Positions 1 to 64,000 of a stretch of DNA of 64,000 nucleotides are shown piece after piece. The notes under the pieces are model-generated. The model was not told where the DNA came from and ran no database searches. It saw only the letters and a list, made by a program, of their open reading frames with translations. The number at the start of each line of letters is the position of its first letter. Position 1 is the stretch's first letter. A program made the translations under genes and the position numbers. The DNA is from a virus, in the IMG/VR virus record IMGVR_UViG_3300025617_000006. One strand, 5' to 3'.

Positions 1-14
1 AACCTTAATGTGAT

Positions 15-611
15 TTACTTAAATCTTTCTAAAAATTCGTCAACTGTTATATGTGACAAATTTGAAAAAGACTTTAATCCTTTAGGTATAAAGACATCAT
101 TGTCTTGTACTACTCTTATATATCTCTTTTTTCCATTTCTCTGTAAAATAATACCAGTTTGACGCTCCCAATTACCGAAGTATGTTGCAGGGTCTGTTTT
201 ACGCTTGTAATTGTATGTTCCTGCATACAGATTGTTTACTCTATCTGATTTATCGCCTCTTCCAGTGGTGCCTTTATAATCAAAGCCTAAAATATAGATG
301 TTTTCGTGCCCGTGTTCTGTTGCTAAATCTAATGCTGTTGGTCCAGAACTCCAGCCTTTACTTGGATTTAAAATGTTCAATTTGGCGATATCTTTGAAGT
401 TTTTATTATGGTTAGTGTATACATTGTGCTTTAGTTGCCAGTTTGATTTTGCTATTTCTAGAACCATTTTGGCATCTACAGCAACCAAATGATCTGGTTC
501 AAACTCTCTATATAAAGCATTACAGCCGTATACTACACCGTAATTTTTTAAGTTATCTAAGGGAATTGAGGCTCGACTTGTTCCGTTACCTAGCACAAAT
601 GCTGTAGACAT
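15..611 (-). CDS. DUF115/MptE-like (Maf/GT29-fold) nucleotide-binding transferase-like protein
   Basis: Motifs AFVLGNGTSR, YGCNALYR..PDHLVAVD, WSSGPTAL and IYILGFD. The ORF track starts at GTG 626, but GGAG followed by ATG at 611 is the better start. Confidence 0.55.
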   Translation of the reverse strand: MSTAFVLGNGTSRASIPLDNLKNYGVVYGCNALYREFEPDHLVAVDAKMVLEIAKSNWQLKHNVYTNHNKNFKDIAKLNILNPSKGWSSGPTALDLATEHGHENIYILGFDYKGTTGRGDKSDRVNNLYAGTYNYKRKTDPATYFGNWERQTGIILQRNGKKRYIRVVQDNDVFIPKGLKSFSNLSHITVDEFLERFK

Positions 612-631
612 ATACTTCTGCTCCACATATC

Positions 632-871
632 TTAAACTTCAGGTTGTGATGAAATTCCGTACATTTGTCTTACAAAGTGCAATTCTTTTTGTTGCTCTTC
701 GTTGTGGTACTCAGATGCTCTACGTGCTTTGTTAATCTGTCGTAACGTTAATCTAGTCTTGCGAGTATCGTCTTTTTGAACAATTGATTCGTCATCAATT
801 GGATCATAAGATTTATCTTCGGTTGGTTCAATCATTTGTTTGTCAAAGTAAAAAAATTCACGTACTATCAT
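632..871 (-). CDS. small head-module protein (hypothetical)
   Basis: 79 aa directly downstream of the portal gene, with TAAATA 5 nt upstream of the ATG. Confidence 0.65.
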   Translation of the reverse strand: MIVREFFYFDKQMIEPTEDKSYDPIDDESIVQKDDTRKTRLTLRQINKARRASEYHNEEQQKELHFVRQMYGISSQPEV

Positions 872-879
872 AAAAGTAT

Positions 880-2637
880 TTATCCTTCTACCGGCGGAGC
901 CGCGCCGCCTGCATCTACACCTGTTGTAGTATCTGGTGGTGTGTCAACACCTCCGTCAGTTGGTGCTGGCTCTGCACTAGGATCAATATCCTCTGCGCCG
1001 CCCATATCTGCACTAAGTCCTGCACCACTAATACCAACGTCTCGCATTTCTGCACTTGCATCTGTTGGTAACGGTGTTAGATTTTCATCATTTTCTTCAC
1101 GCCACATACGTTCGTTTTCTGCAACTTCTTCATCGTTCATTCCTAAGAATCGCTTCATAGCAAATCTGTTTGACAAAAACGGTACTGCTTGAATTTGTGT
1201 AAAAGTTGGAATTCTTACGTTATCAAGTTCGCTTTGTCTATAACTTGCAAAATTCATTGGTTCTTGGAATTGCAAATCAAACATTGAAATATCAATGTTC
1301 ATGCCTTTTTCTAGCAAGTAACGTTTAAATTCTTCGTTAAACTGATCAATAACAAGACTTTGTAATCTTTCACAATATTTGTTAAAACGTAATTCTTGAA
1401 TATATGCTGTGCCTACTCTGCCGTCATTGTGTTGACTCTGTCCTTCATCCTGTGCCGCTGTTGGCAAATAAGAACTTGGAATGCGTAAGCCTCTAATAAG
1501 TTTATTAGTAAAGTACTTTAAGTCGTCAATTTCACCTAAGTTAGTACCACCTGGTAATGTTTCAACTTTAGATCCTCTACCTTCTGCTGTTTGCGGGAAG
1601 AAATAATCTTCGTTAGTTGATAGCGGATTATATGCACTATCAACAACACTAGTTGATCCACCTGTTGCACTTGGAATGCGTCTTTGATGTATTTCTGTCT
1701 TAACACGTTCAACAAACTGCATTGCTAAGTGACTTGGCATATTACCTACGTCAATGTAAAATACTCGACGCTCTGGTGCTCTTTGTGTTCTGTAAATAAT
1801 GATAGCATCTTCAAGTAATTCTTTTTGTTTATAAACTTTAAAAATACTTTCAAGTAATGAATTACCAAAAGGAAAGTTATTGTCTAACCCTTCTGACAAA
1901 CTTAAATGTATAACGTGCTCTGCATCAATTGCATATTCGCCATCACCTGTTTGAAATCTTGACCCAGACTGAGAAGTTCCAGAATTGCCTGTCATTCCTT
2001 GCGAGCCACCTGATTGATAACCTGTAGCCGGTTGTGATGCACCGCCGCCTGTAATATTACCTGATGTTACATAAGGATCTGTTGCAATTTGATCTCTAAA
2101 ATTAAAGTTAATATCTTTAATAATATATTGTTCAGGACGCTTGCCTTCGCTTTCGTTTACAATAATACGTGAAACTTTTGCAGGATCAATGTGATACCAT
2201 TTTTTAGTTTCTGGATCTCTAATAAAAAATGCATCGCCCATTTTAAAAATGTTACGCAACACACGAAACATTTTCGTGTCAAACTTTTGCATTTTACTCC
2301 ATTGCAACAAATACTGTTGCAATACTTTAATCTCTGTAGTAGTTCCGGTTTTGTTAAACTTTAACGTAAAGTTTGTTCCGTTAGTTGGGTTTTGGTGTGA
2401 ACAAAATTCTGCTAGGATATCTAAAGCGGCATTTACTTCACTGTCATTATCCATAACATTATATTGACCATACCGTTCTACTCTATTCGGTGATCCGACA
2501 TATACATCCGGAAGATACGATGAATAATTTGAACGTGCTGGGCCAACATCGCTACCGCCGCGATTATTAAATGGACTCATTGAACCGTTACTGTTATTCC
2601 CAGTCGGTACGTTTGTAAAGTATCTTTTCCAACTCAT
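880..2637 (-). CDS. gp20: portal protein (T4 gp20-like)
   Basis: Signature LLEDAIIIYRTQRAPERRVFYIDVGNMP, EDYFFP...GRGSKVETLPGGTNLGEIDDLKYF..KL.RGLRIPSS, ELRFNKY..RLQ. Confidence 0.95.
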   Translation of the reverse strand: MSWKRYFTNVPTGNNSNGSMSPFNNRGGSDVGPARSNYSSYLPDVYVGSPNRVERYGQYNVMDNDSEVNAALDILAEFCSHQNPTNGTNFTLKFNKTGTTTEIKVLQQYLLQWSKMQKFDTKMFRVLRNIFKMGDAFFIRDPETKKWYHIDPAKVSRIIVNESEGKRPEQYIIKDINFNFRDQIATDPYVTSGNITGGGASQPATGYQSGGSQGMTGNSGTSQSGSRFQTGDGEYAIDAEHVIHLSLSEGLDNNFPFGNSLLESIFKVYKQKELLEDAIIIYRTQRAPERRVFYIDVGNMPSHLAMQFVERVKTEIHQRRIPSATGGSTSVVDSAYNPLSTNEDYFFPQTAEGRGSKVETLPGGTNLGEIDDLKYFTNKLIRGLRIPSSYLPTAAQDEGQSQHNDGRVGTAYIQELRFNKYCERLQSLVIDQFNEEFKRYLLEKGMNIDISMFDLQFQEPMNFASYRQSELDNVRIPTFTQIQAVPFLSNRFAMKRFLGMNDEEVAENERMWREENDENLTPLPTDASAEMRDVGISGAGLSADMGGAEDIDPSAEPAPTDGGVDTPPDTTTGVDAGGAAPPVEG

Positions 2638-2654
2638 ATTTTTTTCCTATGCCC

Positions 2655-4898
2655 TTATGCTCTTAATAAATTGCCCTGTAATGCTCTAGTTGCAGAAATT
2701 TGTGTTTTTAGTAATTTATTCTGCTCCTGTAACAATGCAATTAATTGGGCATTGCTTGCACTATCACTTGTATTTAACGCCGGATTCGCATTTGCTGCCG
2801 GCAATGTGGTTGGAAGTGTTGGCATTGTTGCCGGATCAACTTTTGCAACATTATTGTCAGGGGCTGGCGATTGTACCGGCTTTGGTTGTTTTGTTGGTTT
2901 AATTGCTTTAGCAGGATCGGCTTTTGGATCTGATTCTTCCTCATCATCTCCTCCCCACTGCCACCAACTTTTCTTTCGCTTGCCTTCATCTTTTAATTCT
3001 TCAGGTTCTTCGTCACCAACTAGCCACGATGGTAACCATCCTGTTAATTTGTCCCATAGTCCGCTAAAGAATCCTCCAATTGCCGCAAACGCATCAAATA
3101 CGCCGCCAAAGAAACTTTTAATATATTCCCAACCAAATATTGCTACAAGAGCGGCACCAATTGCTAGGAACGGTGCGGCAATTGGTGCAAATATCATTGT
3201 AAGTATGCCTGCGCCAAGACCAATAAGAATTGTATCAAGGTTGCTTACAATAGCATTCCAAATTCCTTCACCAATTGTTCCCATTAATGAACTAAATGCA
3301 CTTCCGATTGCTGGACTAATTTTTTCAGACCATACAATACCAACAAAGTTCATAATCTTATCTACCATTCCGTCACCTGCTTCGGCAGCACCCCACGATT
3401 CTTTAAGATAAGCAACAGTACCACTAACCCACTCAACTAGTCCTGTTGTAAACTCTTCAAGCATTGACATTTCGCCAGGGGCGCTCGTTGTAAAGTATTT
3501 TAAAAATTCACCAACAGCGTCAGTTGCCATTTTAAATATCCCAGACTCGACAAACCCTTCCATAAGTTTGCCTCTAGCATTTGCGATACTACTTTCAAAA
3601 TTAGCAAGTCCTGTAGTTCCTTTATCTCTGGCTTTTTGTTCAGCGGCAATTTGTGCTTCGGAATACCCTGCATACTTTGCTGTCATTTTACTATAATCGC
3701 TAATTCCGCCTAGTAACCCGTCAAAACCTTCTTTGCCCATTAACGCTTGGATCTGTGCTGGACTCATTTCTTTTAGCATTGCATCCATTTGAGGTCCAAA
3801 CGCCGCCATCTTCTTAATGTATTCTTCTTGACTAATGTTACCTTTGCCCATCTGCGTTTGTAGATCTTGGAATCCAGGTATAGTTGCCGCAAGTTTTTGT
3901 GCTAAAGGAGTTTGTGCTACACCGTCAGCCATGTCTTTAATAGCATCGCCGAATCCTGGTAATTCTGAATCAACAAATGCTATACTATTTTCAAAGTTTT
4001 TAAGTTCATCGCCTTGTAGTCTTAACTTCATAGCAAGTACGTTTGCTTCTGCATTTTGTTGTTTTAATAATGCTTCTGCTTCTTTTCGTGACTTACCTGT
4101 AACTTTTGCAAGTCTGTCGATTTGCATTAAATATTCTTCTGAGCCTGCACGTAGTTGCGCATCACTCATATTTTGCAATCGTCCTTGACGTGCTTGCATC
4201 TCCATATATTCAGCAGTGTGTTCTCCAAGAGCCTCCATGGTAAATCCCATGCCCATGAAATCTCTTCCACTGTCTCGAATATCTTTTTGGAGTTTTCCAA
4301 ATCTCATTGCGCCTTCGGTAACTGATCCTCCTAAGAGTTGCATACGTTCGGCGTTGTTACCAATTAGTTCAGCGTATTCTTTTAATCCTAAACCGGCTTG
4401 TGCGGCGGCCATGTTCATCTGTGTAATGTCGTTACCAAAACTAGCACCAACTTCGCTTAGTTCTCTAAAAGTATCAACGTTTCCTTCAAACACTCCAACA
4501 ACGGCTGATAATGTACTACCAACTAACGGAATATGCTGTGTAAAGTCACTCATCCTGTTGCCGCCGGATAGGAGTTCCATTCCAAGATCCATTGCACTGC
4601 CAGCAAGACCTGTTATTGCGCTACCGAGTAAGCCAGTTACTGATTTTACACCTTTGCCAAAGTCTTGTAATAATGTAGTCGAATTGGAAACTTCTTCGCC
4701 CATATCTCCTAGTTTACTACCAAGACCGCTAATGATTCCGCTTGGTCCGCCAGCACCACCGCCGCCAGCACCACCACCCGAACCGGTGCCACCGCCGCCA
4801 CTCTTAAGTGCTCTTAATATTTCCTTAAGAGTTGCATCTTCAGCCGCATTTTGGGCTATTACGTTACCAACTCCTGGAATATCAACTGTTACTGCCAT
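2655..4898 (-). CDS. tail tape measure protein
   Basis: 747 aa, Ala/Gly-rich helical protein with a C-terminal hydrophobic/Trp-spaced segment; adjacent to the chaperone pair. Confidence 0.7.
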   Translation of the reverse strand: MAVTVDIPGVGNVIAQNAAEDATLKEILRALKSGGGGTGSGGGAGGGGAGGPSGIISGLGSKLGDMGEEVSNSTTLLQDFGKGVKSVTGLLGSAITGLAGSAMDLGMELLSGGNRMSDFTQHIPLVGSTLSAVVGVFEGNVDTFRELSEVGASFGNDITQMNMAAAQAGLGLKEYAELIGNNAERMQLLGGSVTEGAMRFGKLQKDIRDSGRDFMGMGFTMEALGEHTAEYMEMQARQGRLQNMSDAQLRAGSEEYLMQIDRLAKVTGKSRKEAEALLKQQNAEANVLAMKLRLQGDELKNFENSIAFVDSELPGFGDAIKDMADGVAQTPLAQKLAATIPGFQDLQTQMGKGNISQEEYIKKMAAFGPQMDAMLKEMSPAQIQALMGKEGFDGLLGGISDYSKMTAKYAGYSEAQIAAEQKARDKGTTGLANFESSIANARGKLMEGFVESGIFKMATDAVGEFLKYFTTSAPGEMSMLEEFTTGLVEWVSGTVAYLKESWGAAEAGDGMVDKIMNFVGIVWSEKISPAIGSAFSSLMGTIGEGIWNAIVSNLDTILIGLGAGILTMIFAPIAAPFLAIGAALVAIFGWEYIKSFFGGVFDAFAAIGGFFSGLWDKLTGWLPSWLVGDEEPEELKDEGKRKKSWWQWGGDDEEESDPKADPAKAIKPTKQPKPVQSPAPDNNVAKVDPATMPTLPTTLPAANANPALNTSDSASNAQLIALLQEQNKLLKTQISATRALQGNLLRA

Positions 4899-4926
4899 TA
4901 TTATATACTCACTTTATACGATGCAA

Positions 4927-4952
4927 TAAATACTTTTGCTATATACTATTTA
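4927..4952. promoter_or_regulatory. face-to-face pair of late promoters (TAAATA on + at 4927-4932 and on - at 4952-4947)
   Basis: T4 late promoter core TATAAATA-like boxes in the divergent gap between tape measure and chaperone genes. Confidence 0.55.
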
Positions 4953-4965
4953 GCAGGAGAACAAA

Positions 4966-5880
4966 ATGGCGGAAAATAATATGTTTAACAACGGTATGCA
5001 AGGAAGTATTCCTATGCAACCTACACCAGTGAACCCGTTACAAAAGCATTTTAGACAGCCTAAAATTTATATCAGATTACCTTCAGGTGGAAAATATTGG
5101 CCTGCTGGTTCTATTGAAATGCCGGAGAACGGAGAGTTACCGGTATATCCAATGACTGCTAAGGACGAACTAGTCCTTAAAACACCTGATGCTTTAATGA
5201 ATGGTGAATCAACTACTCAAATGATGAAAAGTTGTGTACCCAATATTAAAGATGCATCAGTTTGTCCAAGCATTGATCTAGATGCAATTTTAGTTGCTAT
5301 TAGAATTGCAACCTACGGGGAAACAATGACAGTAAAAGGAACCATTCCAAATACTGAAATTGAGAGAGACTATGATATTAATCTAGTTGAACTACTAGAC
5401 CGATTACAGCAAAATCAATATCCAGAAACTTTTAAAATTGGAGAGTTCACGTTTAGTATGCGACCAACTGCATATAAAACATTTACAGATTTGTCGTTGT
5501 TGAGATTTGAAGAAGAAAGAAAACTTCGTCAAATTAATGACAATACTAAAATGAACGATAAAGATAAATTAAAAGTGTTTAACGAGTCTTTTCAAAAGTT
5601 AACACAACTTACTCTACAAACAGTAGTAAGCCATGTTACAAGTGTTCAGTATCTTAACGAGGATCCAGTTACTGATCCAAATCACATTACTGAATTTTTT
5701 GAAAACGTCGATAGTGAATTATTTGAAAAACTACAAAAGTATATCGAAGAACTTAAAGTAGCATTTAGTATTCCAGAGTTTGATGCTGTTGCATCACAAG
5801 AAGAAATAGAGGCAGGCGCACCTGAAACTTACAAAGTTCCAGTAATGTTTGATCAATCAAATTTTTTCGCTCGTCGATAA
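4966..5880 (+). CDS. baseplate hub assembly protein / tail assembly chaperone (T4 gp26-like)
   Basis: YIRLPSGG, PMTAKDELVLK, IDLDAILVAIRIATYGE motifs typical of gp26-like proteins; AGGAG Shine-Dalgarno. Confidence 0.75.
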   Translation: MAENNMFNNGMQGSIPMQPTPVNPLQKHFRQPKIYIRLPSGGKYWPAGSIEMPENGELPVYPMTAKDELVLKTPDALMNGESTTQMMKSCVPNIKDASVCPSIDLDAILVAIRIATYGETMTVKGTIPNTEIERDYDINLVELLDRLQQNQYPETFKIGEFTFSMRPTAYKTFTDLSLLRFEEERKLRQINDNTKMNDKDKLKVFNESFQKLTQLTLQTVVSHVTSVQYLNEDPVTDPNHITEFFENVDSELFEKLQKYIEELKVAFSIPEFDAVASQEEIEAGAPETYKVPVMFDQSNFFARR

Positions 5881-5899
5881 TGCACATGCCTCTTGACGA
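5859..5899 (+). promoter_or_regulatory. putative programmed -1 ribosomal frameshift site
   Basis: In-frame slippery heptamer A AAT TTT (5859-5865), overlapping T TTT TTC, then a 7-bp stem 5871-5877/5893-5899. The -1 frame is open into the next ORF. Confidence 0.65.
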
Positions 5900-6098
5900 A
5901 ATTATTGCGTTAAGTAAAACTCTCGAACAACAATGTAAAAAAATTAAATACGATTTAATGAAAGTTGTATGGTATATGAGAGGTGGTGTGTCATTATCGG
6001 AAGCATACGACTTTGGTCCTGAGGACCGAGAAATTGTCAATAAGATAATTGAGGAAAACTTAGAAACTACTCAAAAAACTAAGATGCCGTTCTTTTAA
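5880..6098 (+). CDS. gp51-like small hub-assembly protein; probable C-terminal extension of the frameshift product
   Basis: 72 aa (WYMRGGVSLSEAYDFGPEDREIV), in the -1 frame relative to the upstream ORF, with no evident Shine-Dalgarno. Confidence 0.6.
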   Translation: MHMPLDEIIALSKTLEQQCKKIKYDLMKVVWYMRGGVSLSEAYDFGPEDREIVNKIIEENLETTQKTKMPFF

Positions 6099-8158
6099 AC
6101 GTTTTTCTGAAAACGTTGATCAGGTCTTGGATTTTTTGCTGGTGTACTACCTGCACTTGCCGCTTTCTTACTAGTCATTGTTTTTGTTACAGCCGCTTGT
6201 TGTGCTTGTTTAGTTCCACCCTGAATACCAGGAGAAGTTAATTGACCTTTTACAAGTTTGGCAATATTTGCTTTTTGAATTTGTTTTGCAAGTTCTTCTA
6301 GGTCTGGACGTCCTAGTCCTTGTGTATCAGCACTTACTGATTTACCAGTAGCCATATCAACCCAACTAGCACCTAACCAAATATGATCTTGGTTATTTGC
6401 CTGTCTAACCAAACCAATATTTCTGCCATCTCTAGTTGCTTCAATATCTCCGTCTGCGGCTGGATTTTTAGGATCAACTAATCCTGCATCTTTTTTAATC
6501 CACTTGGCAATTTCGTCTTTAGTAGCACGTCTTTCGCCACTTGCTGATGTTTGTGTAGCACTATCTCCGGAACCGTCTGCTGTAGCATCTGCATCTTTAC
6601 CACCGCTTGTTGACGCTTGTGTTGCGTCTGTAGCACCATCTGCATTTTTAGCATCGCCAAGATCGATTTCTTGTTCTTGTCCAATTGCTTTAATATCTTC
6701 TGGGGACATGCCTGCATCTTGTAAAATAAATGCAATAGTTCCTGCATCTGTTGGCTCGCCCATTTCTTTCCATTTTTTGTTTAATTTGTTTGCAGTTACT
6801 TTGTTACCTAGATCTTTACCAACTTGTTTAACGCCTGCGGCTACTTTGCTTGCGGCTTTGCCTAAACCACGTTTCATTTTGGCGCCTAGCGTATTAGGAT
6901 TATCTAATGGTAGTTCGCCTTGTTCTGGATCTGCTTCTGCAATAAACTCGTTAAGCATATATCTATATGCAGTTTCGTAGTCAACTGATTCTGTATTTTT
7001 TGTTCCGCTACCACCTTGAAGATCTAATTCACCTTGTACTGGTTCACCACCTACTTTAACATCTTTAGCATCAATCTTTCCTGATACTGTACCTTGTGCT
7101 AATGCTGATATACCGCTATTGATTGCTGTCATATTTTGTAAGAATGCATCATTCTCAGCCGCAATCGCTTGAGCAATATCATTTGCAATTTTATTACTAT
7201 CAAGCCACCATTGTGCGTCAAATGTATCTACAAAATCGCTCATCTCAGAAAACGCATCTAGAGCCGCAGAATTACTTGTTGCTCCGCTTGCTGTTGCTTC
7301 TTTCATCGTGTTAAGAAGATCTGTAAATCTACCTACTTCGCTTTCTGGAATGACCATACTGCCGATTGTTTCTTTCATTGTAAACCCTGGTCCTGAAAAT
7401 GTTTCAGTAAAGTTTACATCAAATTGTACAAGTCCTGGTGCTTTTTCATATGGTACAGCATCGTATCTTAATCCTTCAAACCAATCTCCAATGCCATTTA
7501 ATGCCCAGCCTGCAATAGCACCATAGGCCGCTGTCTTAATTGACTTACCAACTGCACTTGAAAGTTTTTCGCCTTGTAGTAACTCTTTAGTTGAACGTAG
7601 AATTAAACCTGCGGCCGCACCTCCTACAGGCCCGCCTGCGAAAGCCGCAATAGCAGTTAAAATACCAACTGCTAAACTTGCCTTGCCTGGGTTCTCTTTT
7701 GCCCAGTCACTAACTTTTTGAATACCTTGTACAATTTTGCTATCACCGTTTTTAGCAGTAATGTCTTTCTTTAACTGTTCAAACTTAGCATCTGCATTTT
7801 TAACAGGACCTGCGTTTTGTGCCATCTTACCAAGTTCGTTAATTTTAGCATCAACTTTCTTTGCCATATCAACTGGAAGTTTAGCCGCTGCCGCTACACC
7901 TGAACCTACTTTGCCTGCAATAGTTTTATTGTCGCCGCTGTCCATAGCACGTTGCTCAGCACCTTTAAAAATATCTTGAATTTGATCAGGTGTTAGTGTT
8001 GCTTCTGCTAGTCTAGTATATTCTTCCAGCAAGGGCCATAATTCTTTTTCCCAGCGATTAAGATAAATTTTTTGTGTTTCAGTTAGTGTTTGATAAGAAC
8101 TTTCAGTTAGGATCTGTGCTGTTCTGTTGTTTGGTTTGTTAAGTTCATATAAATTCAT
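6095..8158 (-). CDS. probable internal virion/ejection protein
   Basis: 687 aa; starts MNLYEL; several (L/I)-x-E sites; Gly/Ala hydrophobic hairpin LAVGILTAIAAFAGGPVGGAAAGLIL. Confidence 0.55.
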   Translation of the reverse strand: MNLYELNKPNNRTAQILTESSYQTLTETQKIYLNRWEKELWPLLEEYTRLAEATLTPDQIQDIFKGAEQRAMDSGDNKTIAGKVGSGVAAAAKLPVDMAKKVDAKINELGKMAQNAGPVKNADAKFEQLKKDITAKNGDSKIVQGIQKVSDWAKENPGKASLAVGILTAIAAFAGGPVGGAAAGLILRSTKELLQGEKLSSAVGKSIKTAAYGAIAGWALNGIGDWFEGLRYDAVPYEKAPGLVQFDVNFTETFSGPGFTMKETIGSMVIPESEVGRFTDLLNTMKEATASGATSNSAALDAFSEMSDFVDTFDAQWWLDSNKIANDIAQAIAAENDAFLQNMTAINSGISALAQGTVSGKIDAKDVKVGGEPVQGELDLQGGSGTKNTESVDYETAYRYMLNEFIAEADPEQGELPLDNPNTLGAKMKRGLGKAASKVAAGVKQVGKDLGNKVTANKLNKKWKEMGEPTDAGTIAFILQDAGMSPEDIKAIGQEQEIDLGDAKNADGATDATQASTSGGKDADATADGSGDSATQTSASGERRATKDEIAKWIKKDAGLVDPKNPAADGDIEATRDGRNIGLVRQANNQDHIWLGASWVDMATGKSVSADTQGLGRPDLEELAKQIQKANIAKLVKGQLTSPGIQGGTKQAQQAAVTKTMTSKKAASAGSTPAKNPRPDQRFQKNV

Positions 8159-8802
8159 TATATCATGCTCGCTAATCGTTTTTTATCTGCACTATTAAGT
8201 AAATCTAATTGTGCTTGAATATTTGCAGGAATCGACTCTGCAGGACCTGCCGCACTTCCGTTACCTGTTGGTGGTGCTTCACCTTTGTTATCACCAGATA
8301 CTGGAGCAATTGGTTGTCCAGTTTTATCATCTTTGCCATCTTTGTTTGCATCAACTTGCGGAGTTGCACTTGCATCTTTTGCACCAGCAGTTGCGTCTTT
8401 TGTACTATCGTCAGCAGTTGCCGTGCCAGCCGCACCTTTAATTTTTTTAGAAGCCTGTACAACTTTTAATAGAATTGAATCAAGCATTTTTTTATTAATA
8501 ACACCTGACGGTGGAATAAGTCCGCCGTCTGTTGGATACTTTTTGCTTTTTAACCAATTAGATAAATCTGCAGGATCAATTGCACTCATGCTTTGCCCGC
8601 TTTGACCAATGTAATTTTGATATTCACTGCGTAATTTGTTTGCTTCATCACCGGTATCTATTTCCCCGGCCATGCCCATAGCAGTGTCCTTAGCACCAAC
8701 TTTTGCTAATGCTTTAGCACCGAATTTCTTTAAACCCTGCTTAATTGCACCCACAGGTGCTTCATCTACACGGGATTCAGCAATTAGTTCATGAATTTTC
8801 AT
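8158..8802 (-). CDS. probable internal head protein
   Basis: 214 aa; starts MKIHELIAESRVDE; late promoter TAAATA at 8835-8830. Confidence 0.55.
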   Translation of the reverse strand: MKIHELIAESRVDEAPVGAIKQGLKKFGAKALAKVGAKDTAMGMAGEIDTGDEANKLRSEYQNYIGQSGQSMSAIDPADLSNWLKSKKYPTDGGLIPPSGVINKKMLDSILLKVVQASKKIKGAAGTATADDSTKDATAGAKDASATPQVDANKDGKDDKTGQPIAPVSGDNKGEAPPTGNGSAAGPAESIPANIQAQLDLLNSADKKRLASMI

Positions 8803-8865
8803 CGTAATATCCTATTCGTTATCTACATGTATTTATTTCTTTGTAACATAATTAAATATTCAACG

Positions 8866-9054
8866 ATGAGATATACATATACCATAACTGATTCAAATAA
8901 CAACATTGTTGAAGATAACCTAAACAGTTATCAAGATGCAACTGATTATTTGTTATTAATGCAAAGTCAAGGAATACCTGCAAATACGTTTTTTATTGTT
9001 AAGATTGAGCATTATACAGTTACAGGATTAGGAAGAGATCCAGATTTACACTAA
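8866..9054 (+). CDS. hypothetical protein (62 aa)
   Basis: In-frame ATG at 8866 of the tracked ORF 8791-9054, 7 nt after TAAATA (8853-8858). Confidence 0.55.
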   Translation: MRYTYTITDSNNNIVEDNLNSYQDATDYLLLMQSQGIPANTFFIVKIEHYTVTGLGRDPDLH

Positions 9055-9140
9055 TATTCCATATCAGTTTGATGATCCATGTGACGATATCACCAGTCTG
9101 TGTGACTATTGGGAACAATGGATTGGATAACACTATTATG

Positions 9141-9233
9141 ATTTGTTACTGCGTAACAAATTGTTTTCGCTATCGCTCAAACAGTATATCTTAAGATTAA
9201 TTAAGATGAATATTATTAATTGCGAAGCAATTT
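9141..9233. repeat. cluster of AT-rich inverted repeats with GNA-triloop hairpins
   Basis: ATTTGTTAC-TGC-GTAACAAAT (9141-9161), TCTTAA..TTAAGA (9189-9206) and AATTGC-GAA-GCAATT (9218-9232). Confidence 0.7.
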
Positions 9234-9234
9234 T

Positions 9235-9657
9235 AGCATCATGTAGATTGTTTCAGTCAGACGGAACCTGTTACGGTCCCATCTAATCTCAAAATTGTGC
9301 TTCATGTGAGTTCGCCACAGCCGAGACATTGGAAGTAGGTAATTGTTTATACACAAAGTACAATGGGCTCTGACCTTTCCCAACCTACGTCGACATCATT
9401 TACGCTACGCCGTATATTCTTAAAATATACGCTACACCGTAAACTACCTCTCGCTTCGTTCCTATTGCTAAAGAGTTTTTATGTACTGTGTTTGTGTTTT
9501 TCGACAGCCAACATGCTATCTCCGTCAACCTGTGAGCCCAATTTGTTTGATGGCTTCCTACCTCTGGGTAGTCGATCAACGTGTTACGTGTGTTCCGATC
9601 AAGGATACTTTTTCCACAGCGGTATTTCTAAACTGGCCCGCCAACCTTATGTGTTGG
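9235..9657 (-). ncRNA. putative large structured ncRNA (~420 nt, pseudoknotted), family unassigned
   Basis: Only long gap without a credible gene in the window. It contains many stems, G-U wobbles that work only on the minus strand, and crossing helices 9534-9540/9364-9370 and 9383-9388/9335-9340. Confidence 0.6.
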
Positions 9658-10096
9658 ATTGTTTTGCCTTGATGTGATGTTCTAGCAATGCCTGTCGTAA
9701 CTTGTCTGAGCCGCCAACTCTAACATTAATAATTCCGTTGTAATACTCGTCGCTCTCTAATACACGGCGGTCAAACTGTTCTCTTGCCTCTATGTAGGAC
9801 ATTTCGCCCCTACCTTTACATAGGTATAGTATTTCTCTTGTAAACTTGTCTTCGCCTAGTGCGGCAACATCTGCGTTTAGTCTATCACTGGAACCCCAGT
9901 AAGTTTTCCAATCGCTTTCTTTAGTGCCGCGTCTTTTGTTTTTCTTGCCTTTGAGTGGTGGCTTAGTTGTTTTAAACTTTGCTAGTTTTTTGCCTATGTA
10001 TTTTTGGCCTGTAGTGGTGTTGGTAATGAGATATACAAAACCTTCATACTCATCTGGTATTGTGTTTACTTTTTTGCCTTGATAAGTCCACTCCAT
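9647..10096 (-). CDS. minimal GIY-YIG endonuclease
   Basis: GFVYLITN...KYIGKK, YWGSS, catalytic Glu helix (SYIEAREQF) and YYN; 149 aa with no separate DNA-binding domain. Confidence 0.85.
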   Translation of the reverse strand: MEWTYQGKKVNTIPDEYEGFVYLITNTTTGQKYIGKKLAKFKTTKPPLKGKKNKRRGTKESDWKTYWGSSDRLNADVAALGEDKFTREILYLCKGRGEMSYIEAREQFDRRVLESDEYYNGIINVRVGGSDKLRQALLEHHIKAKQSNT

Positions 10097-10114
10097 GTGT
10101 GTACTTAACGTAGT

Positions 10115-10318
10115 CTATTTTTTATCTGCCTCTTTCCTGGCATCATACGTAGATCTAATTTCGCTCATGCGTATTTTAGCCAGTGATCTTATTTCTCTAA
10201 GCCATTTTCGGCTTGACTCCATTGTTCGCTTACCTTTGTAGGTTTCAAACTTTTCGTTCTCTTTAAAATACTCAAGATACGCTTTGGTCAATTTATCATG
10301 TGTATCGTCTTCTATCAT
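10115..10318 (-). CDS. hypothetical protein
   Basis: 67 aa basic helical ORF with an ATGA overlap with gp46. Confidence 0.65.
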   Translation of the reverse strand: MIEDDTHDKLTKAYLEYFKENEKFETYKGKRTMESSRKWLREIRSLAKIRMSEIRSTYDARKEADKK

Positions 10319-12087
10319 TCTACAATATCAACGTCATTTGCATAACTTGTAAAGCCGTTTTCTTTTACAACTTTAAGTACATTTTGCACACGCCCAACAA
10401 GTTCGTCTTTGTGTGAAATTAAATAAATGTTTTTCTTGCGCTCTCTGCCCATCTTTTTAAGGATAGCAAGACTACTTTCTACACCTGCTGTGTCCATACC
10501 ACTGTCAATCAGTTCGTCAATAAACAACAAGTTGATATTTTGATACAGACTTTCCCAAACATCACGGAATGCAAAACTTAATCCTAAGATAAGTCTGTTG
10601 CGTTCGCCTCTCGACAGATTATCAAAGTCTAAGTCTTGTCCTAGTTGTGTAATTTCAACATTCAAATCATTTTGGAACACAACTTGATGTGGCAACCCAA
10701 TCTTGTCAAGGTAATATGTAAGTCTGTTGTTTAGGTATGCAAGATTTTGATCAATAATTTTCTTACGAATAAAACTATCTTTGTTTGTAAGAAGTTTGTA
10801 CAAGAAGTCTTGGTGATCTTTAAGAGCAGTAAGATCGTTAATTGTATCCCATGATACTTCTTGTATTGCAGTATTTTCAAGATCGGTAATTTGATCAACA
10901 TACGGATCGTTTTCTGTTTCTTTTGACTTCAATGCTTGCTTTAAATTTTCAACATTTCCGCGATGCTCGTATGCTTCTTTTGCAGTTTCATAAAATGTAT
11001 TAGGCTTTGCATCTAAGTCGCCTAATTCTGCAAGTTTTTCTTGAACTCGTTTATGCTTAGTATCAACTTCTAACAAATACGTCATTGTTTCGCCGTACTC
11101 GCCTTGGAGTTGCTTTTCAATTTCGTGTTTCTTTTCTTCATGCAACTCTTGGCCACAACTATGACATTTAGCATCAACTAAATTTTCTAAGTCTTTAGTG
11201 TATTTTGTTATCTGCCGATCAGTTTGAATCAATGCACTATCAAGTGTAGCACGTTCTTTTTCTAAATTTCTTTTTTGCTGATTGTTTTCTGTCCACGTAG
11301 AAAGTTTTTCATGTGCATCAAGTTCTGCATCGATGTCTAAATGTTCAAGTTCATCAATGCCACCTTGTAAGCGGTCGCAATCTTTTGCGTTTTGTTGCTT
11401 CCATGCACTAGATTTAACTTTAAGACTATCAATTGTTTCAGAAATCTTTTCATTACTGTTTTGTACTGCACTAATACGTGCAGTTTCTTCGGTAATTGCG
11501 TCTCGAACTGCTTTTTGTTTAATTTTAAGTTCTTCGGCTTTTTCAGTAAGTATGGTAATACCTAATAACTGTTCAATAATTGCACGTTGATCGTTGGTGC
11601 GCATACTTAAAAAAGGTTCGCTATATGTATTAAGTGCAACAACATGTTTAAACATGTCATGACTCATGTGCAAAATACTAGCAATTTCGTCTTGTGTTCG
11701 ACGACTGTCGCCTTGTGACTCGTCTGACTCAGTTTGTTCGTTATTGTCAACATAAAACTTTAACAAGTTAGGAGAGCGTCCTCGCTCAATTCGATATTGT
11801 TTTCCGTCTTTTTCAAACTCAAGAGTTACTAACATGCCTTTTGAGTTAGTTTTATTAATTAGGTTGTTTAGTTTGATATTAGTCAGTGCTTGCCCATACA
11901 ATGCATAACTTAGTGCATTGGCAATAGTAGTTTTACCAGTACCGTTACGTGATCCACTGTCGTCTCCGCCTTGGTCTAGGTTTTCGCCTAATACAAGTGT
12001 TAGTTGCCTATTGCTAAAGTCAACACCCTGTGTCTGGTTGCCCACACTCATAAAGTTTTTTACAGTTAAATCTTTTAGTAATATCAT
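10315..12087 (-). CDS. gp46: recombination ATPase subunit (T4 gp46 / SbcC / Rad50)
   Basis: KNFMSVGN, Walker A NGTGKTT, zinc hook CHSCGQ, signature LSRGE, Walker B LFIDE, H-loop ISHK. Confidence 0.95.
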   Translation of the reverse strand: MILLKDLTVKNFMSVGNQTQGVDFSNRQLTLVLGENLDQGGDDSGSRNGTGKTTIANALSYALYGQALTNIKLNNLINKTNSKGMLVTLEFEKDGKQYRIERGRSPNLLKFYVDNNEQTESDESQGDSRRTQDEIASILHMSHDMFKHVVALNTYSEPFLSMRTNDQRAIIEQLLGITILTEKAEELKIKQKAVRDAITEETARISAVQNSNEKISETIDSLKVKSSAWKQQNAKDCDRLQGGIDELEHLDIDAELDAHEKLSTWTENNQQKRNLEKERATLDSALIQTDRQITKYTKDLENLVDAKCHSCGQELHEEKKHEIEKQLQGEYGETMTYLLEVDTKHKRVQEKLAELGDLDAKPNTFYETAKEAYEHRGNVENLKQALKSKETENDPYVDQITDLENTAIQEVSWDTINDLTALKDHQDFLYKLLTNKDSFIRKKIIDQNLAYLNNRLTYYLDKIGLPHQVVFQNDLNVEITQLGQDLDFDNLSRGERNRLILGLSFAFRDVWESLYQNINLLFIDELIDSGMDTAGVESSLAILKKMGRERKKNIYLISHKDELVGRVQNVLKVVKENGFTSYANDVDIVE

Positions 12088-12088
12088 T

Positions 12089-13093
12089 TTATAACTCGTT
12101 GTAAATGTTCAGCAGTTTTTGCTTGTTATAGTTTTCACTGTCAATAGCCTCAATTTCTTGTGCTACAATTTGATCGATACTTTCAAACTTTGTGATATCG
12201 ATATCTGTATTAATTTCGTCATCTTGAGTACTCGGAATTAATGTAATTTCACGACAGTTGTATGCTTTAATAAATTCCTCTTTAATAAAACTTGCTTCTT
12301 CGTAACTAATCGGAATATCAAGTGCTACTCTCAAATACATGTTTGGCTTGATCAATTTGTCTTTTTCATCAATAAGTCTTGATAGTTTAACTGTTCGATA
12401 CTTAGGACAATTAGGCCAGTTAATATACTCTGGCTCTCCGCCGTGTTCAAGAATCATCATTCCTCTAGCATCGTCCCACGCATCTGCGTAGTTGTGCGGA
12501 AATGCATTACCGATATATGTAATGTTACCTAGTGTTTGTCTTTTGTGAAAGTGTCCACTAAACACATACTCTTGTTTTTTAAAATGCTCTGCCTGGAGTT
12601 CACCAGTTTCAGGCATCTTTACCATTGCATTCATATAAAAATTAGGCAACTCAAAGTGACCAAAAATATATTTGCTTGTAAGTTTAGGAATCTTTTTCCA
12701 TTCATCGCCTACCAACCACGGAACAAGTGTACTATCTCCGATAGTAGTCATTTTGTTAATAACAGTTATACCGTCGATGTGATTTGCAAATTCTACAGAG
12801 TGGATATCGCGCTTGTCTTTGTAGTACAAATCGTGATTACCTGGAAAATAATAAAACTGATCAAACGCTTTTCCTAGTTTTTCTAGACTGCGGATAGAAT
12901 GATCCATTGTAATAATATTTAGACTGTTACGATTATGGTGCCAATCGCCCATAAAAATGCCTGTTTCGCATCCTTGCTCTTTGGCCTTAGCAATATACCA
13001 ATCAACAAAATCTTCACAATCTTCGTTGTGAAGGCGTGAGTTAGACTTTAGACCAAAATGTATGTCTGTAAATACAGCGGCTTTTTTAAACAA
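12089..13093 (-). CDS. gp47: recombination nuclease subunit (T4 gp47 / SbcD / Mre11)
   Basis: Metallophosphoesterase motifs TDIHFG, GDWHH, GNHD, GHFE and SGHFH; TTG start. Confidence 0.95.
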   Translation of the reverse strand: MFKKAAVFTDIHFGLKSNSRLHNEDCEDFVDWYIAKAKEQGCETGIFMGDWHHNRNSLNIITMDHSIRSLEKLGKAFDQFYYFPGNHDLYYKDKRDIHSVEFANHIDGITVINKMTTIGDSTLVPWLVGDEWKKIPKLTSKYIFGHFELPNFYMNAMVKMPETGELQAEHFKKQEYVFSGHFHKRQTLGNITYIGNAFPHNYADAWDDARGMMILEHGGEPEYINWPNCPKYRTVKLSRLIDEKDKLIKPNMYLRVALDIPISYEEASFIKEEFIKAYNCREITLIPSTQDDEINTDIDITKFESIDQIVAQEIEAIDSENYNKQKLLNIYNEL

Positions 13094-13118
13094 AGTAGTA
13101 TTCCTCTAGTTTATATTA

Positions 13119-13147
13119 ATAGTACAGCATTGTAGTGTAAAAGTCAA
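13119..13147 (-). promoter_or_regulatory. sigma70-type early promoter for gp47-gp46
   Basis: TTGACT-17 nt-TACTAT on the minus strand. Confidence 0.7.
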
Positions 13148-13150
13148 CCG

Positions 13151-13990
13151 TTATTTGCTTTGTTCTTCTTTGAGTGCTTTTTGTGCCTGTTCCGCTTGCC
13201 GTTCAAACTCTCCTTGCATCTGTCTAGTATATGAAGGTGTCATATCATTCATTTCTAAGATGTCATCTCGAATATTTTGATTGCGTTTTTCAATGTTAAT
13301 AACACGAACAAAACTGTTTGTTACAGCCGCAGTATAATAAGCAAATGGATTTTGTGATTTTGACTCGTCAAATTGTAGTCCAATCTGTGCAAGTTGCAGG
13401 ATTGCTTGACCGCGCATTTCGTCATTGTAAGTGTAACCACGTACATTGCCTCTTGTTGCGTATCGGTCACATAACTTCATCCACATTCTTGCAAGTTTTT
13501 CGGTTGCCTTACCACCCGACAGTGTAAAGTTACCATTAGACATTCCGCCCTCCCAATGACTTTTACCTACACATTGTAACTCTCCGTTATCGTCAAACTT
13601 AAAATGCTGATATGGAGGAAAGTTTAATTTTACTTTTGTGTCTGCTATAGTCTTTGGATTCTTTTTGCGTCCTTTTTCTTCCGGAATATGGTCAAACGTC
13701 ATGACTCGAAAGATTAGTTCTTCTTTTGTAATTTTTTTATAGTCAACTTCACACTCGGCTTGCTTAACTTTTTCACCAGCCATTTTTCGTGATTGGTATT
13801 CAGCATCACCAAGGCGTTTTGCTTTATTACGTTTTGCTTCTGCAATTGTTCTAATGTTAATTTTATCAACACTAGGCAAAATTATGTCAAATTGTGCATA
13901 ATCACTGTCAGTAAAACTTGAAAATGATGACTTTGACTTGTGAATTTCCTTCAACAAGTCCTTATTGTTTAAATAGTTTACTTTTCTCAA
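13151..13990 (-). CDS. gp55: late transcription sigma factor (T4 gp55-like)
   Basis: NYLNNKDLL, GYTYNDEM, QFDESKSQNPFAYYT....NSFVRVINIEK; synteny with gp47/gp46; TTG start with GGAG. Confidence 0.85.
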   Translation of the reverse strand: MRKVNYLNNKDLLKEIHKSKSSFSSFTDSDYAQFDIILPSVDKINIRTIAEAKRNKAKRLGDAEYQSRKMAGEKVKQAECEVDYKKITKEELIFRVMTFDHIPEEKGRKKNPKTIADTKVKLNFPPYQHFKFDDNGELQCVGKSHWEGGMSNGNFTLSGGKATEKLARMWMKLCDRYATRGNVRGYTYNDEMRGQAILQLAQIGLQFDESKSQNPFAYYTAAVTNSFVRVINIEKRNQNIRDDILEMNDMTPSYTRQMQGEFERQAEQAQKALKEEQSK

Positions 13991-14006
13991 TTTATTTCTC
14001 CGGATT

Positions 14007-14026
14007 TACTAGAGAAATCTCTAGTA
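14007..14026. promoter_or_regulatory. palindrome in the gp55 leader (operator or 5' hairpin)
   Basis: TACTAGAG-AAAT-CTCTAGTA between the -10 box and the Shine-Dalgarno sequence. Confidence 0.55.
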
Positions 14027-14035
14027 TTAAGTCTT

Positions 14036-14064
14036 ATTATAATATACTCTGATAATTTTGTCAA
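14036..14064 (-). promoter_or_regulatory. consensus sigma70 promoter for gp55
   Basis: Perfect TTGACA-17 nt-TATAAT on the minus strand. Confidence 0.8.
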
Positions 14065-14070
14065 TAAATA
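14065..14070 (+). promoter_or_regulatory. late promoter of the baseplate operon
   Basis: (A)TAAATA 22 nt upstream of ATG 14093, followed by a GAGG Shine-Dalgarno. Confidence 0.6.
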
Positions 14071-14092
14071 CATGTAACGAGGATTACCAATT

Positions 14093-14950
14093 ATGACACC
14101 ATTTGACGAATTTAAGATACCAGAAGCAGGTACAATTATTAACGGCGCTTCCCGTTTAATAAACGAAGGAATTGCTGATTTTAAAGCAGGGGCTAAAGGC
14201 TTTATGAAGTCAATTAGGTCCAGGCTTATTCCTGGAGACGGTGAACCGGCTAGTGCGGCATTAGCAGAAGCAAGTTGGGCTTCAGGGCCTGCCGACAAAG
14301 ATTGGCGAGTTAAATTAAGTATTCCAAATATTGATTCTTTCAACAATAGTGTCCTAATTGGCCAATTACAAAAAACTGGCGGTTTGTGTTTTCCTTATAC
14401 TCCGACTATTATTATGAGTCATCAAGCATCGTATAATGCGTTACAACCTGTACATAGTAATTATCCTTTCTTTGCTTACGAAAACTCCAGTGTGGATGCA
14501 ATGACATTAACTGGACAATTTTATGCACAAAACTCACTAGAAGGAGCATACTGGTTAGGAACACTACATTACCTAAGAAGTATTACAAAAATGTTTTACG
14601 GTAGAGGTTCTAATCAAGGTGCACCACCTCCTGTTGTAAAACTTAACGGATATGGTGATTATGTTTTTAAAAACGTACCTGTTATTATTACTAACTTTAC
14701 AATTGACATGCCAACTGATGTAGACTACATTGCTGTTAATCTAGCAACGTTAGAAGATAATTTAAAACGCCTTCCAACAGAAACAAAAACACAACCGCAA
14801 GAACAAGGCCAAATTGCTTATGTTCCGGTAGAGAGTCAAGTGACGATTACACTTCAACCAATCTATAGTAGATCCGAAGTTGAAAAATTTAGTTTAGACG
14901 GATTTGTTAAAGGCCAATATGTTGGACCAAATGGAAAAGGATTTATCTAA
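14093..14950 (+). CDS. baseplate tail-tube initiator/cap (gp48/gp54-like tube-fold protein)
   Basis: FPYTP.I and GAPPPVVKLNGYG..VFKNVPVIITNFTID motifs; lies upstream of the gp53-like gene. Confidence 0.65.
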   Translation: MTPFDEFKIPEAGTIINGASRLINEGIADFKAGAKGFMKSIRSRLIPGDGEPASAALAEASWASGPADKDWRVKLSIPNIDSFNNSVLIGQLQKTGGLCFPYTPTIIMSHQASYNALQPVHSNYPFFAYENSSVDAMTLTGQFYAQNSLEGAYWLGTLHYLRSITKMFYGRGSNQGAPPPVVKLNGYGDYVFKNVPVIITNFTIDMPTDVDYIAVNLATLEDNLKRLPTETKTQPQEQGQIAYVPVESQVTITLQPIYSRSEVEKFSLDGFVKGQYVGPNGKGFI

Positions 14951-15243
14951 TGGCATCAGAATCACCGTGGAGTAAAACAAAAATTAATGCCGCAGGGTAT
15001 TTAGATATTCTTAACATTCGCACAGTGCCGGCAGACAACGACGATGTATTATACGAGATTGAATCGCAATATCATCAGCGTCCTGATCTTTTAGCCTACG
15101 ACATGTACGGCACACCTAAACTATGGTGGGTGTATACACAGCGCAACATGGACACACTTAAAGATCCTGTTTATGATTTTCGAACAGGAGTTTCTATCTA
15201 CATTCCAAAAGGAAGTAGACTTAGAACATTGCTAGGAATTTAA
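14950..15243 (+). CDS. gp53: baseplate wedge LysM-like protein (T4 gp53-like)
   Basis: RPDLLAYDMYGTPKLWWV motif. Confidence 0.8.
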   Translation: MASESPWSKTKINAAGYLDILNIRTVPADNDDVLYEIESQYHQRPDLLAYDMYGTPKLWWVYTQRNMDTLKDPVYDFRTGVSIYIPKGSRLRTLLGI

Positions 15244-15244
15244 T

Positions 15245-17929
15245 ATGGCTGAGAGAAAATTGTATCCCTGGCAAACACCAGAAGGCAAAGCAGAGTACAA
15301 TAACACAGACGGACTGGAGGTTTACGGAGACGATTACAGTAAAGCAGAACCAGTTGGAAATACAAGTTACCCTTATCCTAAACCAGTTATAACTCAGGAT
15401 ACTACCCCCTCAACAAAAATTAATACCAATGCCGATCCTAACAGTGTAGGAGAAAAAGAAAGTAAGGCAAACGACGGTGTTGATGAAATTGAAAAAATAG
15501 TTAACGAAGCCCTTGAAAGGGTTGAAACTTTATATACACCCGACGGCAGAGCATTAACACTACCTTTATCAAACTCTCTAATGGGATATGCAAGTTTTAA
15601 CTACAGAATTGGACTGTATGCGTTATCTGATTCAGAACTTAACGATCCTGATACTTCATATAGAATTAGAGATCCTGAAATTGCAGTACTACGAAGCGGC
15701 GGCGGACTTGGTGACAACAAAGTTACAACCGCTTACGAAGTTAACGGTAAAAAAGTAGAATTCTTTATTAATAACTTAGAAGTTGAAACAGTTATTGCTC
15801 CTACAGCAAATAAAGGAGCAACAAATGCAGTTGGATTTAGATTTGAAATAATTGAGCCTTATAGTATGGGATTGTTTTTACAAGCCCTGCAACTTGCGGC
15901 ATTACAAGCCGGACACAAGAATTATACCGAAGCACCGTTTTTAATCAAAATTGATTTTATTGGTTGGGACCAAAATGGAAACCCTTACATTGTTCCAGAC
16001 GCAAAAAAATTATTACCGTTTAAACTAGTTGGTAGTTCGTTAGAACTTACAGGCGGCGGCAGTATGTATGCTGTTGAAGGAGTTGCATACAATGATGTTG
16101 TACTAACTGACCAGGTTCAGCGCATTCCGGTTGATGTTGAAATTAGGGGAAGAACACTTGAAAAAATGCTTGAAAGTAGTGCCGGTAGTTTAACAACAGC
16201 ACTCAACAAACACATGTCTAAAAAGGCAGTAGACGGTAAAGTAAAAACAGCCGATCAATTCTTTGTTGTATTTCCAAAAAATCGTGCATCAGCCAGCAAC
16301 AAGATAACAGTAACAGAACTAGAACCAGTTGGCGCAAATACACAAAGCGAAGTCGGAACTGATACAAATGTTACATCTGGTCAACGTACCAAAGAAGAGT
16401 ATGAAGCATTATGGAAAGCGATTAGTACTAAAGAAGAATCGGAGTTAACCGAAGAACAATATGCTTATCTTGACAAACAACTTAAATTGGTTTCACAAAC
16501 AGCACTAGGCGAAGAAATAGTTCAAACTCAAACCGGCGAAGCCAATTCAAACAGCCTTGGTAACTCAATAGTATTTGATCCTTCGACTTATGGAGAAACA
16601 CAACAGCCATATGGGCTTGCTGACTTTACATGGGATAAAGAAAAAGGAGTGTGGAACAGAAATAGTGGACAGTTACAAATTGATCCAAGTCTTGGTGTAA
16701 TTAAATTTACTAAAGGCACACGGATACAAGACATTATTACTGAAATGGTTCTTGTTTCAGATTACGGTAAAGACCTTGCCGGAGGACAAGCAGACGATCT
16801 TGGATTTAAAAATTGGTTTAGGATTGATACACAGGTAATGCAAATTTCAGATAACGATGTAGAAGATCAGATCGGCCGCAAACCTAGGATTTACATTTAC
16901 CGTGTAGTTCCGTATAAAGTACACGAATCTAGATTAATTGCTCCTACTAAAAATTCATCTGGAATTGATAAACTTAAAAAGCAAGTGTGCAAGCGTTATG
17001 ATTATATCTACAGCGGACGAAATGACGATATCTTAGATCTTAGTCTTAACATGGACAATACATTCTTTAAAAGTATTTCACCTGGAAACTTCAACAAAAC
17101 CAGCGGCGCCGATGCGGCAAAAAGTGAACAAGAAAAGAAAGAAACTGTCCAAACTAAACCTGGTAATAAAGAAGTGTTAGGTGCAAACTCAGGATCATTA
17201 AACGATTCAGATATGCAAAACACTAAACCTATTTCATCGGGTGCAGTTAGTGCCGACGATGCAAAGATTGATGTTGCACGTAGGTTTAACGAAGCCATTG
17301 TAGGTTCCGACGTTGACATGATTTCAATTGAAATGACAATTATGGGCGATCCGTATTATATTGCAGACAGCGGAGTTGGAAATTATAATTCAGATAATTC
17401 TCAGTTTATCAACCTTAGTGCTGACGGAACAGTTGATTATCAAAACGGTGAAGTTGATGTAGAACTAAACTTTAAAACACCAATTGATTACAGAGATGAC
17501 GGCATTATGGGCTTCCCAAGTGATCAAATCAGTGTTAACCAGTTCAGCGGACTATATCAGGTAATTACAGTATTAAACACATTTTCAGATGGACAATTTA
17601 AACAAGTGCTAGAATTAGTTAGACGAAGTAACCAAACTCCTAACGCTGTAACTGATCAAAGCGATAAGTCAGCAACTGAAGTAGTTGCTGATGACAAAAA
17701 ACTGACTCCTGATCAGACCTCAAAACCAACTGATCAAGAAACACAAATAGCGGCTGGACAAAGTGCGCAAGGAAGGCCCTTTGGAGCAGGACAAGAGAAC
17801 ACTGTGAGAACATCTAAAAAAATAGATAACGGAGTTACTAGAACTACTGTAGAAGTTACTGAAGGCGGCACAGTTGTTCAAAAGAAATCCATAACGCAAA
17901 TTGACGGCAGAGTAGTAGGTGGTTTATAG
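15245..17929 (+). CDS. baseplate hub protein (gp27/gpD-like) with large insertions
   Basis: FEIIEPYS, IEMTIMGDP and FSGLYQVITVLNTFSDGQFKQVLELVR motifs; position between gp53 and gp5. Confidence 0.6.
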   Translation: MAERKLYPWQTPEGKAEYNNTDGLEVYGDDYSKAEPVGNTSYPYPKPVITQDTTPSTKINTNADPNSVGEKESKANDGVDEIEKIVNEALERVETLYTPDGRALTLPLSNSLMGYASFNYRIGLYALSDSELNDPDTSYRIRDPEIAVLRSGGGLGDNKVTTAYEVNGKKVEFFINNLEVETVIAPTANKGATNAVGFRFEIIEPYSMGLFLQALQLAALQAGHKNYTEAPFLIKIDFIGWDQNGNPYIVPDAKKLLPFKLVGSSLELTGGGSMYAVEGVAYNDVVLTDQVQRIPVDVEIRGRTLEKMLESSAGSLTTALNKHMSKKAVDGKVKTADQFFVVFPKNRASASNKITVTELEPVGANTQSEVGTDTNVTSGQRTKEEYEALWKAISTKEESELTEEQYAYLDKQLKLVSQTALGEEIVQTQTGEANSNSLGNSIVFDPSTYGETQQPYGLADFTWDKEKGVWNRNSGQLQIDPSLGVIKFTKGTRIQDIITEMVLVSDYGKDLAGGQADDLGFKNWFRIDTQVMQISDNDVEDQIGRKPRIYIYRVVPYKVHESRLIAPTKNSSGIDKLKKQVCKRYDYIYSGRNDDILDLSLNMDNTFFKSISPGNFNKTSGADAAKSEQEKKETVQTKPGNKEVLGANSGSLNDSDMQNTKPISSGAVSADDAKIDVARRFNEAIVGSDVDMISIEMTIMGDPYYIADSGVGNYNSDNSQFINLSADGTVDYQNGEVDVELNFKTPIDYRDDGIMGFPSDQISVNQFSGLYQVITVLNTFSDGQFKQVLELVRRSNQTPNAVTDQSDKSATEVVADDKKLTPDQTSKPTDQETQIAAGQSAQGRPFGAGQENTVRTSKKIDNGVTRTTVEVTEGGTVVQKKSITQIDGRVVGGL

Positions 17930-19423
17930 ATGGCACAAATAACACGCACAGCAGGAACTAACAGTAATTTATATGCTGGACCATATGTTGCTAGGGTAGT
18001 AAGTCACCTTGATCCTAATTATATGGGCGGCCTTGAAGTTGAACTTTTAAAACAAACCGGTAGTTCAAATGATACCGCCGGAGATGGTCAAACATTTAAA
18101 GTTAGATTTTCAAGTCCGTTTTACGGACAAACACCGTATACTGGTGTATCTAAAAATGAAGACTATTCGTATACACAACAGTCATATGGCATGTGGGCAA
18201 TTCCACCCGATGTTGGTTCTAGGGTACTAGTTATCTTTGTTGAAGGACAACCTAACTTAGGTTATTGGATTGGTTGTATTCCAGATAATTACACAAACTT
18301 TACAATTCCTGACAGGGGAGTAGCAACTAGTTACTATAGCGGTACTCCAACAAGGGACGAGCAAGAGGCAATTAACCGAACAGGTAAAGTTGTTGTTGGC
18401 GAAATCAACAAGCAAAATGGTCCAGATAATAAAGGCATTGATCCTACTAAATTTAAAAAACCTATTAACCACGACTGGATGGCAATGCTAGAGAGAGCCG
18501 GACTTTCAATTGACGGCACAAGGGGCCTAACATCGTCTAGTGCAAGAAGAGGCGTGCCTAGTATGGTTACTGGTATTAGCACTCCGGGACCTTACGATAA
18601 ACGCCGAGGTAAGCCAAAAGTAAAATACGGAACTGCCGACGGTGGAACACAAATTCCGTTTAGCCGATTAGGCGGCACAAGTTTAGTATTCGATGACGGC
18701 GACGAAAACTACCTTCGTACCGGACCAGCAACAACGCATCCAAGTGAATACAAAGATGTTGGCATGGGTGAAAAGGGCGGAGATGTTACACGCCCTCACA
18801 ATGAACTAACTAGACTGCGTACTAGAACTGGCCATCAAATATTAATGCACAATACAGAAGATTTAATCTATATTAATCACGGTAGCGGCAATAGTTGGAT
18901 TGAATTAAGTGCAAACGGAAAAATTGATATCTATGCAAAAGATAGCATTAGTGTTCATACCCAAAATGATTTAAACATTACTGCGGATCGAGATATTAAT
19001 ATGCAAGCAGGTAGAAACTTTAACGTTCTTTCCGGCTCAGATGCACAGATAGAAACTGGCGGCTCGTTATCAACGCTTGCCGCAAGCGATACAAAAATTA
19101 CTACCGGTGGGCAAAGTAATATTAGTACAGGTGGCGACCATGTAGAAACAGCAACTAATATTCATATGAATGGTCCTCTTGCTACAGCCGCAACTGGTTT
19201 AAGCACTCATTCGGTACCTGGTGCAGGCGGTTCGCTATCTAAAAGAATGCCTCAGCATGAGCCGTGGCTAAATCACGAAAATGTTGATCCACAGTCGTAT
19301 ACTCCGGTTAATACAGATCGAACTAGCGCAGGCCAAGTACCATTAAAAGGCGATGTTGACACAGTGCCTGACACATTTCAGAAGCGTAATATTTTTGAAA
19401 AACGCACATCTAGTAACGGATAA
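17930..19423 (+). CDS. gp5: baseplate central spike (gp5/VgrG-like: OB-fold plus beta-helix)
   Basis: PPDVGSRVLVIFVEG....GYWIGCI OB-fold motif, RTRTGHQILM, and beta-helix repeats (DLNITADRDINMQAGRNFNV). Confidence 0.8.
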   Translation: MAQITRTAGTNSNLYAGPYVARVVSHLDPNYMGGLEVELLKQTGSSNDTAGDGQTFKVRFSSPFYGQTPYTGVSKNEDYSYTQQSYGMWAIPPDVGSRVLVIFVEGQPNLGYWIGCIPDNYTNFTIPDRGVATSYYSGTPTRDEQEAINRTGKVVVGEINKQNGPDNKGIDPTKFKKPINHDWMAMLERAGLSIDGTRGLTSSSARRGVPSMVTGISTPGPYDKRRGKPKVKYGTADGGTQIPFSRLGGTSLVFDDGDENYLRTGPATTHPSEYKDVGMGEKGGDVTRPHNELTRLRTRTGHQILMHNTEDLIYINHGSGNSWIELSANGKIDIYAKDSISVHTQNDLNITADRDINMQAGRNFNVLSGSDAQIETGGSLSTLAASDTKITTGGQSNISTGGDHVETATNIHMNGPLATAATGLSTHSVPGAGGSLSKRMPQHEPWLNHENVDPQSYTPVNTDRTSAGQVPLKGDVDTVPDTFQKRNIFEKRTSSNG

Positions 19424-19431
19424 ATACTGAT

Positions 19432-19878
19432 ATGAGCACGTTAGAGAAAAACACAGTCCAAACAGTTAGGGTCAAAAGCAACTCAACACAGTCAAAACCT
19501 GTAAAGCAATCGGCTTACAGAGGACTTAGTACGGTTAATCCTAGCAACCAACAGTACACTCTGTATGATATTGGATTAATCAAGCAAGACTTGTTAAATC
19601 ACTTCCATATTAGACAGGGCGAAAAACTTGAGAATCCGGAGTTTGGAACAATTATTTGGGACATTTTATTTGAACCAATGACTGAAACTCTTAAAGAAGC
19701 CATTGTAGAAGATGTAACACGAATTATTAATAGTGATCCCCGTATAAATGCTACAAATGTTATTGTAGATCAGTACGAAAGTGGTATTCAAATTGAATGT
19801 GAACTTGCATATCTTCCATATAATATATCGGAACAACTAAAATTAGAATTTGACCAAAGTTCAAGTTTTAACGGTTAA
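19432..19878 (+). CDS. gp25: baseplate wedge protein (gp25/GPW-like)
   Basis: IKQDLLNHFHIRQGEKLENPEFGTIIWDILFEP and DPRI motifs. Confidence 0.9.
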   Translation: MSTLEKNTVQTVRVKSNSTQSKPVKQSAYRGLSTVNPSNQQYTLYDIGLIKQDLLNHFHIRQGEKLENPEFGTIIWDILFEPMTETLKEAIVEDVTRIINSDPRINATNVIVDQYESGIQIECELAYLPYNISEQLKLEFDQSSSFNG

Positions 19879-19935
19879 GGAATTAAGTACCTGGTTTACT
19901 CAATCAAATAAATACTTATAACGAGGAACACATAG

Positions 19936-22900
19936 ATGTCGACAACGGATAGACAAAATAGATTACTACTTTCAGAAGACTGGAAGCGAGTGTATCAAAC
20001 ATTTAGAAACGCAGATTTTAAGTCGTATGACTTTGATAGTCTTCGTAGAACAATGATTGCTTACCTGCGTGAAAACTATCCGGAAGATTTTAACGACTAC
20101 ATTGAATCATCAGAGTATCTTGCACTAATTGATCTTATTGCGTATCTTGGACAAAACCTAGCATTTAGGGTTGATCTTAACTCACGTGAAAACTTCTTAG
20201 AATTAGCCGAACGTCGTGAAAGCGTATTGCGTTTGGCAAGATTACTTTCTTATAATCCAAAGCGTAATCAAGCGTCAAACGGATTGCTTAAATTTGACTC
20301 AGTTAGTACTTCAGAAGATATTGTTGATGCCAATGGTGTTAACCTAGCAGGACAAACAGTATCATGGAACGATCCATCGAATCCGGACTGGGCTGAGCAG
20401 TTTAGAAAAATTTTAAATTCGTCATTGCCTCAAAACGGCATTATTGGACGACCTGTAAAAAAAGCAAACATTGCCGGAATTACAACAGAGCAGTATCGAT
20501 TTAATGCTTCAAACTCAAACATTCCAGTTTACAGTTTTAACAAAAATGTAGGCGAAAAAAATATTGTGTTTGAAGTAACTTCGTCAACCATTGATGAATC
20601 AACTATCTACGAAGAAACACCATTACCAGGTAACAGTTTAGCATTTTTATATAGAGAAGATGGCAAAGGTGCAGGCAGTTCAAATACTGGATACTTTGCA
20701 CACTTTAGACAAGGTGTACTAGATAACGGAAACTTTTCAATTGACAGTCCGATTGAAAATCAGACAGTTGCAATTGATACAGAAAATGTAAACAACTCTG
20801 ATGTGTGGTTATACAAATTAGATTCAAACGGAAATGAAAGCCAGTTGTGGACTAAAGTTGATGCTGTTGAAGGCAACAATATTATCTACAATAGTTTAAA
20901 CAAAAACGAACGTAATGTGTATGCTGTATTAAGTAGAATCGGCGACAGAATTAGTTTAAAGTTTTCCGATGGCACGTTTGGTGCATTGCCTAAAGGTAAC
21001 TTCAGAGTATATTATAGAAAAAGTTTAGGAAGTAAATTTACTGTTACTCCAGACAGCATGACTAATATTAGTGTAAGTGTACCATACATTAGCCGCTCAG
21101 GTACCAATGAAGTTCTTACTGTTAATATGTCTTTAAAATATACTGTTGACAATTCAAGTGCTACTGAAACAACAAGAAGCATCAAACAAAATGCACCGGC
21201 AACATACTATACACAGAATAGAATGGTCACTGGTGAAGATTACAATGTTGCTCCGTTAGCAATTAGTCAAGAAGTTGTAAAAGTTAAAAGTGTTAATAGA
21301 ACAGCAAGTGGTATTTCAAGATACTTTGATTTAATTGATTCAACAGGAAAATATTCAAGTACTAATATCTACGGTAATGATGGTGCAATTTACAAAGAAC
21401 TATCTGATAAAAAGATTTCTTTTTCGTTTAACACCCGTACTGATGTTTCAGGGCGTATTGAAAATGTAATTCAACCGTTGCTAACTAGCCAAGATATAAG
21501 AAACTTTTACTTAGGAGAGTTTCCAAAAATTTCTACAGGCGATCTATCTGCAAGTTGGGTACAACTATCTAATCAAACAAATAATTCAAGTGGATACTTA
21601 ATTGACTCACTTGGTGTAAAATACACTGTTGGTACATTCACAGGAAGTACTTTAAAGTATTTAGAACCAAACTCGATTGTTAAATTTGTTTCACCAACAG
21701 GGTTTTATTTTGATACTAAGAATGATAATAAACTTGTACAAGGTGCGGCAACTGCCCAAGGTGCTGTTACATATATTTGGACTAAAGTAATTAGAGTAAA
21801 CGGTGACGGTACAGAAAATTATGCAGACAACACCGGACCGATTATCTTCAACGACATTATTCCTACAGACGCAATCTTAAACGAAGTTAAACCTAAGTTT
21901 GCAACTAATATTACACCTGATGTTGAAGCACAATTAGCAGATCAAATTTTTGCTTATAAAACTTTTGGATTGCGTTATAGTGTAATTGACAGAGAATGGA
22001 GAATTATTTTTAATAATAATCTTAATATTGGTAATGATTTCAATATGGGTAAAACAGGCGACATCTCTAATCAGAATTTAGATTCTAGTTGGTTGTTACT
22101 TTTTGAAACCGATGGCGAAAAATATACGGTTACATATCGCAGTGTAAGATATGTATTTGAAAGCGATAAAGAAGTTAAATTTTATTATGATGAAACTGAT
22201 AGAATTTATGATAGCCGTACAGGAAAAGTAATTAGAGACAAGGTTAATTTATTATCTATTAACGTAGCACCGGATAGTCCGGAAGCATTAACAGTTGACT
22301 TTCCGTGGCAAATTACTAAAGAATTTAGAGACAGTGAAGGTTACGTAAACAGTAAAAAAGTTGAATTAGGATTTTTTGATTCAGACGACGATGGTGTTAT
22401 TGATAATCCTGAATCGTTTTTACAGTTTGTTGATCCTGCAGAAAATCCAGAAAACAAATTAGTATTTTTAAAAGAACTTATTAGTAATAATAAATCAACT
22501 AATTACGACTACTGCGGCTCAGAAGGTATAACAGTTAGGGCATCTGAAACAGCGATCGGTCCGTTATCAAGTTATGACGATCAAGAAATTTTTTACTTCT
22601 TAGACTCAAACGTGTTTAAGCAATACAATGCAACAACTGCTTCGTTAACATTGCTTACAAACTATAAAGCATACGTTGGTAGAGATAACCTTAAATTCCA
22701 ATATGTTCACAGCGCAGACGAAAACAACAGACTAGATCCTAGTAGTACAAATATTATTGACTCGTATTTGTTAACAAAAACATACGATTCAAGTTTTAGA
22801 AAATACCTAGCAGGAGATGCAAGCACACGGCCTTTGCCTCCTAGTTCAGATGAATTATTCCAAAACTTTGGTAGTGAGATTAACAAAATTAAATCAATTA

Positions 22901-23376
22901 GCGATGAAGTAATTTACCATCCTGTTAAGTATAAAGTACTGTTTGGCAACAAAGCAGACAGTGATTTACAAGCAACATTTAAGATCGTTAAAAATCCAGA
23001 TGTAGTTACAAACGACAATGATATTAAATTACAGGTTATTACGGCTATCAACACTTTCTTTAGTTTAGAATTTTGGGACTTTGGTGATAAGTTTAGTTTT
23101 TCAGAACTATCAACATATATTATGAATACACTTGCACCCAATGTAAGCACAGTAGTACTAGTTCCAAATCAAACTGATAAAGCGTTTGGTAGTTTATATG
23201 AGATTACAACTGAAAGTGACGAGATATTTATTTCGGGGGCAACAGTTGACGATGTAGAAATTATTGATAGTTTAACTGCATCAAGGTTAAAGGCGGCAGG
23301 GTCAGTTGTAACAACAGCAACTACTCAAAACGCCGGAATACAGTCCAGCACAAGTAACGGAGGAAGTACTTACTAA
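19936..23376 (+). CDS. gp6: baseplate wedge subunit (gp6-like)
   Basis: DFDSLR, LIDLIAY, ENFLELAERRESVLRLARLLSYNPK, FSDGTFG..P and QNRMVTGEDY motifs. Confidence 0.85.
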   Translation: MSTTDRQNRLLLSEDWKRVYQTFRNADFKSYDFDSLRRTMIAYLRENYPEDFNDYIESSEYLALIDLIAYLGQNLAFRVDLNSRENFLELAERRESVLRLARLLSYNPKRNQASNGLLKFDSVSTSEDIVDANGVNLAGQTVSWNDPSNPDWAEQFRKILNSSLPQNGIIGRPVKKANIAGITTEQYRFNASNSNIPVYSFNKNVGEKNIVFEVTSSTIDESTIYEETPLPGNSLAFLYREDGKGAGSSNTGYFAHFRQGVLDNGNFSIDSPIENQTVAIDTENVNNSDVWLYKLDSNGNESQLWTKVDAVEGNNIIYNSLNKNERNVYAVLSRIGDRISLKFSDGTFGALPKGNFRVYYRKSLGSKFTVTPDSMTNISVSVPYISRSGTNEVLTVNMSLKYTVDNSSATETTRSIKQNAPATYYTQNRMVTGEDYNVAPLAISQEVVKVKSVNRTASGISRYFDLIDSTGKYSSTNIYGNDGAIYKELSDKKISFSFNTRTDVSGRIENVIQPLLTSQDIRNFYLGEFPKISTGDLSASWVQLSNQTNNSSGYLIDSLGVKYTVGTFTGSTLKYLEPNSIVKFVSPTGFYFDTKNDNKLVQGAATAQGAVTYIWTKVIRVNGDGTENYADNTGPIIFNDIIPTDAILNEVKPKFATNITPDVEAQLADQIFAYKTFGLRYSVIDREWRIIFNNNLNIGNDFNMGKTGDISNQNLDSSWLLLFETDGEKYTVTYRSVRYVFESDKEVKFYYDETDRIYDSRTGKVIRDKVNLLSINVAPDSPEALTVDFPWQITKEFRDSEGYVNSKKVELGFFDSDDDGVIDNPESFLQFVDPAENPENKLVFLKELISNNKSTNYDYCGSEGITVRASETAIGPLSSYDDQEIFYFLDSNVFKQYNATTASLTLLTNYKAYVGRDNLKFQYVHSADENNRLDPSSTNIIDSYLLTKTYDSSFRKYLAGDASTRPLPPSSDELFQNFGSEINKIKSISDEVIYHPVKYKVLFGNKADSDLQATFKIVKNPDVVTNDNDIKLQVITAINTFFSLEFWDFGDKFSFSELSTYIMNTLAPNVSTVVLVPNQTDKAFGSLYEITTESDEIFISGATVDDVEIIDSLTASRLKAAGSVVTTATTQNAGIQSSTSNGGSTY

Positions 23377-26300
23377 TGGCTTTTGAAAATGACCAGAATG
23401 AATTTCCAATTCAGCCCAATGGTGAAAATGGCAAACGTACTAGCGTACAACACTTACCTCGTTATTTTAGAACACCAGCAAATAAAAAGTTTTTATCTAG
23501 TACATTAGATCAACTAATCCAACCAGGCGAAGTTGAAAAAGTTAGTTCGTACTTTGGTAGAAATGATGCTAAGGCACGTACAGCAGACGATTCCTACATT
23601 AGTGATGTAAGTTCTGACAGACAAAACTATCAATTAGAACCTGCATTAGTTATTAAAGATGACTTTGATAATGTTTCCTTTTACAAAGATTATAATGATT
23701 ATATTAACCAGTTACGAGCATTTGGTAATACCAATCCTAATCACTCGTTGATTAATGCTCAAGAATATTATTCATGGAACCCGCACATTGATTGGGACAA
23801 GTTTGTAAATTTCCGTGAATATTATTGGCTTCCAGCAGGTCCGCAAGTTTTACCAATTTACGGCCAGACTAAGGAAGTATCTTCGACTTTTAAAGTATCA
23901 ATAGAGGAGAATGACGACAATGTAGCATATAAATTTACGCCAACAGGTTTAACACAAAATCCTACTTTAAAACTCTATAAAGGTCAAACATATATATTTG
24001 AAGTAGACACCCCAGGATATCCTATTGCATTTTCAACTAATAGGTCTTTTACTCCTGGTCAGGCTATTGTTACTGAAACAGTAGAAGGTGTTATTGCTCC
24101 AGGTCAGTTTGAAGCAGAACTATACGATTTCGATGGTTACGATACCGGTGAATACATAGTACAACCAGTTGAAGGCGGCATTGAAGGATTCACAGAAGGA
24201 GATAATATTTCAACACTTTATACTGATGGTGTTGAAGCATCAACTGTATGGGTTGAAAAAGGAACAATCAAATTTACTGTTCCGTTAGATGCCCCAAACA
24301 GACTTTTTTATATCAGTAAAGATGATGTTAATACAAGCGGATTGATTAACATTTACAATATTCTAGAAAATACAGAAATCAATGTAGAAGAAGAAATTTT
24401 ACAAAAGAAAACATACCAAACAAGAAATGATGTTGAGTTATCAAACGGTATGCTAGTAGAATTTTTAGGAGATGTAACTCCTGCAAAATATGCACAAGGA
24501 ACTTGGTATGTTGAAGGAGTTGGCGACTCGATTGAGTTAATTGCTAAATCCGATCTAGAAATTACTGGCACATACAGTGAAAGTAAATTTGTTCCGTTTG
24601 ATAGTGAAAATTTTGACAGAGTACCATTTGGACAAGCACTAAACTTTCCAAGAGACAAAGACTACATTACAATTAACAGATCAGCAATTGACGGTAACCC
24701 TTGGACACGCCATAACAGGTGGTTTCACAAAGACGTTATTGAAAAGGTTGCTAAGGCAAATGATTCACCAGTTAACCTTGATCAAACAGCAAGAGCGTCT
24801 AGGCCTATTATTGAGTTTGAAGGCGGACTTCGCCTTTACAACTTTGGATCTAAATTTAAATCAAACGTTGATCTAGTTGACGATAAAACTACTGATGTCT
24901 TTTCGAACATTGAAGGATCGGTAGGATACAATGTTGATGGAATAAATCTAACAGACGGGTTGCGTGTATTATTTACAGCAGATCCGGACGAGCGTGTGAA
25001 TGGAAGAATTTACAAAGTTAAATTCATTGACCATAACGGTTCTAGACAAATTGCATTACAAGACGAAGACGATACTAACCCAACGCTAAATGAAACTGTA
25101 TTAGTCAAAGCCGGCGAGGAAAACACTGGAAAAATTTATTGGTACAACGGTACTACATGGATAAAGGCGCAAGAAAAAGTTAGTGCAAATCAACCACCAT
25201 ACTTTAACTTGTACGATGCCGATGATGAGTCTTTTGATTCGTATCAGTCAACTTCGTTTACTGGTACTAAATTATTTTCTTATAAAGAAGGCACTGGCTC
25301 GGTTGATAGTGTCTTAGGATTTCCATTAACATATAGAAACATTCAAAATAGTGGAGATATTGTTTTTGATTTTAACCTACTAAATGATGTAATTACATAT
25401 CAAGAAGGTCAAGTATCATATACTAAAAAATCAGATACTGCTACATTAAGAAAGTATACAGACCTTGATACTTACGAAAACGAAAGCGGTTGGAAAAAAG
25501 CATTTCAAGAAAGTACACAAAAAGTTGTACGCCAGTATATTGTTTCAGGACAAAAAAATAATTTTGCAGTAGACGTATACAATCGAAGCGGAGACTTAAA
25601 TGAACTCAACGTTACTCTAACAGTAAATAACGAAAGAAGATCAGACTGGGAAATTAATAGAGAAAACGGTATAGCATATATTAGATTTGATAATGATCTA
25701 AACAATGACGATATTGTTGTAATGTTATGTACTAGCGAAGCGAATAAAAACGAAAACGGAAAATATGAATTTCCGATTAACTTACAAAACAATCCGTTAA
25801 ATGAAAATATTGTTGACTTTACTTATGGTGAAGTAAACGATCACGTAAACTCTATTATTGATAATCTTAACACATTTACAGGAAAGTTTCCAGGCTCTAG
25901 TAATTTAAGAGACTTAGGTTCTCTTACAGAATACGGAACTAAATTTGTTCAGCACAGTGGTGCAATTCCTTTAGCAATGTATCACATTACTAATAAAGAT
26001 TTCAACTTAATTAAATCAATGCGATATGCTAGAAAAGAATATGCAAAGTTTAAGCGATCGTTTGTTAGTATTTCTTCAGAACTAGGTATTGACGGAAGTC
26101 CAAGATATGTTGTAGATAAAATTATCGAAGAATGGCAACGTGATAAGTCTAAACAGAGTGCGTTTTATTGGACTGATATGATCGGCTCTGGTGCTAATAA
26201 AACTAGAGAGTTTACAATTGTTGATACAGGAAACAAGTTTTATAGTTTAACATCGCCGTTTAATTTAAGTGACATTTCTGCAAAAGCAGTTTATATCTAC

Positions 26301-29300
26301 TTAAATGATAGTCAGTTATTACACAATAAAGACTATGTGTTTACGGCTGAAGGATTTATACGTCTAGATGATGAGTTAGAATTAGCAGTTAACGACGCTA
26401 TCACAATTTACGAGTATGAATCAACTGATGCATCGTTTATTCCACCAACACCGAGTAAGTTGGGAATGTGGCCTTTATACCGTCCTACAAAATATGTAGA
26501 TTCTTCATATAGAAATCCTATGGAAGTTATTCAAGGACATGACGGTAGTATTATCCGAGCATACGGTGATTACCGTGATGACCTTATTTTAGAACTTGAA
26601 AACAGAATTTACAACAATGTTAAAATACAGTACGATAGTAATATTTTAGACGTAGACAGTTTTGTTGGTCATGCATCACGTGATACAGGATTTACTCCAG
26701 ATGTGATCGATGACGTAGTTATTACTGATTTCATTGAGTGGCTTGCAGTAGCAGGCGATCCAGATTATACTGACAATAGTTTTTATGATAGAACAGATTC
26801 GTTTACTTGGAACTATTCTAAGATGACAGATCCGTACAATAACCCGCTACAAGGATTTTGGCGTGCTATTTACAATAACTATTTAAGTACTGATACTCCG
26901 CACACTACACCGTGGAAAATTTTAGGATTTGTCGAAAAGCCAGATTGGTGGCAAGAAGTATATGGTCCAGCACCATACACTAAAGAAAACTTAATTTTGT
27001 GGGACGATTTAGAAAACGGGCGTGTCAGAGAACCAAACAAACCTATTAGATATCGTTCAAACTATATTCGTAAAGAATTAACAAAGTATATTCCGGTTGA
27101 CGCTCAAGGTAATTTAGTAAGTCCATATGAAAGCGGATATGCTAGAGGACTAATTGCTCCTAGTACAAATGAACAGTTTATATTTGGAGATCAAGCGCCG
27201 GTTGAATCGGCGTGGCGTAAAAGTTCCGAATATCCTTTTGCTTTACTTACTGCGTGGTTGATTAACCAACCAACAAAGGTAATGTCTACAGGATTTGATA
27301 GAGCAAGACTTGTGCGTAATACTGCTGGACAAATTGTTTATAGCGCAACCGACAAACGATTAACCCCTAAAGATGTTGTATTTCCTAACACTTCGGAGAA
27401 TGCAGAACGAGTTACGACTGCTGGACTTATTAACTATATGTTCAATTATATCAATGCAGATGTAACAAAACTAAATGAAGAATACAGTGAGCAAGTTTTA
27501 AACATTAATGTACAACTTGGATTTAAAATGGGAGGATTTAGTACTCCTGACAAATTTAAATTGTTACTTGATTCAAGAACCCCAAGCAATGAAGGCAATG
27601 TATTCATTCCTGAAGAAAATTATAAAATATTCTTTAATGTGAGTACACCAGTTGACACGGTATCATACAGTGGAGTTATTATTGAGAAAAGTGAAAGCGG
27701 TTGGATTGTTAAAGGATATGACAGAAGCAGACCATATTTTGTGTACAATAAACCTCTTGAACGTGCAAGTGACCCTGTTGTAAATATTGGTGGAGTAAGT
27801 GAAAACTTCTTAGAGTTTGTAAACGGATCACAGTATCGAGTTGGACAAATTATTCGAAACGGAGACTTGTTTTATAGAGTAAAGGTAACACACACTGCGG
27901 TAGGATTCCAAACTGAAAACTTTACTAAGTTAGCACAACTACCAATTGATGGCGGCGTTGAAGGAACTATTAGACGATCGTTTGAACAAGGCACATCTAA
28001 ACTAAGATACGGTACATTACTGCGTTCAAATCAAGACGTGATTGATTTCTTATTAGGTTACGGAACTTACTTAGAATCGCAAGGCTTTGATTTTAATAAC
28101 TTTAATAAAGAAATTGAGTCTATTGAAAACTGGGAATTGAGTGCGAGGGAGTTCTTGTTCTGGACTACTCAAAATTGGAGTCCGGGAACATTGCTTACAC
28201 TATCTCCTAGTGCCAGTGCATTAATGTTTGCTAGAGATAATGCAGTTGTAGATAACATTTTTGATAACTTTTATGATTATACATTATTAAAAGCAGACGG
28301 CGCAAAACTAAAAGAAGAATTTGCAAACACAATTAGATCAAATCAAAACGAATTTGGATTGCGTTTAAAAAATACTCAAGATGGAATTTACTTCTTAAAA
28401 ATTCCTCTAGTGCAAAAAGAACATGTAGTATTGATTGACAACAAGACAGTATTCAACGATGTAATTTATAATCCGGCACCGGGTTATCGTCAGGCTCGAA
28501 TTAAAGGTATTGGATATCGCACAACAAATTGGAACGGCGGATTTGATATTCCTGGGTTTACATATGATAATGTTAAGGTTACTAATTGGGAACCAAACAC
28601 TGATTATGCAATTAGTGATGTTGTACAATACAAAACGTTTTTCTACAGTGCAAAAAGTAAAGTTGTAGGAACAACAGAGTTTAATGACTCTGACTGGTAC
28701 CGACTACCTGAAAGACCTAAGGCTGAACTTACACCAAACTTTGATTACAAAGCAAATCAGTTTTCAGACTTTTATGATTTAGATAGTGACAACTTTGATA
28801 CTGAACAGCAACGTTTGGCTCAGCACTTAATTGGTTATCAAAAGCGTAACTACTTAGAAAATATTATTACTGATAGCGTGTCTCAGTATAAATTCTATCA
28901 AGGATTTATTCAAGATAAAGGCACACGAAATAGTTTAACTAAACTTTTTGATGCACTTTCAAATACAGAAAATTCAAGTTTAGAGTTTTTTGAAGAGTGG
29001 GCATTTAAAGTTGGTCAGTATGGAGCCAGCGGTGGCTTTGACGAAGTTGAATATCTTTTAGACGAATCGAAAATACGACTCCAGCCTCAGCCATTCCAGT
29101 TAGTACGAAACATTAATCCTTTGTCAACAGACTTAGTTTATAGATATGCATTAAATGATGTATATTCAAAACCAAGCGATTACAACCATGCTCCGTTCCC
29201 TACTAAAGATTTAACAGAAACTTATATTAGAACAGCAGGGTATGTTGCAGAAGAAGATATTGATTACAAGTTTACTAACTATGACGACTTGTTAGATTTT

Positions 29301-32300
29301 GATGTTAATTTAGTATCAGTAGGGCAGTATATTTGGGTTGCAAAGAGAGATCAATCATGGGATGTTCTTAGACAAACCGAAACTATCTTAAAAGTTAAAA
29401 GTATTTTAAACAGTAGCACAGGCGAAGTAGAAATTACATTTAATAAAGTTCCAGAGTTTAATAAAGATGATATTATTGGAGTATTAGGCACAACTCCTGA
29501 AACTAACAAATTTTATAAAGTAAATAGAATCAGTCTTAACATTGCTTATGTAACAGCAAGCGGCGAAGTCCCTGATGTACCAGATACAAACGGGTTCCTT
29601 GTTAAATTAGAATCAGTAAGAGTTGCAACACTAAGTGATGTTAATCCTAAAATTACTAGAGACAATTACACAGCCGGCGAAAAGATTTGGGTAGACAGTG
29701 ACGAAACTAATAACTGGACTGTTCTTGAAAACAACAACACTTATACTTTAGGAAAGAAAAGTTACAATGCAACACTCGAAGGCGCTGGCACAATTGTCAA
29801 CGGAGAGCGTGTATACGACATTAGAAATTTTGGCTCGAGTCTTTCAGCAAACGACTTAAACACTGTATTAGTTGTTGGTGCACCATCTCCTACGTCCGAA
29901 AAGCGTGGTAGAATTGATATACACTTTAGAGCGGCTGAAAACTTAAATCTTATTCAAGGCCAGGTTATTGATTGCCCTGATGGATTGTTTGATGGTGATA
30001 ATAGTTTTGGAGAATCAACAGCACTTAGTTCAGATGGCAGATTCCTGTTTGTTGGTGCACCGTATGCATCTAATGTTAAAACAAATTACAGGGGTATATT
30101 TGACCCAGCAAACACATACCAAGAAAATGAAATTGTACAATACACAAATCAATTTTGGAAAGCAAAAACAGTTGTATTCCCGAGTGATGATAGTTTAGCC
30201 TATCCTAGTTTTTCATCGCATATTCAAGAACTTATTAAAACATATGAAAACACCGTTTATGATAACTTATGGTTAGTTCTACGAGGTAACTTTACATTCC
30301 AAGAAGAATCAACCGACCACGTATTAATTAAAGCCCAGTCAGTGCAATATGCAGGTACTGAAGCCGGCGACAAACTGCAACTGTTATGGAATACTAAAAA
30401 CACTAGATATCCATCGGGTGTAAATCCGTTTAATGACACTCCTGAATTAAGTAGCGATTTCTTTAATGGCGAGCATGTAATTCAAGAAAAGATTGACGAT
30501 ATCTTATTAGTAGATAATACACAAGCAATTCCAGATGTAGGGGAAGTTATTAATAGTGATATTGCGTTAGGCGTGGTTGCATATACATATACAACAGGCG
30601 ATAACCGAACGTTGATTTATGTTAAAGATGCTAATGGTAACTTTGCAGACGAAGGAACACTAGAGTTAGGCGATATTACAATCGGGTTGTACGAACGTGC
30701 AGTTCAACAACCGAGCGACGACTTTGAAGGTTGGTGGAAAATTGGTGTTGGTTCAACTTTTAATTCAACAGCAACAATAGAAACAAAGCCATATCTAGTT
30801 GTACAGGATATTATTAAACAGTCGGTATCAAGAACTGTAAACTATTTTGAAAACATTCTTAATATTGTAGATGACACTTCACCAGGAGTTCCGTCATATA
30901 TTGAAACATTGACAGCAAACGGTGATTCAGGATTTGAAATATCTGACAAGTGGGTATTTAGACTTCCGATTACACTTGAATCTGACGTTAGTATTGGCGA
31001 CACATTTAACTTTTGGTTTAATGAATACCGAACACCTGAAGGTATATTACAGTCACCGACAGTGATTGCTCCTGAATTAACACATGAGTATCTTAACACA
31101 ACATTACACACTGTTCAAGACAAATGGAATGGTTGGATTAATGTTAACTTAACAAACTTTGATAACAGTGGTTCTCCTACAATAGGCGATGCTGATTATA
31201 ATCCTAACTACGGTAATCCTTATATACCGGTAGTTGGTGATATTATACAAGACAATGATACTGGCGCTACAGCAGAAGTAACATATGTTGAAAAATTATT
31301 TAATGATTTACGACTTTGGATTAAAAATGTAAACATAACTGAAGGTCCTTGGAAATTAGGATCTGAATTTAGAAATATTTCAAGTATAAGCATTGTTGAA
31401 GGATCACAAGGCGAGGGTGTTATCAGACTTGTCGGAACTACTAAAAGTGTTTTCCTTGACGGTGAGACAATTGGGTCAATTATCGTTGTAGATCGCGGTG
31501 AAAACTTAACACCAGGAAGCACTAGAACACTACAGAATTTTGAATATTGGGTTTACAAAACCCAAGTATTGCAGGGAATTGCGCGAGATGCAAACCCACC
31601 AAGTTCAGTAAATAACGACTGGCAAAGAATTTATAATATTCCAGTTGAAAATAGTGGAACACAAAGTGGATATAATCGCCAAGGTGCCTATGCAGTATAT
31701 GAAAGAAATACAAGTAACTTCTACGAACTAGTTAATTTTTATACTATGCCTGACAGTAATAACTTTAGGCACCTGGGAGCGTCGATTGATTTAATCAAAC
31801 GCCCAGATGGCGGGTATTCTGCATATATTTCAAGTAAGGGTAATGGTACATTTGAACAACCAGGAAGAATTAACATTATTAATTACTCCGAAGATAACGG
31901 TTGGGTACTTGGCGCCGATACTGATTATAGAGGAGAGTTTGTTGAAACAGTTGCATATTACGAAGGCGAGTTTGTTAAGTATGCTGGTCAAATATATTCA
32001 GCGGCAACAAACATTTTACCAGGATCGTTTAATAGTAATGACTGGACAGCAATTAATACCGGAGTTGATTTAAACGGGTTTATTCCTAACAATACAGGAT
32101 TTATGGTTGGAACTGACAGTTCTTTAGAAGTTTCAAATCTTATTGAGTTTGGATCACAATACGATGTTAGTAAGAACGGTCATGTGTTAGCATCGATTGT
32201 TAAATACGGCGACCAACTTGATAGTGCATTACGTATTCCAAAACTTGCAATTTACAGACTTGTAAATGGTCAGTTTATGTGGGATCAAATTATTGAAGGC

Positions 32301-35300
32301 GAACTAGCCGGAATAAATTACGGCTCGAGTGTTGCAGTTTCAGATGATGGAAAGTTTATTGCAGTAGGCGCAAACAATTATAGTGAAGATTATACAAATT
32401 CAGGTGCTGTATACATTTACGAAGCAGTACACGGATCATTTGTACTAGTCCAGACAGTTACTGGACCTCAAGGGCTTTCCAACGAGAAGTTTGGATCAAA
32501 TATTAAATTTAACAATGATAGACTTGTTGTAACTTCAACTGGCGGTGATTTGTCAAGCACAACCGAGTTTGATAATAACGAAACTGTTTTTGATAACGGT
32601 ACAACTTTGTTTGCTACTACACTTACTGATACAGGAGAGATATTTGTATTTGAAAGAGCAGGAAACAGATTTATCTATGCTGATAAAATTACAAATGCAG
32701 ATGAAAATGTAAAGTATTTTGGAGACGTTGTTGAATTAGTTGGCAACCATGTGTATGCAGGACTTCCAACGTACCTTAATCCTCCTGAAAATAATTCACC
32801 AGGATCTGTATTTGACTTTAGAACACCGACCAATACCAATTTATGGACACGCAAGCGCCAAGCAAGACCTGTCGTTGACATTGATAAGATCAAAGGCGTT
32901 AGCATTTATAATAAAGATACAAATGTTGTTGACGAGTATATTGATTATATTGATCCTTTACAAGGAAAAATTGCTGGTCCAGCAACGTCTGAAATAACAT
33001 TTAAGACTACTTACGATCCTGCAAGTTATAATGTAGCAGATGATGGTATCGACGTTGTTAAAGATGTAACAATTTTTAACACTACAGATTTAGTTGGTAA
33101 ACTTTGGTGGGATGTTGATGCAGTAAGATTTATTAATCCTTATAGTAACACTGGAAATATTTTTAATGTTACTAATCAATTCAATACTATATTCCCAGGA
33201 ACTGAAGTTGAAGTTTACGAATGGGTTGAGACTACATTATTACCTAGCGATTGGGACGATCAAGCAGATACTGAAGAAGGTTTAACTCGCGGTATCAGTG
33301 GACTTTCAAAATACGGTGATACAGTTTATTCAACTAGACGAGTTTATGATGAAGAAGCACAAAAGTTTACAAACTTTAATTACTTCTGGGTAAGAAATAA
33401 AGCAACAGTACCAGACCTACCTGGTAGAACTATTAGTGGTGCCGATGTACAAGAATTAATTAGAGATCCAGCAGGACAGGGGTACAAGTTTGTTAACTTC
33501 CTAAATGATAATGAGTGGTCTTTACATAATATCCAAACTAGTGTAACTGGTAAAGATAGTGTTATTAAGTTTGCATATTGGAATATTAACGACACAGAGA
33601 AAAATATCCACAATCAATATAAAGTAATAACTGATGGATTATCGACAAGTAGACCTAAATCAGATTTAGAAGAAAAATGGTATGATAGTTTAATTGGTTT
33701 TGATCGTCAAGGCAGAGAAGTTCCAGACCGGGCATTAAGCACTAAAGATACATACGGAATACTTAATAGTCCAAGACAGACAATTTTTGTTAATAGAACT
33801 GAAGCACTTAAACAAGCAATTGAACGTGCTAACAAAGTATTAAAGAAATATGTGTTAATTGATGATTTTGATTTATCAGATTTAGAATCAAATGATCCAT
33901 CTCCGACATTAGCATCTAGGACATACGATCAAATAATTGACAGCGAGTTAGAGTTAAGATTTGTATCGACTAGCAGAATACGTCAAGCAACACTAAATGC
34001 AACAATTATCGACGGTAAAGTTATCAGAGTTGATATTTTAGATGGAGGTCGAGGATATAAAACAGTACCTACAGTAACCATTGACTCCGAAAACGGCAGT
34101 AACGCTGTCATAAAATTAGAAATTAATAATTTAGGATCAGTTGTTTCTGCTACTGTGTTTAATGAAGGCGAAAATTATCAGTCAACTGACAGAATTGTAG
34201 TACGCAAATATGCTGTACTAGTCAATACAGACACTTCCTATGCAAACCGTTGGTCAATATACGAATATGTCGGCGGCGAGTATCCGTGGAATAGGATTAT
34301 TAGTCAAAGTTATGATGTAAGAGATTACTGGTCATATTGCAATTGGTATGCTGAAGGATATAACGAATTAACAAAAGCCGATTTTGTAATTGAGGAAACA
34401 TACGAGTTGTCATCACTTGATGATAAATTCGGAAACATAGTAAAAATTAACAATGTCGGATCCGGCGGCTGGTTATTGCTTAGAAAAATCGGCGAAGATC
34501 CAAACGTAGATTATACAGTTAACTATGAAACTATTGGTAGAGAGAACTCTACAGTTGAACTTTCAAAAGCGTTATATGATTATAGTGACCAGTTAGTTGG
34601 TTTTGACTCGTTTGGTTATGACGACAGTGCATTTGATTTAATTCCAGTACAAGAGTTACGCATTATATTACAATCATTGCGTGATAAAATATTTGTTGAT
34701 AATTTAGCAATACATTACAATGAATTATTCTTTGCGCAAATGAGATATGTCCTAGTTGAGCAACCGTTTGTTGACTGGATGTTTAAAACATCATTTGTTA
34801 AAGCCAAACACAATGTTGGAAAACTTAGAAAAGACATTACGTTTAATAATGATTACTTAGAAAGTTATGAAGACTATGTACGTGAAGTAAAACCTTATAA
34901 AACTAAAATTAGAGAATACCTGTCAACATATGAAGGTAGCGAAGATACTCAAACGTCAGTAACTGATTTTGATTTACCGCCATTCTATAGTACTGCAAAG
35001 GGAAAAATTATTCCAGTAGATACTAAGGTGATTGATAATACAATTGATGTAAATGGCATTACTAGTTACCCGCAAAAACATTGGTTAGATAATGCTAGTT
35101 TTGAAGTTACTGGAGTTACACTTTCTAATCAAGGATTAGGATATGCAAATCCGCCAACAGTTGAATTTACCGGCGGCGGCGGATCAGGCGCTAAAGCGGA
35201 AGCATATGTTGGTACTAACGGAAAAATAACAAATATTGAAGTTACAAATCCTGGATCAGGTTATCTTTCTGCACCAACGGTTGTAATCAACGGTGCTGTA

Positions 35301-38273
35301 ACAGACGGCGGCACATTGGCTAAAGCAAATGCAGTAATTGGCAATTCAAATTTACGATCAATGCACTTCAATGTTAAGTTTGACAGAGTAACAGGTGCGT
35401 TCTTTATTACCACATTAGACGAAGAAGAAACATTTACAGGTTCGGGAGGCAGATACGAGTTTAAACTAAAATGGCCTGCAAACTTACGAACTGATAAAGT
35501 TTCGATCACAGTCAACGGTAATGAAATATTACCAGGAAATTACACTATTGCAAATGTCGACGACAGCAACGGAAAAACTCATAGTAGAAAAATTGCAAAA
35601 GTTATATTTAATAACCCACCAGCCAATAATAGTAATATTGTTATTTCTTATTATAAAGATATTTCATTATTAACAGCGGCTGATAGAATTAATTTATTTT
35701 ATAATCCAGAAACTGGTCAACTAGCAAACGATTTAGGACAATTAATGGACGGTGTTGATTACGGCGGCGTACAAGTTAAGAGTTTTACATTCGGCGGAGG
35801 ATCAGGCTGGGACGCAGATCCTTGGTTTACATCGGCATATGATTCATATGACAATACATATGAGGATGAAGTATTTAGATTAGGTGATGACAGCACCAAA
35901 GTATACGACTTTGCTAAACCATTAGAGCAAGATGTTGAATATAATGTATATAAAAATGGTGTAAGAATTGATGATCCTAATTTTGGTACTCCGTCACAAA
36001 CTAATAGCAATGCTCTTATTGCAAGTATAACTGGTGCCGGACAAACAGGCTTTATTTTATACGATGACGGTGCATCAGTTGAGTCGACGGTTATCGTATT
36101 TGACGAAGAAATTGTACCATCAACAACCGGCGATGTGTTTGTTATTCGTAAAAATACATCAGATGGATCGTTTATACCAGACCCGAGAGCATATGATACA
36201 CTTATATCTGGCGGAGACATTGCGTATGCGAGTGCATCGGGTGTAAATCCAGAAGATATTATTATCGACGGTGATGGATTTGTTACACCTACAACTTCAA
36301 AAGGACCTGAAGAGTTAGTTCCGGGACAAGTTCTTGATACACTTGATATTCGAGTATTTGACAGAGTTGGCGAAGGCGCTAGTATTATTGAAAGTGTGTC
36401 ATATGTTGGCAACGGTACAACTACCAAATATGTATTTAATGGACTACCGCAAGGCAAAGATGCTATATTTGTGAAAGTTAATAATAATATTGTTGAGACA
36501 TATACTGTAAATTATAAAACAAAAGAAATTACTTTTACAGCGGCTCCGGCAGACGGCGCTCAAATTAACATTGTTACAATGAGCGGTAATGGTGAACAAA
36601 TATTAGATATTGATACATTTACAGGTGACGGGTCAACTATACAGTTTGTAACAAGAGTTGACTGGAAAGAAGAATTAAACAGCCTAATTACAGTTAACGG
36701 TGAAAAGGTAGACTATATTTTGGAAACTACTGATAGTTCATATGATACTGCAAACAAAGTAGCAATTACATTTGGTACACCTCCAGCAGACGATGCAGTA
36801 ATTAACTACGGTATCTATGCTAGTGAAGCCCAAACATTTAGTGAGATTAAAACAGATACATTTAGAGCCGACGGTAATACAGCAACATACGAGTTAAGCA
36901 CAACTCCGTTTAGTAGTTTACCTGCAAGTCACAACTTAATTGTGCGTGTTGGTGACACTATTCTTAATGCAGGTTATAACGAATCATTTACTATTGACGA
37001 TAGAGTAGAGTATCAATTGCGTAATTGGCAACAGCCAGGCGGTACATTGGGTGCTAACGACATTCTTGTGCTGTTAGACGGTGTACCATTAACATATACA
37101 ACTGACTTTATATTCCGTCCTGCAAACTCAAGTGTAGAACTTTTTGAAAATGTAAAAATTCCTGGAGCAACATTAGATGTATTTGTAACTACTGACGGTG
37201 AGTACACTGTTGATGGGGACCAAGTAACACTTAACGATGTACCAGAAGGTGACACACTAGTAAACGTAACACACTTTAGTAAACATGATATTCAGCAAAT
37301 TGATCGTAAAAATTATGATATTATTAGACGCACTACATTATCGTTTGAAAGTGCAGGTGATATTGAGTATAACCATTTACTTGCAGGATTGATTAAACTT
37401 GAAAGAGAAACTATTGATGCTGAATATGTATGGGTAGTACTAAACGGTAGAATTCAAACACCTAGTGTTGATTACAAAGTTACTAATGATAGACTGTTTA
37501 TTAGAATGGCAACTCCATTAGACGAAAATGATGTTATTGAAATTATGCAATTTGCAGAAGACGGTCCGTCAGTTGCTAAATTTGGATTTAGACAATTTAA
37601 AGACATGCTTAACAGAACTGTGTACAAGCGTTTGGGTGATGTGAATAAATATAGACTACAGCAGGATCTTAAAACTTTTGATAAAGAAATTATTGTAGAA
37701 AACGGCGAAACTATGTTTGTTCCGGATAAAGCAAATAATATTCCTGGTGTTGTGTTTATTAACGGCGAACGTATTGAGTATATGGTTAAAGACGGAAATA
37801 GTTTACAACAGTTACGTCGAGGTACTTTGGGTACTGGTGTAAAAGATATACATAATATTGGTGACGAACTGTTTGACCAAGGCTTCCAACAAACAGTTCC
37901 ATATCAAGATAAGACACTTGTAAATACATACGAAGCAGATGGTGTTACAGCACAATTTGAGTTAGATTGGACGCCAGCAAGTGTTGACGAATTTGAAGTA
38001 TTTGTAGCCGGCAAGCGCCAGCGCAAAAATGCTATGTATATGTTTGATCAAACAGTGGACCAAGATTCACCTGAAGGCGATGTACTAATGCAGGCAGATT
38101 TTAGCATTAATAACAACACTTTAACACTATTAAATGTACCAGCAGACGGTGTTAGAGTAACAATAATAAGACGGGTTGGCAAGGTATGGAATGACCCAGG
38201 AAAAACACTTGGTAAGACAAAAAATTCAATTGCACAGTTCTTAAGGGCTGAACAGGTTGACTTACCTAAATAA
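23376..38273 (+). CDS. giant virion structural protein (4965 aa; gp7-position baseplate wedge/adhesin)
   Basis: Uninterrupted ORF after gp6 starting HLPRYFRT; contains FG-GAP-like blades, CBM5/12-like repeats, GxGY..P.V repeats and C-terminal (F/Y)xGDG beta-sandwich repeats. Confidence 0.75.
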   Translation: MAFENDQNEFPIQPNGENGKRTSVQHLPRYFRTPANKKFLSSTLDQLIQPGEVEKVSSYFGRNDAKARTADDSYISDVSSDRQNYQLEPALVIKDDFDNVSFYKDYNDYINQLRAFGNTNPNHSLINAQEYYSWNPHIDWDKFVNFREYYWLPAGPQVLPIYGQTKEVSSTFKVSIEENDDNVAYKFTPTGLTQNPTLKLYKGQTYIFEVDTPGYPIAFSTNRSFTPGQAIVTETVEGVIAPGQFEAELYDFDGYDTGEYIVQPVEGGIEGFTEGDNISTLYTDGVEASTVWVEKGTIKFTVPLDAPNRLFYISKDDVNTSGLINIYNILENTEINVEEEILQKKTYQTRNDVELSNGMLVEFLGDVTPAKYAQGTWYVEGVGDSIELIAKSDLEITGTYSESKFVPFDSENFDRVPFGQALNFPRDKDYITINRSAIDGNPWTRHNRWFHKDVIEKVAKANDSPVNLDQTARASRPIIEFEGGLRLYNFGSKFKSNVDLVDDKTTDVFSNIEGSVGYNVDGINLTDGLRVLFTADPDERVNGRIYKVKFIDHNGSRQIALQDEDDTNPTLNETVLVKAGEENTGKIYWYNGTTWIKAQEKVSANQPPYFNLYDADDESFDSYQSTSFTGTKLFSYKEGTGSVDSVLGFPLTYRNIQNSGDIVFDFNLLNDVITYQEGQVSYTKKSDTATLRKYTDLDTYENESGWKKAFQESTQKVVRQYIVSGQKNNFAVDVYNRSGDLNELNVTLTVNNERRSDWEINRENGIAYIRFDNDLNNDDIVVMLCTSEANKNENGKYEFPINLQNNPLNENIVDFTYGEVNDHVNSIIDNLNTFTGKFPGSSNLRDLGSLTEYGTKFVQHSGAIPLAMYHITNKDFNLIKSMRYARKEYAKFKRSFVSISSELGIDGSPRYVVDKIIEEWQRDKSKQSAFYWTDMIGSGANKTREFTIVDTGNKFYSLTSPFNLSDISAKAVYIYLNDSQLLHNKDYVFTAEGFIRLDDELELAVNDAITIYEYESTDASFIPPTPSKLGMWPLYRPTKYVDSSYRNPMEVIQGHDGSIIRAYGDYRDDLILELENRIYNNVKIQYDSNILDVDSFVGHASRDTGFTPDVIDDVVITDFIEWLAVAGDPDYTDNSFYDRTDSFTWNYSKMTDPYNNPLQGFWRAIYNNYLSTDTPHTTPWKILGFVEKPDWWQEVYGPAPYTKENLILWDDLENGRVREPNKPIRYRSNYIRKELTKYIPVDAQGNLVSPYESGYARGLIAPSTNEQFIFGDQAPVESAWRKSSEYPFALLTAWLINQPTKVMSTGFDRARLVRNTAGQIVYSATDKRLTPKDVVFPNTSENAERVTTAGLINYMFNYINADVTKLNEEYSEQVLNINVQLGFKMGGFSTPDKFKLLLDSRTPSNEGNVFIPEENYKIFFNVSTPVDTVSYSGVIIEKSESGWIVKGYDRSRPYFVYNKPLERASDPVVNIGGVSENFLEFVNGSQYRVGQIIRNGDLFYRVKVTHTAVGFQTENFTKLAQLPIDGGVEGTIRRSFEQGTSKLRYGTLLRSNQDVIDFLLGYGTYLESQGFDFNNFNKEIESIENWELSAREFLFWTTQNWSPGTLLTLSPSASALMFARDNAVVDNIFDNFYDYTLLKADGAKLKEEFANTIRSNQNEFGLRLKNTQDGIYFLKIPLVQKEHVVLIDNKTVFNDVIYNPAPGYRQARIKGIGYRTTNWNGGFDIPGFTYDNVKVTNWEPNTDYAISDVVQYKTFFYSAKSKVVGTTEFNDSDWYRLPERPKAELTPNFDYKANQFSDFYDLDSDNFDTEQQRLAQHLIGYQKRNYLENIITDSVSQYKFYQGFIQDKGTRNSLTKLFDALSNTENSSLEFFEEWAFKVGQYGASGGFDEVEYLLDESKIRLQPQPFQLVRNINPLSTDLVYRYALNDVYSKPSDYNHAPFPTKDLTETYIRTAGYVAEEDIDYKFTNYDDLLDFDVNLVSVGQYIWVAKRDQSWDVLRQTETILKVKSILNSSTGEVEITFNKVPEFNKDDIIGVLGTTPETNKFYKVNRISLNIAYVTASGEVPDVPDTNGFLVKLESVRVATLSDVNPKITRDNYTAGEKIWVDSDETNNWTVLENNNTYTLGKKSYNATLEGAGTIVNGERVYDIRNFGSSLSANDLNTVLVVGAPSPTSEKRGRIDIHFRAAENLNLIQGQVIDCPDGLFDGDNSFGESTALSSDGRFLFVGAPYASNVKTNYRGIFDPANTYQENEIVQYTNQFWKAKTVVFPSDDSLAYPSFSSHIQELIKTYENTVYDNLWLVLRGNFTFQEESTDHVLIKAQSVQYAGTEAGDKLQLLWNTKNTRYPSGVNPFNDTPELSSDFFNGEHVIQEKIDDILLVDNTQAIPDVGEVINSDIALGVVAYTYTTGDNRTLIYVKDANGNFADEGTLELGDITIGLYERAVQQPSDDFEGWWKIGVGSTFNSTATIETKPYLVVQDIIKQSVSRTVNYFENILNIVDDTSPGVPSYIETLTANGDSGFEISDKWVFRLPITLESDVSIGDTFNFWFNEYRTPEGILQSPTVIAPELTHEYLNTTLHTVQDKWNGWINVNLTNFDNSGSPTIGDADYNPNYGNPYIPVVGDIIQDNDTGATAEVTYVEKLFNDLRLWIKNVNITEGPWKLGSEFRNISSISIVEGSQGEGVIRLVGTTKSVFLDGETIGSIIVVDRGENLTPGSTRTLQNFEYWVYKTQVLQGIARDANPPSSVNNDWQRIYNIPVENSGTQSGYNRQGAYAVYERNTSNFYELVNFYTMPDSNNFRHLGASIDLIKRPDGGYSAYISSKGNGTFEQPGRINIINYSEDNGWVLGADTDYRGEFVETVAYYEGEFVKYAGQIYSAATNILPGSFNSNDWTAINTGVDLNGFIPNNTGFMVGTDSSLEVSNLIEFGSQYDVSKNGHVLASIVKYGDQLDSALRIPKLAIYRLVNGQFMWDQIIEGELAGINYGSSVAVSDDGKFIAVGANNYSEDYTNSGAVYIYEAVHGSFVLVQTVTGPQGLSNEKFGSNIKFNNDRLVVTSTGGDLSSTTEFDNNETVFDNGTTLFATTLTDTGEIFVFERAGNRFIYADKITNADENVKYFGDVVELVGNHVYAGLPTYLNPPENNSPGSVFDFRTPTNTNLWTRKRQARPVVDIDKIKGVSIYNKDTNVVDEYIDYIDPLQGKIAGPATSEITFKTTYDPASYNVADDGIDVVKDVTIFNTTDLVGKLWWDVDAVRFINPYSNTGNIFNVTNQFNTIFPGTEVEVYEWVETTLLPSDWDDQADTEEGLTRGISGLSKYGDTVYSTRRVYDEEAQKFTNFNYFWVRNKATVPDLPGRTISGADVQELIRDPAGQGYKFVNFLNDNEWSLHNIQTSVTGKDSVIKFAYWNINDTEKNIHNQYKVITDGLSTSRPKSDLEEKWYDSLIGFDRQGREVPDRALSTKDTYGILNSPRQTIFVNRTEALKQAIERANKVLKKYVLIDDFDLSDLESNDPSPTLASRTYDQIIDSELELRFVSTSRIRQATLNATIIDGKVIRVDILDGGRGYKTVPTVTIDSENGSNAVIKLEINNLGSVVSATVFNEGENYQSTDRIVVRKYAVLVNTDTSYANRWSIYEYVGGEYPWNRIISQSYDVRDYWSYCNWYAEGYNELTKADFVIEETYELSSLDDKFGNIVKINNVGSGGWLLLRKIGEDPNVDYTVNYETIGRENSTVELSKALYDYSDQLVGFDSFGYDDSAFDLIPVQELRIILQSLRDKIFVDNLAIHYNELFFAQMRYVLVEQPFVDWMFKTSFVKAKHNVGKLRKDITFNNDYLESYEDYVREVKPYKTKIREYLSTYEGSEDTQTSVTDFDLPPFYSTAKGKIIPVDTKVIDNTIDVNGITSYPQKHWLDNASFEVTGVTLSNQGLGYANPPTVEFTGGGGSGAKAEAYVGTNGKITNIEVTNPGSGYLSAPTVVINGAVTDGGTLAKANAVIGNSNLRSMHFNVKFDRVTGAFFITTLDEEETFTGSGGRYEFKLKWPANLRTDKVSITVNGNEILPGNYTIANVDDSNGKTHSRKIAKVIFNNPPANNSNIVISYYKDISLLTAADRINLFYNPETGQLANDLGQLMDGVDYGGVQVKSFTFGGGSGWDADPWFTSAYDSYDNTYEDEVFRLGDDSTKVYDFAKPLEQDVEYNVYKNGVRIDDPNFGTPSQTNSNALIASITGAGQTGFILYDDGASVESTVIVFDEEIVPSTTGDVFVIRKNTSDGSFIPDPRAYDTLISGGDIAYASASGVNPEDIIIDGDGFVTPTTSKGPEELVPGQVLDTLDIRVFDRVGEGASIIESVSYVGNGTTTKYVFNGLPQGKDAIFVKVNNNIVETYTVNYKTKEITFTAAPADGAQINIVTMSGNGEQILDIDTFTGDGSTIQFVTRVDWKEELNSLITVNGEKVDYILETTDSSYDTANKVAITFGTPPADDAVINYGIYASEAQTFSEIKTDTFRADGNTATYELSTTPFSSLPASHNLIVRVGDTILNAGYNESFTIDDRVEYQLRNWQQPGGTLGANDILVLLDGVPLTYTTDFIFRPANSSVELFENVKIPGATLDVFVTTDGEYTVDGDQVTLNDVPEGDTLVNVTHFSKHDIQQIDRKNYDIIRRTTLSFESAGDIEYNHLLAGLIKLERETIDAEYVWVVLNGRIQTPSVDYKVTNDRLFIRMATPLDENDVIEIMQFAEDGPSVAKFGFRQFKDMLNRTVYKRLGDVNKYRLQQDLKTFDKEIIVENGETMFVPDKANNIPGVVFINGERIEYMVKDGNSLQQLRRGTLGTGVKDIHNIGDELFDQGFQQTVPYQDKTLVNTYEADGVTAQFELDWTPASVDEFEVFVAGKRQRKNAMYMFDQTVDQDSPEGDVLMQADFSINNNTLTLLNVPADGVRVTIIRRVGKVWNDPGKTLGKTKNSIAQFLRAEQVDLPK

Positions 38274-38293
38274 ATACAATGTAGGAAACACAA

Positions 38294-38908
38294 ATGACAG
38301 ATAATTTATTAGACAAAAGCGGAGTGTTAGTACAGGGCCATATTAAGATTTTTAACCCTGAAACTAACGAAATTTTAATTGATAAGCGTAATGCAATTCA
38401 CTATGAAAATATGAGTATTGCACTTGCTGAGTCCCTAGCGAATGCTGGGCAAGGATTTGTATATGAAATGGCGTTTGGAAACGGCGGTACTAGTGTTGAT
38501 CCTACAGGCATTATTACTTACTTAACTCCGAACAGCACAGGCACAAATGCAAGTTTGTACAACCAAACATATAAAAAAGTTGTTGATGATAGATCAGCAA
38601 ATAACGTAGATCCATCTAGAAATAAAATTGAAACTAGACACGTAACTGGCACAAGTTACACTGACATTGTTGTAAATTGCTTATTAGATTATGGTGAACC
38701 AAATGGCCAAGAAGCAAATGATACAGCAACTAATACTGAAAGTTCGTTTGTTTTTGACGAATTAGGATTAGTAAGTTACAGTCCAACCGGCGATGGTAGA
38801 TTACTAACACATGTTATTTTCCATCCTGTACAAAAGTCATTAAACAGATTAATACAAATTGATTATACGGTTAGGGTGCAATCATTAACTGGTTTTAACG
38901 AGGGGTAG
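38294..38908 (+). CDS. baseplate/fibre attachment protein (gp8-position)
   Basis: MAFGNGG, FVFDELGL and LLTHVIFHPVQKS motifs; late promoter at 38271-38276. Confidence 0.55.
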   Translation: MTDNLLDKSGVLVQGHIKIFNPETNEILIDKRNAIHYENMSIALAESLANAGQGFVYEMAFGNGGTSVDPTGIITYLTPNSTGTNASLYNQTYKKVVDDRSANNVDPSRNKIETRHVTGTSYTDIVVNCLLDYGEPNGQEANDTATNTESSFVFDELGLVSYSPTGDGRLLTHVIFHPVQKSLNRLIQIDYTVRVQSLTGFNEG

Positions 38909-38912
38909 TTAA

Positions 38913-40982
38913 ATGGCATATACAATTAATTACACAGATATTACAAACAAAGGCAGTATTGTTATTGAAGACAATACAGTTGATACATCAACTTCGTTAA
39001 ACTTCCCAGGTAGGTTTACTACAGATTACGGAACACTAGTTGGACAAAACTTTTTACAACTATTAGAAAATTTTGCAAATAGTAATGCGCCAAGCAGACC
39101 AGTCGAAGGTCAACTATGGTATGATACAAATGTTGGTATCAACTTGCTTAAAGTGTACGATGGTACTAACTGGATTGAAGCAGGCGGATTAAAACGTGGA
39201 GAGTCGGCACCTGATGTTGCTAACTCAGTTGCAGGCGACCTCTGGGCTGATACTAACAATCAACAACTATATTTGTTTACTGGTTCTGGTTGGATCTTAG
39301 TAGGTCCTGAGTTTAGTGACGGATTAGCCGCTGGCGTTAGACCAACTACGTTAACCGGAACAGACAATGTAAACTATACTGTACTTAAAGTAGAAATTAG
39401 CGGAAAAATTCTAGCAGTTTATGCTACTAGTTCATTTACTCCTAAAGCAACACTACAAGGCTTTGCTTCAATTAGACCTGGATTTAATTTAAGTTCAATT
39501 GATGTAACAGGCAACGGCGTAGGAAAATACTTCGGTATTGCTGAAAAAGCAGAATCGTTAATCGTTGCTGGCGAAGCAACTCCAGTAAGTGCTGAAAACT
39601 TTTTAAGAGGCGATAAAGAGTCAATTTCAAATGTAGGATTAATTTTAAGAAATAACTCCGGAATCTCAATTGGTAGTGATGCTGTTGTTCAAGTAGGTAT
39701 TGAAGGACAGAATGCAATTATTTCAAATAACACATCAGGTGCAAACATTGATCTTCGTGTTAACAATGCAGGATCATTAAGGCCTGTACTTAGAATTGAC
39801 TCAACCGAAAAAGTCGGTATTAACAACTTATCACCTGCAGAAGCATTAGATGTAACAGGTAATGCAATTATTTCAAACAACTTTATTGTAAATGGCATTG
39901 CAGAATCAGTCAATATTGCAACAGGATCGATTACTACCAAAGGCGGTATTGGCGTTGCTAAGAGTGCAAGGATCGGTAACGAATTAGAAGTAGGAAGTAC
40001 TGCAACATTCGGCGGCGATATTGTTCCAGATACATCAAACAGCAGAAGCATTGGCTCGGCAAACTTTAAATTTGCTGAAATTAATGCAAACACAATTAGA
40101 GGTAATTTAATTGGTAACGTTACTGGTACAGTAACAGGCCGGTCGGGTAGTTCAGATAAACTTGCTTCGAGAACAACATTTCAAATTACAGGTGATGTAA
40201 CAGCACCAAACATTATTTTTGATGGTCAGTATACTGCCCCTGGCGAAACTACACTTGTAAAGACTTTAGATATTAGTGTTAACAGTACATTTATTACTAA
40301 CAAAGTAAGCGTTCCGAATTCAAGATTTGACGACGAATTATTAATAAACAGACTGAATGACGAAAACGGAAGCGGAACAGGTCTTAAAAAGATTTCAAGA
40401 AGTAACTTGTTTAGCGCATTGCCTGTCAACCCAATTGGAATGATTGTTCCATATGCTGGTGACGGAGACAATGTAGATAATTTAAATGGTTGGTTGTTAT
40501 GCGACGGAGCAGAAGTATTTGTTACGGATTGGCCAGAGTTATATCAGATCATTGGAACAAAATACAAAGCAAATCCAACATTAGGTAAATTTGCACTACC
40601 TGATTTACGTGGTAGATTCCCACTAGGACAAGACAACATGGGATCACAGCAAGGCGGAGCAAATAGAGTAACTGATGAAAATGCTGATACACTAGGCGGA
40701 AGTTCTGGATTTGAAAAGAAATTAATTGAAGTTGAAAATCTACCAGAACACGAACACGATCTTCGAGGACCAAGTGGAACACAATACTATGTAAATAGAG
40801 ATGTTCAAGGCGATCCGGCGGATGCAGATGCTACAGTAGCAGATGCTCCAACAGGAACAAATGCAGGTCAAAAGTTTCCGTTCTCAGGTGGTGTTGTGAG
40901 TAATACAGCAGTAGGGCAAGAGTTTGATATTATGAACCCGTATTTGGCTGTCAACTATCTAATTTATGCGGGGGCAAAATAA
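38913..40982 (+). CDS. tail fibre with C-terminal tail collar domain (gp12-like)
   Basis: Collar motif PIGMIVPYAG...GWLLCDG...FALPDLRGRFPLG...ENLPEHEH...PYLAVNYLIY. Confidence 0.85.
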   Translation: MAYTINYTDITNKGSIVIEDNTVDTSTSLNFPGRFTTDYGTLVGQNFLQLLENFANSNAPSRPVEGQLWYDTNVGINLLKVYDGTNWIEAGGLKRGESAPDVANSVAGDLWADTNNQQLYLFTGSGWILVGPEFSDGLAAGVRPTTLTGTDNVNYTVLKVEISGKILAVYATSSFTPKATLQGFASIRPGFNLSSIDVTGNGVGKYFGIAEKAESLIVAGEATPVSAENFLRGDKESISNVGLILRNNSGISIGSDAVVQVGIEGQNAIISNNTSGANIDLRVNNAGSLRPVLRIDSTEKVGINNLSPAEALDVTGNAIISNNFIVNGIAESVNIATGSITTKGGIGVAKSARIGNELEVGSTATFGGDIVPDTSNSRSIGSANFKFAEINANTIRGNLIGNVTGTVTGRSGSSDKLASRTTFQITGDVTAPNIIFDGQYTAPGETTLVKTLDISVNSTFITNKVSVPNSRFDDELLINRLNDENGSGTGLKKISRSNLFSALPVNPIGMIVPYAGDGDNVDNLNGWLLCDGAEVFVTDWPELYQIIGTKYKANPTLGKFALPDLRGRFPLGQDNMGSQQGGANRVTDENADTLGGSSGFEKKLIEVENLPEHEHDLRGPSGTQYYVNRDVQGDPADADATVADAPTGTNAGQKFPFSGGVVSNTAVGQEFDIMNPYLAVNYLIYAGAK

Positions 40983-43081
40983 TGGCGTATCAGATTAACA
41001 AAACTAACGGTGATTTACTAGTAGAACTAGTAGACGGGCAACTTAATGTTCAAACAACAGACATTTCGTTAATTGGTCGTAACTACTCAGGTTTTGGCGA
41101 ATCTATTAACGAAAACTTTGTTAAAATGTTGGAAAACTTTACCAACACACAGGCACCTGCAAATCCGTTAACAGGACAACTTTGGTATGACAGTGGTGAG
41201 TCTAGATTAAAACTTTATGACGGCGCACAATTTAAAAGTGCAGGCGGTCCAATTGTTAGTCCTACTCAACCGCAGATGGTTGCAGGCGATTTATGGATTG
41301 ATAATAGAGATAACAAGTTATACTTCTTTGACGGAACTGATTTAGTTTTAGTTGGACCAGAATATTCAACTTCTGAAGGAACAAGTGGATTTACAACAGA
41401 AACTGTTTTAGATAATACACAAAATAATAGAACACTTGTTAATTTAAATATTGGCGGCCAAAAGCAAGCAATACTTTCTAACATTAGATTTACACCCGAT
41501 GTAAGTAATCCGATTAACGGTATTACTGGTGCTGTTGAAAAAGGTATTAATGTTCTAGATGAAACGTTTAAATTTCACGGCACTGCAACGTCGGCAGATA
41601 CTATTATTAATGCTCAGGGCATTAAAAAGAACGCATCGCAGTTCTTACCAACAGATGCTAATGGTGTAACTAACGGAACTATTACTACTATTAATAATGG
41701 CGGTATTACAGTAGGACCAGAAGATAACATTAGTATTAAAATTGAAAATAGTGCATCTGTAATTGGTAATGCTGTTAGAGACCGAAACTTAGATATTCAA
41801 GTTAGAAAAACAACAGGTACTGTAAGTGCTATTAAAGTTGACACGGCAAATTCTTATATAGGTATTTTCCGACCAACGCCAACTGCAACACTTGACGTTA
41901 ACGGTGATGTTAAAATTGCAGGTAACTTAACAGTTAGTGGAGACACATTAGCAACTGATGTTCAAAACTTAAGAATACTAGATAAGAATATCGAACTTGC
42001 TATTAGTTCTGATAGTACGCTATTGCCCGATGCTGATGTTAATGATGCAGGAATTATTATTAAATCGTCACCTAACGATAAAGAATTTTTATGGAAGCAG
42101 GCTACAAATGCATTTACTACTAATGTGTTTTATGACTCAGTACAAGGATATAAAGTAAACGGTAATACGGTACTTTCAGGAAGCACATTAAATTATATTA
42201 CAAGTGCTCCACAGTTGCAAACAGTTGGAACACTCACTGAATTTGCTGTTGATAATGTTAGCATTGACGGAAACTTAATCACTACAACAATTGATCCGTT
42301 ACAGTTATCGAGTTATACCGATGCTATTGAAATTTTAGATAGCAAACGTATTTCAGGATTAGGAACACCAACAGGCAATAGCGATGCGGCAACTAAATTG
42401 TATGTTGATAATGCGATTGATAATGAAGGTGTTGCACTATCAATTGATATTACAGGATTAGGATATATTCCGGCACAAGGCGGCGGCTCGACATTTGCAG
42501 CCAGTCTTTTAACTTTACTTGAAGAAATTGTTCCAGCAAATTCTAAAACGAACGGTGTACAAGCAAAAATACACGCAACTGATCAAACGTCTGCATCGGC
42601 TACATTTACTGCTAGTGACTTTAACAATGCAGTTGAAGAAAGTACAGTAAGCGTTGACCACACAATTACAGCAAGTTCAAATCTTATTACTGGAATTGTA
42701 AAAGGATCGTCGACTAGAATTACAACGAACGGTGTACACAAATACACTGAAGGCAAGCAGATTGACATTACAGGTGCAACAGTAAACAGCGGAACAGCAA
42801 TGCCGACATTGACTGGAACATTTACAGTTGAAGAAATTCATAGCACAACAGAAGCAACAATATCAGCAGATACTAGTACAGAAGCAGGAACTTATGATGC
42901 TAGTTCTGCAACAGCAACAAGAGTGGCTGAAGTAGGAAATGAAAACGAGAGTGTAGTAAAAGATATTACATTCTCAGATGTAACAGGTACAGTAAGTCTA
43001 ACAGTTAATAGATATGTTATTACTTGTACCGTAAATGGCGGGGCTTGGACTTATACTAGCGGAGCAAGTTCTGCGGTATAA
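40982..43081 (+). CDS. tail fibre protein (paralog)
   Basis: Shares the N-terminal MAY.IN..ENF..GQLWYD..GDLW module; beta-rich shaft. Confidence 0.7.
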   Translation: MAYQINKTNGDLLVELVDGQLNVQTTDISLIGRNYSGFGESINENFVKMLENFTNTQAPANPLTGQLWYDSGESRLKLYDGAQFKSAGGPIVSPTQPQMVAGDLWIDNRDNKLYFFDGTDLVLVGPEYSTSEGTSGFTTETVLDNTQNNRTLVNLNIGGQKQAILSNIRFTPDVSNPINGITGAVEKGINVLDETFKFHGTATSADTIINAQGIKKNASQFLPTDANGVTNGTITTINNGGITVGPEDNISIKIENSASVIGNAVRDRNLDIQVRKTTGTVSAIKVDTANSYIGIFRPTPTATLDVNGDVKIAGNLTVSGDTLATDVQNLRILDKNIELAISSDSTLLPDADVNDAGIIIKSSPNDKEFLWKQATNAFTTNVFYDSVQGYKVNGNTVLSGSTLNYITSAPQLQTVGTLTEFAVDNVSIDGNLITTTIDPLQLSSYTDAIEILDSKRISGLGTPTGNSDAATKLYVDNAIDNEGVALSIDITGLGYIPAQGGGSTFAASLLTLLEEIVPANSKTNGVQAKIHATDQTSASATFTASDFNNAVEESTVSVDHTITASSNLITGIVKGSSTRITTNGVHKYTEGKQIDITGATVNSGTAMPTLTGTFTVEEIHSTTEATISADTSTEAGTYDASSATATRVAEVGNENESVVKDITFSDVTGTVSLTVNRYVITCTVNGGAWTYTSGASSAV

Positions 43082-43114
43082 CGATAAATATAAGTAATAA
43101 AGGGGTTATTAACT

Positions 43115-44593
43115 ATGGCATATATTATTAATAAAACTGATGGTTCACAGATTTCAGTAGTTGAAGACGGTACAGTCGATCAAACTACTAGTCTTAAACT
43201 TGTTGGTAAGAACTATGCTGGTTATGGTGAAATTCAAAACGAAAACTTTGTACACTTACTAGAAAACTTTAGTAGTGCAAATTCACCATCCAGAGCAATT
43301 CAAGGTCAAATTTGGTTTGACAGCGGAACAAGCAAACTAAAGTTTTATGACGGTACAAAATTTAGAACCACTGGCGGTGCAGAAGTAAGTACTACTCAAC
43401 CATCAGGGTTAACAGAAGGCGACTTTTGGTGGGATAATGCAAACAACCAGTTGTATGCAAACACCGGAACAGGGTTTATTTTAATTGGACCACAGTCGCA
43501 AGGTGATACGCTTACATCTTGGCTTACTGAAACTGTTAGAGATATTTCGCAAACACAGCGTACAGTTATTAAAGGTACAGTTAACGATGAAGTAGTTAGT
43601 GTACTAAGTGCATCAGATTTTACAATTGATTCCAGTGACCCCGACAATGCCATCACAGGTTTTGATGTTATCCATAGAGGTATTACCCTTAAAAATACAA
43701 CAAACGCACAACAAGGTGTTACATCTACTCCACATAGATTCTGGGGTACAGCAACTAACTCCGATAAACTTGGTGGAAGATCAGCAAGTGAATACGTTGT
43801 TAGTGTAGCGGGTCAAGAAAGTTCGTTTGCAGAAATTGTAAGACTTTCAGATTCAGGAATTACAGTTGGCGCTTCAAATGATTTGCGTATTGCAATTGAA
43901 AATGATAACCAAGGTGTTATTTCAAATGAAGTAGGTACAGTAATTAGATTTAAAGTTGACAACGATCAAGCACAGTCAACTGAACCAGTACAAATTAAAG
44001 CAGAAGGTTTATTACCGGGCGCAACTAATACATATAATATTGGTAACGCAAATAATAAATGGGCTTCAATGTATGCTACTACGTTCAACGGTACAGCAAC
44101 TACAGCAAACGCAATGGTAGTTGGACAAAATAATAGAACAGCAAGCACGTCAGCAACATCAGATACTGTTGCAGTTAGAGACGGAAGCGGCAACTTGTCA
44201 GCAAACCTTTTCCAAGGTACTGCAACAGAAGCACGTTATGCTGACTTAGCAGAAAAATATACTACAGACGACGATTATGCAACAGGTACAGTAATGGCTG
44301 TTAGCGCCGATGACGATGCAGAAACTACTTACTGCGACATTGACGGAATGCCAATTGGTGTTATCTCAGCAAAGCCTGCACTTTTGATGAATGCAGAAGC
44401 AGACGGCCAAGCAATTGCACTTAAAGGTCGAGTTCCTTTAAGAGTAGTAGGACCAGTTAACAAAGGTGATAAACTTTATGTCGGAGCAGATGGTACAGCA
44501 CAAAAAGCAAATGAAGGCGAACTTGTAGGTGTAGCACTTGAATCAAACGATAGACATGAAGAAAAATTAGTTGAAGTAGTGTTAAAGGTATAA
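43115..44593 (+). CDS. tail fibre protein with C-terminal peptidase-G2/intramolecular chaperone-like domain
   Basis: Same N-terminal module; C-terminal ARYADLAEKY...GVIS.KPA.LMN...IALKGRVP.RV.G.V.KGD.L; late promoter at 43085-43090. Confidence 0.7.
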   Translation: MAYIINKTDGSQISVVEDGTVDQTTSLKLVGKNYAGYGEIQNENFVHLLENFSSANSPSRAIQGQIWFDSGTSKLKFYDGTKFRTTGGAEVSTTQPSGLTEGDFWWDNANNQLYANTGTGFILIGPQSQGDTLTSWLTETVRDISQTQRTVIKGTVNDEVVSVLSASDFTIDSSDPDNAITGFDVIHRGITLKNTTNAQQGVTSTPHRFWGTATNSDKLGGRSASEYVVSVAGQESSFAEIVRLSDSGITVGASNDLRIAIENDNQGVISNEVGTVIRFKVDNDQAQSTEPVQIKAEGLLPGATNTYNIGNANNKWASMYATTFNGTATTANAMVVGQNNRTASTSATSDTVAVRDGSGNLSANLFQGTATEARYADLAEKYTTDDDYATGTVMAVSADDDAETTYCDIDGMPIGVISAKPALLMNAEADGQAIALKGRVPLRVVGPVNKGDKLYVGADGTAQKANEGELVGVALESNDRHEEKLVEVVLKV

Positions 44594-44603
44594 AGGAAGT
44601 CAA

Positions 44604-45497
44604 ATGTCAGTAATTACAGCGGCGCGATACAATAACCTACAAGCCAAGGTTGCAAATATTTTAGGTAACGGAAGCGGAACTTCGGGATACGGACAAACAT
44701 TAGAAAGTGCCCAAGTATCTGCAGATACATTAATTGATTCACAACATATGGCAGACTTGTATACAGACATGGTCGCCGCAAGAGTTCACCAAGTAGGTAG
44801 TGTTCCACAATCAGTATCAACTGTTTCCGCAGGTAATATTATCGAGGAAGATAGCGACGATACTGGTACTGGTCGCGGCATTCTTCAGTACGAAGACCTT
44901 GCTGACACAATTGAAACCGACAAAGACTTAATTTATATTGCTAACACATCACAAAGTACAATTACTACAAGTAAGGTTGCAAGTACTAGGACTGCGTCAT
45001 GGGGCGGCACAGTTGACCATGTAGCAACAGTAACTTTTGCTTCAGCAGATGCACGTAGACACTTTTTTAATGCAGGCGGCGAAATTAGATTCACTGCTGA
45101 CTTAGATCCGGGCGGGTCAACTGGTAAGAACAATGATTGGAACAACTTACTATCACAGATGGGTGTAGTTAAGTTTAAGTCTTCCACCACCACATCAGAC
45201 GGAAGTTCACCAGGAACATCATTTAATATTGGTAATTTTGACTTAACTTCTTCAAATCAAATGATTTTTAGAAAAGACGGAAGCGGAACATATTCTGAAA
45301 ACGATTATAACATTAATGCAAGAGAACTTAACACTACTTCAATTGAATTCACTATTCAGTTTAGAGATGACGACAATAACCCATGGGATCCAAACGTAGA
45401 AGGCACACTTGAAAGTGTTCTTGGCGAAAGATTGCCAACAGGGTCGTATGTTGCATTAACATCGCCTATCTTTGCAACCACAAATAACTTAGCCTAA
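44604..45497 (+). CDS. virion structural protein (hypothetical)
   Basis: ITAARYNNL, GYGQ and ARRHFFNAGGEIRF; Thr/Ser-rich beta protein ending the tail operon. Confidence 0.55.
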   Translation: MSVITAARYNNLQAKVANILGNGSGTSGYGQTLESAQVSADTLIDSQHMADLYTDMVAARVHQVGSVPQSVSTVSAGNIIEEDSDDTGTGRGILQYEDLADTIETDKDLIYIANTSQSTITTSKVASTRTASWGGTVDHVATVTFASADARRHFFNAGGEIRFTADLDPGGSTGKNNDWNNLLSQMGVVKFKSSTTTSDGSSPGTSFNIGNFDLTSSNQMIFRKDGSGTYSENDYNINARELNTTSIEFTIQFRDDDNNPWDPNVEGTLESVLGERLPTGSYVALTSPIFATTNNLA

Positions 45498-45521
45498 TAC
45501 TCCTTCATAGTAAATACTACT

Positions 45522-45866
45522 ATGGACGAGAAACTATCTAAAGCCCTAGAGTTTGGAAACTATTCTGCAACTCTCGATAATCAAAAGCGTATGCTACACG
45601 AAAAATTTGTAACTGATACGCTTTACTTTGTATCAGGCGGACAATTTACTATCAATAAAGAACTTATTAACTATTGCCAGACATTAGTTAGTAATGACCA
45701 ATCCACTGTAATTCTATTAGACGATAACGGTATTCCTATTGAGATATCTGATGTACAAGAGTTTCAAACAGAAATTCTCGATAAGCATTTTACAGCACTA
45801 AATGAATTGTATACTGAATACAAAAAATTAGAGAAAAGCAGGTCAGTTGACGGTTTAGTTGAATGA
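45522..45866 (+). CDS. hypothetical protein (possible fibre assembly chaperone)
   Basis: 114 aa; TAAATA 5 nt upstream of the ATG. Confidence 0.6.
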   Translation: MDEKLSKALEFGNYSATLDNQKRMLHEKFVTDTLYFVSGGQFTINKELINYCQTLVSNDQSTVILLDDNGIPIEISDVQEFQTEILDKHFTALNELYTEYKKLEKSRSVDGLVE

Positions 45867-46699
45867 CAAACGGTGTACTATTATTTGCATATAACAACGA
45901 ACAAATAGATTATGTTGCGCAAGCATGTTATCTATCAAATCGTATTTTGCAGTATATGGGATTACCAACTACATTAGTTACTGATGATGTAGCAAGGGTT
46001 AGAGAACACTATAACGGTGATGAAATTTTTGATAATATTATTGAAGTTTCGTCTGAACTTCATAACAAGAAACGATATAATGACGGTGCGTTGTCTGAAA
46101 AGGTTTTAGATTTTAAAAACTTCAATAGAGACAATGCATATGCAGTGTCTCCTTACGACAACACTCTTGTATTAGACACTGATTATATTATATCTAACGA
46201 TATGTTATTAAATTGTTTCAATAGTAAACACGATTTAATGATGTATACGAGTAGTAATGATATTTCAGGCTGGAGAGATACTAGTGAATTTAGTTTAATA
46301 AGCGAAACAAGTATTAAGTTTTATTGGGCAACATGTGTATTTTTTAAGAAGACCGAATCAAATAAAATTTTCTTTAATCTAATTACACACATTAAAGAAA
46401 ATTATGAACATTATCGAAATCTTTATCAGATAACAACCAAAGTTTTTAGAAATGATTTTGCATTTAGTATTGCAGTTCATATTATGTCAGGGTATACTGA
46501 TAATTTTGTTGCAGAATTACCAGGTAATATGATTTACAGTACATCAAAGGATATATTAGAAAATATTAAAGATAATGAATTAACATTTCTTGTTGAAAAA
46601 GAAAATAGAGTAGGAGAATATACTTTATTAAAATCAACAGGCTTAAATGTACATGTTATGAATAAGTTTAGTTTAGGAAGGAAAATAGCCAATGCCTAA
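45863..46699 (+). CDS. GT-A fold glycosyltransferase (GT8/GT71-like)
   Basis: GVLLFAY, SPYDNTLVLDTD (DxD motif) and RNDFAFSIA. Confidence 0.7.
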   Translation: MTNGVLLFAYNNEQIDYVAQACYLSNRILQYMGLPTTLVTDDVARVREHYNGDEIFDNIIEVSSELHNKKRYNDGALSEKVLDFKNFNRDNAYAVSPYDNTLVLDTDYIISNDMLLNCFNSKHDLMMYTSSNDISGWRDTSEFSLISETSIKFYWATCVFFKKTESNKIFFNLITHIKENYEHYRNLYQITTKVFRNDFAFSIAVHIMSGYTDNFVAELPGNMIYSTSKDILENIKDNELTFLVEKENRVGEYTLLKSTGLNVHVMNKFSLGRKIANA

Positions 46700-47513
46700 C
46701 TTTACATTTCTTGCACAAAATAATGAAGACAATTATGTACGTCAGGCAGAGTTATTAGCCAAGAGTATACGGTTAACAAACCCTAATAGTAAGATTTGTT
46801 TAATCACTAATGACAACGTAGAACATAAAGAGTTATTTGATGACATTGTACCTATACCATGGGAAGATAAAGCAGACGAACATAAATGGAAAGTGCAAAA
46901 CAGATGGAAAATTTATCACGCATGTCCATATGAAAACACATTTGTATTAGATACTGATATGTTAGTAATGCATGATTTAACATACTGGTGGAAATTAATG
47001 CAAAATTATGAAGTGTTTTATACAACTAATGTTACAGATTATAAACAATGTAAACCCGATGTAACATATTATAGAAAAATGTTTATTGAAAATAAATTAC
47101 CTAATACATATGTAGCATTACATTATTTTAAGAAGTCAGATTTTGCAAAAGAATTTTATACTTGCTTGGAAGAAGTAATGAAACATTGGGAATACTATTA
47201 TAAAAAATATGCTCCCAAGCGTATGCAAAAATTTTTAAGTGTTGATGTTTGTACAGCAATTGTTATGCGTGTATTAGATGTAGAACACAAAGTAACTAAT
47301 GCAGTAGCACCGTTTCCTAATTTTGTGCATATGAAACCGTATGCACAAACATGGAAAACGCAAACAGAAAAATGGCAAGACAGGATTACTTGCTTTGTAG
47401 ACGATAACAACCAACTAAAGGTAGGCGGCTATTTACAAAAAACAGTATTTCATTATACTGAAAAGGATTTTACAGATAAATTTTACAATAGATTTTTTAA
47501 GGAAGAACAATGA
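46692..47513 (+). CDS. GT-A fold glycosyltransferase (GT8-like), paralog of the preceding gene
   Basis: LLAKSIR, CPYENTFVLDTDM (DxD motif) and FVHMK. Confidence 0.7.
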   Translation: MPNFTFLAQNNEDNYVRQAELLAKSIRLTNPNSKICLITNDNVEHKELFDDIVPIPWEDKADEHKWKVQNRWKIYHACPYENTFVLDTDMLVMHDLTYWWKLMQNYEVFYTTNVTDYKQCKPDVTYYRKMFIENKLPNTYVALHYFKKSDFAKEFYTCLEEVMKHWEYYYKKYAPKRMQKFLSVDVCTAIVMRVLDVEHKVTNAVAPFPNFVHMKPYAQTWKTQTEKWQDRITCFVDDNNQLKVGGYLQKTVFHYTEKDFTDKFYNRFFKEEQ

Positions 47514-48082
47514 AGTATTGGACAGAAGTTCCATTAGAGGCCGACGCAACGTATGTAGACTTTGATTTGGATACAGGGATTGTTAAAACTATAGGATCTC
47601 AAAAAACTTCAGAACATAGTATTCAAGTTGAGTACAATAGTGTAAAAGATTTGGTTGATGGTAAGGTGTATTTTAAACATTACCGTGTGCAATTTAATCC
47701 GACAACAACAATGTATGAACTTGTTAACAAACACGACGAATTATCGTTTCAGTATAATGTTAACCACAGTTTATATTGTGTACCTAAAACAAGTAAAGCA
47801 GACATAATGCTAGTTAAAGATTATAAAAGCCAAAAGTGGAAAATAAGATACGGCAATGTATTTTCAAAAACGCTAGAAGAAAACAGTGTTACACTACAGA
47901 CGATCAAACATTTTAGTATAGCAAAGAAAAACGATCCTTATATATTATATCGTACACTGAGTTTCAATTTAGCATCTCTAGACTTATGTATAGACTTTAA
48001 TCACACTGATGCTATAACACTTGAATACGATGTATATACAAGTAAACTTTTTAATAGTTATGGAGTAGTAGTAAATGATTAA
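47510..48082 (+). CDS. hypothetical protein
   Basis: 190 aa, translationally coupled within the operon. Confidence 0.65.
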   Translation: MKYWTEVPLEADATYVDFDLDTGIVKTIGSQKTSEHSIQVEYNSVKDLVDGKVYFKHYRVQFNPTTTMYELVNKHDELSFQYNVNHSLYCVPKTSKADIMLVKDYKSQKWKIRYGNVFSKTLEENSVTLQTIKHFSIAKKNDPYILYRTLSFNLASLDLCIDFNHTDAITLEYDVYTSKLFNSYGVVVND

Positions 48083-48956
48083 AGTCCAAGATGTTGATAT
48101 AATCTTTTTAAGTTATGACGAACCTAATGCTGAAGAAAACTGGGCAGACTTAAAACGTAAAGTTCCGTGGGCCAAACGTGTACACGGTGTTGAAGGATCA
48201 GATGCGGCACATAAAGCATGTGCTGATTTGTCAGATACAAAACATTTTGTTACAGTTGACGGCGATACTATTATTGATCCTAAATTTATTGAAGTTGTTG
48301 TAGATACCGATGCTCTTGGAATTACAGACGATCATCAAATAAGTTGGTGTGGAAAAATTGATGTCAACGGATTAATGTATGGTAATGGCAGTTTAAAAAT
48401 GTGGACTAAAGATTTTGTTAAAGATATGCGTACACACGAAAACACTGATGGCAATGACGAAACAAGTATTGAATTTTGCTATTTCGACAATTACTATCAA
48501 CTTAACGAAAACTATTCAACAAGTATTATAAGTGCAACTCCGCAACAAGCATGGCGTGCTGGGTTCCGTGAAGGTGTTAAAATGTCGTTAGACAGGGGCG
48601 CACCAGTAGACGATTTAAATTCTCTATGGTGGCAAAACAAGCACAGACTTTACATTTGGCAAATGGTAGGATGTGATATTCCAAATGGCATTTGGGCAGT
48701 GTATGGTGCAAGGCTTGGTACTTACATGAATATGCTTAGTGATTGGGATCATACACAAACACGAGATTTTACATATCTAAATAGTTTATGGGAAGAACAT
48801 AAAGATGTAAAAGTATCTGAAGAATGTAAGGAATTGGGTAAATTATTAATTAATGAATTAGACTTACCAATTGCAGTTGTTCCGTTTGATAAATTACAAA
48901 GTGAATTTTTTAAGGAAGTATATATTAATAGCGATAGAGTAATTAGACGTAAATGA
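48075..48956 (+). CDS. GT2-like glycosyltransferase
   Basis: DIIFLSYDEP, FVTVDGD (DxD motif) and AWRAGFRE. Confidence 0.65.
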   Translation: MIKVQDVDIIFLSYDEPNAEENWADLKRKVPWAKRVHGVEGSDAAHKACADLSDTKHFVTVDGDTIIDPKFIEVVVDTDALGITDDHQISWCGKIDVNGLMYGNGSLKMWTKDFVKDMRTHENTDGNDETSIEFCYFDNYYQLNENYSTSIISATPQQAWRAGFREGVKMSLDRGAPVDDLNSLWWQNKHRLYIWQMVGCDIPNGIWAVYGARLGTYMNMLSDWDHTQTRDFTYLNSLWEEHKDVKVSEECKELGKLLINELDLPIAVVPFDKLQSEFFKEVYINSDRVIRRK

Positions 48957-50317
48957 GCGAAGTAGATCGAATAAAAGAAATCATGCCGGAGATTGATGCT
49001 ATTAGTCCAACATTCTGTCTGGCTAAATGGCATCATGTTACTATCTATTTGCAAACAGGAGAAACACACAGTTGTTATCATCCTGCACCGCATAAAATTC
49101 CACTTGAAGGATTGAGTAGTAATCCGAGCCAACTACATAATACTCCGCAGAAGAAGCAAGAGCGTAAGCAAATGCTAGCCGGTGAAAAGCCAAATGGCTG
49201 TCAGTATTGTTGGAATATTGAATGCATGGGCAAAGACTATGTAAGTGATAGACATATTAAAACAGCAAGTATTCATACACCTGAGCGCATAGAGGAAATT
49301 AAAAGTAATCCTTGGGACTATAATATTAATCCGGAATATATCGAAGTAAATTTTAGTAATGAATGCAACTTTAAATGTGGATATTGTCATCCGAAGTTTA
49401 GTAGTAGGTATTTTAACGAAATTAAAAAACATGGTCCGTATAGTAATAGTACAGCCCATCGAAACGATATTGATTATTTTGAATTGTTTGAAGAAGATAG
49501 TAACCCATATGTCGAAGCATGGTGGAACTGGTGGCCTGACGTAAGTAAAACTCTTAATATTTTACGAGTTACCGGCGGCGAACCATTAATGCACAAAAGT
49601 ACATGGAGGTTATTTGAAGAACTTAAACAAAATCCTAAACCCCATCTTAATATTGAACTGAATAGTAACATGGGTGTAAAACCAGCACTAGTAGAAAAAT
49701 TAACTCAAAAAGTTAAAGAGTTACGCGAAGCGAACTGCATTGCTAGTTTTAAATTATATACTAGCATCGATACTTGGGGAGAACGTGCTGAGTACACTCG
49801 CACAGGTTTGGATATTAAGTTATGGGAAAGTAATTTAGATTATTATCTTTCTAATACCCCGTGGCCTGTAACATTTATGGTTACATATAACTTATTTGCG
49901 GTTACTAGTTTTAAAATGTTATTAGAAAAGATTCTCGAATGGCGCAAAAAATATAATAACGACAACCAGTCTAAGTGGCAACGTATCCGATTTGATACAC
50001 CTTACTTAACTGAGCCGATTCAATTTGATATGAACATTCTACCTAAGGACTTTGCAGTGCATTTAGAAAGCCAATTAGAATATATTAAATCCAACCTTGA
50101 CAATGCTGACCGTAATAAGTTTAGTGATTTAGAATATGAGCGTTTGCGCAGGGTTGTTGATTATTTTAAAAATACAGAGTATGATGTAAAAAAATTAACA
50201 AACGGACGTAAAAACTTTTATACTTGGTTTAGCGAATATGACAAGCGCAGGAACACTAGCCTTGTAAAAACATTTCCTGAATTAGAACAGTTTTATAAAA
50301 CTTGCTCATTATTATAA
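48953..50317 (+). CDS. radical SAM protein with N-terminal twitch-type Cys domain
   Basis: CNFKCGYC and TGGEP; N-terminal FCLAKW..SCYH..CQYC. Confidence 0.9.
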   Translation: MSEVDRIKEIMPEIDAISPTFCLAKWHHVTIYLQTGETHSCYHPAPHKIPLEGLSSNPSQLHNTPQKKQERKQMLAGEKPNGCQYCWNIECMGKDYVSDRHIKTASIHTPERIEEIKSNPWDYNINPEYIEVNFSNECNFKCGYCHPKFSSRYFNEIKKHGPYSNSTAHRNDIDYFELFEEDSNPYVEAWWNWWPDVSKTLNILRVTGGEPLMHKSTWRLFEELKQNPKPHLNIELNSNMGVKPALVEKLTQKVKELREANCIASFKLYTSIDTWGERAEYTRTGLDIKLWESNLDYYLSNTPWPVTFMVTYNLFAVTSFKMLLEKILEWRKKYNNDNQSKWQRIRFDTPYLTEPIQFDMNILPKDFAVHLESQLEYIKSNLDNADRNKFSDLEYERLRRVVDYFKNTEYDVKKLTNGRKNFYTWFSEYDKRRNTSLVKTFPELEQFYKTCSLL

Positions 50318-51318
50318 ATTTTTAAAGCAAGTTTTTGATTATGCAATAATACATCGTTCATATCATTAAGAATAATTTTAAGTTCTTCAATGCTATTAGA
50401 TTTAATATCATCTAATAGATTATAGATTTTTTGTAGTCTGTTGTTATGATCTATTTCAATATCATAACTTTCATCAAACCATTTTTCAAATGTTTTAAAA
50501 CCTAACTTTCGTATGTACTCGAGTGTACTCGGAGGCGCAACACATATAAACGGTCTTTTGTGTATCATTGCATTAACAGTCTTTTCGCTAAAATTTCCTG
50601 TTGGTTGATAAAAGCGAGTTTCGTTTGCTATTACACAAAAACTATCCTGATAAAACTTTGACAAACTACTAGGTCCTTTTAGTTTTGCATCAGGCCATTT
50701 TTTATAAGTTGAATTGGTTGCTTCTAAATCTAAATCAATTGTTAATGGCGGGTCGCTAAATGCCCAACTGTAGTAACCGGGTATATCTTTAATATAATTA
50801 ATTAATGATTCTCTATGTAAACTATAACGCCAGTTTGGGCAGATAAAATATTTACTAATATTATTATTAATCATCCTAGCACCACCGTTGAATTGATTTC
50901 TTAGAAAAATATCAAAACATTTTAATTCAAACGGATACTCTAAATAGGTTTTAACATTATAATCGCAAGTGTATACAGTGATATTACAATTTAAGTTTTG
51001 TGCAAATTTTGCAATAGAATCTAATTCTTCTGCACGTAAAAATTCGCCGCCTTTGAATTCGCTAAAGAAGTCTCTGTTATGCGGTTTTCCGTCTTCGTAT
51101 AATGTTAATGGTTCGTACAGATAGATATCTAATGTTTTTAATTTTTTAGTAAGTTTGTGGGTTATCGGAAACTTACTAAAATCTATTTTATTTGTACCTG
51201 TATAAATCATATAAGGATTAGTTGGTTTCCACTGTTTAAAAAGATCTTTAAACATATTACTAGACTTTGGTTTGATTTTACAAGGCATATTCCCCCAAAA
51301 AAGATCTTGGGTAAACAT
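50293..51318 (-). CDS. GT-B-like protein (GT10/GT47-like C-terminus)
   Basis: IANETRF...FSEKTVNAMIHKRPFICVA....LEYIRKLGFKTF..WFDESYD. Confidence 0.55.
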   Translation of the reverse strand: MFTQDLFWGNMPCKIKPKSSNMFKDLFKQWKPTNPYMIYTGTNKIDFSKFPITHKLTKKLKTLDIYLYEPLTLYEDGKPHNRDFFSEFKGGEFLRAEELDSIAKFAQNLNCNITVYTCDYNVKTYLEYPFELKCFDIFLRNQFNGGARMINNNISKYFICPNWRYSLHRESLINYIKDIPGYYSWAFSDPPLTIDLDLEATNSTYKKWPDAKLKGPSSLSKFYQDSFCVIANETRFYQPTGNFSEKTVNAMIHKRPFICVAPPSTLEYIRKLGFKTFEKWFDESYDIEIDHNNRLQKIYNLLDDIKSNSIEELKIILNDMNDVLLHNQKLALKIYNNEQVL

Positions 51319-51824
51319 TAGAACAATGTGCCTGTTATTTGCAGTGTATATCTAGGATCAATACCAATGTTACTTGCGGCATGCGGTACGTCAGGATGCC
51401 ATAATACATACTCTCCTGCTACATAATCTGTAACAGCACGACCACCAACTTCGAAGTAGTGTCCTGGCTTCCAGTCTTCTAAAAAAACAATTGCTCGTCT
51501 AACATCTTTACGTTGTTGTTTAAACACTCGGCAGTATGTATTAAAGTGATCAACATGGGTTGGCATAATATCAAGAGTATCCATTCGATAGATTACAAAT
51601 CCTGTATTATGTAAATTGATCATTTCTGCAACTTTGCTAACCCAGTCTGGCATTACGTTTCGACTGTCGTACATTTTACCTGTAGTAGTTTCGTGCGTAT
51701 ACCCTTGCTCTCGCCAAGTGTCTGCTTCTTTACCTGTAATAGGTTGTCTTGTATAATCAAAGTTTTTAAAATCGTCGTTCCATATTTTAGGAACAGTACC
51801 TTTATACCACATCACGTTCAACAT
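51318..51824 (-). CDS. 2OG-Fe(II)/cupin oxygenase
   Basis: MPTHVD (HxD) and PHAASNIG..PRYTLQITG. Confidence 0.75.
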   Translation of the reverse strand: MLNVMWYKGTVPKIWNDDFKNFDYTRQPITGKEADTWREQGYTHETTTGKMYDSRNVMPDWVSKVAEMINLHNTGFVIYRMDTLDIMPTHVDHFNTYCRVFKQQRKDVRRAIVFLEDWKPGHYFEVGGRAVTDYVAGEYVLWHPDVPHAASNIGIDPRYTLQITGTLF

Positions 51825-52770
51825 CCAAAGTTACACAATGAAACCCGCCACCAAGTGTACGTTGATGTCTCATTGGAAGCATAGCACAATCGATACCTTG
51901 TGCTTCTAATGCTTTTCTTAAAGGCACTTGGTTTTCTTCAAGTGCTACTAACTTACTATTTACACTAAACAAGTTCATATTAATCCAAGTACTTGCATTG
52001 CACCATTTAGGATAATGACCGATGTCAACAGGTTCAGGGCACCATATAATATCCCAACTGCGGAATGGTTCTGGTAAATCGTCTTTTGATTTTATTCTAC
52101 TTGGATTAGCAAGTAATAATCCTTCACGCAAAAAAGCAACAGTGCTATCAATGTGCATGTAACTATATACATCTTCTAGTAGATGCACTTTTGCTGTGTT
52201 ACCTAATGCTTCTTGCAACAATACCGAACCTAATTTGTTTCCGCTATTACTGACAAGATATAGCACATCATCATTTGCTCTAATAATATTAGCCGCATCA
52301 AATGCTGGTTCAAATTCAGTTAGTGCAAGTATATCTTTATTTCCTACGCAGTTGGTATTATATAAACCGCTTTCGTGGTAGCAAGGAACTTGAATAGGAT
52401 TATTCAAATGCTTTTCAAATGCTTTCCATTCACCTTTTCTTGCACGAATGGGCATTGGTGTTGCAAGTGTTAACTCACCGTGAATAAACACACTATCTCG
52501 CGGACAATAATTATAATAAGCACAATCTGTTTTATCGGGACGAACTACGTCAACACCTTGACCTTTTAAAAAGTTTGTAAACGTTTCTAAATCTTCATTT
52601 GCTTCGTCGACTACTTGTTGCGGATACAGGCCTTTAATAATTTCAGTTTCGTCATGTTTGTCTGCAAAGTTTACACATCGCAAACTAATATCTATATCAT
52701 TAGGAATTTTTGCATTGTCTGCGACTCCTACAATTACCTTGCGGAGTTGTCCCCATTCGTTTGTATTCAT
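51802..52770 (-). CDS. amidinotransferase (glycine / inosamine-phosphate StrB1 family)
   Basis: NEWGQLRKVIVG, CPRD, FDAAN (Asp), MHIDST (His) and GGGFHCVTLD (Cys): the catalytic triad motifs. Confidence 0.9.
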   Translation of the reverse strand: MNTNEWGQLRKVIVGVADNAKIPNDIDISLRCVNFADKHDETEIIKGLYPQQVVDEANEDLETFTNFLKGQGVDVVRPDKTDCAYYNYCPRDSVFIHGELTLATPMPIRARKGEWKAFEKHLNNPIQVPCYHESGLYNTNCVGNKDILALTEFEPAFDAANIIRANDDVLYLVSNSGNKLGSVLLQEALGNTAKVHLLEDVYSYMHIDSTVAFLREGLLLANPSRIKSKDDLPEPFRSWDIIWCPEPVDIGHYPKWCNASTWINMNLFSVNSKLVALEENQVPLRKALEAQGIDCAMLPMRHQRTLGGGFHCVTLDVERDVV

Positions 52771-53351
52771 TTAAACACTTCCATATCTGGCAAGTACGGA
52801 TAATCTTGGCTAGTCCATAGTTTACCTTGTTTTATTGTTTTTAATTTTTCAATACCTAGTTGTGCAGTTTCAGGTGTCATGTAATAATGATAACCTATAT
52901 GTTTTATGTTTTGTTCTGCCCAGGGCTTATCATCGGTTCTTCCATCGTAAGACATACATTTAAGAATATCATAATCTTCTTTAGTGGAACATAAAATTGC
53001 TCCACCCCTGCCCAAGTTTAGCATTTTCTTAAATTGAAAACTTAAACACATGTATTGTCCGGGCAAGTAACTATTTCTTTTAAAGTTAACAGCGCCGTCG
53101 ATGATACGTGTGCCTTCTAAAAAATAATATTCACTCCAATTAGTGTCAACAAAGTTCCAGTTTAGACCAACCTTTGTTAATGTAAACGGAACACTAATAT
53201 ATGTTCGCGCTGGGATCTTAATGTATACTTGCGGACGCAAGTATCTTAAGCATAACTCAATAGCATGAGTACAACTATCTGTTGCTACAGCATATGGCGC
53301 ATCATAATAGTCAGCAATTTGTTCTTCAAACTTTCGTACTGTTTCAAACAT
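52767..53351 (-). CDS. DegT/DnrJ/EryC1/StrS-family aminotransferase, unusually short (194 aa)
   Basis: FEEQIADY...AVATDSCTHAIEL, P..TYIS and LSFQFKKML..GRGGAI (PLP lysine motif). Confidence 0.8.
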   Translation of the reverse strand: MFETVRKFEEQIADYYDAPYAVATDSCTHAIELCLRYLRPQVYIKIPARTYISVPFTLTKVGLNWNFVDTNWSEYYFLEGTRIIDGAVNFKRNSYLPGQYMCLSFQFKKMLNLGRGGAILCSTKEDYDILKCMSYDGRTDDKPWAEQNIKHIGYHYYMTPETAQLGIEKLKTIKQGKLWTSQDYPYLPDMEVFK

Positions 53352-53356
53352 AAAAG

Positions 53357-53381
53357 TATTTATATACGCAGATAATAAGTA
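53357..53381. promoter_or_regulatory. divergent late promoters (TATAAATA on - at 53364-53357; TAAGTA on + at 53376-53381)
   Basis: Exact T4 late consensus on the minus strand, 5 nt from the ATG at 53351. Confidence 0.65.
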
Positions 53382-53386
53382 ATAGT

Positions 53387-54604
53387 ATGAGTGAGACTAG
53401 GAATATACATATGAGTACTATTGGATTTATTGGAGTTGGCAAACTTGGAGTGCCATGTGCTGAAGAAATTGTTAAAAAAGGACATGTAGTAAACGGATAC
53501 GATACTGATAAAATTTCGTCAACATTAATTAACCAACAGCAAACAATTAAAGATACAGTACTTGGTGCAGATATTGTATTTGTTGCAGTACCAACACCGC
53601 ACCACCCAGATTATGATGGCAAACAGCCAACAAGTCATTTAGAACCTAAAGACTTTGATTATAGTATTGTTATTGATGTACTTAAAGAAGCAAACAAGCA
53701 TATGAACAAAGACCAGTTGCTTGTTCTTATTAGCACAGTGTTGCCGGGAACAACACGCAGAGAATTTGTTCCATTAATTACTAACACACGGTTTGTTTAT
53801 AATCCGTATCTAATTGCAATGGGTACTGTTGGATGGGATATGATTAATCCAGAAATGGTAATGATTGGCACTGACGATGGAAGCGAAACTGGCGATGCAA
53901 AACAGTTGCGAGATTTTTATGATAGTATTATGGAAAATGATCCGCGTTATGTTATAGGAACATACGACGAGTGTGAGTGTATCAAAGTCTTTTATAATAC
54001 ATTTATATCTACTAAATTAAGCCTTGTTAATATGATGCAAGATGTTGCAGAGCGTCAGGGAAATATTAATGTTGATGTAGTAACAGATGCACTTGCACAT
54101 TCAACACAACGTATTATGAGTCCAATGTATATGACAGCAGGCATGGGCGACGGCGGCAGTTGCCACCCAAGAGATAATATTGCATTACGTTACATGGCAC
54201 AACAATTAAATTTAGAATATGATATTTTTGATAGTATTATGACAGCAAGAGAAGTCCAAGCAAAAAATCTTGCAAAGTATGTTGTTGATATGAAAAACAA
54301 ATATGGCGGAAGCATCATCTTAAATGGTATTTCATATAAGCCAGGTGTCCCATACATTGATGGCAGTTATGCACTATTAGTTGACCACTACTTAAAAGAC
54401 ATGGGCGAAAGTGCAATTTATATTGATCCTCTTGCAAGCGAAATGCCAAGTTCTCAAACTAATATAGGTGGAATTGTGTTACTGTGCCACCCTGAACATT
54501 ATTTAGATTATAGTACTGATAGTGTAATTATCGATCCGTGGAGGCGTACTCCAAAAAGTTCCGAGTATATGATTATTCATTATGGGAATACAAGACAACA
54601 ATGA
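53387..54604 (+). CDS. ugd: UDP-glucose/GDP-mannose 6-dehydrogenase family protein
   Basis: GFIGVGKLG, FVAVPTP, STVLPGT, IK.FYN and GGSCHPRD; alternative SD-led start at 53411. Confidence 0.85.
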   Translation: MSETRNIHMSTIGFIGVGKLGVPCAEEIVKKGHVVNGYDTDKISSTLINQQQTIKDTVLGADIVFVAVPTPHHPDYDGKQPTSHLEPKDFDYSIVIDVLKEANKHMNKDQLLVLISTVLPGTTRREFVPLITNTRFVYNPYLIAMGTVGWDMINPEMVMIGTDDGSETGDAKQLRDFYDSIMENDPRYVIGTYDECECIKVFYNTFISTKLSLVNMMQDVAERQGNINVDVVTDALAHSTQRIMSPMYMTAGMGDGGSCHPRDNIALRYMAQQLNLEYDIFDSIMTAREVQAKNLAKYVVDMKNKYGGSIILNGISYKPGVPYIDGSYALLVDHYLKDMGESAIYIDPLASEMPSSQTNIGGIVLLCHPEHYLDYSTDSVIIDPWRRTPKSSEYMIIHYGNTRQQ

Positions 54605-55446
54605 GATACTTAAAACACGAACCTTTACTATATTTTGCTGAAACTGCCGGTAACACACTTGCATGGTATTGCTCTGACGACAAAAAAAATTATAAAAAAA
54701 TGGATAGTCCAAAATGGCAATATCATAATAGTGCTGGGAACTTATTATACAAGTTTAATCGTTTAGGATATCGTACAGTTGAATTAGACAATTTGCCTAA
54801 AGATTACATCCTAGTATTTGGGTGTAGTTATACTGAAGGTGTTGGTCTGTATGATAATGAAATTTGGTGTCACAGGTTAGGAAATGAGTTAGGAATTCCT
54901 ATTGTAAATTTAGCAAAGGCAGGCACAGGCCCAGACATTCTTAATTTTAATACCCAACTGTTTATTAAAAATAACTTTGCAAAACCCCGTGCGGTAATTA
55001 ATCAGTGGCCACAAGTTAATCGCAAGACGTTTGGTTATATGCACAAAGAAGGATTAAGATTAGAAGATAGAAATGTACACTGTATTGAAGCGTTAGATGA
55101 TGATGACCCGACGAGGAGGTACGAACTACTAGACTCCAAATGGTACTTTAAACGTTGGGCAATGGAAGAAGGTCAGCAAGAATATGAAGGTGCAGTTCAT
55201 ATTAACAGTGTTACTAATATATGGAATGCATATAACATTCCTGTATTAAATTGGACTTTTGACTCAGATTATAAAACACGATTTAACACTAATCTTTATA
55301 AATCAGTTACATTAGCACACAATGAAATTTACGGTACTGATAAAAAGATTTTGATTGATAGAGCAAGAGATAACGCACATGACGGGCCTGATATTCATAA
55401 TCAAGTTGTAGAACAACTAAGAGACGATATAACATGTATGATATAG
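54601..55446 (+). CDS. SGNH/GDSL hydrolase-like protein
   Basis: YKFNRLGYR, VFGCSYTEGVG, NLAKAGTG and ARDNAHDG; the ATG at 54601 overlaps the upstream stop codon. Confidence 0.65.
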   Translation: MRYLKHEPLLYFAETAGNTLAWYCSDDKKNYKKMDSPKWQYHNSAGNLLYKFNRLGYRTVELDNLPKDYILVFGCSYTEGVGLYDNEIWCHRLGNELGIPIVNLAKAGTGPDILNFNTQLFIKNNFAKPRAVINQWPQVNRKTFGYMHKEGLRLEDRNVHCIEALDDDDPTRRYELLDSKWYFKRWAMEEGQQEYEGAVHINSVTNIWNAYNIPVLNWTFDSDYKTRFNTNLYKSVTLAHNEIYGTDKKILIDRARDNAHDGPDIHNQVVEQLRDDITCMI

Positions 55447-56126
55447 TTTTTATTAGTTACGGCGAAACTAATGCTGATAACAACTGGGAAATGTTAAAAA
55501 ACCAATTTCCGATGGCTAAGCGTATTAAAGATGTAGAAGGTATACATCAAGCACATATTGCAGGAGCAAAAAAGTGCTTTACTAAGATGTTTTGGGTTGT
55601 AGACGGCGATGCAGAACTTTCAACAGGATTCCAATTTGATCACGAAGTATCAGAATGGGATTTAGAAACAGTACATGTATGGAGAAGTTTAAATCCAGTA
55701 AACGATTTAGAATACGGATACGGCGGTGTTAAATTACTTCCGAGAAAACTTACCCTTGATATGGACATTTCAAAACCTGATATGACTACAAGTATTAGTG
55801 ATAAATTTAAGGCAATGCCTGAAATATCAAACATTACTGCATTTAATACAGATGAGTTTAGTGCATGGAGAAGCGCATTTAGAGAATGTGTTAAATTAGC
55901 AAGTAGAACAATCAACGGACAAGTTCTTGCCGAAACTGAATCAAGACTTGAAACATGGTGTACAGTTGCTAATGAAGGTGTTGCGTTTGGCAATTATGTT
56001 TTACATGGCGCACAAGTAGGAAAGCATTTTGGAACTGTGCATAAAGACAATCCTGAAATGTTAAAATTAATTAATAACTTTAGTTGGTTGGAAGAACAAT
56101 TTAATGACTACGCCGATTCCGTTTAA
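55434..56126 (+). CDS. GT2-like glycosyltransferase (paralog of 48075-48956)
   Basis: DIVFISYGE, FWVVDGDA, YGYGGVKL and AWRSAFRE. Confidence 0.65.
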   Translation: MYDIVFISYGETNADNNWEMLKNQFPMAKRIKDVEGIHQAHIAGAKKCFTKMFWVVDGDAELSTGFQFDHEVSEWDLETVHVWRSLNPVNDLEYGYGGVKLLPRKLTLDMDISKPDMTTSISDKFKAMPEISNITAFNTDEFSAWRSAFRECVKLASRTINGQVLAETESRLETWCTVANEGVAFGNYVLHGAQVGKHFGTVHKDNPEMLKLINNFSWLEEQFNDYADSV

Positions 56127-57081
56127 GGATATTGTAAAATTTGGACAAAAAACAATGTTAGACACTGAGTTGTTTAATGTTAGTTGGATTCTGGGAAGAT
56201 TTTGTAATTACAAATGTAGTTACTGTTGGCCGTATGCTAATACTGATAAACCGGATCATCAAGAATTTAAAGTATATACACAAACTATTGACGAAATAAA
56301 GCGTCAAGCGAGAGAAAACGGATTTAATAATTTTCACTTTAGTTTTAGTGGCGGCGAACCAACTGCTTATAAATACTTTGGTGATCTTATAGAATACTAT
56401 AGTAGCGACACAACACCCGAGTATCAAAGTATTCATATGACTACCAACTTGTCACCAGGGAGCAAATGGTGGAACAAATGGCTAGAAGTAACTAACACCC
56501 TTCAGCGTAGAAGTATAACAGCAAGTTATCACGCTGAATTTGCTAATGAACAGGAGTTTGGAGATAAATGTCTCCAATTAATAAAAAATAATGTCTATGT
56601 TACAATCAATCAAGTTATGGTTCCAGAAATGTTCGAAGAACTTTATGAACGCTTGGAACGATTTGCCGCCAGAGGTATTAACGTCACTCTCAAGCCCCAG
56701 TCCGATCCAACCGCCTCCCACGTGGTACATGGATACACTGAAGACCAGATCACAAGGATGCAAACCGGATTCCCGCAAACAGTTAAGCAAGAGCAAGTCT
56801 ACCAAGTCGGTCTCCAAGATGCTCAAGGAGTAGAGTACGAGTTAGACCAAGCAGAACGGTTTAACGCATTTGGATTTAACAAGTTCGAAGGATGGACTTG
56901 TAATGCAGGCTATCAAAGTTGCATTATACGCGGCAATGAAGTAAAGCGGGCATACAGTTGTATGGAAGAACCGTTAGGCACGCTGTATGACGGTTTTACG
57001 CTGTTTAAGACACCATCTAAGTGCGTAACTGCTACATGTGTAAGTAGTGCAGATAGTAAGATTCCAAAGGCGAAACTATGA
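56104..57081 (+). CDS. radical SAM protein with C-terminal twitch/SPASM-like cysteines
   Basis: CNYKCSYC and SGGEP; C-terminal CNAG..SC..C...C. Confidence 0.9.
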   Translation: MTTPIPFKDIVKFGQKTMLDTELFNVSWILGRFCNYKCSYCWPYANTDKPDHQEFKVYTQTIDEIKRQARENGFNNFHFSFSGGEPTAYKYFGDLIEYYSSDTTPEYQSIHMTTNLSPGSKWWNKWLEVTNTLQRRSITASYHAEFANEQEFGDKCLQLIKNNVYVTINQVMVPEMFEELYERLERFAARGINVTLKPQSDPTASHVVHGYTEDQITRMQTGFPQTVKQEQVYQVGLQDAQGVEYELDQAERFNAFGFNKFEGWTCNAGYQSCIIRGNEVKRAYSCMEEPLGTLYDGFTLFKTPSKCVTATCVSSADSKIPKAKL

Positions 57082-57689
57082 AAGTTAATATAGAAGACGT
57101 TCTGTTTTGGATGGATGCAATACGCAACAGCGATGACCGTTATCGCACACTTGAAAGTTTTTGGAAAGGCCAAGTACACAGTAAAGAATGGCTAGTTGAA
57201 ACATTAAATGATTTTGATGATTGTACTGATAAGCATGTAGTTGTACATGGCGGCTGGAACGGTGTATTATCAAGTTTATTGTTTAATAGTAATCTAAATA
57301 TACAACGTATCACAAGTATTGACATTGACCCTGCATGTGAAGAAATTGCATACACTATCAATAAGCGTTATGAAATGCAAGGCAGATTCAAAGCAATCAC
57401 TGAGGATATGTGTACATATACATATCATGAACTAGTTGATATTGTTATTAATACAAGTTGCGAACATATAACTCAATCTCAATATAATAAATGGTTGACA
57501 AATCAACCCAAAGATGCTTTAATAGTATTGCAGAGTAATAATTATTTTGATCTAGATGAACATATTAGATGCGCCAGTAATCTAGACGAGTTTGAAAAAC
57601 AGTCAAATATTGATGTATTATGGAGTGGCGAATATAATCATCCTAAGTACAAAAGATTTATGTTGATTGGATATAAACAAGATGTATGA
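57078..57689 (+). CDS. class I SAM-dependent methyltransferase
   Basis: VVVHGGWNG, SIDIDP and VINTSCEH. Confidence 0.75.
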   Translation: MKVNIEDVLFWMDAIRNSDDRYRTLESFWKGQVHSKEWLVETLNDFDDCTDKHVVVHGGWNGVLSSLLFNSNLNIQRITSIDIDPACEEIAYTINKRYEMQGRFKAITEDMCTYTYHELVDIVINTSCEHITQSQYNKWLTNQPKDALIVLQSNNYFDLDEHIRCASNLDEFEKQSNIDVLWSGEYNHPKYKRFMLIGYKQDV

Positions 57690-58680
57690 GTATAGCAACA
57701 TAACTTCAATTCATTTAGAGGTTACTAGTAAATGTCAAGCACGGTGTCCTATGTGTCCAAGAAGATTACAGGGCGGCCCGTTACTTGAAGGATTGGATTT
57801 AGAAGAAATTGACCTCGAAACTTTTGTTAATTGGTTCCCAAGAGACTTTGTACGCCAATTAAAGTTTCTTAGTATGTGTGGTAATTTAGGAGATCCAATT
57901 GTTGCAAAAGACACATTAGAAATTTTTAGATACTTGCGTGAAAGCAATTCTGAAATGACTTTACAAATGCATACTAATGGAAGTGGCAGAACTAAAGAAT
58001 GGTGGCGCGGACTTGCAGAATTAAAAGTAAAAGTTGTATTTGGTCTTGACGGACTTAAAGATACTCATGCACTATACCGAATAAACACTAACTGGGAAAA
58101 GATTATTAACAATGCATCACACTTTATCCATGCTGGAGGAGATGCTCGTTGGGATATGTTAGTATTTGAACATAATGAACACCAAGTTGATACTTGTGAA
58201 CAAATGAGTAAGGAATTAGGATTTACTGGATTCAGTATTAAACATACAACAAGATTTAAAGATGGTAAGTTTGATGTACTTGATGACGACTATAATATTA
58301 CACATACTTTAATGCCATCAAGTAAAAGTCTTAAAATGATACAGCCGGTAAAGGAAGCGGCACAAGAACTACTGCCTAAAATTAATTGTAAAGCAATACA
58401 AGATAGTCAAATGTACATTAGTGCAAATGGAAATGTTAGTCCTTGTTGCTGGTTAGATTTAGAGTGGTTACCACAGCATTCAACACAGCGAATTGATTAT
58501 ATGATAAAAGTTGGAAAGTTTCCTAATCTGCATAGGAATACTATGCAAGAAATATTTGAAAGTAACTTTTTTAATACTATTAGTAGTTGCTGGACTAGTA
58601 CTGGACTTAAAGAGTGTTCAAAACAATGTGGAAGTTTTGATAAACTAAATGCACAGTTTGAGAGACACCAGCATGAGTAA
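57682..58680 (+). CDS. radical SAM / SPASM-twitch protein
   Basis: CQARCPMC, GNLGDP and TNGS; C-terminal C..ISANGNVSPCC...CSKQC; ATG at 57682 within the tracked ORF 57667. Confidence 0.9.
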   Translation: MYEYSNITSIHLEVTSKCQARCPMCPRRLQGGPLLEGLDLEEIDLETFVNWFPRDFVRQLKFLSMCGNLGDPIVAKDTLEIFRYLRESNSEMTLQMHTNGSGRTKEWWRGLAELKVKVVFGLDGLKDTHALYRINTNWEKIINNASHFIHAGGDARWDMLVFEHNEHQVDTCEQMSKELGFTGFSIKHTTRFKDGKFDVLDDDYNITHTLMPSSKSLKMIQPVKEAAQELLPKINCKAIQDSQMYISANGNVSPCCWLDLEWLPQHSTQRIDYMIKVGKFPNLHRNTMQEIFESNFFNTISSCWTSTGLKECSKQCGSFDKLNAQFERHQHE

Positions 58681-59977
58681 AACATTTTGTCCTCTACCAT
58701 GGATACATTTAGCAACTCGTCCTAATGGAGATGTCAGAGTATGCTGTACTGCTAATGCAAGCGGCGCAGGCATGGATGACGATAAAGAAGTAGGACTAGT
58801 TAAGCAAGACGGCATTAATATGAATGTGCGCGACCATACTATTGAAGAAGTATTTAATAGTCATCAGATGCGTACTACAAGATTGCAAATGCTTAATGGC
58901 GAAATTCCTGCTAGTTGTCGAAAGTGTTTTGAAGAAGAATCTAAAGGGATCAAGAGTAAGCGTAATTGGGAAACAGAGGTTTGGAAAGAACGCATCGACA
59001 TTGACAACATAGTGTCGCAAACACAGGCTGACGGAAGTCTACCAGCGAATATTCCTTACTTTGATTTACGATTAGGAAATATATGTAATTTGAAATGTGT
59101 TATGTGTAGTCCGCATGATAGTTCTAGTTGGATTAAAGATTGGAAACTGCAATACCCCCAATATACAAACCCCCAACTAAAGCAAGATCAAAATTGGAAC
59201 CCTAACTTTGATTATACTTGGTATAAGAAAGGTACATTTATTGAAAGTATGAAGAGTCAAGCAAAGTATATAAAAGAATTGTATTTTGCAGGCGGCGAGC
59301 CATTAATGATTCCCGAACACTATTCAATCTTACAATTTATGGTTGACGAAGGTTTTGCTAAAGAGTGTATTATTAGATATAATTCAAACGGTACAATAAT
59401 TGACCAACGCACTTTAGATTTGTGGAGTAAGTTTAAACAGGTTAAATTTAATTTTAGTTTAGATGCTATTGATGAACGTAACGACTACATAAGGTATCCA
59501 AGTAAGTTTAATGAAATTGAAACAAACTTACAAATGTTGGATGATACACCGGACAATATTATAGTTAATATTGCGTGTGCAGTACAGGCACTAAATGTTC
59601 ACCACATTGTTGATCTAGCAGAATGGAAAATTGCAAAGAATTTTAAAAAGATTAATCAAGCCCCATATGGCGCAGGCATGATAGGGTTACATTTAGTTTA
59701 CCTACCAAGTCATATGAATGTTAGAGTGTTACCCAAAGAAATTAAGCAGGAAGTATCAGCAAAGATAACTAACTTTGCAACACATTTTTTACGTGATTTT
59801 GAATTTAATACAAATCCTTATGGTAAAGAAAGGTGGTTAGGTCTTGTTAATTATATGAACGCTGAAGATTGGAGTCATAAACTTCCGGCATTACAACAAT
59901 ACCTACAAATAAACGATAAAACAAGGGAACAGAACTTTGTTAACGTGTTTCCAGAACTGGAGGCATTATGGAAGTAG
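58673..59977 (+). CDS. radical SAM protein with N-terminal twitch-type domain
   Basis: FCPLPW..VRVCC..CRKC, CNLKCVMC and AGGEP; ATG at 58673. Confidence 0.9.
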   Translation: MSKTFCPLPWIHLATRPNGDVRVCCTANASGAGMDDDKEVGLVKQDGINMNVRDHTIEEVFNSHQMRTTRLQMLNGEIPASCRKCFEEESKGIKSKRNWETEVWKERIDIDNIVSQTQADGSLPANIPYFDLRLGNICNLKCVMCSPHDSSSWIKDWKLQYPQYTNPQLKQDQNWNPNFDYTWYKKGTFIESMKSQAKYIKELYFAGGEPLMIPEHYSILQFMVDEGFAKECIIRYNSNGTIIDQRTLDLWSKFKQVKFNFSLDAIDERNDYIRYPSKFNEIETNLQMLDDTPDNIIVNIACAVQALNVHHIVDLAEWKIAKNFKKINQAPYGAGMIGLHLVYLPSHMNVRVLPKEIKQEVSAKITNFATHFLRDFEFNTNPYGKERWLGLVNYMNAEDWSHKLPALQQYLQINDKTREQNFVNVFPELEALWK

Positions 59978-60549
59978 GATTTAAAGTAATTTGTAATAGT
60001 ATTGATCCTAGCGAAATGGGTGATCAAAAAGTCTTCGGAACAGAAGAAACAAATTCTCATTTAATATTAAGATCATCTGCAAATGAGCAGTTGTTATATC
60101 TTGATGGTGCTACAGGAGGTAATGAGCCTATCTTCATCGGACTTTCTAAATCACGTGGAGATCAAACTAATAAGTTACCAGTAGAGCCAGGCGATACACT
60201 AGGAGGTCTACAGGTATACGGTAGAACAAAATCAGGAAACAGTTTAGGTTATTGTCACGATGAATCCCCACTAACAGGAGCAATACAGTTTTTTGTTAGC
60301 GATGATTATGATAAAAGCGGAGCAGTATCATCAGAACTAATTATTGCACTCTCAGACAATCAAGATATGAGTGTTAAATTAAAAGTTGACAGCAAAGGAA
60401 ATTTAATTACACAAGGTAGTATAACAAGCGGCCAATTAACTATAACAGACAACACAATTGAAAATGTCGGTGCTGTAGAAAAATATGTTGAAGTATATCA
60501 TAATGGTAAAAGATATGCTATGCCCTTATATCGGATAGACAATGAGTAA
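59968..60549 (+). CDS. hypothetical protein resembling a tail-fibre repeat module
   Basis: KSRG.....PVEPGDTLGGLQVYG...KLKVDSKGNL. Confidence 0.55.
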   Translation: MEVGFKVICNSIDPSEMGDQKVFGTEETNSHLILRSSANEQLLYLDGATGGNEPIFIGLSKSRGDQTNKLPVEPGDTLGGLQVYGRTKSGNSLGYCHDESPLTGAIQFFVSDDYDKSGAVSSELIIALSDNQDMSVKLKVDSKGNLITQGSITSGQLTITDNTIENVGAVEKYVEVYHNGKRYAMPLYRIDNE

Positions 60550-61222
60550 GTTTACCTGGAAATACAAAGACTATAAAAATGATAGTCTTAATAGCATTGC
60601 AAGGAATATAACAGAATTCCATACTGCTATCTTGTCTGATGTTGACTACTCTACAACAAAAGGAACACCAATAGGTACTATTTTTTTAGATGACGAATAT
60701 ACTGTTGAAGATACGAGTGTACTAAACAGCCTACTAAACTACAATATATATTTTAAAAAGAATACAGAAGATAGAATAGTAACAGATATCAAACCTGATT
60801 GTGCGGTTGTATTAGCAAGTGGAGAAAAAGCCAATCAAATAGATGCTGAACACAAATACATTATAGATATAAGTCCTAGAGCATTAGAAAAAACCAAAGA
60901 CTTTTTAGATTTACCTACAAGTAATTATTACCAAGTTGACCTATTTGATACAGAACAAGTATCTAAATTTTTAAAGGGTTGCAAGGGCGAAACGGGTATA
61001 TTTTGTGTAAGCAATGTATTTTTATACCTACCTAATTGTATAATGTTTGATTCTAAAGCAAGATTAAAAAAACAGAACGAACTAATGAAACTGTTATCAC
61101 AAGATAAAATTAACTGGTATGTAGATATTGTAACTGTAAACGGAACGTATATACAAGCACCAGCAAAACAATTAGTAGATATTTCATTGGACGAAAAGTT
61201 TAAGGTGTTGCCGTGGATATAG
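60542..61222 (+). CDS. hypothetical protein (possible degenerate Rossmann/methyltransferase fold)
   Basis: VVLASG and IIDISPRAL; coupled to neighbouring genes. Confidence 0.55.
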   Translation: MSKFTWKYKDYKNDSLNSIARNITEFHTAILSDVDYSTTKGTPIGTIFLDDEYTVEDTSVLNSLLNYNIYFKKNTEDRIVTDIKPDCAVVLASGEKANQIDAEHKYIIDISPRALEKTKDFLDLPTSNYYQVDLFDTEQVSKFLKGCKGETGIFCVSNVFLYLPNCIMFDSKARLKKQNELMKLLSQDKINWYVDIVTVNGTYIQAPAKQLVDISLDEKFKVLPWI

Positions 61223-61857
61223 TAGAACAATTTAACTGGATAAGACATAACAGCGGACTTGCTACACTTCGACTGGACATTTCGAAACCAAGTAGTGCTA
61301 TGCGAGAAGAACTACTACAAAGTCTACACCTTGCAGTTCCTCATAGAGAGGACGAAGGCAACGGTTGGCGTAGTTTAACACTACACGGACACAGTTCTAC
61401 AATGACTGACAGTGACGAAGCATATTCAGAACAAGGATTTGTACTCGGAGAAAAGTCGTGGACTGATGTGGCAAAGTTTTTTCCATTAACGAAAAAATGG
61501 ATTACGGAAAATGTGCCATTCGAAAAGTATGGTAGAATTAGAGTTATGATAGTTGATCCGGGTGGGTATGTCAGCCAACATAAAGACTACCCAAACGGAC
61601 AATTACTAGCAGGTATTAATGTTGCTATAACACATCCACAAGGTGTTATTTTTGATATTGAAAATTATGGCAATGTAGAATGGCAAGAAGGCGAATCAAG
61701 ATTAATTGATCTTGGAAGTCTTCATCAAGTTACAAACAATAGCAATGAGCCAAGGATACATATAATTATACACAGCGAACCAATCGATGACTGGGGTAAC
61801 GAAGTTATGCAATTAGTTTGCGATAGTTACAAGAAGGAATACAATGAATCAAAATGA
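61213..61857 (+). CDS. aspartyl/asparaginyl beta-hydroxylase-like 2OG-Fe(II) oxygenase
   Basis: WRSLTLHG, RIRVMIVDPGGYVSQHKD and HQVTNNSNEPRIHIIIH. Confidence 0.8.
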   Translation: MDIVEQFNWIRHNSGLATLRLDISKPSSAMREELLQSLHLAVPHREDEGNGWRSLTLHGHSSTMTDSDEAYSEQGFVLGEKSWTDVAKFFPLTKKWITENVPFEKYGRIRVMIVDPGGYVSQHKDYPNGQLLAGINVAITHPQGVIFDIENYGNVEWQEGESRLIDLGSLHQVTNNSNEPRIHIIIHSEPIDDWGNEVMQLVCDSYKKEYNESK

Positions 61858-62500
61858 AATTGAACGAGCATTGCGCTGGCAGAGTTTAGTTAATCTCGGC
61901 AATCAAGTAAAACTAAAATGGAAGATTGATCATTATGCTGTTGAGCAACAGTTAGAACAGTTTAACGATAACTGGTGCCCGTATAATGCTAAAAAGGATA
62001 CACACAATAATCGATGGGGTCTTCCGGTAACTAGCCACACAGGCGATGTTATGGACAACTATCATTTGAATAGTTTTGGCCATATGCAAAAGTATCATGA
62101 TGTTGAAATGAAAGAAGAAAATTTTAACACTCCGACAGATGTATATCATAAGATTCCTGAACTTAAAAAAATAGTCGATGTGTTTGCACCAGACATTGGT
62201 AGGGTGCATTTACTACGAGTAGACCAAGGCGGATTCTTCCCTCCACACAGAGACTTTCACGGAACTAGTCCAGAGTACTTTAGATTGTTAACTGTATTTG
62301 GACGCTGTAGCCCTGAAAATTATGTACAACTTATTGACGGCAAGCCATTATACCCTGAAGCAGGATATGTATATTTTACTAACTTTCAATTAGATCATAG
62401 TGTGTTTAGTTTTAGTGATAACTTGTATAGTTTAGTAATAACTGTAAAACTTAATGAGCGTACACAGAATCTTATTTTGCAAAACACGATGGCAGAATGA
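61844..62500 (+). CDS. 2OG-Fe(II)/cupin oxygenase (Asp-beta-hydroxylase-like)
   Basis: GRVHLLRVDQGGFFPPHRD and distal His in DHSVFSF. Confidence 0.7.
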   Translation: MNQNEIERALRWQSLVNLGNQVKLKWKIDHYAVEQQLEQFNDNWCPYNAKKDTHNNRWGLPVTSHTGDVMDNYHLNSFGHMQKYHDVEMKEENFNTPTDVYHKIPELKKIVDVFAPDIGRVHLLRVDQGGFFPPHRDFHGTSPEYFRLLTVFGRCSPENYVQLIDGKPLYPEAGYVYFTNFQLDHSVFSFSDNLYSLVITVKLNERTQNLILQNTMAE

Positions 62501-63402
62501 ACCTAACGTATCAAGATAATACAAAAGAAAATTGGTTCCTTGTTAGTTGGACATTGTCTAACAAGTGTAACTATCGCTGTTCTTATTGCCCGGACCATTT
62601 ACATAATGGTTCGACAGGTCAGCCTAGATGGGAAACAGTAAAAAGATTTGTTGAGAACTTTAAACAGCCTAACAAAGACATCTGCTATAGACTTAGTGGC
62701 GGCGAGCCTACACACTGGAAACACTTTTTAGATCTTGCTAAACTAGTAAAAGAAAAAGGACATACGTTTACATTTTTAACTAATGGTAGTAAAAGTGTAG
62801 ACTACTATAAAACTATATCGCAATACACTGACGGCTATATTATTTCATATCATCCTGAATACGCAAATATTAATCACATCAAGGAAGTTATACAAGCAAG
62901 TAATTGTCCTGTATTCATTAACCTAATGTTAACTCCGGATAACTTTAATGAAATGTATGATGTTGCAAAACAAATATACAACAGTGCAGATAATGTTAGT
63001 GTATGGCCTAAGATTATTTTAGATAAATCAAATATTGATGCTATAACAAATACACCTGCAAGTTACACACAAGAGCAATTAGACACAATAACAAATTGGA
63101 AATTTTTTAGAAAACTACCCGATGTAAATTTACACAGGGGTGAATTAATGTTAGATAACACTCCAGTAACTGCAAATGATTTAATTGCAACAAACCGAAA
63201 CATGTTTTATGGTTGGAAATGTTGGGCAGGATTGCATATGATTAATATTGACATGTGGGGCAATATATACAGAGCCGATTGTAAAGAAGGCGGAGCATTA
63301 GGCAATATTGAACGTTATAAGTTACCTACAGAAACAATCCAATGTGGCAAAAAGGTGTGTGCTTGTCTAAGCGATATCTATTTAAGAAAAGAGACTACGT
63401 AA
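62497..63402 (+). CDS. radical SAM protein (paralog of 56104-57081)
   Basis: CNYRCSYC, SGGEP and TNGS; C-terminal CWAG..ADC..CGKKVCAC. Confidence 0.9.
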   Translation: MNLTYQDNTKENWFLVSWTLSNKCNYRCSYCPDHLHNGSTGQPRWETVKRFVENFKQPNKDICYRLSGGEPTHWKHFLDLAKLVKEKGHTFTFLTNGSKSVDYYKTISQYTDGYIISYHPEYANINHIKEVIQASNCPVFINLMLTPDNFNEMYDVAKQIYNSADNVSVWPKIILDKSNIDAITNTPASYTQEQLDTITNWKFFRKLPDVNLHRGELMLDNTPVTANDLIATNRNMFYGWKCWAGLHMINIDMWGNIYRADCKEGGALGNIERYKLPTETIQCGKKVCACLSDIYLRKETT

Positions 63403-64000
63403 TTCAGGACAAACACTTAGTACATCTGTTCCACGTAGTTGATCAACTTTCTTTGTAAAATCTATAAAATTTTCTAAATCAGTTGGACTATCGACAGAGT
63501 TGTAACCAGTCTCGGTTAATATATCATGCGGCAATATACTTGGATTTAAGTATGCCGGAGTAGTTACTACATTATTAAGATATAATTCATAATTAGGTTT
63601 CTTAACACTGTCGTACCATTGTTTAATTTCTTTTAGATGGCACACATTGTATGTCATTACAGTTCCAGCAAATATAACCCGGTCCATTTTATTAAAGTGT
63701 TCAAGATTTTCAACTAGTTGTTCAAATGGAAAGTTATTCCCGCCTCTAATATATTCGTATAGTTTACCAGTGCCCTCAATACTAATATGCCATTTGGTTT
63801 CTTTGAACTGATGTGCTAGACTATCAAACTCTAAATCGACAACAGTACCGTTAGTACTAATATCTAATGTAATGTTTTTTGCAAGATCTAAATCAATTAG
63901 TTTTTGCATAATTTGTTTATTAGCAGGCTCCATATAAGGCTCGCCGCCTTTGATGTTAACATACTGTAAATTTTTAAAGTATTCAGGATATTCAAAAAGT
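63382..64000 (-). CDS. radical SAM protein, 5' end outside the window
   Basis: Frame is open to the window edge (..YVNIKGGEPYM..); ISTNGT and SIEG....YEYIR motifs. Confidence 0.75.
   Translation of the reverse strand, partial: LFEYPEYFKNLQYVNIKGGEPYMEPANKQIMQKLIDLDLAKNITLDISTNGTVVDLEFDSLAHQFKETKWHISIEGTGKLYEYIRGGNNFPFEQLVENLEHFNKMDRVIFAGTVMTYNVCHLKEIKQWYDSVKKPNYELYLNNVVTTPAYLNPSILPHDILTETGYNSVDSPTDLENFIDFTKKVDQLRGTDVLSVCPELRSLFS

What the first reader, a model, noticed from the sequence alone, without database searches (positions are those of the whole stretch)
9235..10096. Minimal GIY-YIG nuclease fused to a ~420-nt pseudoknotted ncRNA: candidate RNA-protein system
Seen: this is the only long non-coding gap in a tightly packed genome, and it begins at the nuclease stop codon, which sits in the loop of hairpin CCAAC/GUUGG (9641-9657). 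On the minus strand it folds into many helices: CUACC/GGUAG (9558-9571); UUUACG..CGUAUAUU/AAUAUACG..CGUAAA (9399-9443); and UUAGAUGGGACC/GGUUCCGUCUGA (~9257-9286), whose G-U wobbles work only on that strand. Two helices cross in A-B-A'-B' order to form a pseudoknot: UGGGCUC (9540-9534) with GAGCCCA (9370-9364), and GUAGGU (9388-9383) with ACCUAC (9340-9335), with an AUUGU/ACAAU stem between A' and B'. An imperfect direct repeat (CACAUGAAGC / UACAUGAUGC) flanks the last hairpin. Known: GIY-YIG homing enzymes usually carry extra DNA-binding domains and often sit in group I introns. This one is catalytic-domain only, with a Lys/Arg-rich insert (KFKTTKPPLKGKKNKRRG), and the RNA interrupts no gene. 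Inference: nuclease and RNA are co-transcribed from the late promoter at 10107-10102 and may form an RNP (RNA-scaffolded or guided nuclease), or the RNA is a new ribozyme or large ornate RNA.
Basis: partly seen in the sequence, partly recalled or inferred. Interest (0 to 1): 0.88.

Follow-up and report, generated by a model that had tools for sequence, protein, structure and literature searches.

The report
Twin-box folded RNA beside phage nuclease
The gene-free stretch behind a small DNA-cutting enzyme gene of this uncultured marine T4-like giant phage encodes a real, knotted RNA of about 425 bases that matches no RNA catalogue. It carries one short word twice, and the two copies mutate in step. 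It also occurs without the enzyme, so it is probably not the enzyme's guide, and its job is still unknown.

Summary
Window 9231-9657 (minus strand) is a conserved, structured, non-coding RNA directly behind a 149-aa SegE-type GIY-YIG gene (9647-10096).

- **Structure:** across 70 distinct copies from IMG/VR contigs, 65 proposed pairs are 97.2% paired. 32 pairs show compensatory changes, more than any of 500 shuffles.
four survive, three do not. The RNA is pseudoknotted, but through other helices: the 5' leader pairs with the loop of hairpin H6, and H7 crosses H10.
- **Catalogue and expression:** Rfam 15 has no match. Contigs from four RNA libraries (three studies) cover the nuclease gene plus the RNA but hardly the flanks.
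- **Twin boxes:** two 7-nt boxes flank the 3' hairpin and are identical in 93 of 95 distinct copies, in eight sequence versions.
- **Linkage:** 167 of 169 testable copies follow SegE, but a divergent lineage has the RNA without it. SegE-type genes also sit at other loci without any RNA in 849 deposited phage genomes.

I read it as an independent phage RNA co-transcribed with a long-resident endonuclease gene, not a guide RNA. This scan has already followed up the same RNA family on at least six other genomes, with the same conclusion.

The parts
10102..10107 (-). TAAGTA late-promoter-like motif, 5 nt upstream of the SegE ATG. This would give a leaderless or nearly leaderless transcript.
   Evidence: TAA[AG]TA sits 5 nt before the ATG at several other genes of the window. 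It is conserved as GGTAAGTA-N5-ATG in most relatives. RNA-library contigs stop near 10065-10100. It is a motif match only; no start site was mapped.
9647..10096 (-). 149-aa SegE-type GIY-YIG nuclease gene. Its stop codon lies inside the RNA's invariant ACAUAAGG.
   Evidence: Pfam PF19835, E 1.2e-35. 193 of 193 copies are intact. dN/dS is 0.105. Synonymous sites are frozen in the last ~40 nt.
9231..9657 (-). Twin-box structured non-coding RNA, class A, about 425 nt
   Evidence: blastn conservation ends sharply at 9231-9239. Alignment A1 holds 70 distinct copies. There is no Rfam match.
9652..9657 (-). PK1, 5' strand (CCAACA); it pairs with the H6 loop at 9508-9513
   Evidence: 70 of 70 standard pairs at all six positions, in five sequence versions. 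RNAalifold also finds it de novo.
9503..9520 (-). Hairpin H6 (GAUAG/CUGUC); its loop UGUUGG (9508-9513) is the 3' strand of PK1
   Evidence: 3 of 5 pairs have changes on both sides.
9587..9643 (-). H2 (9638-9641 with 9619-9622) and the bipartite H3 (outer GUG/CAC plus a highly variable inner hairpin)
   Evidence: At least ten different inner-stem sequences are visible.
9522..9582 (-). Long helix H4 (9576-9582 with 9522-9528). It encloses H5 (9558-9571) and a segment that is replaced by a short hairpin in many copies.
   Evidence: UA/CG, AU/GC and UA/CG switches in 22-25 sequences each.
9482..9486 (-). H7, 5' strand (GUACA); it pairs with 9358-9362, and H7 crosses H10 to form a pseudoknot
   Evidence: 70 of 70 paired; three positions covary, in four versions.
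9448..9475 (-). H8 (CUCUU/GAGAG) with the conserved loop motif AGGAACGA
   Evidence: 4 of 5 pairs have changes on both sides.
9399..9443 (-). H9, a variable-length peripheral stem. In many copies it shrinks to GC-GNRA-GC; in L002 it exceeds 150 nt.
   Evidence: Alignment. A metatranscriptome contig variant replaces the 44 nt between 9397 and 9442 with 9 nt.
9335..9388 (-). Invariant core: H10 (GUAGGU 9383-9388 with ACCUAC 9335-9340), H11 (UGGG/CCCA 9364-9382) and the 3' strand of H7
   Evidence: H10 has one compensated change, in the L150 lineage. The stretch GGGAAAGGUCAGAGCCCAUUG is almost entirely invariant.
9300..9307 (-). Box 1 (ACAUGAAG)
9257..9286 (-). H12, the 3' hairpin. Its invariant 3' strand UCUGAC could alternatively pair with the H11 loop GGUCAGA (9369-9375).
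   Evidence: The alternative pairing is invariant, so covariation cannot test it.
9237..9250 (-). CAAUCU + box 2 (ACAUGAUG, 9237-9244). CAAUCUAC (9243-9250), which overlaps the first two bases of box 2, can pair with GUAGGUUG (9381-9388) as an alternative to H10.
   Evidence: 8 pairs hold in 64-70 of 70 copies. The same long-range helix, with a matched 3-nt insertion, is present in class B RNAs (read by eye).
9218..9232 (-). Terminal UUCG-loop hairpin (AAUUGC-UUC-GCAAUU); its sequence varies but the hairpin is kept
9141..9180 (.). Conserved UUGAGCGAUAGCGAAAAC plus a hairpin with compensatory changes, at the point where transcription converges; probably a terminator
   Evidence: present behind both class A and class B RNAs.
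8791..9054 (+). Convergent 87-aa ORF, a real gene (C-terminal GRDPDLH is conserved)
   Evidence: and the reverse-strand reading of L093 and L096.

Best explanation
Window 9231-9657 (minus strand) encodes an autonomous, compactly folded non-coding RNA of an uncatalogued family (twin-box RNA). The family is common in uncultured marine T4-like giant phages.

In this lineage the RNA is transcribed as the 3' extension of a SegE-type GIY-YIG gene, probably from a late-type promoter just upstream of that gene. The gene has lived at this spot for a long time and now reads into the RNA's first conserved motif.

The RNA does not need the nuclease. Its pseudoknotted body (PK1, and H7 crossing H10) presents two identical single-stranded 7-8-nt boxes on either side of a hairpin. 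Almost any box position may change, provided both boxes change alike. No complement lies in the RNA or nearby. I therefore infer that the boxes work by base pairing with one outside nucleic-acid sequence, either two copies of it or the same one twice. A switch between two mutually exclusive partners of GUAGGU (H10, or the stretch that leads into and overlaps box 2) may gate this.

Shown: the RNA, its helices, the twin-box rule, and occurrence without SegE. Inferred: co-transcription, pairing in trans, and the switch.
For: - **Conservation:** conservation of the non-coding stretch ends sharply at 9231-9239, in about 60 of the first 118 loci fetched.
- **Structure:** 65 pairs are 97.2% paired. 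32 have changes on both sides, against 19.5 +/- 1.6 in shuffles (0 of 500 shuffles reach the observed value). The covariation score is 0.273, against at most 0.069 when the partners are slid.
- **PK1:** 70 of 70 paired at six pairs, in five versions. RNAalifold finds it independently.
- **No known family:** no Rfam hit at gathering score, only noise at E up to 10. No tRNA or tmRNA.
- **Not coding:** the longest sense ORF is as short as 17 aa in some copies, and the box spacing of 51-67 nt falls in all three frames.
- **Expression:** contigs from four RNA libraries of three studies cover 9300-10065 at depths of 15-110, against 0-4 on the flanks. One exact contig spans 9631-9745.
- **Twin boxes:** the 7-mers are identical in 93 of 95 distinct copies. 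Of 23 copies with a non-majority box, 21 changed both boxes alike. Mutual information for box 1 columns is highest with the same column of box 2.
- **RNA without SegE:** L144, L150 and L235-L237 have different upstream genes and their own TTGACA/TATAAT and TATAAATA motifs.
- **SegE without the RNA:** Melnitz and three other cultured-phage loci inspected; 849 phage records hold a SegE-type gene.
- **Alternative partners of GUAGGU:** both are conserved.
Against: - No pairing partner for the boxes was found in the RNA, within several kb, or in the 64-kb window. Pairing in trans is therefore an inference by exclusion.
- SegE and the RNA are adjacent in 167 of 169 testable copies. A second RNA type (class B) sits behind more distant SegE homologues.
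- All 193 SegE copies are intact and under strong purifying selection. The gene and the RNA overlap. A functional tie in this lineage is therefore not excluded.
- Only assembled contigs of RNA libraries were available. They show neither strand, ends nor level of an RNA, and DNA carry-over cannot be ruled out.
- In this very window the two boxes differ at position 7 (ACAUGAA against ACAUGAU).
Confidence: 0.5

Rival explanations
1. Nuclease-RNA partnership: the RNA binds SegE and scaffolds, guides or regulates it.
For: - The two are adjacent in 167 of 169 testable copies, and also for the class B RNA behind SegE homologues whose DNA is only 66-70% identical.
- The SegE stop codon lies in the RNA's invariant motif, and synonymous sites are frozen in the last 40 nt of the gene.
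- SegE lacks any DNA-binding domain, yet it is intact in 193 of 193 copies with dN/dS 0.105.
- RNA libraries cover both together.
Against: - The RNA occurs without SegE in L144, L150 and L235-L237.
- SegE-type genes of the same size lie at other loci with no RNA behind them, at all four cultured-phage loci inspected; 849 phage records hold such a gene.
- To my knowledge no GIY-YIG enzyme uses RNA.
- The adjacency is also what plain synteny among relatives would give.
Confidence: 0.1
2. Self-processing RNA: the large body is a ribozyme, or a substrate for a host RNase, that cuts at the same place in both boxes. This would release or circularise the 51-67-nt hairpin unit between them.
For: - Identical junction words on both sides of a unit are what such excision or ligation would need.
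- The core is invariant and pseudoknotted.
- RNA-library contigs thin out downstream of about 9300, but this is a gap in contig cover and therefore very weak evidence.
Against: - No internal guide complementary to the boxes was found.
- No joint across the boxes appears in the RNA contigs.
- No match to any known ribozyme family.
Confidence: 0.1
3. RNA-only architecture of the GOLLD/ROOL kind: a phage-borne ornate RNA that assembles into a multimeric particle, with the boxes and loops as contact points.
For: - The RNA is large, has many helices and pseudoknots, and is phage-borne, with variable peripheral stems capped by GNRA loops.
- GOLLD, ROOL and OLE form homo-oligomers (PMC12286853, abstract as listed).
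Against: - There is no sequence or model similarity to those families.
- Most box versions are not self-complementary beyond 4 nt, so they cannot explain self-association.
- At about 425 nt it is smaller than ROOL or GOLLD (sizes from my own knowledge).
Confidence: 0.12
4. Cis-acting 3' untranslated region that stabilises or tunes the SegE messenger and has no role of its own.
For: - Co-transcription is likely.
- T4-type messengers often end in stable UUCG hairpins (established knowledge). One follows box 2.
Against: - About 425 nt with at least 12 conserved helices, invariant single-stranded blocks and co-varying boxes is far more than stabilisation needs.
- The same RNA follows unrelated small ORFs elsewhere.
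Confidence: 0.08
5. A DNA-level element, such as a replication origin or recombination site with short direct repeats, rather than an RNA.
For: - Identity of two short direct repeats regardless of their sequence is also the rule for crossover cores in site-specific recombination (established knowledge).
- The element lies at a point where transcription converges.
Against: - Many conserved G.U pairs would be C.A mismatches on the other strand.
- The compensatory changes keep RNA helices intact, including long-range ones.
- A spacing of 51-67 bp is too short for most recombinases.
- No deletion alleles were seen.
Confidence: 0.03

Closest known systems
GOLLD and ROOL RNAs (large ornate non-coding RNAs, often carried by phages)
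   Same: Large, with many helices and pseudoknots; phage-borne; conserved far beyond neutral expectation; biochemical role unknown; peripheral stems of variable length.
   Different: No covariance-model match. Smaller, at about 425 nt. It carries two co-varying identical boxes, a feature I have not seen described for those RNAs. It lies behind a nuclease gene rather than near tRNA genes.
Free-standing Seg-type GIY-YIG homing endonuclease genes of T4-like phages (for example SegB, lodged among the T4 tRNA and stable-RNA genes)
   Same: A small GIY-YIG gene sits between conserved genes of a T4-like phage, next to a highly conserved RNA gene. Homologues occupy different loci in different phages.
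   Different: It has only the catalytic domain and no DNA-binding tail. It is fixed and intact in all 193 copies seen at this locus, rather than sporadic. Homing or cleavage was not tested.
OMEGA systems (IscB or TnpB with omega RNA; the HEARO RNA) and CRISPR effectors
   Same: A nuclease gene is directly flanked by a large structured RNA that is transcribed with it.
   Different: The nuclease fold differs (GIY-YIG, not RuvC/HNH). The RNA and the nuclease each occur without the other. There is no HEARO match. No single variable guide abuts a scaffold; instead there are two short identical boxes.
Group I introns carrying GIY-YIG genes (for example T4 td with I-TevI)
   Same: GIY-YIG gene plus a pseudoknotted RNA of similar size, with one long-range helix crossing another.
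   Different: No gene is interrupted: only 18 nt separate SegE from the upstream ORF, and a convergent gene lies downstream. There is no Rfam intron match at E up to 10. There are no recognisable splice-site pairings.

Membership tests
SegE-type GIY-YIG nucleases (Pfam PF19835) | Sequence match to the GIY-YIG catalytic domain profile above the curated cut-off | tested here: met
   122.9 bits against a cut-off of 25, E 1.2e-35, profile positions 1-123 of 123. GxxY, YIG, and the Glu (FTREIL) and Asn (YYNGIIN) positions are visible by eye.
Free-standing homing endonuclease genes (Seg family) | C-terminal DNA-binding domain behind the catalytic domain | tested here: not met
   Only 26 residues follow the domain. 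Copies are 140-152 aa.
Free-standing homing endonuclease genes (Seg family) | Patchy presence or absence among close relatives, and different insertion sites | tested here: inconclusive
   Present and intact in every syntenic relative (193 of 193). Homologues lie at other loci in Melnitz, S-SRM01, phiM12 and P-TIM68.
Free-standing homing endonuclease genes (Seg family) | Site-specific DNA cleavage and gene conversion | not testable with these tools
   Needs enzyme assays or mixed infections.
Any Rfam 15 family (GOLLD, ROOL, HEARO, group I/II introns, RNase P, tmRNA and others) | Covariance-model score at or above the family's gathering score | tested here: not met
   No hit in the whole window. 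In 8700-10300 only five chance-level matches, at E 1.2-3.1 and far below cut-off. ARAGORN finds nothing.
RNA-guided nuclease systems (OMEGA or CRISPR kind) | Obligate co-occurrence of nuclease and RNA | tested here: not met
   The RNA occurs without SegE in L144, L150 and L235-L237. SegE-type genes occur without the RNA.
RNA-guided nuclease systems (OMEGA or CRISPR kind) | A variable guide segment next to a conserved scaffold | tested here: inconclusive
   The only freely variable single-stranded words are the two 7-8-nt boxes. They vary together, and no target was found.
Group I intron | Interrupts a gene; exons join into one reading frame | tested here: not met
   Upstream ORFs end 18 nt before SegE. 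Downstream lie a terminator and a convergent gene.
Large ornate phage-borne RNAs (as a kind, not a homologous family) | Several hundred nucleotides, many covarying helices and pseudoknots, no coding capacity | tested here: met
   About 425 nt and 12 helices, with 32 pairs changed on both sides and two crossing helix pairs. No conserved ORF.
Large ornate phage-borne RNAs (as a kind, not a homologous family) | Self-assembly into homo-oligomers | not testable with these tools
   Needs native gels or cryo-EM.

The most novel reading that the evidence does not exclude
The twin-box RNA is a new kind of phage riboregulator. Its knotted body holds two identical short reading heads, possibly gated by a two-state switch of the GUAGGU strand. 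The heads base-pair with a phage or host nucleic acid that differs from lineage to lineage. This would be programmable recognition by a large RNA without a dedicated protein. Alternatively, in this lineage, the SegE enzyme may exploit that recognition.
Probability: 0.25. Interest if true: 0.85.

Novelty: new variant of a known kind. Interest (0 to 1): 0.68.

Why it matters
- Large structured RNAs with unknown jobs are rare, and each one found so far (RNase P, group I and II introns, OLE, GOLLD, ROOL) has taught new RNA biology.
- It appears in metatranscriptomes.
- Its rule that two boxes must stay identical while their sequence is free points to recognition by base pairing. That gives a concrete handle for experiments.
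- It also corrects a tempting misreading: a nuclease gene next to a big RNA is not by itself evidence for an RNA-guided nuclease.

Tried and rejected
- **Rfam:** searched at gathering score and at E up to 10; nothing.
- **tRNA, tmRNA, RNase P:** ARAGORN found nothing. I considered tmRNA-like (GUCGAAAAAC) and RNase P-like (GGAAAGGUC, ACAGAAC, CAUAAGG) word resemblances and dropped them. The order of the elements does not fit, the frames are inconsistent, and no model matches.
- **Single-sequence folding:** z -1.46 on the minus strand and -0.25 on the plus strand, so not informative.
- **Coding or ribosome-hopping reading of the boxes:** rejected, because the box spacing falls in all three frames and no ORF is conserved.
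- **Anti-box search:** none found inside the RNA, in the 3' tail, within several kb, or in the 64-kb window. A partial UUCAU or AUCAU just behind the terminal hairpin is too short and AU-rich to count.
- **Pairing between the boxes:** the CAUG palindrome gives only 4 bp and is lost in several versions.
- **SegE start region:** it does not co-vary with the boxes.
- **Other collections:** the 20-mer core in 185,579 species genomes gave two chance matches inside a coding gene of Acidobacteria MAGs. blastn of class A and class B RNAs against 50,697 deposited phage genomes gave no match. No whole genome is held for this window.
- **Structure-aware alignment:** MAFFT Q-INS-i is not installed.
- **Contig ends and gaps:** RNA-library contigs end at 9367 and at 9660-9664, which coincides with strain variation, so these are not read as RNA ends. 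The thin cover of 9231-9300 is not evidence of a 3' end.
- **PDB:** a sequence search with SegE gave nothing significant.
Full report
**What is at the coordinates**

On the minus strand the gene order is:
- an Mre11-like gene (12089-13093; weak Metallophos match);
- a Rad50/gp46-like gene (10315-12087);
- a 67-aa ORF;
- a 149-aa ORF at 9647-10096.

Then comes an ORF-free stretch, followed by the next minus-strand gene at 8158-8802. A convergent plus-strand ORF (8791-9054) is real, because its C-terminus GRDPDLH recurs in distant relatives.

The 149-aa protein matches Pfam SegE_GIY-YIG over the whole profile (E 1.2e-35), so the Lys/Arg-rich stretch belongs to the family and is not an insert. 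The gap is the largest ORF-free stretch of the window. The portal protein is 47-48% identical to those of jumbo T4-like phages such as PA5oct and Atu_ph07. The window therefore comes from an uncultured T4-like giant phage.

**Is the RNA real?**

Folding the single sequence says little: z is -1.46 on the minus strand and -0.25 on the plus strand. The comparative evidence is strong.
- IMG/VR holds more than 598 relatives of the nuclease gene. In about 60 of the first 118 loci fetched, the non-coding stretch is conserved down to a sharp boundary at 9231-9239.
- I aligned 70 distinct copies (A1) and counted a 12-helix structure on them. 97.2% of cells are paired.
- 32 of 65 pairs change on both sides, against 19.5 +/- 1.6 in shuffles, and none of 500 shuffles reaches the observed value. 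The covariation score is 0.273, against at most 0.069 when partners are slid by 1-3 columns.
- Many conserved G.U pairs fix the strand as minus.
- No ORF is conserved on either strand.

RNAalifold, run blind on A1, recovers PK1, H2, H3, H4 and H12.

**Anatomy (window coordinates, 5' to 3' on the minus strand)**

| Element | Coordinates | Support |
|---|---|---|
| PK1 | leader CCAACA 9657-9652 with the loop of hairpin H6, 9513-9508 | 70 of 70 paired at six pairs, five versions: CCAACA/UGUUGG, CUAACA/UGUUAG, ACAGCA/UGCUGU, ACAGAA/UUCUGU, GCAACA/UGUUGC |
| H2, H3 | 9643-9587 | H3 inner stem takes at least ten different sequences |
| H4 | 9582-9576 with 9528-9522 | encloses H5 and a segment that many copies replace with a short hairpin |
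| H6 | 9520-9503 | |
| H7 | 9486-9482 with 9362-9358 | four versions |
| H8 | 9475-9448 | loop carries the invariant GGAACGA |
| H9 | 9443-9399 | from a GC-GNRA-GC stub to more than 150 nt |
| Invariant core | 9388-9335 | H10 (GUAGGU/ACCUAC) and H11 (UGGG/CCCA) |
| Box 1 | 9307-9300 | |
| H12 | 9286-9257 | |
| Box 2 | 9244-9237 | |
| Terminal hairpin | 9232-9218 | UUCG loop |

H7 crosses H10, and PK1 crosses H6, so the RNA is doubly pseudoknotted.

Two further pairings among invariant segments cannot be settled by covariation:
- the H11 loop GGUCAGA with UCUGACU at the foot of H12;
- GUAGGUUG (9388-9381) with CAAUCUAC (9250-9243), which overlaps the first two bases of box 2.

The second pairing competes with H10. 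A compensated change in the L150 lineage supports H10. The class B RNAs carry the long-range version with a matched three-base insertion (GUAGGGAGUUG / CAACUAUCUAC, read by eye). Both pairings may therefore form at different times.

Four hold: H5, H9, H10 and H12, as does the direct repeat. Three fail.
- The stop-codon hairpin has 30 of 70 C.A mismatches at one pair, and its strand belongs to PK1.
- In UGGGCUC/GAGCCCA, the first strand is missing in 29 of 70 copies.
- AUUGU/ACAAU overlaps H7.

**Twin boxes**

The two words on either side of H12 are identical 7-mers in 93 of 95 distinct copies.
- Eight versions occur as matched pairs: ACAUGAA, ACAUAAU, ACAUGAU, ACGUGAA, ACAUAAA, ACAUGAG, GUAUGAA and ACAGAAA. 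The divergent copy L144, which the count left out, carries AUCAUCAAGU at both places.
- Of 23 copies with a non-majority box, 21 changed both boxes alike.
- One of the two exceptions looks like a mis-anchored match in the script. The other is this window (ACAUGAA against ACAUGAU).
- Every position except the sixth can vary.
- Box 1 columns share most information with the same columns of box 2, and with none in the RNA body.

The spacing of 51-67 nt falls in all three frames, so this is not coding or ribosome hopping. I found no complement in the RNA, its tail, the flanks or the window. The SegE start region does not follow the boxes.

Identity without a fixed sequence is what one expects if both boxes pair with one partner. 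That partner is not nearby.

**Linkage to the nuclease**

Evidence for a tie:
- 167 of 169 testable RNA copies have SegE just upstream.
- The SegE stop codon is the UAA inside the RNA's invariant ACAUAAGG.
- Synonymous sites are frozen over the last ~40 nt of the gene.
- All 193 SegE copies are intact, with dN/dS 0.105 at dS about 0.9.
- More distant relatives with the same gene order carry a different RNA (class B) at the same place, with the same box module.

Evidence against an obligate pair:
- L144, L150 and L235-L237 have a recognisable class A RNA behind unrelated small ORFs, with their own promoter-like motifs and no SegE.
- The Melnitz homologue (70.6% aa over 91% of the protein) lies next to the ribonucleotide reductase genes with no gap.
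- SegE-type genes of about 140 aa occur in 849 deposited phage genomes. In the three further records I inspected they lie next to other genes (endolysin, NrdB) with little or no downstream gap.

I conclude that the adjacency is old synteny plus gene overlap, not proof of partnership.

**Expression**

Only assembled contigs of public runs were available.
- Four RNA libraries from three studies hold contigs over 9300-10065 at summed depths of 15-110, against 0-4 over 10100-10500 and 8700-9300.
- One exact contig spans the gene-RNA junction (9631-9745).
- Cover starts where a TAAGTA motif (10107-10102) lies 5 nt before the ATG. Several other genes of the window have TAAATA at exactly this distance, and relatives keep GGTAAGTA there.

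Contigs cannot show strand or ends.

**What it is like**

No Rfam 15 family matches, and no deposited phage genome holds either RNA class. The 20-nt core occurs in species genomes only as two chance coding matches.
- In kind, it resembles the large ornate phage-borne RNAs GOLLD and ROOL, which form RNA-only assemblies (PMC12286853).
- In genomic setting, it recalls Seg endonuclease genes lodged beside stable-RNA genes in T4.
- It fails the tests for OMEGA-type systems and for group I introns.

**Earlier work of this scan**

The same family was followed up on at least six other genomes, with the same outcome. Here I reproduced the RNA, the twin-box rule and the occurrence without SegE. New here:
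- the PK1 pairing, which replaces the stop-codon hairpin;
- the two competing partners of GUAGGU, shared with class B;
- the selection figures for SegE;
- the leaderless-promoter context;
- the metatranscriptome cover.

**Verdict**

This is a real, new, widespread structured RNA. The guide-RNA reading is unlikely (about 0.1). My preferred mechanism is pairing of the twin boxes with an outside sequence, possibly gated by a structural switch, but it is inferred, not shown.

Noticed in passing
window 871 (-), 19432 (+), 45522 (+), 53387 (+), 10096 (-): Several genes have TAAATA or TAAGTA exactly 5 nt before the ATG and no Shine-Dalgarno sequence. Others have TAAATA 21-24 nt upstream followed by AGGA/GAGG. 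This suggests that part of the late genes of this phage are expressed as leaderless messengers.
   Followed up: partly
window 9141-9180: UUGAGCGAUAGCGAAAAC plus a hairpin with compensatory changes is conserved behind both RNA classes, at the point where transcription converges. The 18-nt word is too well kept for a plain terminator.
   Followed up: no
window ~9499 (loci L035, L044, L046, L056, L065, L069 and others): Many IMG/VR contigs end within a few bases of window position 9499. That is where two sequence versions of the H7 5' strand begin. This is most likely an assembly break at strain variation, not a genome end.
   Followed up: partly
window 9660-9700: Synonymous sites of the last ~40 nt of SegE (UAGAACA, AGGCAAA) are invariant across 91 distinct copies. 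AAGGCAAA also precedes the RNA in class B, in another reading frame. An RNA or promoter element may therefore extend into the gene.
   Followed up: partly
L093, L096-L100, L106, L108, L109, L112: A second RNA of about 380 nt (class B), unalignable with class A, lies at the same position behind SegE homologues. It has the same box module (CUCACAUGAUG ... hairpin ... AUCUACAUGAUG) and a terminal hairpin.
   Followed up: partly
L085:2970-3232: In one relative an extra ~85-codon reading frame ending in CNDCGGKFVAWLPKGF lies between SegE and the RNA. It may be a remnant or a gain of a zinc-finger-like DNA-binding module.
   Followed up: no
phage records: Many deposited T4-like phage genomes label this small GIY-YIG gene 'NAD synthetase'. 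This appears to be an inherited annotation error.
   Followed up: no
window 8791-8802: The start of the plus-strand 87-aa ORF and the start of the minus-strand 214-aa ORF overlap by 12 nt, head to head.
   Followed up: no
window 23376-38273: A single 4965-aa ORF lies among the fibre genes.
   Followed up: no

Follow-up and report, generated by a model that had tools for sequence, protein, structure and literature searches.

We tentatively interpret positions 45522–64000 of the window, the 64,000-nt stretch of DNA analysed here, as the opening 18.5 kb of an island of approximately 30–34 kb, phage-encoded and wholly cytoplasmic, whose products synthesise and edit a glycan. The source phage is uncultured, giant and marine, with a portal protein closest to those of jumbo phages at only 47–48% identity. 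The island is most likely a cytoplasmic pathway for an amino-sugar glycan, probably one carrying guanidino groups, that is tailored by radical and oxygenase steps. A first-pass annotation had described an 18-kb modification-gene cluster behind the tail-fibre genes, and 23 ORFs do fill this interval as a gap-free block in which the sole intergenic gaps are 24 and 35 nt. Its wider proposal of a phage pathway that builds and tailors an unusual glycan is well supported by gene content and by the context of relatives in Bdellovibrionota, and both acceptors that it named, virion proteins and the host surface, stay under consideration.

Placement, packing and promoters

The block is preceded by three paralogous tail-fibre genes with PHROG tail fibre/collar matches (38913–40982, 40982–43081 and 43115–44593, all +) and by a fibre-linked gene encoding 297 residues (44604–45497, +), its immediate upstream neighbour, and these four genes have an identical order in three related phages (G001, G002 and G003). 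Linkage of island and fibres across related phages, which the first-pass annotation had suggested examining, is present in all three relatives, where the kept order runs from a giant protein through the three fibres, gene 44604, gene 45522, the GT8-like pair, gene 47510 and a GT-A gene to a radical SAM gene; the fibres of these relatives share only 32–88% identity with those of the window. The island core recurs in 42 IMG/VR loci. Placement behind the fibres may nevertheless mean little, since the portion of PMC7029224 concerned with this region describes it as a hot spot for accessory genes.

All 19 same-strand junctions in the block overlap, by 1–32 nt, in agreement with the translational coupling claimed for most of its genes, and terminator-like sites are not in excess (7 seen, 9.8 expected). 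No membrane helix was predicted in any of the 23 island proteins, nor in two fibre-side upstream genes scanned alongside, using a 19-residue window and a Kyte-Doolittle mean above 1.5. Soluble glycosyltransferases of the LPS-core type likewise have no membrane helices, and solubility is therefore compatible with a host target.

Late expression of the cluster, as previously proposed, is only partly supported. Among the three late-promoter boxes that had been named, that at 53357(−) is exact, that at 45511 is only GTAAATAC, and that at 53376 matches nothing. In the 64 kb the canonical T4 late box, TATAAATA, is rarer than expected, with 2 occurrences where 9.8 would be predicted. The start of the DegT gene at 52767, and with it the DegT/amidinotransferase operon, is preceded at a distance of 4 nt by an exact ATAAATAC/TATAAATA box, and GTAAATAC lies 4 nt before the ATG of the first island gene at 45522. 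Seven of the nine ATAAATAC occurrences are correctly oriented and precede a start by ≤40 nt; six of these seven belong to genes upstream of the island, mostly structural or flanking the structural module, and the seventh is that of the DegT/amidinotransferase operon. Set against this one late-type box are G002 and G003, in which the first island gene is preceded by a TATAAT hexamer and by no late-type box, and the cyanophage S-SCSM2R, whose related module lies far from the fibres. In an RNA library, one contig of 2845 nt extends from fibre gene 43115 into gene 45863 with zero mismatches; such contigs can contain DNA, and this one is not proof of a transcript.

Enzymes of the block

The nucleotide-sugar dehydrogenase, aminotransferase and amidinotransferase of the first-pass annotation are all borne out by Pfam or PDB matches. 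The first is a divergent NDP-sugar 6-dehydrogenase of the UGDH/GMD family (53387–54604, +; PF00984 66.1 bits, PF03721 58.6 bits, 3vtf E 1e-20, phrog_9148 317 bits). The second is a half-size DegT-family PLP aminotransferase of 194 residues (52767–53351, −; PF01041 66.3 bits), in which the Lys of an SF..KK motif aligns with sugar aminotransferase 7b0m. The third is a StrB1-type arginine amidinotransferase (51802–52770, −), with the streptomycin enzyme StrB1 as its best solved relative (PDB 1BWD, E 4.8e-62 over residues 4–319).

Five genes are assigned to sugar transfer with differing strength. The annotated GT-B-like gene (50293–51318, −) is upheld by a structure model (pLDDT 91.6) that matches many GT-B enzymes at Z 9.4–10.8 over residues 5–340, with all Foldseek and VIA matches being GT-B; it represents an unannotated family, a Pfam domain (PF05118) being found in just 1 of the 120 listed from its 121 homologues. 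Four GT-A genes in two paralog pairs had also been claimed, and both pairs are present (45863/46692, 26% identity, E 2e-9; 48075/55434, 29% identity, E 4e-22), but the GT-A fold is shown for 55434 alone. The model of this nucleotide-diphospho-sugar transferase-type protein (55434–56126, +; pLDDT 92.4) gives VIA Z scores of 9–11.5 over residues 1–137 and 31 Foldseek matches at E≤1e-3, those listed being GT-A glycosyltransferases or the same-fold sugar-nucleotidyltransferase HddC, and PBCV-1 A64R is among the fold matches. Its long paralog (48075–48956, +; alignment A2) is taken to share the fold because of this paralogy, and their family, part of the island core, is present in 33 of 122 loci. 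The other pair (45863–46699 and 46692–47513, both +), which has a DTD motif, finds no match in a Pfam search, and these proteins are candidate GT8-like, GT-A glycosyltransferases on the strength of a language-model (atlas) lead, at 0.95, to GT8, Mannosyl_trans3 and Nucleotid_trans.

The six radical SAM genes are likewise confirmed, with PF04055 matching 6 of the 23 proteins (48953–50317, 56104–57081, 57667–58680, 58649–59977, 62497–63402 and 63382–63999(−)), two of the matches falling under Pfam's cut-off, one of them to the gene truncated at the window edge. As had been noted, five contain CxxxCxxC with further cysteines, and the sixth is without its N-terminus as the window ends. Three belong to the unstudied family NF033640 (cut-off 170 bits). 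Two of these have an N-terminal twitch domain: 48953–50317 (+; 312.8 bits, CNFKCGYC at residue 138) and 58649–59977 (+; 416.3 bits), for which alignment A1 has invariant C14, C90, C93, C146, C150 and C153. The third is the C-terminal part of the truncated gene (63382–64000, −), which scores 130.7 bits on its partial sequence, and its full-length homologue in G001 encodes 361 residues with SPASM and Radical_SAM matches. Two further proteins with Cys-rich C-terminal regions, 56104–57081 (+; PF04055 51.8 bits, CNYKCSYC at residue 34) and 62497–63402 (+; PF04055 43.4 bits, CNYRCSYC at residue 24), are distant paralogs that fall in one cluster, and the last has a C-terminal SPASM domain (57667–58680, +; PF04055 35.8 bits, PF13186 29.6 bits).

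Three 2OG-Fe(II)-type oxygenases had been listed, and the block does contain three of this type. One is of the Asp/Arg beta-hydroxylase type (61213–61857, +; PF05118 42 bits, cut-off 22.6). The second, from an unannotated Fe/2OG family with invariant H135, D137 and H185 (61844–62500, +), matches beta-hydroxylases 7v4o (profile A4, E 1.2e-5) and 7v4f (E ~1e-5) and proline hydroxylases. The third, a cupin/2OG-oxygenase-like protein of 168 residues with an HVD...H motif (51318–51824, −), is 27% identical to S-SCSM2R ORF308, annotated as a 2OG-Fe(II) oxygenase. The evidence is consistent with the methyltransferase and SGNH protein also named in that annotation, both of which we retain as candidates. 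For the class-I methyltransferase-like protein (57078–57689, +), the atlas offers cluster names of this kind and a Methyltransf_31 lead at 0.96, Methyltransf_25 is reached at E 0.069, and no PDB sequence match falls below E 0.3. The SGNH-like esterase/acyltransferase candidate (54538–55446, +), which probably starts at 54601 rather than 54538, belongs to a family with an invariant Ser in GCS.TEG and an invariant D..H (DxxH), whose 18 members give weak profile matches to DUF6473 (12/18), ALGX (1) and GDSL_2 (1).

No family was found by searches of Pfam, PHROG and NCBIfam-type profiles for the remaining proteins. These are the 114-residue product of the first island gene (45522–45866, +; 44–74% identity in G001–G003), a conserved yet fast-evolving protein of 190 residues (47510–48082, +; 22–60% identity in the same relatives), and a two-gene cassette encoding 193 and 226 residues (59968–61222, +) that is absent from the close relative G001 and has no match in the compared loci. 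Gene 60542 has 40 homologue clusters, all without a Pfam domain.

Relatives in predatory bacteria and other phages

Predatory Bdellovibrionota carry the island core as well, in their chromosomes, where genes for NDP-sugar enzymes and glycosyltransferases surround it. The N-twitch radical SAM has 341 relatives in species genomes, and 67 of the 78 loci kept are titled as Bdellovibrionota-type; copies of the 56104 enzyme are approximately 50% identical. The bacterial radical SAM genes adjoin a UGDH-like gene (48–55% identity), a half-size DegT gene (45–47%), an amidinotransferase gene (up to 46%) and members of the GT-A and methyltransferase-like families, with further neighbours including GT2, PMT_2, YdjC, FdtA, NDP-hexose 2,3-dehydratase and carbamoyltransferase genes. 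These NF033640 (N_Twi_rSAM) clusters share the radical SAM subfamilies and the five companion families just given with the island at 30–58% identity, but are cellular, occur at several loci per genome and lie beside GT2 and PMT_2-type genes.

The gene set is not new, as similar islands appear in the relevant portions of PMC7029224, PMC5332604 and PMC12801897. The host recognition cluster of pelagimyophages and cyanomyophages, as outlined in part of Zaragoza-Solas et al. 2020 (PMC7029224), is a large variable region behind a giant VrlC-type protein with tail fibres inside, and contains glycosyltransferases (GT8 commonest), UDP-glucose dehydrogenase, rfaE-type genes and radical SAM cassettes; in contrast to the present analysis, that account gives a gene list only, favours host O-chain modification, and in the part considered mentions neither the amidinotransferase, nor the N-twitch family, nor a Bdellovibrionota link. 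The cultured cyanophage S-SCSM2R (PQ898602.1) has a half-size DegT (54% identity), a 2OG oxygenase (27%) and an inosamine-type amidinotransferase (66%), and around this trio lie five genes for glycosyltransferases and one for a radical SAM enzyme. Its module differs in lying amid small and AMG-type genes, not behind fibres, and in having one radical SAM gene against six or more in the island; the section of PMC12801897 on ORF305–309 calls them 'antibiotic synthesis genes' and leaves their function open. TARA_ERS488813_N000010, by the brief description in Nishimura et al. 2017 (PMC5332604), is a marine T4-like environmental viral genome that is unusually rich in radical SAM genes, having 12 of them, and is mentioned there solely with regard to Fe-S cluster supply.

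Proposed pathway and acceptor

We infer the substrate, product, order of steps and acceptor of the island as follows. The UGDH-like dehydrogenase would oxidise an NDP-hexose, the half-size DegT enzyme would aminate a keto-sugar intermediate, and the StrB1-type enzyme, drawing on arginine as donor, would turn the amine into a guanidino group. Tailoring of the sugars may then fall to the six radical SAM enzymes, the three Fe/2OG oxygenases and the methyltransferase-like and SGNH-like proteins, for instance by C-methylation, epimerisation, dehydration, hydroxylation or (de)acylation, and their transfer would be left to the GT-B enzyme and the four enzymes of GT-A type.

The same chemistry could instead serve the host envelope, delivering the glycan or a modified NDP-sugar to LPS core, O-chain or capsule and altering the infected-cell surface so as, for example, to block superinfection or keep progeny from adsorbing to debris. 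We regard this as somewhat less likely than a virion acceptor. Glycosyltransferases and LPS-type genes of the pelagimyophage cluster have been read in this way in the pertinent part of PMC7029224. The S-SCSM2R module, which is far from the fibres and has AMG-type genes, KdsA/KdsB and many glycosyltransferases around it, points to a host acceptor, as do the TATAAT hexamers in two relatives and the GT2 and PMT_2-type neighbours in Bdellovibrionota. Against a host acceptor, no flippase, polymerase, ligase, undecaprenyl-phosphate transferase or membrane protein was found among the 23 island proteins, and the placement after the fibres and the late-type box before the amidinotransferase operon also argue for the virion.

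It is improbable that the island makes a free guanidino compound, aminoglycoside- or aminocyclitol-like, for use by phages and predatory bacteria against prey or competitors. The succession of a DegT-family aminotransferase and an arginine-dependent amidinotransferase does resemble the streptidine branch of streptomycin biosynthesis (StsC-type and StrB1), apart from the half size of the island aminotransferase, DegT-profile matches include 2-deoxy-scyllo-inosose and scyllo-inositol aminotransferases, and the name given to the S-SCSM2R genes in that section of PMC12801897 accords with such a product. Viral relatives also add a small APH/RIO-like kinase, a family in 20 viral loci of which two of three members tested have Pfam matches at E≤1e-3, under cut-off except for RIO1 on one. 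However, none of the 23 proteins matched a cyclitol-forming enzyme (inositol-phosphate synthase or DOI synthase), the island showed neither an exporter nor a resistance gene, and a context of five transferases and an NDP-sugar dehydrogenase better fits a glycan; the amidinotransferase substrate is probably a sugar, not inosamine phosphate.

Hypermodification of phage DNA bases by glycosylation and tailoring is highly improbable: pathways of thymidine hypermodification do include radical SAM and PLP enzymes, and the tied structural matches of the GT-B protein include the beta- and alpha-glucosyltransferases of T4 (Z 9.4–10.2), but profile search of the block agreed with the first-pass annotation in finding no thymidylate-synthase homologue or nucleotide kinase, nor any DNA transferase, PF00303 was in 0/5 related records (fragments estimated at 10–28% complete), and the Bdellovibrionota relatives occupy sugar rather than restriction or DNA contexts. 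Equally remote is RiPP-like action on peptide or virion side chains with sugars secondary, since, although peptides are frequent substrates of SPASM/twitch radical SAMs and of Asp/Arg hydroxylases and the best PDB sequence match of profile A1 is SkfB (E 1e-6), weak NCBIfam matches to peptide maturases are all far below cut-offs, the tight packing leaves no room for a precursor gene, and the bacterial relatives are embedded among NDP-sugar enzymes.

Virus-encoded virion glycosylation is exemplified by chlorovirus PBCV-1 A64R, Mimivirus fibrils and mycobacteriophages, and as proposed for the island involves soluble viral glycosyltransferases and NDP-sugar enzymes, which act in the cytoplasm to glycosylate capsid or fibre proteins. 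No such system is known to employ radical SAM arrays or an amidinotransferase, and the glycan of the island is a prediction from its genes. Conserved placement behind the fibres together with the late-type box leads us to favour, as a tentative preference, the phage's own fibre or virion proteins as acceptor, which would be glycosylated in the cytoplasm before assembly.

A fibre-linked island in a T4-type phage

The stretch at 45522-64000 belongs to a recurrent kind of phage island that has been published as gene lists and is biochemically untouched. A variable cluster that is linked to the fibre genes and contains glycosyltransferases, LPS-type genes and radical SAM cassettes has been described (Zaragoza-Solas et al. 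2020, PMC7029224), as has a T4-like genome carrying 12 radical SAM genes (Nishimura et al. 2017, PMC5332604), and DegT, radical SAM and amidinotransferase genes of the cultured cyanophage S-SCSM2R (PQ898602.1) were listed as 'antibiotic synthesis genes' of unclear role (2025, PMC12801897). As far as the available text of these three papers goes, none of them shows the chemistry or mentions Bdellovibrionota or the radical SAM family NF033640, and our literature search found nothing joining radical SAM enzymes with a Bdellovibrio glycan or with a jumbo-phage glycosyltransferase.

PHROG scans of the ORFs upstream of the island identified a T4-type portal, a gp55-type late sigma factor, a gp46/47-type nuclease, and baseplate hub and wedge proteins including a gp6-type protein. 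Across 2558 matching phage records the portal reaches at most 47-48% identity, with jumbo phages such as PA5oct and Atu_ph07 at the top, and megablast of the 18.5-kb island against 50,697 phage records gave no match. The genome of this phage probably spans several hundred kb, because the syntenic IMG/VR record G001, a 98.7-kb fragment, is rated only 28% complete by CheckV. Upstream of the fibre module lies a giant VrlC-type structural protein encoded by a single 4965-aa ORF (23376-38273), followed by three paralogous tail-fibre genes recognised by PHROG (38913-44593). This succession of T4-type genome, 4965-aa protein, three fibres and then the island is that of the myophage host recognition cluster as described in PMC7029224, and cassette variation is seen between the window and G001. 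The first 190-370 residues of the fibre paralogs are common to them (30-44% identity) and their C-terminal parts differ, hinting at a shared attachment domain that carries three different tips. The giant protein is 40-84% identical in G001 and two further related records, G002 and G003. Elsewhere in the window, an ORF beside the portal gene, 15-626(-), hits phrog_30607, gives a weak match to a sialyltransferase-type PHROG (E 7e-5), and is possibly another glycosyltransferase outside the island; the PHROGs matched by a 149-aa ORF between structural and nuclease genes, 9647-10096(-), carry the labels NAD synthetase (E 1e-39) and homing endonuclease.

Co-occurrence with the fibre genes across related phages, which the first-pass annotation had proposed to test, was recovered in all three of these records. 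Their order is that of the window: giant protein, g38294, three fibres, g44604, g45522 as first island gene, and then a GT8-like pair, g47510, a GT-A gene and an N-twitch radical SAM gene (genes are named by their window start coordinate). The fibres are 78-88% identical to those of the window in G001, and 32-57% in G002 and G003. The G001 island extends over ~34 kb up to the start of replication-type genes. Further along it come additional radical SAM genes, which bring the total to at least nine, together with a 151-aa APH/RIO-like protein, five or six cupins (PF05118) and a gene of tryptophan-halogenase type. Compared with it, the window carries one additional cassette (59968, 60542, 61213) and is missing two small genes. 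The G001 halogenase-type gene is flavin-dependent in type (L122:6621-7721; PF04820, E 8e-72) and closes the island, and S-SCSM2R has a PrnA gene (ORF330) near its trio of DegT, 2OG oxygenase and amidinotransferase genes (the amidino module). One other relative has an AdoMet decarboxylase and a class-III aminotransferase (L023:9603-10007, L023:11305-12423) inserted among its radical SAM genes.

The island holds 23 ORFs. Wherever neighbours share a strand (19 junctions), they overlap by 1-32 nt, which upholds the claim that most of its genes are translationally coupled. Non-coding sequence is confined to 24 nt ahead of 45522 and 35 nt separating the divergent starts 53351 and 53387. Terminator-like sites are not in excess in the island operons, and the convergent 3' ends overlap by 25 nt (50293-50317) and 21 nt (63382-63402) with no terminator-like site between them. 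All island proteins are predicted to be soluble, because none has a 19-residue window with a Kyte-Doolittle mean above 1.5. Nothing credible was found in Pfam at E<=10 for 45522, 45863, 46692, 47510, 59968 or 60542, and our searches gave no assignable function for 45522, 47510, 59968 and 60542.

The T4 late box TATAAATA is under-represented in the 64 kb (2 occurrences against 9.8 expected). A variant octamer, ATAAATAC, occurs 9 times against 6.3 expected, and seven of these copies are correctly oriented at 4-32 nt ahead of a gene start (4926, 8829(-), 14064, 19420, 19908, 38270 and 53356(-)). Six of the seven stand before genes that lie upstream of the island and are mostly structural or flank the structural module, and the seventh precedes the DegT/amidinotransferase operon; ATAAATAC looks like a late-promoter -10 box of this phage. 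The first island gene is preceded by GTAAATAC in both the window and G001, where a hairpin and T-run stand ahead of it, and by a TATAAT hexamer in place of the late-type box in G002 and G003. The late-promoter boxes claimed earlier thus survive in part, since the one before the DegT/amidinotransferase operon stands and the site at 53376 matches nothing. Given these window boxes, the TATAAT hexamers and the failure of the 53376 site, late expression is plausible for this phage and is not a conserved property. At three places a box ends 4 nt before an ATG without a Shine-Dalgarno sequence (19420-19434, 45511-45524, 53351-53363), and transcripts starting there would be nearly leaderless. Sigma-70 promoter sites, of which a scan found 97 against 92 expected, are not enriched. 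RNA-library contig depth, which cannot rank genes and in which DNA carry-over is uncontrolled, was present in 30/30 island bins for X1, 25/30 for X2 and 6/30 for X3; a joint in X2 skipping 44436-53470 was disregarded, as it had 22 letters only on one side.

Probable sugar-building and transfer enzymes

The calls of a nucleotide-sugar dehydrogenase, an aminotransferase and an amidinotransferase were confirmed by Pfam and PDB sequence matches. The amidinotransferase (51802-52770, minus strand) is similar over its full length (residues 4-319 of 322; E 4.8e-62) to StrB1 (1BWD), the inosamine-phosphate amidinotransferase of streptomycin synthesis, has GGGFHC near its C-terminus, and is also matched by AGAT, HsvA and SxtG. 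Amidinotransferases 23-25% identical to it occur in CP220-type Campylobacter phages. The adjoining DegT protein (52767-53351, minus strand; PF01041, 66.3 bits, cut-off 19.8) has 194 residues, about half of the full two-domain length of ~360-390 residues being missing, and is matched in two stretches, profile parts 24-97 and ~163-245. The half-size form is also found in phage and Bdellovibrio homologues, and an invariant lysine, K108/K109, lines up with the region of 7b0m that holds the SF..K lysine. The NDP-sugar 6-dehydrogenase (53387-54604) matches PF03721 (58.6 bits, cut-off 27), PF00984 (66.1 bits, cut-off 25.4) and the UGDH 3vtf (E 1.2e-20) and falls below the cut-offs of PF03720 (18.9 bits, cut-off 30) and TIGR03026 (161.2 bits, cut-off 189.8); by these profiles it is a divergent member of the UDP-glucose/GDP-mannose dehydrogenase family.

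Both paralog pairs are real, 45863/46692 at 26% identity (E 2e-9) and 48075/55434 at 29% (E 4e-22). Four GT-A genes had been claimed, and the fold is established for the 55434/48075 family through a model of 55434 (pLDDT 92.4) with a GT-A/nucleotide-diphospho-sugar transferase fold. Foldseek gave 31 matches at E<=1e-3, those listed being GT-A glycosyltransferases or the HddC sugar-nucleotidyltransferase of the same fold, and over residues 1-137 the VIA structure comparison reached Z 9-11.5, IspD/MobA nucleotidyltransferases of that fold scoring equally well. D57 and D59 (DxD) are nearly invariant in the family alignment, and a profile search against PDB sequences gave nothing usable; we infer transferase activity for this family. 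For the other pair, 45863/46692, the candidate GT8-like assignment comes from a language-model (Atlas) lead (0.95, 163 shared features) to a GT8-like cluster in which 25% of members have PF01501, a domain that, like every other in Pfam, gave no match to either protein at E<=10. The GT-B-like gene 50293 was correctly called: its model (pLDDT 91.6) has a GT-B fold over the whole length, with VIA Z of 9.4-10.8 and 209-261 residues aligned over 5-340, and all 50 structural matches listed are GT-B enzymes (SdgB, TarM, fucosyltransferases, T4 DNA glucosyltransferases). Here too a profile search against PDB sequences gave nothing usable.

Of three claimed 2OG-Fe(II) oxygenases, two are supported by profile and 51318 by homology to an annotated gene, being 27% identical to an S-SCSM2R gene annotated as 2OG oxygenase. 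Gene 61213 is an oxygenase of the Asp/Arg hydroxylase type (PF05118, 42 bits, cut-off 22.6), and the 61844 family matches a beta-hydroxylase (7v4o, E 1.2e-5) and proline hydroxylases and has invariant H135, D137 and H185 (HxD...H). In the SGNH-like 54538 family S76, D257 and H260 are invariant; its profile matches are weak and all below cut-offs (DUF6473 in 12/18 members, best E 0.0011; ALGX and GDSL_2 in 1/18 each), and it had no match in a profile search against PDB sequences. Gene 57078 matches Methyltransf_25 at E 0.069, has PDB profile matches at E 0.3-1.4, none of them usable, and has an Atlas lead (0.96, 207 shared features) to methyltransferase names and Methyltransf_31. These data are consistent with 54538 as a candidate SGNH protein and 57078 as a candidate class I SAM methyltransferase.

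Radical SAM enzymes and their bacterial relatives

Six radical SAM genes are present as first described, five with CxxxCxxC and further cysteines and the sixth losing its N-terminus at the window edge. Genes 48953 (312.8 bits) and 58649 (416.3 bits) match NF033640 (N_Twi_rSAM; cut-off 170), with an N-terminal twitch-type Cys cluster, and 63382, cut by the window edge, matches it over 205 residues (130.7 bits, against the same cut-off). In an alignment of this N-twitch family C14, C90, C93 and C146/C150/C153 are invariant in 11/11 sequences, and comprise the radical SAM motif together with the putative ligands of an N-terminal twitch-type auxiliary cluster. Gene 57667 is a radical SAM with a C-terminal SPASM domain (PF04055, 35.8 bits, cut-off 29.5; PF13186, 29.6 bits, cut-off 21.5), and 56104 and 62497 are radical SAMs with Cys-rich C-termini.

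Querying IMG/VR with 58649 returned 42 loci, many of them short, so that the following counts are lower bounds: all 42 contain 57667, at least 41 each 56104, 57078 and 62497, at least 38 contain 63382, at least 35 contain 61844, at least 29 contain 55434, at least 17 each the dehydrogenase and the SGNH-like gene, and at least 8 each the amidinotransferase, DegT and 51318. N-twitch relatives in cultured phages (KVP40-type Vibrio phages, RsoM2USA) are only 23-25% identical. Searched against one genome per species, the N-twitch alignment found 341 relatives. Of 78 loci retained, 67 have Bdellovibrionota-type names; several of these lie on Mb-scale chromosomes and one belongs to a cultured Bdellovibrio. 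Among the remaining 11 are marine MAG contigs, which may be phage sequences binned wrongly. In the loci several N-twitch paralogs stand beside partner families of the island: 56104 in 25 (~50% identical), 57667 in 32, 57078 in 14, the GT-A family in 9, the amidinotransferase in 5, the UGDH-like gene in 3 and the half-size DegT in 2. Clustering of 1668 ORFs from 122 loci agrees with this picture. The bacterial neighbours are sugar enzymes, namely GT2, PMT_2, YdjC, a short SDR/epimerase, FdtA, NDP-hexose 2,3-dehydratase, a carbamoyltransferase, a canonical UGDH and a polysaccharide lyase, and it is mainly for this reason that the radical SAM enzymes are probably sugar editors rather than peptide maturases.

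A proposed guanidino sugar and its possible acceptors

In the pathway that we propose, an NDP-hexose would be oxidised, made keto, aminated and amidinated to give a guanidino sugar, which would be further altered by radical SAM, oxygenase, methyl and acyl steps, the sugars being transferred by five glycosyltransferases. The first-pass observation is confirmed and its interpretation supported in part: the enzyme classes fit a glycan pathway, and on the acceptor, virion or host surface, the evidence points both ways. Virion proteins are our leading candidate, tentatively held, and decoration of the host envelope is a doubtful but serious competitor. The fibre-adjacent position, the conserved packing and the late-type box point toward the virion, as does an RNA-library contig that runs mismatch-free from fibre gene 43115 into 45863, with the caveat that a contig is not a transcript and such libraries may hold DNA. 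The host envelope, in contrast, is favoured by the published reading (PMC7029224), by the GT2/PMT_2 neighbours in bacteria, and by S-SCSM2R, where the trio and five glycosyltransferases lie among AMG-type genes far from the fibres. A second amidinotransferase and a 2OG oxygenase of S-SCSM2R (ORF266, ORF269; L128:17354-20337) were found in the purified-virion proteome according to PMC12801897; they adjoin KdsA/KdsB and not structural genes.

Most of the remaining probability is shared by a free metabolite, DNA and direct protein modification. The product could be a free cationic guanidino-glycoside of aminoglycoside/aminocyclitol type, with no macromolecule decorated, but we regard this as a long shot; giant lytic phages and Bdellovibrionota, both of which prey on Gram-negative cells, would then share a 'predation metabolite' with which to disable prey or competitors. 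If true, this would be the first virus-encoded antibiotic-like pathway and would give the unstudied N-twitch radical SAM family a role in it. Hypermodification of phage DNA is opposed by the 23 proteins, among which, as noted at first pass for nucleotide kinases and thymidylate synthase, there is no thymidylate-synthase homologue, nucleotide/hmU-DNA kinase or DNA-directed transferase, and by PF00303, found in 0/5 related records, all of them fragments. Maturation of a RiPP is disfavoured, with no precursor gene and only the 24- and 35-nt gaps in which to place one.

Returning to the glycan, its location on fibre or host surface bears on host recognition or competitor exclusion by abundant marine giant phages. 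The question can be tested at the bench, because the cultured cyanophage S-SCSM2R carries the amidino module (54-66% identity), and the main value of the island is as a pointer to testable chemistry in this cultured relative. The product, if confirmed, would be the first glycan known to combine editing by a radical SAM array with a guanidino sugar, and would assign NF033640, whose members number in the hundreds across marine phages and predatory bacteria, its first function.
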